A DNA stretch of 51,424 nt. Origin: Lama guanicoe. Its lineage: Eukaryota. Location: the NCBI GenBank assembly GCA_013239625.1, contig MU053860.1:62001-113424 (forward strand). Direction: 5' to 3'. Below the pieces are notes generated by a model, which worked only from the letters and a program-made list of their open reading frames with translations, did not search any database and was not told the DNA's origin. Made by a program: the position numbers and the translations under genes. Shown piece after piece: positions 1 through 51,424 of this stretch (position 1 is its first letter; every line of letters begins with the position of its first letter).

Positions 1-95
1 GGCACACAGAGGGTAAGTAATTTGGCCAAGGTCACAGAGCTAGTAAGTGGCAGAGCTGGGATTTAAACCCTGGCTGTCTGGTTTCCAGGCTCCCA
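1..95 (-). mobile_element. MIR SINE fragment
   Basis: aagtaatttggccaaggtcacagagctagtaagtggcagagctgggatttaaaccc is the typical MIR core. Confidence 0.85.
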
Positions 96-1499
96 GAGAT
101 GGGCTGTGAGTGTTTAGAGGTATCTGTATGTCTGGGTCTCTGTAACTCTGTACATCAGTTACCCCAGAAAAGACAGGGGAAGGAGAGTTACACAGGTGCT
201 CACAGTTGTGTCTCAGCCACTGTCCAGGAGAGTGCACCATGATTAACAGTGTTTTCCAGACAGCATGTCTGTTCATATAACATTGAGTTAATCTAGAAGC
301 CCTCCCTGCATTGCTTCTGTCCATGCTTGCCATATGACCAACTGCCCGTGATTGAGCTGTTGAGGAGAAAATGTACTGATGGTTGAACTCTGATATTTCA
401 GTCTGGTTCATAGTTTCATGTCTCTTGTTACATTAATAAGTTAAACGTCTGGCTTTCTTGCATCAGTTTGGTTAATGTGAGACCAGTCCATTGGAGCCCA
501 GGGATGCTGATGGTATAATTTCTGAGTACATTTTGGCACTTCTACCCATGCAGACCTGGCTGGAGAATGTCCCCCTTCCCCACTGATTTCTCCTGACAGC
601 AGCGTCCTCTCCCAGCCCTGCATGTGAGGCTGAGAGCTCTCTGAGTAGGCCAGACAGTCAGAGGTAAACTCTACAAATCAGAAAATTATAAAGTACCTGG
701 AAGTGGGTTTAATAGACAAAAAGGGCTTCCAGGTAGTCTGATGGACTCTTTGAGGCTGTTTGTTGAAAAGCTGTCCACTGTTTGTGGTTAAGCTGCTTCT
801 TTGCTGTTGAAAAGTTGGGATTAGATGAAAGGATTTTAAAAAGCAGAAAGGAGTGATTTCAGGTGGTACATCCACACTGGTGAGAAGTGATGGATGACCG
901 CCTGTGTGAGGCATAGACAGAGTGTTACAAGCTTCATAAAACAGCTTTAAAAGCTCTGCCAACTGAGTTCACTTCATTTGGGGTCTAGTTCATCACTGGT
1001 CGTGCTGAGAGGGCAAGTAACTGATGATGGCAGAAAGGACATGGAGGCATCAAAAAGATCTCAGTCATGTTCCCTGTTTAAAGGATGTGGCACAGTGTAA
1101 TATATTTGAGCTGGTTATTCACTGAACAGTTTTGAGTGTTTTCTGGGACTCCCCAGTGCCCCAAGGTTGCATGCAGCTGGATGTCCCCTCAGTGCAGCTC
1201 TGTCAGCACTTGTCCTGGGCTGACGTGATGTCACGGGGAGCAGGATGGTCAGTGTCCCCGGCTCCTCCGAGCTCCGTCTCCTCATCCGCAGTGACAGGTT
1301 TCTCATCCCTGTCAACTTTTTAGGGTTGCTGAGAATCACACGTGATGGATGTCAGGTATGATTTGTGGTTGTCCCTGTGTTTGGCATAGTCAGTATTTGA
1401 TAGAAACACTGGTTTTTTAAATTATACTTGTGGCTCCTAGATTGCAGTGGTTTTTAGTTTGCATTTTTTTATAATTTTATTCTTATATATAAATAGGCA

Positions 1500-1595
1500 C
1501 TTATTTTTATTTATTTTTATGGATGTACTGGGGATTGAAGCCAGCACATTGTGCATGCTAAGCAGGTGCTCTACAACTGATTAATACCCACCCTC
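1500..1595 (-). mobile_element. tRNA-Ala-derived SINE (camelid Vic-1 type)
   Basis: Reverse complement reads gggtgggtattaatcagttgtagagcacctgcttagcatgcacaatgtgctggcttcaatccccagtacatcca plus an A-rich tail: degenerate tRNA-Ala with A/B boxes. Confidence 0.8.
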
Positions 1596-2458
1596 CTTGT
1601 CTGCACTTAAAAATAAACATTGCAATACTCAAAATAGCTCTTAAACAACATCATGGGACCTAGTCTTTGTATAGACAATTGAATAGATATTCTACTTCAA
1701 TAAGAATAAATGTTGGGGCATACCATTCTAAATCTGTTAATGGGCTTAAAAAAGATCATAGCTAGTGATAAACACGAGTTTTGGATCCAGTACTTCTTAG
1801 GGTCTGTTTTGCCATCATGGGAAATTACATTTTACAGATAATGCTAATTGTGTCTCTTTGGTATTTGGATGATTTAGCAGATAATCAATGCTTTCAAAAG
1901 CTGACCTTTTTGTATTTTAAACTAACTACAAAGTTATCTTCTAGAAGTTGGAAGTCCTAAGCTTGTGAAGTGCCCAGTAATTCAGTGTGTATGTGTCTGT
2001 GTCAGTGTCTGAGTGAATGTGTGTGTGTGATTTCAGGAAGGTAGAAATAAGTTTCATGTAGCCTTCTGATGCATTTATCGTCCAGTTTAAGATGTAGGCA
2101 TATATTTACACAAATAAACTGATATTCTTTTGTCATTTGGCATATTGGTGGGAATACGAGGTTCTCATACTTGTTTCAGAAGGGTTGGGGAGCATGAGCT
2201 TAGAAAATGGGAAGAGAAAGAGGCAGGGAGGCACTTCATACTTTGTGCAGGATATGAGGAACAGTAGATATTCTTTTTTCTTCAAAAGCAAACTGGCAGT
2301 GAATTGTAAAATACAATTATTCAGAATTGCTTTTCTGATCAGATACAAGTGCCTCAGAGTTTTCAAGGCAACATGAATGATGAAATGTGTTTTAGCAGTT
2401 GTATTTAAAAGTAGTTTTATTTTTCAAATAAAAGGCTACAGCCTGTTCTTTCTTCCAG

Positions 2459-2485
2459 CGGTACAAGAAGTTCTCATTGATCTAT
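2459..2485 (+). pseudogene. TRAPPC9: 27-nt microexon of the TRAPPC9-like copy (xVQEVLIDLx)
   Basis: cctgttctttcttccAG|CG GTA CAA GAA GTT CTC ATT GAT CTA T|GTacat. Exactly 27 nt, phase 1-1, matching the alternative GAQEVLIDPG segment of TRAPPC9. Confidence 0.85.
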
Positions 2486-5169
2486 GTACATGATCTATGT
2501 GCTTAGTTTCTTTGTTTTTTTTTTTAAGTGCTTGTTTCATTGTGGTGTGAATGAATATTTAAAATTTCTGGATTTTTATCTTTAGAACATGCTGATTTAT
2601 CAGAACTGTTAAAAATCTGATTGTTCTTTGGTCCTTGTTTGGTGGGGCTCCTATTGATTTCTGTTGTCTGTTAAAGAGGGATATTCTTCCTCTAGCCTGC
2701 AGATCATTAAGTGAATGGTTTGCAGTGAGGCTTTAAAATTCTTTGAATGCATTGAGCATGTTTGTGCAGTGAATTTTTAATTGACTCATAGTAATGACTT
2801 TGCTTTGACACTTTGGCTTTTCCTCCTGTCCACAAGAATTTGAAATCTCTGTTGCATTTTGTATACGTGTACTTCACAGGGGAAGAAATTTTGCTTTTTT
2901 ACAGAGATGGATTTTCCTATCCCCTCTGAATGTCTTCTGTAATTAATACAGAAAAAAATCTGTTATTGCTGTGCTTAATTATTTCATAAACTATTTTTTG
3001 GCTTGATCAGAAACAATGACAAAGATTGATAATAAAAAATATCAAAACCTTCCTTCCTTTGAAGAATAGAAATCAAGTGATCAGGCTCATGCATGCTTTG
3101 TGCCTGACACATTCTCATGTCATTGTGTATCATGATTTGGAGATGGAGTTGCTTCATATTTCTAGATTTTTGTTTGAACATTTTTGTTGAATTCTTTCTC
3201 CAGACTGATGTTTCCTGTTGGGTTTGTGGAAAGTGTAGAAGAAGGAAAACAAATGCTTTGTTTTGTTTTCAGGAGGCCTGAGTTGCTGATTAGAAAAGAG
3301 TTGAGGGTGGGCTGAGGAATAGAGTGACACTCCCTCTCCTCCCGGCTGAAATCGATGAACAATGAAATCAATTAGGTGTTTTGGTAGTTGACCAATAGAA
3401 TTCAGTGAGTGCAAACTGGCCCACTGGAAAGTACTGAATACACCTGCAGAGTTAGGTGCTTTACCAAGTAGAAGCAGCTTAGAGCAATCAGAAAAATCAA
3501 TCCTATGATGAGATATAAAAGAATATAGTATCTTTTATTTCTGAAAGTTTTCTACGTTAAGTTGTGTAGAGCTAAAATTAAGTTTCAAGCACCAGGAGTT
3601 AAGGGTGTGAGTGGTTCTGTGGGATCGTTATTCAGGTAGGTGTCTAGATCCTGCTAGAGTGGCTGAAGCTGTCAGGAAAAGACTAAGAGCCAAGATTTGT
3701 CATCCCAGGGTTTTCTCCATAACTGTTCCATGTGGAAGCCCATGATTGGGTTAACAAATTATAACAGACCCCAGCCGCCTGTCAACTTTAAGAAGAAAAA
3801 ACTGTGCTTAGTAACTGCTTTGCAAGCAGGGGCCTGTGCATCCTCACTCCTGTCTCCTTGTCTTAAAAAGCAGAGACAATGCTTTGCTTGCATAGTTGAG
3901 GTTTTAGATAGCACTCTGCTCAATGCAAAGCAAAGACCCAGGCCCTCAGCTATAAACGTTGGGCTTGTGTGCTGTTATACAGTTTATTATCCCCAAAACA
4001 ACAACCTGGCTGGTCTGGTGGTCTGCTTTGTAATAAACATATCTAAAGAATGTATCTTGTTCCCCTCACCCCATGACTTCCCTAAAGATACACTGAGCCT
4101 TTGTACTCATTGTGGATTCTACAATCTCTATCTCATTCTGCCTTTCCCCAAGTTCCTGCTTACTATCATACAACTGTTACTGACTTTTCCTTTGATTATA
4201 CACAATAAATATGAGAGCATTTAAGAGGCTCATGGAGTTGGCTCCCTACTCCCTCTAGCTCTGTTAACTTTTTCCACAGAGTCTTGAGTAATTCATTCCA
4301 TGTCGGTAAGACTTCTGCCAGCCAGAACTCACAGTTCCAGGTGAGAAGGATGCAGGCTTTATCTTTCCTACCAGAGGGAGAGAGAGTAGAGAATTGAGAT
4401 CTGCTCCCCCGTGGTCCCTTCCTGTCCCAGGGCCACTCCAGTTCACCTGCAGTCTTCTGGCCTCTGCTCACAGGGCCTCTGTCCCAGGACTGACTGCAGC
4501 CCTTTCTTCCCTTGTCAACATTTCCTTTGCCTTCGAGAAGTTGGCCTCTTCTTTGCAATTCAACCCTGGCAGATGTGATGGTGGTAAGCGTGCTGGTTGG
4601 CAGACCCTTGGGACTCCCAGGAGACATGCTGATTCTCCTGAGTCTCTCATTCAGGATTACAGAACTGTCGAGCACCGGAGGAAGCCCTTTCACGTGAGGC
4701 CAGCTCAGCATTACATCACTTTCATTTTATTTTTGAATTTTCAGTGGAGAAATTATTTGTAGCAAAGTGTTCCAGATTTTCAGCTGCCTGCTTTCCTCAC
4801 CACATTCTCATTGTTGGTTCTGGTGCTTGTTTTAAGAACCAAGTTTCTTCTCTGGTCATTTGTAGCAGCTGGGCTTGCCGAATCCTTGATCTGCATTTGA
4901 AGCAGAATGCTTCTTCATGATGTCAAACTGATTTCCCTTGTCATTTCTGAATATTTCGTGTATACTCAGCAACTGTTTCAAGTGAAATGCTCTTGTCCAA
5001 TTTCAGTTAACACACATTTGCTGATCTGCCGCTTTCATACAGAGGGCAGTTTCTTCTTCCTGTAATAAAAGTTAGCAATTTGCATTTACTATTGGAAGGT
5101 ACTGGCCCAAAGTACTTTTGTTCTTAACTGTTTTAATGCAACTCACTGAATAAAAGGTACTGCGGCTTT

Positions 5170-6175
5170 TACTGTATGCCACAAAATGTGCATCCCAGTC
5201 AATCTTAGAACATTTTCATCCCCCAAATAGGAAGCTCCGTACCCATAAGCAGTCATTCCCATCTTCCCCATCCTCCTCCAGCCCCAGGCAGCCACTCTTC
5301 TCTCTCTCTGGATTTGCCTGTGCTGGAGATTTCATGTAAATCCAGTCACTTCATGTAAATGGAACCATCTATTGTGACTGACTTCTTTCACACTGAGTAA
5401 CGTTTTCAATGTTTGTCCACATTTGTCCACATTGTGGCCTGTCTCAATACTCCTTGTTTTGGTATTGCTGAATAATATTCCACTGTATGGCTGGGTCCCT
5501 CTGTTTACCCATTTATCATGTGATAGACACTTGGGTTGTTTCTGCTTTTTGGCTGTGATGAATAATCGTGTCATAAACATTCCTGTAGGAGTTTTTATGG
5601 GGACATTTGCTTTCAGTTTTCTTACGTGTGTCCCCAGGAAGCAGAATTGCTGGGTCATTCAGAAACCAAATATTCAACTCTCTGAGGACCTGCCAGGCTG
5701 TTTTCCAAAGTGGCCACACTATATTACATCCCCACCAGCAACAGCTGTGAGCTCTGCTTCCTCTGTGTCCTCATTAGTGCTTGTTACTCTTTTTTTGATT
5801 ATAACCTATTGTAGTGAGTGTGAAGCGGTTTCTCCTAGTGGTTTTGACTTGGTTTCCTTTACAGCTAATGATATTGAACATCTTTTCATTGTGCCTATTG
5901 GACATTTCTACATTTTCCTTTAAAAATATCTTTTCAGATACTTTATTCATTTTTTAATTGAGTTGCCTTTTTATTGTTGAGTTGTTGGAGCTTTTTTTAT
6001 CTTGGAAACACAAATTCCTTATCAGATAAATGATTTGAAAAAATGTTCTCCTGTCTGTTGTTTTTTCACTTTCTGGATGGTGTCCTTTGAAGCAAAGTTT
6101 TAAATTTTGATGAACTCCAGTTTATCTCTGTTTTCTTTGTTTCTTGTGCTTTTGGGGTCATATTTAAGATATGAG
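5170..6175 (-). mobile_element. Old LINE-1 3' fragment (L1MA/L1MB-like)
   Basis: Minus-strand ORFs MWPLWKTAWQVLRELNI...DPAILLPG and ...LFITAKKQKQPKCLSHDKWVN are degenerate L1 ORF2 C-terminus, followed by 3'UTR-like sequence. Confidence 0.85.
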
Positions 6176-6229
6176 CTATTTTATTTAAACTTTTATATAT
6201 AAAATAACTCAATTCTTAGGACGGTTCTA

Positions 6230-6380
6230 GGGATGGGTGCTGTTGTTTTCCCGAGTCTATGGATGAGGAGACTGAGATGCAGAAAATTTTTCTGAATATC
6301 AGTGTCACAGCTACCCAGTGGTGCTGTGGGATTTCAGACCCTCTTGTTTGTCCCCAGCATTTGTGCTCTTCACCACCATG
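6230..6380 (-). mobile_element. MIR fragment
   Basis: atggatgaggagactgagatgcaga...gtcacagctacccagtggtgctgtgggatttcagaccc...gctcttcaccaccatgct. Confidence 0.65.
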
Positions 6381-7789
6381 CTCTACTCCTTCCTGGAATC
6401 ATTAATGAAAGTCTTTCCATCTTTGATTTCTTCTTAGTTTTTTTCTCATTGGGGACCTCATCTTCTCATTTTCACTGCAGAGCTCAGTGTAGGTTTATTT
6501 TAGGTCTCATGCAGGCAGAAGCATCACTATCAGTTAACTTTTATACTACTCACTCTGCAGTGATGGCTGTTGCTAATTGATCTAATCAAGTCATGCTTAA
6601 GTCTTTCCTGCTCATGACACTTAAAACAGAGTCATGACTTACAGAATGCTCAAAGAAGAAAGTACTTGATTGATTTTATTTTGCTAACCAATCAAATAAA
6701 TACCTCAGTGTTGACATAGATTATTTGCCAAAATAGGGTCATTGTCGTCCTTGTGTTTCATTTGTTTGGTCACAGTGTCTGCATAGTGCCTTGCTGTCCA
6801 GCCGTTTTGTTAGGATAAGGTGCCCGTGAATCATTGTAAGGACAGAATATTGACAACAGACTGTGTTGTTCATTTCACAAGGGAAAAGATAATATAAAAA
6901 TAATGCTCTGATCTATTTTAAAATTAAGCTTGGAAATTTGAGCAGAGTCTGAGAAACCATACAAAGATATTTTTCACTAATTATAGATCTATCTTCGACA
7001 CATTATGGTTACATAGCAGACTAACTTATCAACTAGATTTGACAAGAAGGGTGTATTATTGATTATTTGTTTTAGTTGAAATATTCTACCTGGGATAAAG
7101 TAATCAGTGCCCATAAATGAGCAAATGTAACTTTGTATTTCTATGCAACATGGGAGCAGACTTCATACATTTATATACAATATATATGGGTGTTGTTTTA
7201 AACTGTCTGTCAGTGTTTTTATAGTTTTTCAGCAATGTTCTACCTTTAGAATTCTTCTAAGAAAATCACCCCCGTCTCTAGTGCAGTTTGTACTCTGTAT
7301 CATGACTTATGCATGGAATCCCATTGTCCCCTCAGTGAGAAATTTCTTCTCCTACTGAGGTAGTAGCAGAGATACAGAGACTGGGATTTCTAGGCCTTTT
7401 CTCTCCATATGTTTGAAGTTGTGTGTCAATCACGATTTTCCCTTTCTTAGATTTTCATTCTTCAATTTGAATTTTTGAAAATAACTATTAATATGTTGCA
7501 GCAGGCTCCCTAGGAACTTGATGTGTTTGTGCTTTCTAGTTTTTAAATTATGAAAAATGTAAATGCACTCTTGTTTTTAAGTAGTCATTTTTCAGTAGAT
7601 ATTTGTTTACCTCTTTATATTTAATTATTTTTCCCAATGAATGAATCAGTGTGCATGTTTTAAAAGATACATTACGTTTAATTTTTCTTATTGTAACAGT
7701 TATATTCATTGTAGAGAATTTAGAAAATAAGGATAAACACAGTAAATAAGTTAAAAATGGCCTGTAATCTCCTCACCTGGAGATACAGG

Positions 7790-8085
7790 TGTAAGTTTTG
7801 AAATTGAGAATTACAAGTCCTATCACGTTGTTCTACTTTTTCAAGATCACTTTGGTTACTGAGACCCTCGAATTCCCATAGATTTGTAGCAGCAGCTAGT
7901 CAGTTTCTGCAGAGGAGCCTGCTGGGATTGTGATTGAGACCATGTTGAATGCACGGATCACTCTGGGGAGCACTGCCATCCCAACAGCATTGTCTTCTGA
8001 CCCAGGGATGTGCGTGGTGTGTCTGTCCAGGTATTTAGGTCTACTTGAATTTTTTTCAACAATGCTTTGAGTTTACAGAGTATTA
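7790..8085 (-). mobile_element. Old L1 ORF2 fragment
   Basis: Minus translation ...KALLKKIQVDLNTWTDTP resembles L1 KEIKEDLNKWKDIP. The ttgttctactttttcaagatcactttgg motif is also L1-like. Confidence 0.7.
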
Positions 8086-10507
8086 TTTTACTTTTTTTTT
8101 TGCCTTTATACTGAGGACAAGTGTGTAAGGCACTGGGATAAGTAGTGTATTTGAGCCCCACCACTTGCTGCCACCATGGATGCTGCGCTCTTGCTTCACA
8201 CTCTGATCAATCTTGCACAAAATAGGACCTCAGTAACTCTCTCTTGAATGAATCATTATATAATTGTTGGATGATGCTTGAGAGTCCTTATGATGATTTT
8301 TTTTCCCAGACTTTCCCCACTTCGTAACTATGCCCTTTCCCTTCTTAAACTCCAGACTTTGTTTCAGCCTGCCTGTGGCATTGACTTTCCCTGTCGGTAG
8401 ACTCTTCCTTTCACTGGTTCACGATAATGTTTCATGTAGGCTGTGGATACTTGCTAGATGTCAAGAAAGAGCAAATCCATTGCATGCTAGTATTTTTAGA
8501 GTGTGGTAATATTTTATCGATTGAAATTAAATCAGGCTGACACCTGAGCTCTCCCATGAGCTCTTTTCACCTTCCTACAGGTGATACTGCTCTGGTTGCT
8601 GCCTGTACCCTTCCTCCAGCCTTGGTTTTGGAGTTGAGTAAGTCACCATCACTGGAGCCCTCTCTTTAAAAGATGAAGAGAACATTTGCTCCTTCTCCCA
8701 GTTAGGGGCTGGGATGAGATGAGGTACCAGATAAAAATGGAGCCCCACCTCATTCTGACCACCGCTCTTTCCATTCCTTTAACCAGGGGAAAATAGTACA
8801 ATACAACAGTATAAAGATTGACTATGAGCTAATGAGATAGACAAGACAACTGATTATTTATTAAATATCCTTTCATGCCAGAAACAAATGTATTATACAC
8901 ACAAAAAGCACATAAAGCATGGTAGTACTGTGGTTACAATCGTGGATCCGAGTTCAAGTCCTGCTCGGGAGTGACCAGTCCTGTGAGACGGAGAACTGGT
9001 AGGTGGGCTTAGCCTTTCCTGGACTTGTTTTCTGTCCTGCAGAGATGGGGCTCGCTTGGTGTCCCTCCCCCATAGAGGTGCTGTGGGGTGTAAACGACGT
9101 GCGTGGGCATCCCGAGCAAAGCTGCTCATTCCTCATAAGTGCAGGATAGCATAGCTTTTGCGATGATGGCTTTATGACAGCCCCGTGAAGACTCTCAGTA
9201 CTCCAAAGGGATGCCTTGTGGTTTGGAGATGGGATTCTCACTTCAGTAAATACCCAAGTATTTTGTTATTGGGCCTTGCTGATTTGAAACTATTCTTTAC
9301 AAAATAAATATTGTAGATTTTTTTTTCAAGCATGCATGATGTTTTCTTTTAATATTTATAGTTCTACCCTCTCATCTCTTGTGTGCTTTTTCATGGAATG
9401 TAGGAAACAATCCTAAGCCACCTGCCTCTTCACACTTCTCCGTGGTGGTTTTCCTCCCTGACTGGAAGAGGGTTTTGCATAGGAAATTTACTTTGTTTCC
9501 CTTTTCTTGGAGTCTCTCTGTCTGCCCATCTCTCACCTGTCCATCTGTCTATTTATCTACCCACTCATTCTTCTGACTTGTTCCAAGAAGCATTTCAGGC
9601 AGCTTACAGAATAACAGATACCAAATAAGCAGGTGAGAAAATGGAGCCAAGTTCAGACAGTGAGGCTAGGAGAGGAGCCTGAGTGAGGGTTGCAGGGTGA
9701 GACAAACGCGTCTGATCTGAGACTTATAAGACCGACAGCAATTGTGTCCCTGAGGCTCCCAGCAGACACAGGGAAACGGTTTGTGGGAGATGCTCACTAG
9801 TTGTGAAATAAATAAGTGGCTTAGGAGAAGCCCAGCCTTTCCAGCTACTAAGACTTAGGAGAATATTTTGAGTGTCTTCCAAAATCAGGGTATTTCATCG
9901 TTTCTTTTGTCACAGTTCTATGTGTAGTTGGTTACATTCTATACCTGGAAATTTCTCCAAAACTCCTTCTCATGTGAGTCTCATGGCTCGGGAATGGGGT
10001 GGTTCTGCTCATTGATGGGGGTTGCCCAGAAACAGAAAATGACAGCCTCAAAGGGGACTGGGGCTTTTCAGTCATGTTTTGTCAGTGCTGTTGACTTCAG
10101 AAAATGTTTTCACTGTTTCTCTCCATCTGAGGTGGCAGCGTGCTCTCTTACCAGCATCAGGAACTCAGGCCCACGGGATGGTGGGGGTGACTGCACTTCT
10201 GTCAAGACAGCTGAACTGGTCACTGCAGGCGTGGTGCTTTCACGTACTGCATTTCATGTTCTTTAATAGAAGGTTTCAATAGGAAGTTAATTAACTGAGT
10301 TAATTAACATTTAATAAATATGATGCTTTGTTGAAAAGACAGTTATAGGCACATTATAAGCTGTGAAGGATTTAAAAACGGTATCATTACTGAAATTTCA
10401 GTAGGGAAGATACACAGTTTATCTTATTTGTGCCTTTCTTTTAAAGTAAAAAGGAAACAAGACAGAATAGGCAAAAGATGCTTTCTGTTCTTCCTGTCTG
10501 TTTGCAG

Positions 10508-10628
10508 GCGCCCTCACCTCCAGTGGCATCAATCCAGACACCAGCACTGACACTGGCCGAGCTCAGAACTGCCTCAGCCCTGAAGACACAGCTGACAAAT
10601 AGAAGGGGGCCATGCCCTGTTACAGCAG
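10508..10628 (+). pseudogene. TRAPPC9: TRAPPC9-like exon (G)[38 protein letters not shown] with premature stop
   Basis: Polypyrimidine tract and tttgcAG at 10506-10507. About 27/40 aa match the recalled [40 protein letters not shown]. Tyr codon is TAG at 10600-10602. GT at 10629-10630 lies 1 nt earlier than expected. Confidence 0.92.
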
Positions 10629-11251
10629 GTGCTCTCACTTTGTGGGTCCTTATGTAACTGTGCCGTGTTAATCAGGATCACCCATTCTACATTGTGTGAT
10701 GCTGCTGCAGTGTCTCCTAGTTACTTGTTTGTGTAAGTACTCTTGTATTATTCTCCAATGTGTGGTACTACACATCTTAAAATGCTTTTTTCAATGAAAA
10801 ATAGTGTGTATTTAATATAATAAGTCTGAAAAAATGGGCAAAAGAGGCTATTCTGGTCCCACTACTCAGAGATAATAATTAACACTTTAACATCTATTTT
10901 CTATTTTTTTCGTCAGTATGTATCACCTCTGTCATAAAAACCAGAGAACACTCTGTGCCTCTTTACTGTGTGGAGACCTCCATTTTCCATTCTGCTTATT
11001 ACATGTTTTTCTTAAATATTCTATCTCCCCTGGCATGATTTATAATGACCAGTATATCATTCTGTCTTGTGGAGGCATTGTCCATTTTACTTCGGACTTA
11101 AATAAACTTTTAAATTCCAAGTATACTTAACTGAAATACTGAAAAGAGAACAGCGGTGGTACAGGAAGGCCCCTAACTCCCTTCCACTTATTTCCTGAGA
11201 GTAAAAGCTGTTGACAGTGTGGTGTATATATTTCATGACATTTATGCCTAT

Positions 11252-11254
<3 letters not shown>

Positions 11255-11299
<45 letters not shown>
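11255..11299. repeat. Compound microsatellite (AT)n(AC)n
   Basis: Directly visible: about 15 AT units followed by about 7 AC units. Confidence 0.95.
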
Positions 11300-11599
11300 A
11301 AGAAACACACACATGTATAAGAGAAATCTGTGTATATGTGTCTGTTTATACACTTTATTGAAAAATGAGACCATACTGTATGTATTTCTGCAGCTCGATT
11401 TATTCACTCAGGGGTGTATCATAGACGTCCTCCCACTCCAGACTTACCCAATCCTTTCAGATAGAGTGGAGGGGTCTCCTGATGTGCAGGTGTGCTCTCT
11501 TGTGCAAGGATACATTTGGTGTGAGAGTGCTATGGAAAAGGCCCTGGACCACGCTGAAAAGTCAGCTCCCTCAGGGCCTGAAGCTTGCTGTGATTTACT

Positions 11600-12480
11600 G
11601 CATCATTGTCCTGATAGAGGACACTTAGGTTTTCTCCATTTTCTACTGTCAGAAAGGATGTTTGACTGGCATCTTTTTGTACAGACATTCCTGTGATCTT
11701 GTATGAGTATTACTTTAGTTATGGCTTCTGGAAATTTAGTCCCTGGATGTGACATTTACATTCATCACAGGCTCCTTTCAAGTGACTCTGGAAATTCCTT
11801 CCTCAGTGTGGATGAAAAGATGTAGAATTACTTATGTAACCAATTTTCTATCCTGGATATGATTTCTCTTCAGCTTTTCTTCCCACCATTGTAAACAGTG
11901 CTGTGTAAATGCCCTCATGAGTACATCTTTTTGAGCTGATTTCTTTGTTTCTAAATGAAACGAATCCTAGAAGTGGAGTTGAGTCAGTGTGTACGCACGT
12001 TTTATAGAGTTTACATATTCATTGACATGTCATCCTACAAAAAGTTCGCTCACAGTTTGTTCTCCCACATATGGACACTAGATAGAATACCTTTTACAAA
12101 TATTTGCTAATATGATGAGCAAAAGTACATTTTCAATGTTATAGTTTGCATTTTATGACCAGTGAGGTACTGAGCATTTTTCACTCATAAGCCATTTGAC
12201 TTTATAAAATGAATGATCCCTTTTGTTCTTTGCAAACAGTTAAGTGAGGGAGCTTCTTGATGCTTTGTGAGAGCTAATTGTATAATATGAACATTAACTT
12301 CTTGTCTTCATCAATACTTGTCACAGAGTTTTTCTTGTCAATTCTTGCCTTTCATTTTGTTCAGTAGGTTTTTTATTTTCATTGTGGCCCAAAATATTCT
12401 TAACATAGTAAATATCTTCCTTATAGGTTTTATCTTTGGCATTATTATTAGAAATACTTTCTTATAATGGAATAAATTTC
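11600..12480 (-). mobile_element. Ancient L1 (L1ME-like) remnants, apparently continuing at ~19900-20390 beyond the full-length L1
   Basis: Degenerate L1 motifs (ggacacttaggttttctccatttt, cctagaagtggagttgagtcag; beyond the L1, aagaattttgatgggattt). Confidence 0.5.
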
Positions 12481-13114
12481 TTCTGTAACTTTTTAATGTC
12501 TAAGATGGAGATGATAATAGTAATTGTTATAGTGAGGGTAAGTTGAGTTAATATGAGCAAAGTGTTGTATTTACTGTTATTACTTTTTAATATTAACATC
12601 ACTATCTGTAATTTTTCTTGTGGTCATTATGACAGGAATAGAATTTGTTCTTTCCAGGTGATTCTCTGATTTTCCCAGGACAATTATTGAATTCATATTT
12701 TTCTCTTTGATTTGAAATCCCTCGTGTACAAAATACTTATGTAAACTAGAGCCTCTTTTTGAGCTCATGGTACTTTTTTTTTTCTTTTTTTAAAATTTTT
12801 TATTCATTTATAATCATTTTACACTGTTGTGTCAAATTCCAGTGTTCAGCAAAATTTTTCAGTCATTCATGGACATATACACACTCATTGTCACATTTTT
12901 TTCTCTGTGAGTTATCATAATACTTTGTGAATATTTCCCTGTGCTATACAGTGTAATCTTGTTTATCTATTCTACAGTTTTGAAGTCCGAGTCTATCCCT
13001 TCCCACCCTCCACCCCCCTGGTAACCACAAGTCTGTATTCTCTGTCTGTGAGTCTATTTCTGTCCTGTATTTATGCTTTGTTTTTGTTTGTTTGTTTGTT
13101 TTTGTTTTTGTTTT

Positions 13115-16100
13115 TTAGATTACACATATGAGCGATCTCATATGGTATTTTTCTTTCTCTTTCTGGCTTACTTCACTTAGAATGACATTATCTAGGAGCA
13201 TCCATGTTGCTGCAAATGGCATTATGTTGTCGGTTTTTATGGCTGAATAGTATTCCATTGTATAAATATACCAACTCTTCTTTATCCAGTCACCTGTTGA
13301 TGGACATTTAGGCTGTTTCCATGTCTTGGCTATTGTAAATAGTGCTGCTATGAACATTGGGGTGCAGGTGTCATCCTGAAGTAGATTTCCTTCTGGATAC
13401 AAGCCCAGGAGTGGGATTCCTGGGTCATATGGTAAGTCTATTCCTAGTCTTTTGAGGAATCTCCACACTGTTTTCCATAGTGGCTGCACCAAACTGCATT
13501 CCCACCAGCAGTGTAGGAGGGTTCCCCTTTCTCCACAGCCTCTCCAGCATTTGTCATTTTTGGATTTTTGAATGACGGCCATTCTGACTGGTGTGAGGTG
13601 ATACCTCATTGTAGTTTTGATTTGCATTTCTCTGATAATTAGTGATATTGAACATTTTTTCATGTGCTTTTTGATCATTTGTATGTCTTCCTTGGAGAAT
13701 TGCTTGTTTAGGTCTTCTGCCCATTTTTGGATTGGGTTGTTTATTTTTTTCTTATTGAGTCGTATGAGCTGCTTATATATTTTGGAGATCAAGCCTTTGT
13801 CGGTTTCACTTGCAAAAATTTTCTCCCATTCCGTAGGTTTTCTTCTTGTTTTATTTCTGGTTTCCTTTGCTCTGCAGAAGCTTGTAAGTTTCATTAGGTC
13901 CCATTTGTTTATTCTTGCTTTTATTTCTTCTAGGAGAAAATTTTTGAAATGTATGTCAGATAATGTTTTGCCTATGTTTTCCTCTAGGAGGTTTATTGTA
14001 TCTTGTCTTATGTTTAAGTCTTTAATCCATTTTGAGTTGATTTTTGTATATGGTGTAAGGGTGTGTTCTAGCTTCATTGTTTTACATGCTGCTGTCCAGT
14101 TTTCCCAACACCATTTGCTGAAGAGACTGTCTTTATTCCATTGTATATTCTTGCCTCCTTTGTCGAAGATGAGTTGACCAAAAGTTTGTGGGTTCATTTC
14201 TGGGCTCTCTATTCTGTTCCATTGGTCTATATGTCTGTTTTGGTACCAATACCATGCTGTCTTGATGACTGTAGCTCTATAGTATTGTCTGAAGTCTGGG
14301 AGAGTTATTCCTCCAGCCTCTTTCTTTCTCTTCAGTAATGCTTTAGCAATTCTAGGTCTTTGATGGTTCCATATAAATTTTATTATGATTTGTTCTAGTT
14401 CTGTGAAATATGTCCTGGGTAATTGGATAGGGATTGCATTAAATCTGTAGATTGCCTTGGGCAGTGTGACCATTTTAACAATATTGATTCTTCCAATCCA
14501 AGAGCATGGAATATCTTTCCATTTTTTAAAGTCTTCTTTAATTTCCTTCATCAATGGTTTATAGTTTTCTGTGTATAATTCTTTCGCCTCCTTGGTTAGA
14601 TTTATTCCCAGATATTTTATTACTTTGGGTGCTATTTTAAAGGGGATTGTTTCTTTACTTTCTTTTTCTGTTGATTTATCGTTAGTGTAAAGAAAGGCAA
14701 CTGATTTTTGAACATTAATTTTGTAACCTGCTACCTTGCTGAATTCTTCGATCAGCTCTAGTAGCTTTTTTGTGGACCTTTTAGGGTTTTCTATATATAG
14801 TAACATGTCGTCAGCATATAATGACACTTTTACCTCTTCTTTTCCAATTTGGATCCCTTTTATTTCTTTCTCTTGCCTGATTGCTGTGGCTAGGACTTCC
14901 AGGACTATATTGAATAGGAGTGGTGATAGTGGGCATCCTTGTCTTGTCCCAGATTTTAGTGGGAAGCTTTTGAGTTTTTCACCGTTGAGAACTATGCTGG
15001 CTATAGGTTTGTCATATATAGCTTTTATTATGTTGAGATATGTTCCCTCTATACCCACTTTGGCGAGAGTTTTTATCATAAATGGGTGTTGAATTTTATC
15101 AAATGCTTTTTCTGCATCGATTGAGATGATCATGTGGTTTTTGTCCTTTCTCTTGTTGATGTGATGTATTACATTGATTGATTTGCGTATGTTGAACCAG
15201 CCTTGTGTCCCTGGGATGAACCCCACTTGGTCATGATGTATAATCTTTTTTATGTGTTGTTGGATTCTATTTGCTAAAATTTTGGTGAGGATTTTGGCGT
15301 CTATGTTCATCAGTGATATTGGCCTATAATTCTCTTTTTTTGTAGTGTCTTTGCCTGGTTTTGGTATCAGGGTGATGGTGGCTTCATAGAATGAGTTTGG
15401 GAGTATTCCCTCCTTTTCAATCGTCTGGAAGAGTTTGAGAAGGACTGGTATGAGTTCTTCTTTGTATGTTTGGTAGAATTCCCCGGTGAAGCCATCCGGT
15501 CCTGGACTTTTATTTGTAGGGAGGTTTTTAATTGCTATTTCTATTTCCTTTCTAGTGATCGGATTGTTCAAGTGTTCAGTTTCTTCTTGATTCAGTTTTG
15601 GTGGACAGTATGTTTCCAGAAACTTGTCCATCTCCTCTAGGTTATCCAGTTTGGTTCCATATAGTTTTTCATAATATTCTCGTATGATATTCTGTATTTC
15701 TATTTTGTTTGTTGTAATTTCTCCATTTTCCTTTCTTATTTTGCTAATTTGTGCTCTCTCTTTTTTCTTCTTTGTGAGTTTGACCAGAGGTTTGTCGATT
15801 TTATTTACTTTTTTAAAAACCAGCTTTTGGTTTGGTTGATTTTTTCTATGGTCTTGTTAATCTCTATTGTATTTAATTCCTCTCTGATCTTTATTATTTC
15901 CTTCCTTCTGCTGCTTTTTGGGGCTTTTTGTTCTTCTTTTTCTAATTGATTCAGGTGGTGGGTTAACTTGTTTATTTGAGATTGTTCTTCTTTTTTGAGG
16001 AAGGCCTGTATCGCTATAAACTTCCCTCTTAGCACTGCCTTTGCTGTGTCCCATAGGTTTTGAGTGGTTGTGCTTTCATTATCATTTGTCTCAAGGTATT

Positions 16101-16909
16101 TTTTAATTTCAGCTTTGATTTCCTCATTGATCCAGTTTTTTCAATAACATATTGTTTAATCTCCATGCTTTTCTTTTTTTCTCCTTTGTTTCTCTGTTGT
16201 TGATTTCCAGTTTCATGGCATTGTGGTCAGTAAAGATGCTTGAGATAATTTCTATCTTCTTAAAATTTTTGAGGTCTCTTTTGTGCCCAAGTACATGATC
16301 GATCCTGGAAAATGTTCCATGTGCACTTGAAAAGAATGTATTTCCTATTTTTGGGGGGTGTAATGCTCTGAAAATATCCACCAAATCTAGTTTTTCTATT
16401 GTACTATTTAATTTCTCTGTTGCCTTGTTTATTTTCTGTCTGGAAGATCTGTCTAGTGATGTTAATGCAGTGTTAAAATCTCCAACTATGATTGTATTCC
16501 CATCAATATCCCCCTTAATCTCTGTTAGTAATTCTTGTATGTACTTATGTGCTCCTATATTGGGTGCATATATATTAACGAGTGAAATATCTTCATTTTG
16601 TATCACTCCTTTAATCATTATAAAATGTCCCTCTTTATCTTTCTTTATGGCCTTTGTTTTAAAGTCTATTTTGTCTGAAATCAATACTGCAATACCTGCT
16701 TTTTTGGCTTTTCCATTTGCATGGAATAACCTTTTCCATCCTTTCAATCTCAACCTATATGTGTCCTTCTCCCTAAAGTGTGTCTCTTGTATGCACTATA
16801 TTGAAGATTCTTGCTTTATTATCCAGTCTGCCACTCAATGTCTTTTGACTGGAGCATTTAGTCCATTAACATTTACAGTAATTACTGATAGATGTGTGTT
16901 TATTGCCAT
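13115..16909 (-). pseudogene. L1 ORF2p (endonuclease, reverse transcriptase, C-terminal Cys-rich domain), disrupted in its 5' part
   Basis: Starts MAINTHLSVITVNVNGLNAPVKRH* at 16909, with two stops early in the EN domain and frameshifts near 16130 and 15810. The 838-aa open stretch 15631-13115 contains QGCPLSP and YADD RT motifs and [18 protein letters not shown]. Confidence 0.95.
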
Positions 16910-17308
16910 TTTGAACTTATCTTTGCAGTTGAATTTGTATATCCTCCTTGTTCATTTCTTCTTTCTTTTGTGGTTTGGTAGTTTTCCTTTGTATTATGAT
17001 GGATTTTATTTAACCTTTGTGAAACCCTTGTAAATTTTTTACTTGTGTTTGCCTTTTTTGGAAATATATTAACCCATTACTATAACTGTTTTTATTAAAC
17101 TGATAGTAACGTGATCTCAAACCCATCCTACTGTTAAAAAAATTTTAAAAAGAAAGAAAAAGTATTCTATATTTCCCTGCCTCCCTCTCCCACTCTCAGT
17201 GATCTGTATGTCTTTTTATGATTTCATGTTTTGTTTATTTGTAATTCATGAGTTATCACCTTTCCAGTTGTGAGTTTCTCATTTCTGTAGCCTCTGCTGC
17301 TTTTCTAT

Positions 17309-18211
17309 TTACAATAGCCCTTTCAATATTTCTTTTAACATTGGCTTATTGTTGCTAAACTCCTGCAGCTTTTTTTTGTCTGTGAAACTCTTTATTTCTC
17401 CTTCTGTCCTAGAGGATAGCCTTGCTGAATAAAGTATCCTAGGCTGCATCATTTTTTCATTCAGGGCTTTGAATATATCTTGCCACTCCCTTCTGGCCTG
17501 TAGTGTTTGTGTAGAGAAATCATCTGAGAGCCTTATGGGGGTTCCCTTGTAACTTACTCTTTGCTTTTCTCTTGCTGCCTTTAGAATCATTTCTTTATCC
17601 TTGAATCTGGCCATCTTGATTATGATATATCTCTGGGTGGGTCTATTTGGTTTCTTCCTATTTGGGACCCTCTGAGCTTCCTTTACTTGGGTATCTGATT
17701 CCTTCTGTAAGTTTGGGAAGTTTTCAGTCATGATTTCTTCAAAAACCTTTTCTATCCATTTTGATCCTTCTTCCCCTTCTGGGAACCCTATTATGTGAAG
17801 ATTGGGATGCTTTATATTATCCCATAAGTCCCTTATGCTATTTTCATTATTTTTTATTGGCTTATCTTGTAGTTCTTCTGAATGAGTGCTTTCTATTGCC
17901 CTGTCTTCTAGATCACTAATTTGTTCCTCTGCATTATCTAGTCGGCTTTGTACAGCTATTAGTTCATTCCTCATCTCTGTCAATGAGTTTACCCATTCTA
18001 CTTGGCTCTTCTATATAGCTTCAATTTCATTTTAGACATATTTTATGTCTCTAAACACTATCTCTTTTAATTCCTTCAGCAATTTGATCACTCCTTTTTT
18101 GAAATCTTGATCTAGTAGGCTATCGATGTCTATTTCATTGATCTTTCTTTCAGAGGATTTCTCTTGTTCTTTTAATTGGGAAAGGTTTCTCTGCTTCTTC
18201 ATCTTGCTCAT
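17309..18211 (-). pseudogene. L1 ORF1p with two premature stops
   Basis: ATG at 18211 (MSKMKKQRNLSQLKEQEKS...) is in frame with the 224-aa ORF containing ENFPNL, ILKAAREK and ARREW. TAA at 18034-18032 and TAG at 18013-18011. Confidence 0.93.
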
Positions 18212-18649
18212 ACCTCTCTGGCACTGTGGTTTATGGAGTATCAGTTGTCTATTTTGGATCTTAAGGTTTTTATCTATCTAATGCCTATTTAGGAATAGAA
18301 CTTAGGAAAAAAGAGAAAAAAATAGAAAGAATTTTAAAAGAAGGGAAAAAGAGGGTTTGAAAACAGTGTATAACGAATAATAGAAGAGCGAGTTGAAGCA
18401 GAGTATTAATCGGGTTGAGACGTCCTTTTAAAACCTTAAAAAAATAAAGTTGGGGGGGAGATGAATAGATGTATTTGAAACCTGTGTCTATTCAATAACA
18501 GGACATCAAAACCCAAGAGAAATAGAATTGAGTTAAGAAGTAAAAATTAGGTGAGTAATAGAAAATAGAACAGGTAAAAACAGGTTTTAAAAAAAATGGT
18601 TGTCGGTGTTCTCCTGTAGTCCGTGTGCTTTTAATGTGAAGTCTTTCTG

Positions 18650-19866
18650 TCTTCGTCCTATTTTGGAAGCTCAGCTTGTTGTTTTCAGAGGCCCTCTGTT
18701 GGCGCCCTCTTCTGTGCTGCTCCCAGCACCTGTTGGCAAGCTGATCGCGCCTCCTCCTAACACGGGGTCAGGTGCAGCTCTCCTCTGCTGTGGGCGGGTG
18801 GGTCACTGCCCCTCCAGATGCTGCAGTCAGATGTTGCAGACTGACCAGGAAGGAGGGCGGGTCGTGCCCCATCCCAGCACCTCGGTCAGGGGCTGTGTTC
18901 CTGCCCGAAAGGCGGGGGCCGCTCTCCCTCTTCCTGCGCTGCCGGTAGCTCCGCTGCTCTGTGTGGCTGCGCGTTCCGCCCTGGTCGGCACTCCACAGGT
19001 TGGCTCGGGGAAGTCCCAGGGACAGCCTTGTCCCTGCTCCGAGCCAAAACCCAGCTTCTTGTTTGTCTTTGTGGAGCAAGTTTTCTGAGGGACCAGGATG
19101 GAAGGATCCTATCTGCCCCGGGCTGTAGTCCCGTCTCAGTCTGGCCCTTGAGACTGCTAAACCCGTCAGTGCAGATGCAGGTTTCACCCCCGGCCCTGCC
19201 TGGGTGCTCAGCACCATAGAATATGGCGGCTGTTCCTGGGCCCCGCCTCTCTTCCCCTGAAAAGTTTCCGCGGGTTTTCAGAGATGGGGGTATGCACCCT
19301 TCCCCGAGAGCACATCAACCTTGCTGTTTTATGGAGGGCCCAGGTTGTTCTGTCCTGTACACCCACAGCCACAGCGCCCAGCCCCTTGCAGTCCCCTGGA
19401 GCTGCCTCCATGCAGCTGCCCCCATCCTCCGCCCAGCTTGTGCAGCCTGGCCCTGCCGGCCACTGCCGGCCCGTGTCTCAGGCTGGGTGTCGGGGGGATG
19501 CTCTGTGCCCATTTAACTTAGTTCTGTCAGACAAGGGCTGCTCTGTACAGATCCGAGCCTTGGAGGCTCCCCCTCCGTCCTGCTGACCTCTCAGTTGGAA
19601 AGGGGAGACCCAGCATGCGAGCGCCAGTCCTCCTTTGCCGCTCCATCCCCGTGGGACCCGTCCCACCCTGCTTTGCCTTTTGTTCTTTCTTTTTTCATTT
19701 TCTTCTACCAGATTTTTGGCGTCTTGATCTTTTGAAGAGGGTGAAGTTCTGTCCGAATTCCGCAGGTGCTCTGGTTGGCTGAGTGGGTCTGTAGATGTGG
19801 GTCTTGGTGTATTTGTGGGAGAGGGTGACTTACGAGTGTCCTTCTACTCCGCCATTTTCTCTGTCT
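18650..19866 (-). promoter_or_regulatory. L1 5'UTR internal promoter, GC/CpG-rich, with YY1-like sites
   Basis: Minus-strand aaaatggcgg at 19858-19849, just inside the 5' end where L1 YY1 sites sit. A second aatatggcggc lies on the + strand at 19220-19230. Many CpGs. Confidence 0.75.
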
Positions 19867-20799
19867 CTCATGGTTCTTTTCTATCAATCTTCCTTTCTTA
19901 TTCCAGCACAATATCTTACATATTGTAAAAATTATTTAATATTTGACAGTGTGATTTGTTTTTGATTCTTTTCTTGCATCCCAAATTTTCTTGGCCATTA
20001 TTATCACTTTATTATTCCTGAAGAATTCAAAAATATTTTGCTCAAGTTGAAAAAACATCAGATAAGAATTTTGATGGGATTTTTTAGTAAGTTTTGAATT
20101 ATATTTAGGAGAACTTATATCTTTAAAAACTGCTTTCCTCCATGCAATATTTTGATGTCTCTACATTCACACCTCTTAGTTTACCATTCAGTACAGTCCT
20201 GTAGTTTTCTTAATTTAGAACATGGGCATAATTTTTGAGTTTATTCCAGATTATTGTTTATGTTTTTGTTAATTTTGTGAGAATTATTTGCTATTGTATT
20301 TTATGACTGCTTAAAACTGACACCTAGAAAGGCAGATTTGATTTGTAAATACTCACTTTGTAACTTGTCATTTAAATTTGGAAATATCAAGTACTTGTTC
20401 CAGAATCCTTTCAATTCTGTTTTTAAAAATATGTTTCCAATATTATCAAAATGGTCATAACTAAGCAGTACAGGTGGGGAGAGAGAAGGAGAGAGGTAGT
20501 GTGGCTTATGTACAAACTGTGAGCAGTTCCATGGCTGCCTTTAGCCTGGAGAAGCCCCACAAAAACCCAGGTTAATCCAGGGGTGGCTTTTTATGCACTT
20601 GAAAGCCAGCTTTCCTGCCTTTATTGTGAAGCCTGGTGGGCGTGGCAGGTAGATGATCAAGGTCCGATGGAGGTCATTGGCTGCACAGTGTGCTGTGTCT
20701 GTGAGAACTGGAGGCCACTGCCATGGGAAATGCTTGGTGCCAGGAACACTGCAGGGAAGCTGGGAAGCCTGTGTGTTAAGGATTTTCCAGTCTTGGAAG

Positions 20800-21010
20800 T
20801 GGGAAGTTCAGACTCTACATTCAGATCTGAGTTTGAATTCATCCTCTCTTTTTTACTGGTCCGTTGACTTTTGTCAGGTTATATACCCTCTTTGAACTCC
20901 TGTTTTCTTGTCTCTCAAAACAGGAGAATTACAGCCTGCTGCTAGAGTGTTTGTTCAGGGTAAATGATTTGTGTCTATAAGATGCCACGTACAGTCACAA
21001 GCTCAGTGAG
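20800..21010 (+). mobile_element. MIR fragment
   Basis: cagatctgagtttgaattcatcctct...gacttttgtcaggttatataccctctttgaactcctgttttcttgtctctcaaaacagga. Confidence 0.6.
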
Positions 21011-22049
21011 AAATAGGCTGCCATTTCTTCTGCAACTCAGTGCTCAACAAGACATCAGGGGAAGCCAGTTCCTAATTTGTATGTGAAGCAAGTAGGAACA
21101 AAATTAATGTTTTGCCTTTCTCTAGCAGTACACTTACTCCTTTGCTTCATTTACCTCTTTCCTCCTTTTCTTTCACTTCCTCCACCAAAAGAGACTAAGA
21201 CTCTCTCAGAACACTAGATTCAAATAACTTTAAAGGTTGGCTCATCCACTTGAAATGACAGTGACATAAAAAAAATCTGTTCAATTCCCAGACTTGACTG
21301 TATTTGATTTACACACACACAAACACACACATACACGTCAGGTTACCTCTCACTTGCTGAGGGAGAAGGACCACTTTTTCTGAGTTTTCATTCACTGAGC
21401 ATGAGAGCGAAGTCTCTTAATCAGACTTTCTCCTGGCTCCATGCATGGTTTTTTATTGGATTTCTCTGTGGCCATAGAATTATTCTCCTATTAGAAGAGA
21501 GGAATTGGAGACATAGAGATTCTGCTGAGACATCGGAGTCTTCATATTTGAGTTGGAAATGTCTTAAGACAGCATACAGTCATAACTTTTTATGGGTGAG
21601 AATCCATGATAGTGTAACGTGGCAAGAACCTGGGTCTTCTGCCATCGTGTCCATGCAGGTGAAGAGGCAGCTGGGTGTGGGATGGCAGGGATCCTTCTTG
21701 CTTGAGTTCCAGGGTCTTGATAGTTTTCATTACTCAGCTGCCTTTAGTTTATGTCCATGTGGCCTCTCATGGGAAGGTCACTCTGTCCTGATAAATTGAG
21801 TTTCTTATCAGCAAAAAGCTCTGGATCCACTCACATTTCCCAGAGTTTTTCTGCTGACCTGCTGACACTTTATGTAAATGAAACCTAAGAAAACTACTGG
21901 ATATAAAATCCTTATTTTTATCATTTGCCCTCTAGGTCCATAAGAATGGGGTGCTGTCTCAGGCTGTCTAAGGCTAGATCTGAACAAAGATAGGGTGATA
22001 GGCTGTGCTGCTGTACCATCACAAGTGGAATGGAATTTCCACCTTGGTT

Positions 22050-22210
22050 TTTAGAATCAGGCAGACAAGTTCAAATCTTGCCTTTACCAGTTACTAGCTT
22101 TGTGACCTTGAGGAAGAAAGTTTACTTTTTTGTGTCCTATTTTCTTTATCTGTAAATAAGTTCAGTATTTATTTTAGGGTTTTTGTTTTAGAATTGAATG
22201 AGTTAATTCC
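22050..22210 (+). mobile_element. MIR fragment
   Basis: tagaatcaggcagacaagttcaaatcttgcctttaccagttactagctttgtgaccttgagg...tttctttatctgtaaa. Confidence 0.75.
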
Positions 22211-22804
22211 CTCATTTATACCTTAAATAATGATAGTGTAGTTCTATGCTGGTGCCTTGGTAGTTGATTACTAAGGGAGTTGGCAATGAGAATGGGGGTG
22301 GGGGACCCCTGGATTATAGAGCTTATATTCCAGGATATGCTTTTAAAAGACTGGATGTGCAGTGGATTTTTAGTAAATATCCGTTCTTTTCCTAATCCCC
22401 ATTGATTGTATGTATATTTGTACTAATATATGAACATTTTTGTTGCAATTTAAATTTCTTTGTAGTATTTAAAATATGTAGTTATAACAAAAATACGTGA
22501 AATAAAATGATTTGATTTTTATTTTCCTTTCAATAAGCAAAACAAAAGAAAATAGAATAGAATGAAAGTTTTGAAGGACTAGAAATAATTTTATTTCCAT
22601 GAAATCAAGTCTCTATAATAAGTTTTTTGGTTTTGTTGTTAAACGGCATGTAAAATTAATAGGTTGTGACTTCAGTGTTGATACCTAGGTGATTTTCTTG
22701 TTATTGTTGTCTTTGATGAATTATTTACAGTAGATCATAAATGATGTGCATGCTACATATTGGAAATGAGGAAGCAGTGGAGACATACTACCTCCAATGT
22801 ATTT

Positions 22805-23343
22805 TGTTACCAAGTCCAAATTCGTTCTGCTTGCCACATGACAGGCCAATAAATTGGGAGATGAGGTGTTGGGGCAAGGAATAGTGGGTTTATTTGAAAA
22901 GCTGGCAGACCCAGAAGATGTCAGACTGATGTCCGGGAGAACTCTCTTACCCAAGTCAGAATTCAGGCTCGTTTTATATTGAAAAGGGGAGGGAGTGTGG
23001 TTGGTTGTTGCAAACTTCTTGCTGTATGAATTGTTTGTCCTTGTTATCCTTCATTCTTGCAGCTGTCCATATGGGTCAAATCATTGTGCCCCTGTAAAAC
23101 CTACAACAAAACAAAGATTATTCTCTATTTTGCAACTTGAAACTCTCTACATAAGTGCAGAAGAGCTAACATCCTTAAATATCAGAGCCCAGAGAGTAGG
23201 CTTTCCTGTATATTTCATGCTAAAGGCAACTTTCTTTCACAAAAGGTGCAGAGCTAGCAAGTCTGAGCTTAGAAAACAGGGCACAGGGTTAAAGCCAAAG
23301 GAACAGATCTAACACGGAGTCAGATTTCTTCTTTCCAATTACA
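22805..23343 (-). mobile_element. Solo LTR, ERV1 class (539 bp)
   Basis: TG...CA termini (tgttacc...caattaca) and perfect 4-bp TSD ATTT at 22801-22804 and 23344-23347. AATAAA and TATAAAA lie on the minus strand. Confidence 0.9.
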
Positions 23344-24504
23344 ATTTCTTTTTCCATCTCATAAGTAATTTTAGTAAAAAACATAAGCAATTTTGTATAT
23401 TTGCTTCTTGATAACCGATAAGTGGGCTGACTATATTATTGTGAGCAGGGATGCTGTGCGTGCCTTGGGGTCACAGCAAACTCCTGTTGAGGGTGGTTGA
23501 CCCCACAACACGTCTAATGCCCACAGGAGTGTTGGTGAAAGTCCCCCCAGCCTGGGGCTCTATTCAGGGACCAGCATATGGGCATTGACTTCTGGAGACC
23601 TCTTTTTCGGCTACAGGAAATTTTCTCAGATACTGTGGTTGAAAAATCACTCCAGCTGGGGACAATTAGGGAATAAAGGAAGAGGAAAAGGGTTTGGAGA
23701 AGAGTAGAAGAGAAATGCAGAAGATCAGGGAGACTAGGGGCTTGCCAGCGGGGCCTAGGGAGAGAGGGGAGCAGAGGTGGGGAGGGGCCCGGCTCCAGAA
23801 ACAACTCCTGCACCTGTCCCCGCACCCAAGCCACACAGTTTTTAATTGGCCTGGGCCACTCTCCTGGCTGGATGTCACCCTGGGCAGAACCTTGAGAACT
23901 GAAGTTGAGGGGTGGGCAGCACTCACCTAGGGGTCACTGAGGACTTTGGTCAAGTCCACAGTGCCTTTTATGGTCATGTGTCTTCACTTGCCCTTTATCT
24001 CAGGATCTGAGGATCAGGAGCAAGGAACTCAGGGAGAGATCCAGGAAGACATCTGACTGTGTTAAGAGAGGACAGACACAGTGACACGGGGAGCAATGAC
24101 TATCACAGCAAACTAAACTGACTTCACAACTAATGCACAGAGCTGCAGGTGTGAGAGAGCCTAAGCCTGTCTTAGAGTGCAGGGGACAAGTGAAAAGAAA
24201 CGGTAAAATTTCCACTGACAATTGAAATTTTGTAAAATAGCCTGCTACTGTTTGTTGTATCACTTGAATGAATGCAGGTGTATTTCTGTGGACATTTATA
24301 GGTTCACTCAACCCCACCAGCCCCTCTTGCCCCCATCAGGGGTGGGTTTTCTCAAGCCCAGTGCCCCTCCTGCTTGGGTGGACCATGCTGTGGGTCCTCG
24401 CCTGGGGCCGGATAGCTACAGGACACTGAGTCCCCGAGGCATGGCCTTCAAGACATGACAGCAACATCTCTGCTCTTGACTGGGGGCCTCCTTTCCCCCT
24501 GCAG

Positions 24505-24631
24505 TGTAAGAATGCTGGTGACTCAGTTAGAAGCATGCATACAAGCGGTCCTTCCATGTCCTCACCATCTAGAAGCAGATCCTGATTCTTCTGTATTTCT
24601 CCAGAATGTGGTTTACAATCACCTTCGACAA
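24505..24631 (+). pseudogene. TRAPPC9: TRAPPC9-like exon, frameshifted (CKNA/VTQLEACIQAV/HVLTI*KQIL/SSVFLQNVVYNHLRQ)
   Basis: ccccctgcAG acceptor and GTGAGT donor at 24632. Aligns to [42 protein letters not shown] with roughly -2, +4 and -1 indels (127 nt vs 126 expected) and TAG at 24570-24572 in the homologous frame. Confidence 0.9.
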
Positions 24632-25399
24632 GTGAGTGTGTGTCCTCTTACAAGTGGAGGAATTACTGCCATTTTCCTGGAACTTACTCACCACTAGTCC
24701 ATCTGATGTTTCTGTGCTAGTATTCAGTATGGCATGCTAAAAATTCTGGAGTCAGATCTTGAAACCCTGATGAAGAGGATTATTTTATTTCTTTATAAGA
24801 TAGTATTTTACTTTCAAAATTCAGAATTTTCAGTTCTTTTAGGATTTTAGGGAGGGTTTGGAGAAACAACTTTGCTCTTACCTTCCTTGTGACCTGTTGC
24901 TTTATGCCTCTAACCTGTCTTCTGTCACTTTTTAGGCGGTTCCATTTGTGACACTGTCCAGGTTTTTCATATTATAAAACATAAAGTCTGTGATAGTACA
25001 GTTCCTTTTATTCTGAAGGCATTCCACAGATACTAATTAAATCTGGGTGTGGTTTTTAGAAGACAGAAATATTAGAACATGTACTTGCAGACTGCTAGTT
25101 TAGAATCCCCAAATCAAAAGTCTAGCTAAATATCTAAAATCTTTCTAATCTAACTTGGATTTGTATGGATAAGTGTAGCAGTTTGCTAAGAACTCAAGAT
25201 CAGGGTTAGAATACAGTCTGGTGTAGCTCGGCAGTCCTCCCGACCTGGCATTTTGCCAGAGGGTGGGGATGAGGTGAAAGGGTGGGACAGGGGGAAAGGG
25301 TGGGGCCAAGGGGAGAGGGTGGGTCCTGCCATCCCTGAGCTGATAGTTTCATGTCAAAGACCTTCACTAGGTGAAGAATTTGGAGTTTCTTCTAAGAAG

Positions 25400-25790
25400 A
25401 TGGGTTTGAAAAGAGTCTTAAAAGCACAGGAGTGACAGAATCCCATTTGTCTCAAGTAGGGAAGAGCAGCTGGGGTGGCCACTGGGAGACTCATGAGTCC
25501 ATGTGGGCAGTATTGGTGGCTTCAACTTGAGCGGTGGGATGGTCAGTGGGAAAAAGCGAACAGATTGAAGACATGTTAGATGGTAAAATGAAAGGATGAA
25601 ATATGTCTGTGAGGGTAGGATGGAGTAAGGCCAGGGTTTCTGGGTGGATTAATAAGGTAAATGATGGTCCTGCTGTGCTCTGAGGAGGGAAAGCTGCAGA
25701 GGGAGTTCTGGGGGAAAACTGATTAGTTCAGCTGTGGGTAAAATGAAGGCTGTTAGATGTGTGGTCTGGGAGCTCAGGTGAGAGCCAGTA
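25400..25790 (+). mobile_element. Probable L2 LINE remnant
   Basis: Purine-rich degenerate motifs typical of the L2 3' region (gaacagattgaagacatgttaga, gattagttcagctgtggg, gatgtgtggtctgggagctcagg). Confidence 0.45.
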
Positions 25791-27906
25791 GTGAGTAAGG
25801 GGGAGGGGAGAGAGACCTTCAAATAATTTTGTCTTGTGAATATACAAAAAAGTGTGAGTAATACATTTACGCCTGTATATTCTGGATTTAAAACCCACTA
25901 ACATTTTGCTATATTGACTGCAGAGGTTCTTAGTTCTTTTAATAGAAATAAAATAAATAGAAGCAAAATAGTGAAGTTAATGAACATCTTAGAGTTGATG
26001 TGTGTTTGTATGTATTTTGATACCTCATCTGTTTATAACTATAATCTATTAAAAGTTAACTAGTTTAGCATAAGAGTTAAACAGAGGGATGTGACACACA
26101 TTGTTGGGGGTTGAGGCTGATCTCCTTGGGCAAATTATGTAGCCTCTCTGTGCCTTAGTTCCATCTTCTGTGACTGCCCCTGGGACCCTCACCACAGCTG
26201 ATTTCCTAGATTAGAAGTTGGGAGGGAGGCTGCTCTAGGGAGTGAGAAGTGGCAACTGCCAGGGACACTGAAGACAGAGACAAAAACTGATTAAAGCCGA
26301 TAAACTGAGTATAAATACCCTCAAAAGTGAAAGAATCCCATAGTCTTTTGAGCCACTTAGCGTAAGGGAAACAAAACCACGTGGACCCAAACTCCTTGAG
26401 CATGAGTATTGTGGGTGGAAATGTGTCATCAGAAAAGTGTAGAGAAAAGGCCTTTTGGTTTCCCTTGATGTTTCCGGTAAGGATGGACAGCAGAAGGGAA
26501 AACCCCCCACTTCAAAGTGAAAGTTGCTGTTTTGTGTGAAACTGATCAAAGGTTGGAAACCACTCATCAGAGGTGCTGGCAAGTGAACAGCCTTCTGGAT
26601 TGGGTGGGGCACCTACTGTGACTTCCTGGTGACCTGCTGGGTAGGGGCTGGGAGATGGGCAGTAGGTCTGCCGGGTGACCCGGGCACAACCCCGGACTCT
26701 GAAGCTGCTGATCTGACTAGCAGAGCTGGGCACAAGCAGTCTTAATGCAGCAGCTCAGGATGTGGCCTGGGACACCTGCCAAGCTGAGGGCAAGAGGAGG
26801 GCTCCCCTGAGGGGGTGTCCCTGTGGAGAGTGGAAAAATCCACCTGCAGGGATGGAAGAGCCTCTGAGCAGGGGGCCGGATGCACAGGCATGACTGGCCT
26901 GAGCACAGAGGGTTCGGGGAGCCAGAAGTCATATAGTGGCCGGAGCAGCCTTGTTCCTGAGAAACTGGAGGGAAAACATGATGAAAAGGCAGGCTGCGGA
27001 CAGACCCTGTGGTGGGTCAAGAGTGACAGTCAAGGACTGTTCAGATAGGCACGAGAGAACCCTGTGGGCGTCCCAGCTGGTGCATCATGCCAGAGGGAGG
27101 AGAAGAGTTATACAATATGCCACGTATTAGCTGTCTGACTTTGAGCAAGATCGCCCCACCTCTCTCTATATATCTTCATCTGTAAAGTGACACAGTGACA
27201 AGCTCGTGTCATCAGAAGGCTTAGTTTAGCTCTGATCCTCTGTGTCCAGTCCTATCAGTGCTGCCCTGCAAGGTTCTGCAGCAGCTGCTCTTACCCTGAG
27301 ATGGGAGGGCGTAGAGGGACATTGTAGCACCCAAGGGCAGGAGGGGGGTGCTTTAAAAACAGACATGTAGACTCCTGCAGCTGCAGGCCTGCAGGAAGTT
27401 TGGTTGACTGTCATCTTGGAGAGGACTTTGGAGGCCCTGGCATCTTCTTAAGACTTGCTTTCCCTTGGGGACTGGAATTGCCTTTGCAGATTAATGTTGA
27501 AGGTTTGGGCTTCTGACAAAGCTGTTTTCAGAGGTCGGTATATATATATAACATATCGTAAAGAATAAAATGCTTTTATGTAATGTGTGGGACTTCCCAG
27601 CTGTTGGGAACAGCTCTGTTGGCCTGGTCTCCACGGAGGACACTAGGGGTCAGCAGAGCGTGTGGGAGGGCAGGCAGCCCGCAGTGCTGCTGCAGGGTTT
27701 TCTCCCCAGTAGGGCACTTTGCTGAGTTGACTCTTCTCTGACATTGGTTGCTAGATAAGCAGACAGCAAAGTAATAATTTCTGGTGGGATTGTATAATGA
27801 CAGGAAGAATGAGGGACCCATAATTTTTTGGGACTAGAACACGCTTTTGGTTCCTGATCCAGTGTGTTCCATTACAGAATTGATGAGTTGTGTCTATTCT
27901 GGGACT

Positions 27907-28398
27907 TGATTGAAATAAACATTCAGCCTAAAGTTAAGAGTTATGTTTTATTTGGCGGGAGGACTCGAGCTGGGATTACAGCCTCTCAGATCACTCTGAG
28001 GGACTGCTCCCAAGAGTTATGGGAGGAGATAGGATATATAGGAGCTTTACAAAAAAGATCAGGTAGTTGGAACAATAAAAGATTGCTTGTTATCTTAAGA
28101 AAGCCAGATATCTCAAGTTCAAGAATTTAGTGCTTTTCTATTTATGGGAGGAAGCAAACATTTGGGTCATTGAATTTATTCCTTTGACAAACAAGCACCT
28201 AGCATTCTAGGGCCAGTATCCTGTCCTTTCTTATTCTGAGTCCACTCAGAGGGCACCACTGTGAGTGGCTGAGAGGCTGGGCTGCAGGCATGTCCTCGCT
28301 GAGGGGTGGCAGCAGCCACTGATTACTTGGTTTCAGCATTCTTTGTTTACTGACATGGTTGCAGTATTTTCATTCACATTGTAGTATTTTCATTCACA
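27907..28398 (-). mobile_element. 3' LTR of the provirus
   Basis: Minus strand runs tgtgaatgaaaatac...tatata...aataaaacataactc...tttcaatca (TG..CA, TATA-like box, AATAAA). Confidence 0.88.
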
Positions 28399-29319
28399 GT
28401 GCTCACCCTTGTTCCTAAGTTCAACCAATATTTTGAGAGACATTTCATGACCAATTTTGTCCCACAATGCTAGGATGGCTCATCCCTAGTTCAGGTGAAC
28501 AATCTTCTGAGCTGCCATTCAAGGTGTTAGGCTTTTTATCAGGCCCTGTTGATAATAAAAGTTCTCTGGATCGCCTGTATTACTAGTCTATTATGATCCA
28601 GGAAATGTTTACCCTTCGTTGCTCATTCCCATTCCTAGAATCACACTATTACAATTATTTTATGCAGGGTTATAAATTTTATCTATATCTTCAAGATGTT
28701 TAGCCATCATCAATCTTGTTGTTGGCCTAGTTACACATTGGGAAATGTAACAGACAACAGTTTTATAAAATAGACAGGATATAATAATACAGCTAGTAAC
28801 GTTAATAAAGTCACGAGTAAGAATTTAATAGTCGAGAATTTATATTTTGGGGTTAAAATTTGCTTCTGTTTCTGATTGAGTTTGAGTGAACTTATGAGAA
28901 AGTTCATAGTTATGGTCAGGGACAGAGCAGGTATTAATTGGCCAGGTGAGGTCTCCCACCTTGTAAGATCAACAGTGGCCTAAACAGAACTATAATTTAT
29001 TTTTAGAATAAAGTTTCTGAGGGCTATCTAGTTAGAGCCTTGGAGTAAATAAACCCACCAAGGTAACACAGAATTACGAGACATAGGTAATTTACCATAA
29101 ACTTGACAATTTGTGTGGTTCATAATCAAAGGTAGGAGAAATTATCAAAGTAATTATCAAAGTATCAGGCCTGTTCTGGTGTCTGGGGTCAGCTGTCTAC
29201 TTCAGATGTCGTATTCTTCTCATCCTGGCCTGGTAGCTTTTTCTCCATTTGGGCATTGTTTTAAGGTGAGCAGTGCTCTATAGGCCGGTGCACTGCAGGG
29301 ATGTTTCTAATAGGAAAAG

Positions 29320-29470
29320 AACCCGAAAGTCCATTTCCTTCAGCTTTGGTGTGTATGGTCTAGTTTAGAGTACCTGATTAAGGGTCCTTCCATTCAGGTT
29401 GGAGACAGTTCTTTAAGTCATGCGTGTTCCAGTATGTATAATCCTCTGGCTGCAGGTCATGGGGCATTGG
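29320..29470 (-). pseudogene. ERV1 pol integrase C-terminal (GPY/F) remnant
   Basis: Minus translation PHDLQPEDYTYWNTHDLKNCLQPEWKDP*, then after a frameshift QVL...KLKEMD. This resembles gammaretroviral HxLQPGDxVYWK...LQPRWKGPYQVLLT. Confidence 0.75.
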
Positions 29471-32400
29471 AACTTTACCCAAGGATAGATGACTGAGCTT
29501 CAGAAACAAACCTAGGGTATCCTTTTCATAATTCAATTAAACTTTACAGCAATGTGACATAACAGCAAGGAATGAACTGGGAAGTGTCTTAGTAAATATA
29601 GACCTCAATTAACAAAACTAGAATTTAGTATCCAGTAAAATATAATATTTATTCTCTCTAAAGTTACCCTCATTTTTCTCAAATATAGCCAAATAAAGAT
29701 TAATTTGTTTACAAGTTAAGTCTGATTATTTGATCATATAGGCTTTTTTAAATTGGTTGTGTTGGAACGTTTTTTGAGGAGCCTCAGGGTAGAATGTTAA
29801 TAAGGTTTTCTAAGGCCAGGAAAACCACATCAATGGCTTGTCATGGATTTCTGCCTTACAGATTTAGGTAAATTCTTTTCTCTTTAAAATCCTTAAAATA
29901 CCTTGAGATTCCTATATCTGTTAGGAGATGATCTTCCTCATTTGTCTGATAGAGCCACTGGGGACCTAAGAGTTTTTAGTCTCTTGAGGGATAAGAGAGA
30001 AAGAAAAGGTAACTGCTCCAAGTCGGATTACATAGGTATAATTTATCAAATTGCTGTGAATCATAAGTAGCTTAAGGAGAAGAGTTTCTTTATGTCTGGG
30101 AAACAGGTTAAAAGCCAGTAGTATTTCAGACAAAATCAAAAATTATTACCATATTCATCAGTTTACTCAGTCCCATGTAACTATTTCTTTTAATCAGAGT
30201 TTTCATTAGACCTTTAAAATTCCTTACCCAGTTTAGTTCAGTGCTACAGTTTGAAATTTATTAGAAAGCAGTAAATCTCCTTGAAGAGAAAGCATTTTGC
30301 AAAATCATCAGAAGAAAACAATTACCTGTCTATTAATGACGAAATATTTATCAGCACGGTTAAATACCTTTACACTATAATCGTTAAAGAAACCTGGTCA
30401 CAATAACCAGAATTATAACTGGTAACATATATTTCAGATATACCAGAAATTTAGGGAGTCCATATAATTTCTAGAATATCTATATTAATAACACTTTCTC
30501 ATACAATATAACCTAGGAAGATTTATTATTCATTTGACAGTATCATGTTTTTTAACATGCCAAATGAAACTTACTAGGTAAAAATCTCTCTTTGGGATGT
30601 TTCAGGGGCCCTCTGTAGCATCCCAAATTTAACTGGAGATTAAAAGAACTTTAATTAGAAATTGATATTTGGCGAGCTTATTAAAAGATTTCAAAACACT
30701 TGGTCAGATAAACATATAGATCATTGTAAAGTAGTACTTATTCATTACCAAGAAAATATGTCAAAGATAAAGGCAGAACAGATCAGTTAAGTGGTATAAG
30801 AAGTTTTACAATTTTTCACTGCAGGTGGATTAACATTTTAAGAAAATTTTGTCCTCTTAGCAGAGAGAAAACCATATCTAGCCTTGTAGCAGCTTACTTC
30901 TAAGATTTATTTACTTTGCCCAAGTTGATTCTAAACTTAGCCGATTCTGATCACGTACAAAACTCTTTCCTCAGGTTTCCTCTCTCAGAAGCCTTCCACA
31001 GCTTTCTATACTCATATTAGTTTGTCCCTTATTTTCTCTTCCATTCAGAAGTAACCAGCTGAAGGACAAAGTCACTATTTTTCATTAACAAAATAAAATT
31101 TCAATCCTTATATCTTCTTTTACACATTTATCTTACTTTCCTAGGATACTGAAATATTTCCCTTAATAATAGAGAATATTTTAGGGTGGCACAAACCATT
31201 TATTAATATTTCTAAATACCTTTAGTTTCTCTGTGAGAGGAAGTCAAATTTTAAGTAATTAATATTTCAATCTTACTTTATCTGAAAATGGCATAGTTAT
31301 TTATTAAAATCCTATCATTTAACTTAATTTAGCACAACTCTAGAAATTAAAGATACCAAACATTTAGAGATTATCTTAAGCATACATTTTAAAAATATAT
31401 TTTAAGGAATTTACCCAAAGCTCTCATCTCATTTGCATTTAATTTAAATAAATTTTTACCACACCACATTACTATTAATTTTTTTTGACAAATCTGCAAT
31501 GGTTGTAACAGGATCTTATTTGACTTTCATTAAACCTAGGTACAGTAAAGCTATTATACTTAATATTGATGACTTTAAAGATGTCTATATTAATTAGAAC
31601 ATGGTTAAACTTAACTTAATATCAAATATTACCTTAATATTGAATATTTTCCAATTCTCATGAACCTGAAGGTCAATATGGTCAGTTTTTATTTTAAAAA
31701 TACTTAATTTGTAAGCTGTTATTTTTTACTTCATTTAAACAAAGCTCTTTGACTTTGATTTTTTTTTTCCAGCTGTAGAAAAATCTCATATCTATAATGT
31801 GTACACTGGCTTATAAACAGACAAAAGCTAGGGATCTCATAGCTTCACTTTAAAACTTACTTGTAAGATAGATATAATAATAGTTGGAGTAAGCTGAATT
31901 TACTTGCTCAAATGACTAATGCTTACTATCTGTGAAACAGACATTTAAGACTTCTTGACAAAGTCTGAAGGACCAGTCAGAGTTCTGAGTTCTAAAATGC
32001 CAAAAATTTCTTTGGCTTTAAGTTTTATCTCGTTGAGCTAATTAGGCTCAGCCCTAGGTCACTGTTTGCTGTATTTACATTTCTGTTTGGCAAGACAAAA
32101 ACACACGCTTCCAGTATGCAGAGAACTGCTCTGTCACCCAGGCCTAATGGTATCTCCTTAATTTGCTTTTTTGTATCATTGAGAAGAGCTGTAAACAAAG
32201 AATTCCATGTTTTAAAACTTTAAAGTTTACTTTATCTGGTCTTCCAAAACTTACATAAGGCATTTAGTAAGGTCTCTTTTCCTTGAGTTATAAGTTAAAC
32301 CCAGGGTCAACCTCTTATTATATTTTTTAATTAGCCACTGAATAATAGTTTTTGGTTTTATGTTATATTGGACAGCTCATGTAACTTTATTGATTTTCTT

Positions 32401-32798
32401 TAGTTTGTTCAATTAATATTTTCTGAGGGACACATATGTGCCCAGCCTTATAATACCAAAAAGGGGAAGCGTTTTTCCATTGAAACATATCTATCCCACA
32501 ACATAATTAAGCAAAAGTTTTATATAAAGCCCATTTAAATATACCAATTTTACAAACTTTTACCTCAATTTTATTAAATCTTTTACATTTAAATTTAATA
32601 TTTATTAGGTTTAATCAATAATTCTTATTTCTAGAAAGAGTGCCAGAAGCCTTTTTTGTTTTTTTTTAATGTGCACTGTAACTAATTTTATAGAAAAGTC
32701 TCTGGGATCCCCAGGTTTGAGCCAAAGATCTTAGGCCCTTCTCAATTTTTAATTTGATTAATTGGTCTGTTGCCCCAATCATTGATCAAGTATCTCAG

Positions 32799-32843
32799 TC
32801 TCTCTCTCTTTCTCTCTCTCTCTCACTCTATATATATATATAT
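32799..32843. repeat. (TC)n(TA)n microsatellite inside the ERV
   Basis: Directly visible. Confidence 0.85.
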
Positions 32844-33054
32844 ACATATTTAGCCCTATAAATACATACATTTTAAACTGTGGTAAATAAAACGGACTTC
32901 TTTGAACTTTAATGTTGGGGGGCAGTAGGTGATCTCTTTGGCCCTTTTTTTATTTCACTTTATGTAGTGTAGTATCAAAACCTTGTATCTAAATCCAAAA
33001 ATTTCCTTTCTATTTATCTCATTCAAAATAACCATATAAAAATATTTATCCATT

Positions 33055-34793
33055 TGGAAAGATATTCCATGCTCTTGGATTGGAAGAATCAATATTGTTA
33101 AAATGGTCACACTGCCCAAGGCAATCTACAGATTTAATGCAATCCCTATCCAATTACCCAGGACATATTTCACAGAACTAGAACAAATCATAATAAAATT
33201 TATATGGAACCATCAAAGACCTAGAATTGCTAAAGCATTACTGAAGAGAAAGAAAGAGGCTGGAGGAATAACTCTCCCAGACTTCAGACAATACTATAGA
33301 GCTACAGTCATCAAGACAGCATGGTATTGGTACCAAAACAGACATATAGACCAATGGAACAGAATAGAGAGCCCAGAAATGAACCCACAAACTTTTGGTC
33401 AACTCATCTTCGACAAAGGAGGCAAGAATATACAATGGAATAAAGACAGTCTCTTCAGCAAATGGTGTTGGGAAAACTGGACAGCAGCATGTAAAACAAT
33501 GAAGCTAGAACACACCCTTACACCATATACAAAAATCAACTCAAAATGGATTAAAGACTTAAACATAAGACAAGATACAATAAACCTCCTAGAGGAAAAC
33601 ATAGGCAAAACATTATCTGACATACATTTCAAAAATTTTCTCCTAGAAGAAATAAAAGCAAGAATAAACAAATGGGACCTAATGAAACTTACAAGCTTCT
33701 GCAGAGCAAAGGAAACCAGAAATAAAACAAGAAGAAAACCTACGGAATGGGAGAAAATTTTTGCAAGTGAAACCGACAAAGGCTTGATCTCCAAAATATA
33801 TAAGCAGCTCATACGACTCAATAAGAAAAAAATAAACAACCCAATCCAAAAATGGGCAGAAGACCTAAACAAGCAATTCTCCAAGGAAGACATACAAATG
33901 ATCAAAAAGCACATGAAAAAATGTTCAATATCACTAATTATCAGAGAAATGCAAATCAAAACTACAATGAGGTATCACCTCACACCAGTCAGAATGGCCG
34001 TCATTCAAAAATCCAAAAATGACAAATGCTGGAGAGGCTGTGGAGAAAGGGGAACCCTCCTACACTGCTGGTGGGAATGCAGTTTGGTGCAGCCACTATG
34101 GAAAACAGTGTGGAGATTCCTCAAAAGACTAGGAATAGACTTACCATATGACCCAGGAATCCCACTCCTGGGCTTGTACCCAGAAGGAAATCTACTTCAG
34201 GATGACACCTGCACCCCAATGTTCATAGCAGCACTATTTACAATAGCCAAAACATGGAAACAACCTAAATGTCCATCAACAGGTGACTGGATAAAGAAGA
34301 TGTGGTATATTTATACAATGGAATACTACTCAGCCATAAAAACCGACAACATAATGCCATTTGCAGCAACATGGATGCTCCTAGAGAATGTCATTCTAAG
34401 TGAAGTAAGCCAGAAAGAGAAAGAAAAATACCATATGAGATCGCTCATATGTGGAATCTAAAAAACAAAAACAAACAAACAAACAAAAACAAAGCATAAA
34501 TACAGGACAGAAATGGACTCATGGACAGAGAATACAGACTTGTGGTTACCGGGGGGGGGCGGGGTAGAGGGTGGGAAGGGATAGACTGGGATTTCAAAAT
34601 TGTAGAACAGATAAACAAGATTACACTGTATAGCACAGGGAAATATACACAAAATGTTATGATAAATCACAGAGAAAAAAATGTGACAATGAGTGTGTAT
34701 ATGTCCATGTATGACTGAAAAATTGTACTGAACACTGGAATTTGACACAACACTGTAAAATGATTATGAATCAATAAAAATGTAAAAAAAAAA
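33055..34793 (+). mobile_element. 5'-truncated LINE-1 (~1.74 kb) nested in the ERV
   Basis: Open ORF2 C-terminal frame 33103-34461, 3'UTR, AATAAA and poly(A). 14-bp TSD atttatccatttgg at 33044-33057 and 34794-34807, with 3-nt TGG microhomology at the 5' junction. Confidence 0.97.
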
Positions 34794-36150
34794 ATTTATC
34801 CATTTGGGATAAGCCCTTTATCTTTTTTTTTTGTTGTTAAGAAAAAATTGACATTTTTACAATCCTTTTTCCAGTTATTCAATCTAATTAACATTAATTA
34901 TTCTAAATTTTTATTAGCATCTCTAAAACCATTGATGGGAAAAGAAAAACACAAATGTAGCTTTTCAAACCACTCTTTTTTATTTTTTTAACTAAGTTCT
35001 TAGGTTAACCATTAGATATATTTTTCTACCTTTAAACTTGATTTTAATAGGTACCAATAAAACAGCTTTTTATAATGAAAGCTCTTTCAAATTTCACCAA
35101 TTTAAATGTTTTTCCAAATTAAAGGATCCATCATATGGCCATCAATTAATATATATATATATATATATAGTGATTTTAAACCAATAAGATGAAGAGGATT
35201 TTCCACATGAAAGTGGGGGTGTTGCCTAAATAAAATTCAAAAGTTTACTTTCCAAATGCTAACGGCCTTTGTGGTCCGGGGTGATGCAACAAAGGTTAAG
35301 TTGGCAAAATGCCTGAAAACTGGGGCAAAGGATATTTGAGAATCCCAATTTATTTGCATGGCCACCATATGTACACAATACTTCTACCTTTTGTATGGCA
35401 GAGTCCAAGTTTTCCTTAAAAAAAAAAGGAAACACATATATACATACATACACACCCATAAAACACCCAGAGAAATATTAAACCTTTACATTTCAAGGAC
35501 ACAGGAAGAAAAATCCAACTTCCCCCTAAAGGGGTTTTTGTTTTTATAAGTTCAGAATTCCAAAAAATGTTTTTATCAAGCCTGGTTAGTTACTATCAGA
35601 GTGAGATTTTTGTTTTAATTCCCAGTTAAAGTTGTAAGTTTTGTACGTATATAAACCTGGCTGAGGTATTAGTTGGAGGCTGGCAATCTGTCATTTCTTT
35701 TTCTTTCCTTTCTGTTTTGTTTGTTTGTTTGTTTTTGAATGTTCTATTCCCCATTCTAAGGTCAGCTTGTCAGAATAAAATTGCTAGTAGGTTTTCCCGC
35801 AGGGACAATTCTATGGCATGAAGTCTTTGCCTCTACAACTCCTGCAAGTACCTCTGTCACCTGAGAAAGCTGTTACCAGCCAGGAGGAGGGTCCCATTTT
35901 TGGAGTTGAAATGTTTCTCATAAGAGTTTTACTTTTATCCCGAAAAATTCAGTGGAGGTAATCAAATTGAAGAAAGCATTAGACCAGCCTCTTACATATC
36001 CACTCTGTCCTGAACCCAGTGTCTTTCAACTTGGACACACTCGGGATGTCTCCACTGGGTGAGTATTTTCCTGGTACCTTACCACCAGCCCCACCTTGGA
36101 CATCTCCTCAAGGTGAGTAGTATTTCCTGTTATCTTTCAACCAGGCCCTA

Positions 36151-36611
36151 TGAAGGAAAAGATGGGCTGGTCTCACAAGATAACTCACAAGTCTAGGAAT
36201 GTGAAGGAGAGGATGGGCTGGGCTAACAAGATAACTCACAAATCTAAGTATTGGAATACTTATCTGAGTTCTGTTACACTAACTTGTAAATCTAGGTTAA
36301 TTAGTGTTGGTTCGCTTTTCATGATTTTTGCTAGCCAGCTGGGTTTTCAAAGATACGTATCTGGCTTTGGAATGTTGGTTTGCTGCCTCCCCCCCCCCAC
36401 TTTTGTGATGATAATGCTGCTAAAGGTGTTCCATGCCTATTAGCCAAATATCCGAAGCCTGTATTTTACCCTATAAAACCTCATGCACAAGTCTTGAGGT
36501 GTTCAGAGCTTTGGAGCAGAAGCCCCTCTGAGCCCGCCAGCGTAATACATCTGAGTACTCCAGTCCTCCGAGTGGTGCTTGTTTCTTGACTGGCCTGTCA
36601 TTTCCATAACA
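36151..36611 (+). mobile_element. LTR of a second ERV family, opposite in orientation to the provirus
   Basis: tgaagg...ataaca termini, TATA (cctataaaa, ~36470), AATACA-type polyA-like signal (~36544) and a ~51-bp tandem repeat at its 5' end. No resemblance to the 27907-28398 LTR. Confidence 0.8.
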
Positions 36612-36999
36612 GTATTTTCGTTCACAGACTGATTATGGATAATCTGGAAACTTGGAAAGGAACTGAGATGGAATTACTGCAGGTACCTTCTACTTTAATA
36701 AACAGTGTGCAAACATAAACAAAGATGAAGCATACATTTGGATTTGGTAGTGTAGGGAAGAGTTTCTGCACATTACAGGAGAAGCCAAGGCAGAATTCCT
36801 CTTTGAGGACAGGGACGTGAGTCCACCTGTCTTTTCTGTAGTGGTTTCTGAGAGCAGTTTATGGTAATTAACCCACATTGACAAACGGTGTCACACATTG
36901 CATTTAAGGCTGGCTAGCTGCAAACTTGCGTATTGGACAGGTGGATTTCATAGGCAAGTGGTCAGATGGATGGGAGAGAGATGGAGCCCAGGCATGGGC

Positions 37000-37190
37000 C
37001 CAGATTCAGGTTTAAATCACCATTTCTTCACCATAGGGCCTTGGAGTAGAATGTAACCTACCGTAACCTGTTGGTGAATCTGTGAAATGGGCATGATAAT
37101 ATTCATTTCTTCCTGGGTTTGTTGTAAGTTGTAAACAATACTATGGCACACATGAAGCACTTAACACACTGGCACTCAGCAGTGTTCACT
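37000..37190 (+). mobile_element. MIR fragment
   Basis: caggtttaaatcacc...tctgtgaaatgggcatgataat...tgaagcacttaacacactggcactcagcagtgttca. Confidence 0.65.
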
Positions 37191-38925
37191 GTGTACACCC
37201 GCCCCGCTTGGCATGTGTCAGAACCATAAGGGCAGCATGTGTCTGTTGAGGACACACTGGTAGCCCCTTGAATAGGTTGTGAACTTGGTGATTTCTTTTA
37301 ATCCTTGTAACTCTGTGTGCCATGGGCAGTTATTTTCATGGACAGATGAGGAATCTCAGGGTAAAGAAGACTGTGTGATTTGCCCAAAGTCAAACCATAA
37401 TTTTGGGTGCAGGGGCCTCTGTTCAGCATGGGCCCCTGGGCCTTCTGCCCTCTCTGTTCAGCACCAGAGGCAGACGTGGGGTCGCCTGTCTCCCAGCCCA
37501 GAATATCCAGCAGGCAGCAACACACACCTGGCCCTGTGCTGCTTGAGCAAAATCTCCGGAGGGGAGGCAGTTACAAAAGGGATAAACATAAAAACAGACA
37601 ACTGCAAACTGATCAGCTCTGAGAAGGAAAGAAACGTGCCTCGCCGTGCAGAGCTGGGAGATTTCCCGTTGGGGCTGCTTTGGGGGCGTTCATCTCAGCT
37701 AAACAAGCTCTGCTGCTGCACCAAGACAGGAAGGCAGGGCACATGTGACCAGGTAGACTGGGCCTCATTGATCATACTCATTCCCCATTAAGCAGCAGCT
37801 GTCACAGGCACTTACCTAGTAAACACATGTCGACCATAATCATCACGCACTTTGCTCGGTAGTTTTATTGGCCCCACTTTTGAGATGAGGTAATTGAAGC
37901 TGGGGAGTTTGCTGCATACCCGTGATTAACTTGGTAATTCCCCCACTGGTCTTTCAACCTAGACTGGTGTGGCTGTCATGTCCCAGCCCTGTGAATGGCA
38001 TCGTGTAGCTTCACCCAAGTGGCCCAAATGACTGACATTGATTTTCTTAATTCGTAGGAAATGGTATGAGACATTAAGAGAAAAAGGTAGTATGAAATTG
38101 TTTGGAAAACTAGAAAAAAATCCAATTCTTCCCCAGCTGGGGGAGCGTACCCAGTGTTACTCACCCCACTCACTGCCTGGCGCCTCCTCCCTGCTGACTC
38201 CGTGTTCAGAAGCCACTCTGAGCCTTTGAAGAACACTTTTCCTCATGACACTGTTGACTAGGACCTGTGACCTCTCTGTCCCTGGTTAACTCTCTCTTCA
38301 AAGCCATTTAAATTTTTTGCAGGCTTCTCCACTCAGATGTAAGAATAGCCTCTTTAAACTTCTTGATGCAGCTCCTTAATGAAGATCTTGAAAAGGAAAC
38401 CTAGCCAAAACCTGGGAGGTATGCACATAGTGACTGTAATCTCAGCAATTTGAGAAGGTCAGAATCAGAGGGGTGGGTGACTCAGAAAAGGCTTTTTAAG
38501 GTAACAAGGGGAAAGTGAAAGGACGCAGGCTGTGTGAGATGAAACATCTCGGTCCCAGCCAGCAAGGCACCTGCGTTCAGGATGGTGTGTGGGGAGTGCA
38601 GAGTTCTCACAAAGGAAGAAGTGGTGGGATGGGAGGGAGGACAGTTAGGTTCTTTACTCAGGAAGGAAAAAGGGGGCTGAAAATTTCCTGGTTGAAAAAG
38701 ATGACTGTGACATGATGTGCTTGTATTTTGGAGAGAAGGGTTTTGTGGGGATAGGCCTAGGGAGAATGCTCTCTGGCTGGGGAGTCAGCACAACAGGAAA
38801 CCACAGAGAACAGGGCAGACCCCAGGTCCCCTGCTGTGGGAGAGGCTGCCTGCCAATTCGAGCCCTCAGGGCTGCTTCTGTCTGTTGGCTGGGGCCTCAG
38901 AACTCCCTTCACAACCCAGTCGTGC

Positions 38926-39550
38926 TGATAGAAGAAAAAAAAAAACCTGAGACATGAGGTCTGAGTCCCAGTCTTTGATTGAGCCCCTGGGATGTGCCCC
39001 ACCAGATGTGGGTCCTTGGCTTCATGCAGAAAAGAATTCAAGAGCAAGCCACTGTTGAATATAAGTATATTTATTCAGAGAGATACATTGAAAGGCAAGA
39101 GAAAGGCCACAAGGTGTGGGGGTTGGATGCTCAGATTAAAAGTAGATGCACACTCCACAGACAGATTGTGGGCCTTCTCCGTAGAGGGAGAGAGAGCGGT
39201 GACCTCTTGGTGGCACTGGGTTGCTGGTTTTCATGGTCTTGGTGGTTTCATATGCTAATAAGTAGAAGGACCAGCCTAAGGGGAAGGGGCTGGGATTCCC
39301 AGGGAGTTGGCCATTTCCCACCCTTTGACATTTTGTGGCTAGACTTGGGACTGCCATGGTGCCTGGGGTTGTATTATTCACCATGTTACTATTACAATGG
39401 GTGTATAATGAAGCTCAGGATCTGCTTTAAGTTAAATCTCTTCATCCTGAGCCTCAAGGCCTATTGGGGGTTGAATCCTTCACCATTTTGATGTGAATTG
39501 CTGTGGCCTTCTTTGAATGTCTGTGCTCTGACCCCTTCCATCCTGTCTCA
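38926..39550 (-). mobile_element. Solo LTR, ERV1 class (~620 bp)
   Basis: gatgtgggtccttggcttcatgcagaaaagaattcaagagcaagcc...tttatt...catatgctaat (octamer)...cctgtctca is typical reverse-oriented ERV1 LTR sequence. The TSD is not clear, so the left end is approximate. Confidence 0.75.
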
Positions 39551-39749
39551 CTGTGATTACACAGAGAGCAAAGGCCGGGCCCTGCCTGTGCTCCTGCATT
39601 TAACAGGGAGAGGGGTGGGGTGGGCTGAGGATGACTCTGAGTGGTGAGAAGGATGTTTCAGATTTTCCCACGTGGGACATGGGGACCTGCCAGCAGCCAC
39701 TGGAGATTTATCTCACAGGCATTATGGCTTCTGTCACACATCTTTTTCT

Positions 39750-39954
39750 ATTTTTCTTTTTTTTTATGTATTTAATCTAAATTTACTATCAGGTTTTTTA
39801 GGAAAGAAATTTCTCTTTTTGTTTCCTTTTCGGTTCTTTTGCAGGGGGTAGGTAATTAGGTGTATTTATCTGTTAGTGGAGGCCCTGGGGCTTGAACCCA
39901 TGACCTCGTGCATGCTAAGCACAAGCTCTACCACTGAGCTCTTCCACCCACCCC
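39750..39954 (-). mobile_element. Vic-1-type tRNA-Ala SINE with extended 3' tail
   Basis: Reverse complement gctcagtggtagagcttgtgcttagcatgcacgaggtcatgggttcaagccccagggcctcca...cctaattacctaccccc. Candidate TSD catctttttct at 39739-39749 and from ~39957. Confidence 0.85.
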
Positions 39955-40086
39955 ATCATCTTTTTCTTTTTGCTTTAGCTGCCAAGAATCTTAACGACCT
40001 CGTGCATGCTAAGCACAAGCTCTACCACTGAGCTCTTCCACCCCCCCATCATCTTTTTCTTTTTGCTTTAGCTGCCAAGAATCTTA
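39902..40086. repeat. Tandem duplication of ~92 bp (SINE head plus unique flank)
   Basis: 39902-39993 and 39996-40086 are identical apart from a 1-nt indel. Confidence 0.95.
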
Positions 40087-40409
40087 CAGCTGAATTTCTA
40101 GTCGGCCTTTAACACTTACCCTGACTTCATGGCATGCATTTTTATGACTTTACCTCCCCCTGGTTTCATTTAAGTATTGAATCTCCATTTTCTCTTCACT
40201 CTCACTTTTGTCTTTTTGTTTTTATGGTTGTTAAGCTGTGTTTAAAAAATTGTTTAATTTCTTTTTTAGCAGGAGGCTGAAAGTAAATAAATATGTAAAC
40301 AAACTTATCACACTTAAATGCTTTTATACATTCTAAGCTGTTTAGTAGTTACTTAAAAACAGAATTGAATACTAAAGTGATAATATTTTTAAATAATTTT
40401 GTAACTTTT

Positions 40410-40580
40410 TATAAAGTTATAGCTGATTTACAATATGATATAAGTTTCAGGTGTACAATAGATGCACAATTTTTAATATTATGCTCCATTTATAGTTACT
40501 GTAAAACATTGGCTCTATACCCTGTGTTGTAAGATACATCCCTGTGGCCTGTTTATGTTACACGGAGCAGTTTGTATAAG
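40410..40580 (-). mobile_element. Short L1 3' end fragment
   Basis: ttatagctgatttacaatatgatataagtttcaggtgtacaa...aaaacattggctctataccctgtgttgtaagatacatccctg is a typical L1 3'UTR terminus. Confidence 0.7.
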
Positions 40581-41048
40581 AAATTTGGGTAACACAGAGT
40601 CTGGGATGTGGCTCTGTCTGACCCAGGTTCATGGTTACCCTGACTGTCAGAGCCTAGGGCCTCACTCCTGTCTGCAGGGGAGTGAGTGGAGGCAGCTCTC
40701 ATCAGTGCTGGCACCACCCTCTCAGTAGCAGTGACAGCAGTGACTGTCTGTGGACGTGCAAAGTGTTGTTCCAGGAGCTTTACATGCATTTCTGCATTTA
40801 ATAGTTAAGGCACTCCTGTGAGGAATCGTTTTAGGTTTTATAATGAATAATACATTTTATTTTTATCTTGATAGACTTCAAACCTCCATAAAATTTACAG
40901 GAGTAGTACAATGAATGCTTAGATACAGTTCACCTAAAAGGGCTGTATTTGCCCTTTTGTGTCTGGCTTATTTAAGCATAAGGTTTCAAGATTCATACAT
41001 GTTGTAGCCTGAATCACTAATTTATTCTTTTGGTTTAATAATATGTTT

Positions 41049-42509
41049 TTTTCTTTTTTTTTGTTTTTAGTGTTTTTAAAAATATTTTCATTGAAGTCTA
41101 GACAGTTTAATATTGCATCAGTTTCTTGTTTACAGCACAACACTTCAGTTATATAGGAACATACATGTATTTATTTTCATATTCTTATTCAACATAAGTT
41201 CTTATAAGATATTAAATATATTTCCCTTTGTTATACAGTATAAATTTGCTGTCTATTCTATACATACTCAAAATCTGCAAATCTTGAACTCCCAATTTAT
41301 CACTTCCCACACCTTCTCAAGTCTTGTAACCATAGTTTGCTTTCTACGTCTCTGTGTCTATTTCTGTTCTGTAGATAAGTTTGTCTTTTCTTGTTTTGTT
41401 TTTTGTTGTTTTTTTTTAGATTCCACATATGAGCGATCTCATATGGTATTTTTCTTTCACTTTCTGGCTAACTTCACTTAGAATGACACTCTCCAGGTCC
41501 ATTCATTTTGCTGCAAATGGCATTATTTTTTTTTAATGGCTGAGTAGTAGTCTATTGTATAAATATACAATAACCTCTTTATCCAGTCATCTGTCAGTGG
41601 ACATTTAGGTTGTTTCCATGTCTTGGCTACTGTAAATAGTGCTGCTGTGAACATTTGGGGGATGTGTCTTTTTGAATTAGTGTTCCTTCTGGATATATGC
41701 CCAGGAGTGGGATTGCTGGGTCATATGGGAAGTCAATTTTTTGTCTTTTGAGGAATCTCCATCCTGTTTTCCACAATGGCTCCACCAAACTTCATTTCCA
41801 GCACAGTGTAGGAGGGTTCACTTTTCTCCAAAGCCTCTCCAGCATTTATTATTTGTGAACTTCTGAATAATGGCTATTCTGACTGGTGTGAGGTGATACT
41901 TGATTGTAGTTTTGATTTGCATTTCTCTGATAATGATATTGAGCATTTTTTCATGTTCCTATTGGCCATTGGTAGGGTTTCAATGGAGAAATGTTTGTTT
42001 AGGTTTCTGCACATTTTTGGATTGAATTGTTTGTTTTTCTTTCTTATCAAGTGTAAAAGCTGTTTATATATTCTGTGAATTAAGCCCTTGTCGGTCTCAT
42101 TTATTGCAAATATTTTCTCCCATTCCATATGTTGTCTTTTTGTTTTGCTTAATGTTTCTTTTGCTGTGCAAAAGCTTGTAAGTTTAATTAGATTCCACTT
42201 ATATATTTATGCTTTTATTTCTATTGCTTGAGTAGGCTACTCTAGGATATCATTGCTGAGATGTATGTCAGATGTTTTACTTATGATTTCTTCAAAGATG
42301 TTTATAGTATCTTGTCTACATGTTTAAGTCTTTAAGCGATTTTGAATTTATTTTTGTGTATGCTGTGATGGAGTAGCCTAACTTCATTGATTTACATGCA
42401 GCTGTCCAGTTTTCCTTACACCGATGCTGAAGAGGCTGTCTTTACTGCATTGTATGTTCTCACCTCCTTTGTCAAAGATTAAATGACCAACAGTTTGGGG
42501 GACTATTCT
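41049..42509 (-). mobile_element. 5'-truncated L1 of an older lineage-specific subfamily, inserted into an ancient L1
   Basis: Homologous to the ORF2 3' end of the 12778-19866 element ([24 protein letters not shown]) but with a different 3'UTR and many disablements. Confidence 0.9.
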
Positions 42510-44100
42510 TGATAATTTTGTTTATCCATTCATTGATGAATGGATATTGTTTGGCTACTCTGAATGATACTGCTATGAATATTGATGTGCAAGTTTTTGT
42601 GAGAATATGTTTTCATTCTCTTGGCTGTACAGTTGGCCCACTATATCTGTAGTTTCCACTTCATAGATACAAATGGCTGATTGTAAAGGGACTTGAACAT
42701 CCTTGGATTATGGTATCCAGGGTGGGGTGTTCCTGAAACCAACCCTCCGAGGATACTGAGGGATGACTCTATATGTAGAAGTGGAATTGCTGAGCCATAT
42801 GATAACTCTAACCTTTTGAGGAAACACCAGACTTTTCCAAAGAAGCTGCACCATTGTCTCTTTCCACTGGCTGCACCTGAGGGTTCCCATTTCTCTGCCT
42901 CCTGAAAGACACTTTTTATTGTCCATGTTTTGATTATAACCATCCTAGTGGGTGTAAAATGAGATCTCATTTTGATTTAGATTTGGCTAGTGATGCTGAG
43001 CGTCTTTTCATATGCTTATTGGCAATATGTGTATCTTTTTAAATCCTTGGCAAATTTAAAAATTGGGTCGATTTTCTTGTATTGTTCAATTGTAAACATT
43101 TGTTATATATCCTAGATACTAGTCTCTTAAACGATACATGCTTTGCAAATTTTTTCTCCGATTCTGCAGATTGTCATTTCAATTTACTTTTTGTAAATGT
43201 TAAAACAATGTCTTTATATGGGAGATAATTAGATTTATTGATTTATTTTTTTTTGCCAAGCACACAATCTATCACTTGACCTACCCCCTTCCCCTGTCAT
43301 TTCACTTTCTTGATGATGTCCTTTGTAACAAAAAGATTTTAATTTTTATGAAGTCCAGTTTATCTGTTATTTCTTCTACTAATTGTGCTCTTGGTATTGT
43401 ATCTAGGAAACCACAGCCTATCCTCAGACCACATAGATTTATACTATGTCTTCTTTTAGAAAGTTTATAGGTTTAGTTTTTACATTTCTGTCTGTGATAC
43501 ATTTTGAATTAATTTTTATTTGTTATATACAATGGGGGGTTCAGATTCCAGATTCATTCTTTTGCCTCCAGATACACAGGTGTCCCTGCATCATTTGTTG
43601 AATAGACTATTTTTTTCACAGGAGTGTTGTTGGCACCCTTGTGGTAAACTGACTGTAAATGTAAGTTATTTCCCCCTGAATTTTTATTTTGTCTCATAGA
43701 TTTATGTATCCAAACTTATGCCAGGACAATACTGACTTGAGTACTATAGCTTTGAAGTAATATTTAAAGGGAGTCCTCCAACTTTGTTCTACTTTTTCTA
43801 GATTATTTTGGCTGTCCTGGGCCCCTTGAAATTCCATATGAATTTTGGGATCAGTTTTTCAATTTTTCCAAAGAAGTCAACTGGAATTTTGATAGGGATT
43901 CCATTGACCTGGTAGATCACTTTGGGGAGTTTTAACATTTTTAACAATATTGCCTACCATTCCATAAACATGGGATGTCTTCCATATATGAAGATCTTTG
44001 AAATTTTTTTCAGTAATACTTCAAAGTGTTCAATGTACATATCTTGTAAATTTTTGTTAAATGTTTCTCTCACTTTATTTTTAATGCTGTTGTAAATGGA
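42510..44100 (-). mobile_element. Ancient L1 (L1MB-like) ORF2 3' region; its 3'UTR part lies at ~40930-41045
   Basis: ORF MRSHFTPTRMVIIKT... and continuous degenerate L1 ORF2 motifs up to ~44100. Confidence 0.8.
42630..42769 (-). mobile_element. MER2-like TcMar-Tigger MITE, internally deleted
   Basis: TIRs cagttggcccactatatc and gatactgagggatgactc, flanked by TA. Reverse complement matches the MER2 ends (ggatgttcaagtccctt). Interrupts the host L1. Confidence 0.85.
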
Positions 44101-44769
44101 AAGGCTGAGCTTATTAAGGGTGGGACTATATATAGATTTGTTTATTTCTAGGATTCCTGCACAGCAAATACCCTAGGTTTATATTTGCTACATAAATCTA
44201 TCGACAACTCTTCCCACCCCCTTGTTATAAGAAACCAAGACCCAGGTAAAGCTAAATGAATACCAATGTGGAAGTGAGAAATGAGACCCTTGGGTGGGGC
44301 TTTGTGCAGATGATACTGAGAGCTTATTCAGGATGGCTTCATCTTAATTTCTTTTAAACAACCCTTTTGGTGTATTTAGTCAGATACATTAAGAACATGC
44401 CATTTTGCTGTGCAGAGGAGCTAAGACTATCATTTTCATATAATTTCTAGTGAGAGTGATGTACTTGAAACCTAATTTGCATCAATTTTTTAAGTTCTAT
44501 GTTTCAGGAGCTTTGATGAAAGAACATCTGTCCTTATTCAATAAATACAACTAAATGCTCAAGCAACATGTAAGAGTTTGAGCAAACTGCCCCTGTCCCA
44601 TATTGCTGGTTGGCTGCAGCTGTAAATGGAGTCAGCGCTCACCTCTCCCAGTATGCTTGTGCTGATCTGCTCAAAGGGGTTCGTCCAACAATTTGTCTGT
44701 AGTCTGTTGGACAAAGCCATAAAACATTGATATAAGATTGCTGGAATGGAATATATTCTTATTAACATT

Positions 44770-44900
44770 AAGTAAGCACATATTGAGTGCTTATTGTATG
44801 TTGGGTATTGTCCCTCAGCCTCACATGAATATTATTTCTCTTAAAACCTCACATATTTCCTTGTTATTTCCACTTTACAGATAAGGAGACTGAGGATTAG
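44770..44900 (-). mobile_element. MIR fragment
   Basis: tattgagtgcttattgtatgttgggtattgt...ccactttacagataaggagactgagg. Confidence 0.75.
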
Positions 44901-45364
44901 GTCTTCTCTCTTTTGGGGGAGCTCATTATCAATGACTGGAAGTTGTAAGGGAAAAGATATTGATTCATTGTGAGAAAACATTTTTCTGAGAGTCAGCATT
45001 GAAGAGGGTGACCACTGATGAGTGTGATAATTGTTCGAATGAGATGAGCCCCGGGTTATACGGAGTCAGCATCCCTGTCAAGGACATGGCACGTGTAGAA
45101 CTGCATGGTGGGTGAGGTGGCACGGCCACCCAGGGAACGAGGATGCCGGGCCGTTGGGCTGTGCTCAGGCCCAGTGGGGCTTTCTCTTAAGGGCACTGGA
45201 CCATCATTAACAAATTTTAACTAGGGGAGTGGGGTGCTCTCGTAGATCACTTTTGTGCTTGTAGAATGCTTGGAAACATTTAGAAGGCTTGGCAGCAGGT
45301 GATGTGATGAGTCAGAATATGGTGGCTGCGAGATGTAGCAGTGTTCAATTTTCAAGTGGTTTTC

Positions 45365-45560
45365 AGTCCCAGGTTTGTGGCTCAGTAAGCTGTGTCACTT
45401 TTGTTGATGCAGTCAAGGAAGTGAAACAATTTATCTAATCAATTGAAGCAGTGATGCACCGACTTCCCAGGACTGCTGTGGAGATCCAGTGAGATAATGT
45501 GTGCACACTGTGCAGTGTGGTCCCCAGCGCAGAGTCAGTGCTGAGTGAGTGCCAGTGAGT
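45365..45560 (+). mobile_element. MIR fragment
   Basis: cagtcccagg...ctcagtaagctgtgtcactt...cttcccaggactgctgtggagatccagtgagataatgtgtg...agagtcagtgctgagtgagtg. Confidence 0.6.
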
Positions 45561-48500
45561 ACCTGGTAGGACAGGTGTGGGTGGTGGGACTCAGTGACTG
45601 AGGAAATCTGGGCCCTGAAGGAGGGGTCCAGTCACATCTGTGAGTGATGGGCCTGAGCTGGGAGGGAAAGGGAGACCTTTCCCCCAGACCAGGGGCCCTG
45701 AGCAGGACGACTATGGGAGGAACATCGTGAAGTCAGCTCTGTGCAGGGAGAGTTTGAGGTGCCCTTGACACACCTAAGTGCAGTGTCACAAGCTCACAGA
45801 GGAGGTCTGGGCCCAGGCTGTGCATTTTCCTATAATCTCAATCCCTGAGGACTCTGAGGAATTGATCACTGAACGTGAAGACATACTTTAAGGACAAGTG
45901 AATAGTAGTATCATCTCTGTCATCAAAGCTCACGTCTCTTTATTCATCACTCACTTTGATAATTTGGTACCTACAGAGCTCACTTCACCGCCCTCCCCTG
46001 GGCTCAGGCTCCACAGTAAAGACCTGGTGAGCCTCCCTCTTTTCCAGAAGACACATTTAGCTGGTATCCTTCTATACCTCGTCAGACTTAGAATTTTAGT
46101 TTGTTGTTTTAATTCTATTTTCTGTTGGCCATCTCCTGACAGGAGAGAATTTTTTCCTCATGGTCATGTTTCAATTAGCTGTTAATGAGAATTGCTGATC
46201 TGATCCATAGTTTATGCATTTTATTAACTTTGTAGAGTACTTATCATTTTTCTGTCTTGCCCTTTAATTTTGTTTGCCCCTTGAATGTTCTATCCTATTT
46301 GAGGCCTTATTTTTTTTAATTTAAAAATGTCTGTAAGCAGTTAAGAAAACAAAAGAAAAGAAAAAATGCACATGATTCCTAAATTTAGAAAATATCTGGT
46401 GTGTTTTCTGTCTCAGCAATGGAGGGTTCTAGAAACTCGTGAAAACCTTCATTACACAAGTTCCTTAAAATGCTGAATAAGAAATGAAACCTTCCTTCCT
46501 CATTTTTCAAGCTGCACAGCTAATTGTCAAGAAAGTGAGGGGAAATCCTCAGAAGAAAAGACAACCCAGAAAGCAGGGATTCTGGGAGGTAAGGGAGCCT
46601 TAGAAATCCTGAGGTGCCAGTAAGTTCCTGAACTGAGTTTCAGTTGCCCTGTCAGGAGAGCCCCAGGCCTCTCACACTGGGGGTTGGATGGCTGATCCTA
46701 TGTAAGGCCAAACACATCCTGAGAGACCTGCTTTACTAAAGGGTGAGTTAGAAAGAAAAAAAAAATTCCCCAAGGCAAGGAAGTAAGGAAATTCAATTTT
46801 ACTGGAAGAGGGGAAAAATAACAAATCCAAAGTAAGAATTTAGTTTAAAGCTGTTCTGGCATGAGAGTGACCACAAACCCCTGGCCGAAAAGCACAGCTC
46901 TTCCTGGAATGAGAAGTTGTGTTTGGAATGAATCAGTGAACAGCCATACCGAAAAAGACCTCCAGAGTCTTGTGGATCAAGATACTGGACCCAAACACCT
47001 CTATTCCAGGGTCTCATTTAAATAACCAGGAAGGTTTTAATGGAAAGAAGCCATAATCATAGTTCTGTTTATTGACATTACTATATGCTAGGATTTCAGA
47101 GGTGACTATGGAGTTGTCTCCTCTTTTATGGACCTTAGTTTCTGTTTTGCATATGCACTGACATAGTTGGGGAACTTGGTGAAGGGAGGTGTTAGTCTAT
47201 TGCAATTAGCCAGGAGAGGAGATTACTAAAACAGTGAAGGGTGGGTGACATTTTTAGCTGAGGACAGTCTTGTTTAGTTGGCTTTTAATTACAGGCTCGA
47301 AGAGTTGTCACTGGAGGGAATTGATCTTACGGAGAATAGACTTAGCTCAGTTCTCTTCAGAATGGACAAGTGAAACTGGAGAAAGACAATCAAATCTGTG
47401 CAGACATTTAAGTCCACATTAATGTGCTCTATCCCTGAGCCAAAGATACGACAAGTAGGCAGCAATTCTTTAGGACAGAGGAGTGGTTTTTAAGATTCTT
47501 GAATAATGAATCCCAGGGAACCGGGGTGAACAGTTGTCAAACAGTCAGTTTGCACTTTGGACGGTATATCCACCAAGAGTATTGGCTGTTTATAGGTTTT
47601 CATTTCTCTTTAATACATGTCAGTTGCTGAGGACGTGGGCACAAGTGTTTGACACCTTGTCGAGGTGATTATGGGTACCTGCATAGGAACGCGGTCACAG
47701 CTGTGCTGCTTCATACATCTTGCTGCCCATCACGTTCCCCGGCTCTGTGATCACAGTAGAGTGGTTTCTTGTTGACCTGACCGTCTCCTCTGTGACATCA
47801 TAACCCACCAAGGACCAGAGCATATTAACTTGGCTTTGTTCTTTACCATCCTCCTCTTTGAATGATGATGACTGATAGTGGACTCAGTTTTGTTAGCAGA
47901 TGTTTTACAAGTAGGTCCCTCAGTACAAACTATGTAATCTCCGCTTTGTGATCTAGAGAAGAAAGTTACATTCATTCCAAATTGTTTTGATGCACTTATG
48001 TGTGAAATTGGTGTAAGATTGAACATGTAGTTCCTCTCTGAATAATCATGGCAAGAGAGGAATGTGGGTAGATATGGAATGTGCTTCCTGTACTTCAATG
48101 TATGGTCCCCTAATTTCACCCCAGCATTTTAAAGTCATCACTGGAGTGCTACCACCATACTGCCCCAAAGCATTCACCACTGCCTGTTCTTCAGACACTG
48201 TGACTTTCAAAGTTGGAGAAGGCTGCTGGCTGGTGAGGCATTCTCTGGCACATCTCTGGCTGACTGATGTGGGCTTAGCACCCAAGACTTGGAAGAGAGT
48301 AACTAACCACTATCACGTCAATTCCTTGAACAATCATGGAGGATTTTACACCTATGCTAGTGGCATACGTTATTTCATTTAGTTTTCCCAACAATCATAA
48401 TTAGATTTTATCCCCTGTATTAATAAGGAAACTGTCAAAGCGAGTGACGTGCAGACTTTGGACTGGAAATCGGGTCTTTCTGATTCCTGTCTCTGTTCCC

Positions 48501-49567
48501 TCCCCGGATCCTTCCAAAAGGAGACTCTTCCTCTGTCTTGAGTTTCCTGCTGATGTTACCACTCTGTTTGTTTCTAGGAGAGGAAAGCAAGTCTAAACTT
48601 ACTTTCCAGTTGGAAATGGAATGGAGAGTTGACGTTGGAAGCCAGGAGAGTCTGTCCTGTGATGAAGCAGTCTCTGAGCCACATCCACTGGGACGTCACA
48701 TCACTATCTGGGCCCCTTGCTCAGCCTGTGCACAGGTGACAGTGCAGATGTGCCGAGCACTCCTCCCGGACAGGACAGAGGTTTGGAAATGAGTTTGGGG
48801 ATTTGGTTTCATTTCATAGGTTCCTGAGGTTCTTGGCCTGGCACTTCGAGTGGGACCATTGCCTGTCCCACAGACTCATGTTCTGGGCCCGTGCATACCT
48901 GACGTTGCCTCAACCTGAGGCTCAGGGCCCGTGGTGATGAGGAGCATTTTAATCCAGGGTCTGCCAGCGGCTCTGACAGTTCTGAGCTGTGAGAGGTTGT
49001 CCAGGATGATAATAATTCCTCCCCGAGTTTCAGATTTCCTTGCCTGTGAGCCAGGGTAGTAATAGTTTCTGAGATGATTGTAATGATTCAATAAGGGGCT
49101 AAGCATGTGCGGGCAAGTAGCTGGTGCTTAAGGAGCAGAAGTCGCAGTCACTCTGTCAGCCTCTCACTGTGTGCTCTGTGCTTTGAGAGGTTGTGTGTTT
49201 GGTGAAAGTCCTGCACAATTCCTAGGGTCTATATGAACTGTTGTTCCTTTACTTTCCCTTGCTTTCCCTCTTTCCCTTGTCTGGGTCTCATGTGTAGGTA
49301 GCAGATTCCTCTGTTTCAGGGAATACGGGTCTTTCTAGTAAAAGGACAGGCTGAACGCAGAGAGTTGGGGCCCAGAGGGGGTCTGGAGACTCTGCACAGT
49401 GCTGCTTCCCTGCGTTTCTGCATCCGGTCCCGTCAGTGCACTAAGTCAACCTTCCTCTTCCTTCCTGTGTCATTGAGTGTCTGTTTTATGGGAAAACAAT
49501 TTTTACGTATCTTTTTTCAATGACATGTTTCTTTCAGATGCTTGTTGCTTTTCTCCCTGTGCTTCAG

Positions 49568-49781
49568 AGTTCCGAGGAGAGAATTCAGCAGTGCAGCATC
49601 CTCTCCGAGCTCAATGAGTTGATTGGCTTCCACTGCAAGTCCGCCTTCTTCAAGCGGGTGGCCCCCTTACAGCACACAGCCCCCGGCATCCTGAAGCCTG
49701 GCGGGAAGGCCTGCTACCTACTACTTCTGCAGAAGCTTCCTGGCTACAATCTGTCGCTGGATCTGCAGGACGTCAGCAAAG
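49568..49781 (+). pseudogene. TRAPPC9: TRAPPC9-like exon [72 protein letters not shown] (frame open)
   Basis: Lies within ORF 49520..49816. About 49/73 aa match the recalled [75 protein letters not shown] at 49566-49567, GT at 49782-49783, one codon deleted. Confidence 0.93.
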
Positions 49782-49884
49782 GTGTTGGAACTAAAATATT
49801 GCTTCAGTCCCATTAACCATGCCTGGTTTGGGCCCTGCTGTCCTGTCTTATCAGGGTGAATTCTGATTCATGTAGAATAAAGCA

Positions 49885-50072
49885 CAGCAGACTTTTTCTG
49901 TCAAGGGCTTGGGAGTAGATATTTCAGGGTCTGCAAACCTCCTGATCTCTGGTGCAGATGCTCAGCTCTGCTGTTCAGTCGCCAGAGTAGCTGGACAATC
50001 CACACACCCACAGAGCTATATTCACAGCAGTGGCTGGGGCTGGAATGGGTGTATGAACTGCAGTTTGTCCCC
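49885..50072. mobile_element. MER58A-like hAT-Charlie element
   Basis: cagcagactttttctgtcaagggc...agtagatatttcagg...ctcagctctgctgt...gcagtttgtcccc follows the MER58A consensus. Confidence 0.75.
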
Positions 50073-50980
50073 ACAGCCTCCTCACTATTGACACCTGCAC
50101 CTGAGCGTGCATTTGTGACAATGGGTGAACCTACACTGACATGTCATCATCACCCAGAGCCCATACTTGACACTAAGATGTACACTTGGTGGTGTACACT
50201 CTGTGGGTTTGGACAGATGTATAATGACACGTATCCACCATCACAGCATCATACAGAGTAGTCTGTCTTAGTGACCCTAAAAATGCTCCGTGCTGCACCT
50301 CATTCATTGCTCCTTCCCCTCTAGCCCCTGACAGCCACTGATCTTTTAGTCTCTGTGGTTTTGCCTTTCCCAGAACACCATACAGTTGGAATCACACAGT
50401 TGCAGAACCTTCCCAGATTGGCTTCTTCCACTTAGTAATGTGCATTTAAGGTTCCTGCATGTCTTTCCACGCCTTGATATCTCATTTCATTTTAGTATCA
50501 AATAATAGTCCATTTTCTGGCTGGACTACAGTTTATTCATCAATTCACCTACTGAAAAACAGCTTAGTTGCTTCTGAGTTCTGGTGATTATGAATAAAGC
50601 TGCTGTTAACATCTGTATGCAGATTTGTGTGTGGACATGTTTCCATTTCATCGAGTAAACACCAAGGAGCACAGATGCCGGTTCATATGTTAGGAGTACT
50701 TTTAGTTCTGTAAAAAATTGCCAAACGGTCTTCCAAAGTATCTGGGCCATTTTACATTCCCAGCAACAATGCATGAGAATCACTGTCGCTCTACATCCTC
50801 ACCAGCATTCGGTGCTGTCAGTGTTCTGCATTTTGGTAGTTCTGAAAGGTGTGCAATGGTACCTCACTGTTTCAGTCTGAATCCCCTTGATGAAAGATGC
50901 TGTGGAGCATTTTGTATAGAGTTGTTTGGCATCTAGATTTCTTCTTGGATGAGGTGTGTGTTCAGGCATTTTGCTCATAT
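50073..50980 (-). mobile_element. Old L1 3' end (L1MC-like)
   Basis: ORF ...HCCWECKMAQILWKTVWQFFTELK...AALFIITRT and 3'UTR motif gaacctacactgacatgtcatcatcaccca. Confidence 0.85.
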
Positions 50981-51424
50981 TTTTAATATTTTTTATTAAT
51001 TTATTATCATTTTACAATGTTGTGTCAAATTCCAGTGTTCAGCACAATTTTTCAGTCATTCATGGACATATACACACTCATTGTCACATTTTTTTCTCTG
51101 TGATTTATCATAATATTTTGTGTATATTTCCTTGTATTATACAGTGTAATCTTGTTTATCTATTCTACAATTTTGAAATCCCAGTCTATCCCTTCCCACC
51201 CTCTACCCCCCTGATAACCACAAGTCTGTATTCTCTGTCCATGAGTCTATTTCTGTCCTATATTTATGCTTTGTTTTTGTTTGTTTGTTTGTTTTCCTTT
51301 TTGTTTTATAGACTCCACATATGAGCTATCTCATATGGTATTTTTCTTTCTCTTTCTGGCTTACTTCACAAAGAATGAAATTCTCCAGGAGCATCCATGT
51401 TGCTGCAAATGGCATTATTTTGTC
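50981..51424 (-). mobile_element. 3' end of another lineage-specific L1, running off the window
   Basis: Closely similar to the 3'UTR and ORF2 end of the L1s at 12778-13230 and 34350-34790. Confidence 0.95.

Follow-up and report, generated by a model that had tools for sequence, protein, structure and literature searches.

The window (the whole stretch of 51,424 nt analysed here, from contig MU053860.1 of the guanaco, Lama guanicoe) very probably holds a dead and diverged copy of part of TRAPPC9, one of a family of such partial duplicates found across the camelids. It contains four collinear TRAPPC9 exon remnants on the + strand, in the order of the gene and each bounded by AG and GT, with intervening introns of 8,022, 13,876 and 24,936 nt. 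The features of the window are as follows.

2459..2485, + strand: TRAPPC9 microexon remnant, 27 nt, an alternative exon of the long isoform; AG/GT
10508..10628, + strand: TRAPPC9 exon remnant, residues about 287-327; 121 nt, 3' end one base short
10600..10602, + strand: in-frame TAG in place of a conserved Tyr; position shared with family models
12772..19866, - strand: young LINE-1 insertion of about 7.1 kb, close to full length, with ORFs (RVT_1, E 4e-49)
24505..24631, + strand: TRAPPC9 exon remnant, residues about 328-369; compensating frameshifts inside; marker of subfamily 'A'
33058..34793, + strand: young, 5'-truncated LINE-1 insertion with a 14-nt target-site duplication
48578..48735, + strand: new exon derived from intron, used in family transcripts; match to RefSeq model P0001
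49568..49781, + strand: TRAPPC9 exon remnant, residues about 371-442; reading frame open, with the loss of one codon
49782..49816, + strand: read-through into the intron up to a stop (ORF 49445-49816)

Resemblance to TRAPPC9

Twelve vertebrate TRAPPC9 proteins were used as tblastn queries against the window. The last exon matches the orthologues at 67-71% identity (E about 1e-22) and exon 10508..10628 at 61-68% (E 1e-9 to 1e-11), with identity of up to about 90% between the latter and alpaca models. Exon 24505..24631 is matched at 45-48% identity (E about 0.006) by 11 of the 12 queries, and at 70-84% by alpaca and Bactrian models bearing the same shifted peptide. The microexon, which we take to be exon 5 in human TRAPPC9 numbering, agrees at six of eight residues with the 8-residue insert of an orthologue (P0309/P0019); its score of 25 is the highest among 398 AG..GT 27-mers (runner-up 13) and was reached by none of 60 shuffles. 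The initial annotation had described four collinear exons over 47 kb with about two-thirds amino acid identity to TRAPPC9. Exon order, AG/GT ends and the significant tblastn matches bear out the arrangement and the relationship, and the identity is slightly lower than proposed, at 98 of 163 residues (60%) for the four exons together.

TRAPPC9 (NIBP/Trs120; Pfam PF08626) is a subunit of TRAPPII, and the window resembles it in exon order, phases and splice sites as well as over these 163 positions. It differs in its premature stop, frameshifts and neutral-type substitutions, and in belonging to a family of many copies that stops by residue 451 of 1147. A functional TRAPPC9 was rejected on account of the 60% identity, where more than 90% is expected of an orthologue, the stop codon, and the lack of a Pfam match for two window frames. 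Pfam and PDB searches of these two frames both returned no match; Pfam is uninformative here, as it also misses five of five family models. The retained introns of 8-25 kb, the TAG and frameshifts, and the neutral-type decay seen in proxy tests are those of an unprocessed pseudogene. A retrocopy is ruled out by the introns, and the initial reading of a decayed DNA-level duplicate holds, as both introns and old repeats are kept.

A camelid family of 5' fragments

Relatives named 'TRAPPC9-like' in RefSeq occur in alpaca and in all three Camelus species, and the family members listed are camelid in 41 of 41 and 28 of 28 cases in two listings. What had been taken for a hidden paralogue is thus one copy in a large camelid family, already annotated at dozens of loci. 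The contigs bearing listed members comprise 25 from alpaca (14 of them over 20 Mb), four Bactrian, one dromedary and one wild-camel. Short camelid models make up 13 of 20 matches, at 71-83% identity compared with 68% for true TRAPPC9, and derived residues and indels are common to the window and the family models. In a tree of 30 rows, a branch with 100/100 support has the 20 family rows, the window among them, on one side; P0020 and P0366 were excluded, as inside the segment they are frameshifted or read in another frame. Over its last exon the window shows 76-84% identity with those of the compared models that stay in frame throughout, and matches none exactly. Many alpaca models have the C-terminus of the read-through 49782..49816 in common, and P0004, P0050 and P0363 finish alike. 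None of 88 family models aligns beyond TRAPPC9 residue 451 of 1147, exon 49568..49781 being the final TRAPPC9 exon found in any of them; judged by its gene models, the family is confined to the 5' portion of TRAPPC9. Two DNA read runs gave 1,337 and 838 contigs on 2 kb, with identities ranging from 80 to over 99%; no copy number is drawn from their summed depth. Of 2,389 contig pieces from the read runs, 32 were inspected.

Some family copies are transcribed and spliced through new intron-derived exons, an observation made at the level of the family. A GT..AG joint from 48735 to 49568 occurs in both RNA runs and in neither of two DNA runs, which confirms the acceptor of exon 49568..49781. Bases private to the window copy are absent from the spliced RNA contigs of the two RNA runs.

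Lesions and mode of evolution

The exons of 10508..10628, 24505..24631 and 49568..49781 measure 121, 127 and 214 nt, compared with 122, 126 and 217 nt expected from orthologue residue counts. Indels read by eye are -1, -2, +4 and -1, plus a single in-frame codon deletion. Since these frameshifts cancel, the TAG at 10600 is the only in-frame stop over the four exons. Five of 41 family models, one of them Bactrian, end exactly at the position of the TAG, and the rest read W or L there, with W in 35 of the 41; two further family models read Q. The 28 named models with W are all from alpaca. The TAG is probably ancestral to the camelid family.

Several proxies bear on how the exons have evolved. 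Of the 52 positions that never vary across 290 full-length orthologues, 13 are altered in the window; change is somewhat rarer there than at variable positions (8/17), a difference that is not significant (P=0.13). Substitutions in the window have a mean BLOSUM score of -0.43, compared with a neutral expectation of -0.49 and +0.55 for variation among orthologues. Those on the family stem average -0.35, with 10 of the 52 invariant sites altered. Divergence from paralogous contigs, with three mixed exon/intron pieces excluded, is 11.7% (93/798) in exon pieces and 9.7% (518/5355) in intron pieces. By these proxies (the BLOSUM spectrum, the invariant sites, and exon divergence not below that of introns), the decay of the exons looks neutral. 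Counting against the reading as a dead copy, the frameshifts compensate one another and most models keep the last exon open, although annotation selects open frames; selection may have acted on the family in the past. Most likely, the window copy makes no protein.

Alternative interpretations

An unlikely alternative is that the window is dead within a young or resurrected family of core-duplicon type, in which a high-copy alpaca clade has regained its frame by changing the stop to Trp and encodes a short protein under selection. The prevalence of W among alpaca models would fit such a history, as would the one-base distance of W, Q and L from TAG (each is two bases from a Tyr codon), the compensating frameshifts, the spliced family RNA with new exons in both RNA runs, and a single cluster grouping 13 near-identical products of 145-272 aa. 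RefSeq, however, emits proteins only for open frames, so that W is favoured by ascertainment, and near identity also fits recent amplification. The N-termini, frames and exon usage of the models vary wildly, no Pfam match was found in the five models searched, and the substitutions of the stem are neutral-like. A fuller version is similarly doubtful: a camelid 'core duplicon' that died early, spread, and acquired intronic exons would have given rise, through a South American clade with a reverted stop, to dozens of expressed copies with a new short protein, the window being a relic of the dead state.

It is very improbable that the window copy is instead the sole TRAPPC9 of its lineage, decayed as a unitary loss, an outcome that the initial annotation had also ranked lower. 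TRAPPC9 belongs to the KCNK9-CHRAC1-AGO2 neighbourhood, and in the best-scoring amniote matches the region concerned shows 93-100% conservation. No named full-length camelid TRAPPC9 appears among the best 120 of 965 matches, the best 120 of 683, or the 106 listed of 1,092 cluster members, but these are small samples of crowded clusters. A unitary pseudogene is single-copy, which the many camelid copies refute, and the family, as seen in its gene models, is without the 3' 60% of TRAPPC9. Two records without a name, P0374 and P0500, moreover carry an intact exon identical to that of cattle, and the translated intron flanks of P0374 are the most window-like of 28 compared (11/21 upstream).

Sequencing errors in a normal TRAPPC9 are scarcely credible as the source of the stop and indels. 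In their favour, the share of sampled words of 20000-29900 present in any run was at most 25%, and read contigs lack many of the window's bases. Contigs, however, lose rare variants when a family has many copies, and private bases missing from DNA contigs are not read as a missing locus; the stop position and the identical shifted peptide recur in independent alpaca and Bactrian assemblies. The Bactrian model with the shared stop position shows that the stop is not an assembly error, and base accuracy is evidently high, since a LINE-1 in the window has an open frame of 913 codons and matches a second copy at 99% identity. The nonsense codon and frameshifts first noted in the window are real.

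Proposed origin and relationship to known systems

Under the preferred reading, of a dead member of a family of partial duplicates, a 5' segment of TRAPPC9 reaching through the exon at 49.6 kb would have been copied once, with its introns, on the camelid stem; the timing is conjectural and the truncation is taken from gene models. Function would have been lost early, as suggested by the TAG, small indels and neutral-type substitutions common to descendants at the protein level. Amplification to many chromosomes and in tandem, as the observed distribution indicates, would have preceded the split of Old and New World camelids, possibly by ectopic recombination in repeat-rich regions. Some copies are transcribed, with splicing through new intron-derived exons as seen for the family. 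The window copy would then have diverged by about 10% from most of the family, gained two young L1 insertions and retained the stop.

Interspersed, lineage-specific amplification and transcription with new exons characterize primate core duplicons and pericentromeric duplicated pseudogenes (NPIP, NBPF, TBC1D3). The TRAPPC9 5' fragment is likewise amplified in an interspersed, lineage-specific manner and transcribed with new exons; unlike in those systems, the window copy is disabled and a selected protein from the camelid family is only putative. RefSeq camelid loci such as XP_072793450.1, XP_074215186.1, XP_064347236.1 and XP_032331512.1 ('TRAPPC9-like' or uncharacterized) belong to the same family and have derived residues, indels, new exons and the read-through C-terminus in common with the window, which differs in retaining the stop. 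Taken singly, the window copy is an ordinary duplicated pseudogene, and the interest resides in the family, apparently an old, camelid-wide, multi-chromosome duplicon. The shared stop and its three one-step sense versions offer a clean test of the rebirth of a dead duplicate as a gene family.

The literature search returned no paper describing the camelid TRAPPC9 family; the VicPac4 genome paper and its supplements lay outside the search and may mention it. The family is not described in the accessible portions of the CNV preprint (10.1101/2025.08.28.672513) or of the VicPac3.1 paper (PMC6598621), and TRAPPC9 was not found in six supplementary files of a camelid comparative-genomics paper (PMC12127551). 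Pseudogene-rich repetitive blocks of NEK10-, FMN2-, ATF5- and ABHD17A-like sequence are reported in alpaca, with no mention of TRAPP in the available text or supplement (PMC13751797). As far as that text goes, they too are fragmented, multi-copy gene pieces that arose in camelid genomes as sequences duplicated and decayed, but they are described there as local and as missing from Camelus assemblies, whereas the TRAPPC9 family is multi-chromosomal and present in all three Camelus species.

TRAPPC9-like copies can mislead camelid genetics. In human, TRAPPC9 and POFUT2 are unlinked. For this reason the dromedary GWAS candidate TRAPPC9, placed on chr14 near 31 Mb and once beside POFUT2 in the accessible parts of the reports (PMC10357240, PMC8027435), is plausibly a family copy.

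Repeats within the window

The LINE-1 at 12772..19866 has a truncated ORF1, an ORF2 spread over three frames and a candidate target-site duplication of 8 nt. The insertion at 33058..34793 is 99% identical to it across 1,439 nt. Ancient L1 sequence had been noted in the introns, and older remnants that match the ORF2 of the window itself at 33-44% identity are indeed present. The MIR, L2 and MER58 elements also noted there are candidates, and positions 1-90 and about 49885-50085 may be MIR and MER58.

A Duplicated TRAPPC9 Pseudogene in a Camelid Family

The initial annotation had described a hidden, diverged copy of TRAPPC9; the window copy is indeed a real, ordinary duplicated pseudogene, but it belongs, as a divergent member, to a duplicon family of camelids that RefSeq already shows. 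Four TRAPPC9 exons, AG/GT-bounded and aligning with vertebrate orthologues, lie on the + strand where that annotation had placed them, separated by introns of 8,022, 13,876, and 24,936 nt.

2459-2485, + strand: 27-nt alternative microexon (first exon), AG/GT flanks
10508-10628, + strand: second exon, 121 nt, AG/GT flanks
24505-24631, + strand: third exon, 127 nt, AG/GT flanks
49568-49781, + strand: last exon, 214 nt, AG/GT flanks

Against 12 vertebrate TRAPPC9 proteins the last exon shows 67-71% identity (E about 1e-22) and the second 61-68%; the third reaches 45-48% with 11 of the 12. The exons together match at 98 of 163 residues, a little under the two-thirds previously proposed. The microexon matches at six of eight residues, the top score among 398 AG..GT 27-mers and one reached by none of 60 shuffles. 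By comparison, a rodent query shares 93-100% identity with its best-scoring orthologues over the same region.

The family, which holds more interest than the window copy, was traced through protein collections and sequencing reads. Thirteen of 20 matches to the last exon are short camelid models (71-83% identity), with true TRAPPC9 behind at 68%. Ten clusters of such models contain 41 members, every one from a camelid: 35 from alpaca, 5 from Bactrian camel, and 1 from wild camel. Searching 1.84 billion representative sequences added 25 more, judged family-type by eye; the clusters of nine hold 28 members, again camelid throughout, with 19 from alpaca, 6 from Bactrian camel, and 3 from dromedary. 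No non-camelid member was seen among the clusters thus traced to species. The family models map to 25 contigs in alpaca (14 of them longer than 20 Mb), 4 in Bactrian camel, and 1 each in dromedary and wild camel. DNA contigs covering only 2 kb number 1,337 and 838 in two runs, with all identity bands occupied, a pile-up consistent with many diverged copies though no measure of copy number.

Origin of the Family and the Intact Gene

A last-exon tree of 30 rows (two frameshifted rows left out) is divided by a branch with 100/100 support that sets the window and the rest of the family, 20 rows in all, apart from the others. Alignment stops at or before residue 451 of 1147 in all 88 models, and the duplicated unit is therefore the 5' part of TRAPPC9. 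Because family models match window introns at 9.4, 10.1, 22.8, 43.5, 48.0, and 48.6 kb, the introns are common to the family as well. In models P0002, P0398, and P0404 an exon is repeated or held in two versions, or a later exon is spliced back to the first coding exon, which points to transcripts crossing tandem units.

A unitary loss, in which the lineage's only TRAPPC9 has decayed, would accord with the lack of a named full-length camelid TRAPPC9 among the matches listed (the top 120 of 965 in one listing, the top 120 of 683 in another, and 106 out of 1,092 cluster members), but is very improbable. P0374, a sequence record without organism label, has an exon identical to that of cattle, and of 28 records compared it resembles the window most in its translated flanks, with P0500, of the same cluster, close behind; these exon and flank data support an intact gene indirectly.

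Lesions, Decay, and Age

The nonsense codon and frameshifts claimed earlier were recovered. An in-frame TAG lies at 10600 in the second exon, and exon lengths of 121/127/214 nt compare with 122/126/217 expected from orthologue residue counts. Indels read by eye are -1, -2, +4, and -1, along with the deletion of a codon; as frameshifts they mutually cancel, leaving this TAG as the sole stop in the spliced frame. Assembly error was rejected as their source, as both the third exon's shifted peptide and the stop position recur in alpaca and Bactrian models. The shifted peptide is absent from other models of both genera, indicating two subfamilies older than the Old/New World camelid split, which PMC13751797 dates to over 11 million years ago.

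Of 41 models, 5 terminate precisely at the stop position (a named Bactrian one among them), one has L there, and 35 have W, a majority biased by the preference of annotation for open frames; two further models have Q. Models P0005-P0049, P0378, P0438, P0442, and P0461 carry W, Q, L, or end-of-model at window 10600-10602. A single base change turns TAG into a W, Q, or L codon, whereas a Tyr codon would need two, so that TAG is, judged from residues alone, the parsimonious ancestral state. With all these readings one step from TAG, the ancestral stop would have been lost repeatedly among annotated copies; this proposed reversion is the family's one testable surprise.

Decay of the window copy looks neutral. 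In the last exon, changes fall at 13 of 52 positions invariant in 290 full-length orthologues and at 8 of the 17 that vary (P=0.13), and their mean BLOSUM score is -0.43, where random point mutation expects -0.49 and orthologue variation gives +0.55. Divergence from paralogous contigs is 11.7% in exon (4 pieces) and 9.7% in intron (25 pieces), drawn from 32 of 2,389 pieces with 3 mixed ones left out. In simulation, 68% amino-acid identity corresponds to a nucleotide divergence of about 17%, though the range is wide, and 80-85% identity to one of 7.5-10%; at typical mammalian rates, the first duplication would be, roughly, tens of millions of years old. Across 47900-49950, sites with A/T in the window and G/C in the family outnumber the reverse about twofold (97 vs. 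50 in sequencing run X1, P about 1e-3), in the same direction in all four runs, as would be expected if an orphan copy were decaying towards AT or if conversion in the homogenized copies were GC-biased.

Transcription and New Exons

Both RNA runs, but neither DNA run, join 48735 to 49568 across GT..AG ends, and a loose end at donor 49781 in one run encodes, on translation, the C-terminus found in a Bactrian model; thus, the family is transcribed and spliced through new intron-derived exons. At 49568-49816, RNA contigs carry the family rather than the window base at 7 of 7 sites among those listed (215 rows besides), a comparison limited by the tendency of contigs to lose rare variants. The RNA evidence concerns the family rather than the window copy. 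RefSeq models indicate repeated exonization of former intron, and window 22842-22952 is matched (73%) by an exon present in P0002, P0003, and P0024, all Bactrian models. Intron stretches at 43535-43663, about 48090-48230, 9383-9490, and 10073-10242 also serve as exons in RefSeq family models.

Published Comparisons

Literature searches found no published description of a camelid TRAPPC9-like family. Pseudogene-rich blocks reported in alpaca are analogous but built from other genes, and TRAPP is not mentioned in the text or the one supplement searched (PMC13751797). Two dromedary GWAS, in the parts consulted, place a candidate named TRAPPC9 on chr14 near 31.08-31.37 Mb, once with POFUT2 (PMC10357240, PMC8027435). 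That locus is probably a family copy, and its SNPs may be paralogous variants.

Repeats and L1 Insertions

The ancient L1 remnants previously noted in the introns were matched at 33-44% identity to ORF2 of a young L1 in the window, and two spots resemble MIR and MER58. A pair of very young L1 insertions, which agree at 99% over 1,439 nt, provides useful tags for the window copy.

12772-19866, - strand: very young L1, candidate 8-nt target-site duplication
33058-34793, + strand: very young L1, candidate 14-nt target-site duplication

Without the young L1 at 12.8-19.9 kb, the intron that holds it measures about 6.8 kb, near the size of its human counterpart, about 8 kb. The stretch around 22842-22952 looks LTR-like, and similar candidate pieces lie near 27850-28400 and 38980-39490. 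A tandem duplication of 93-94 nt at 39902-40086 holds a SINE-like tail.
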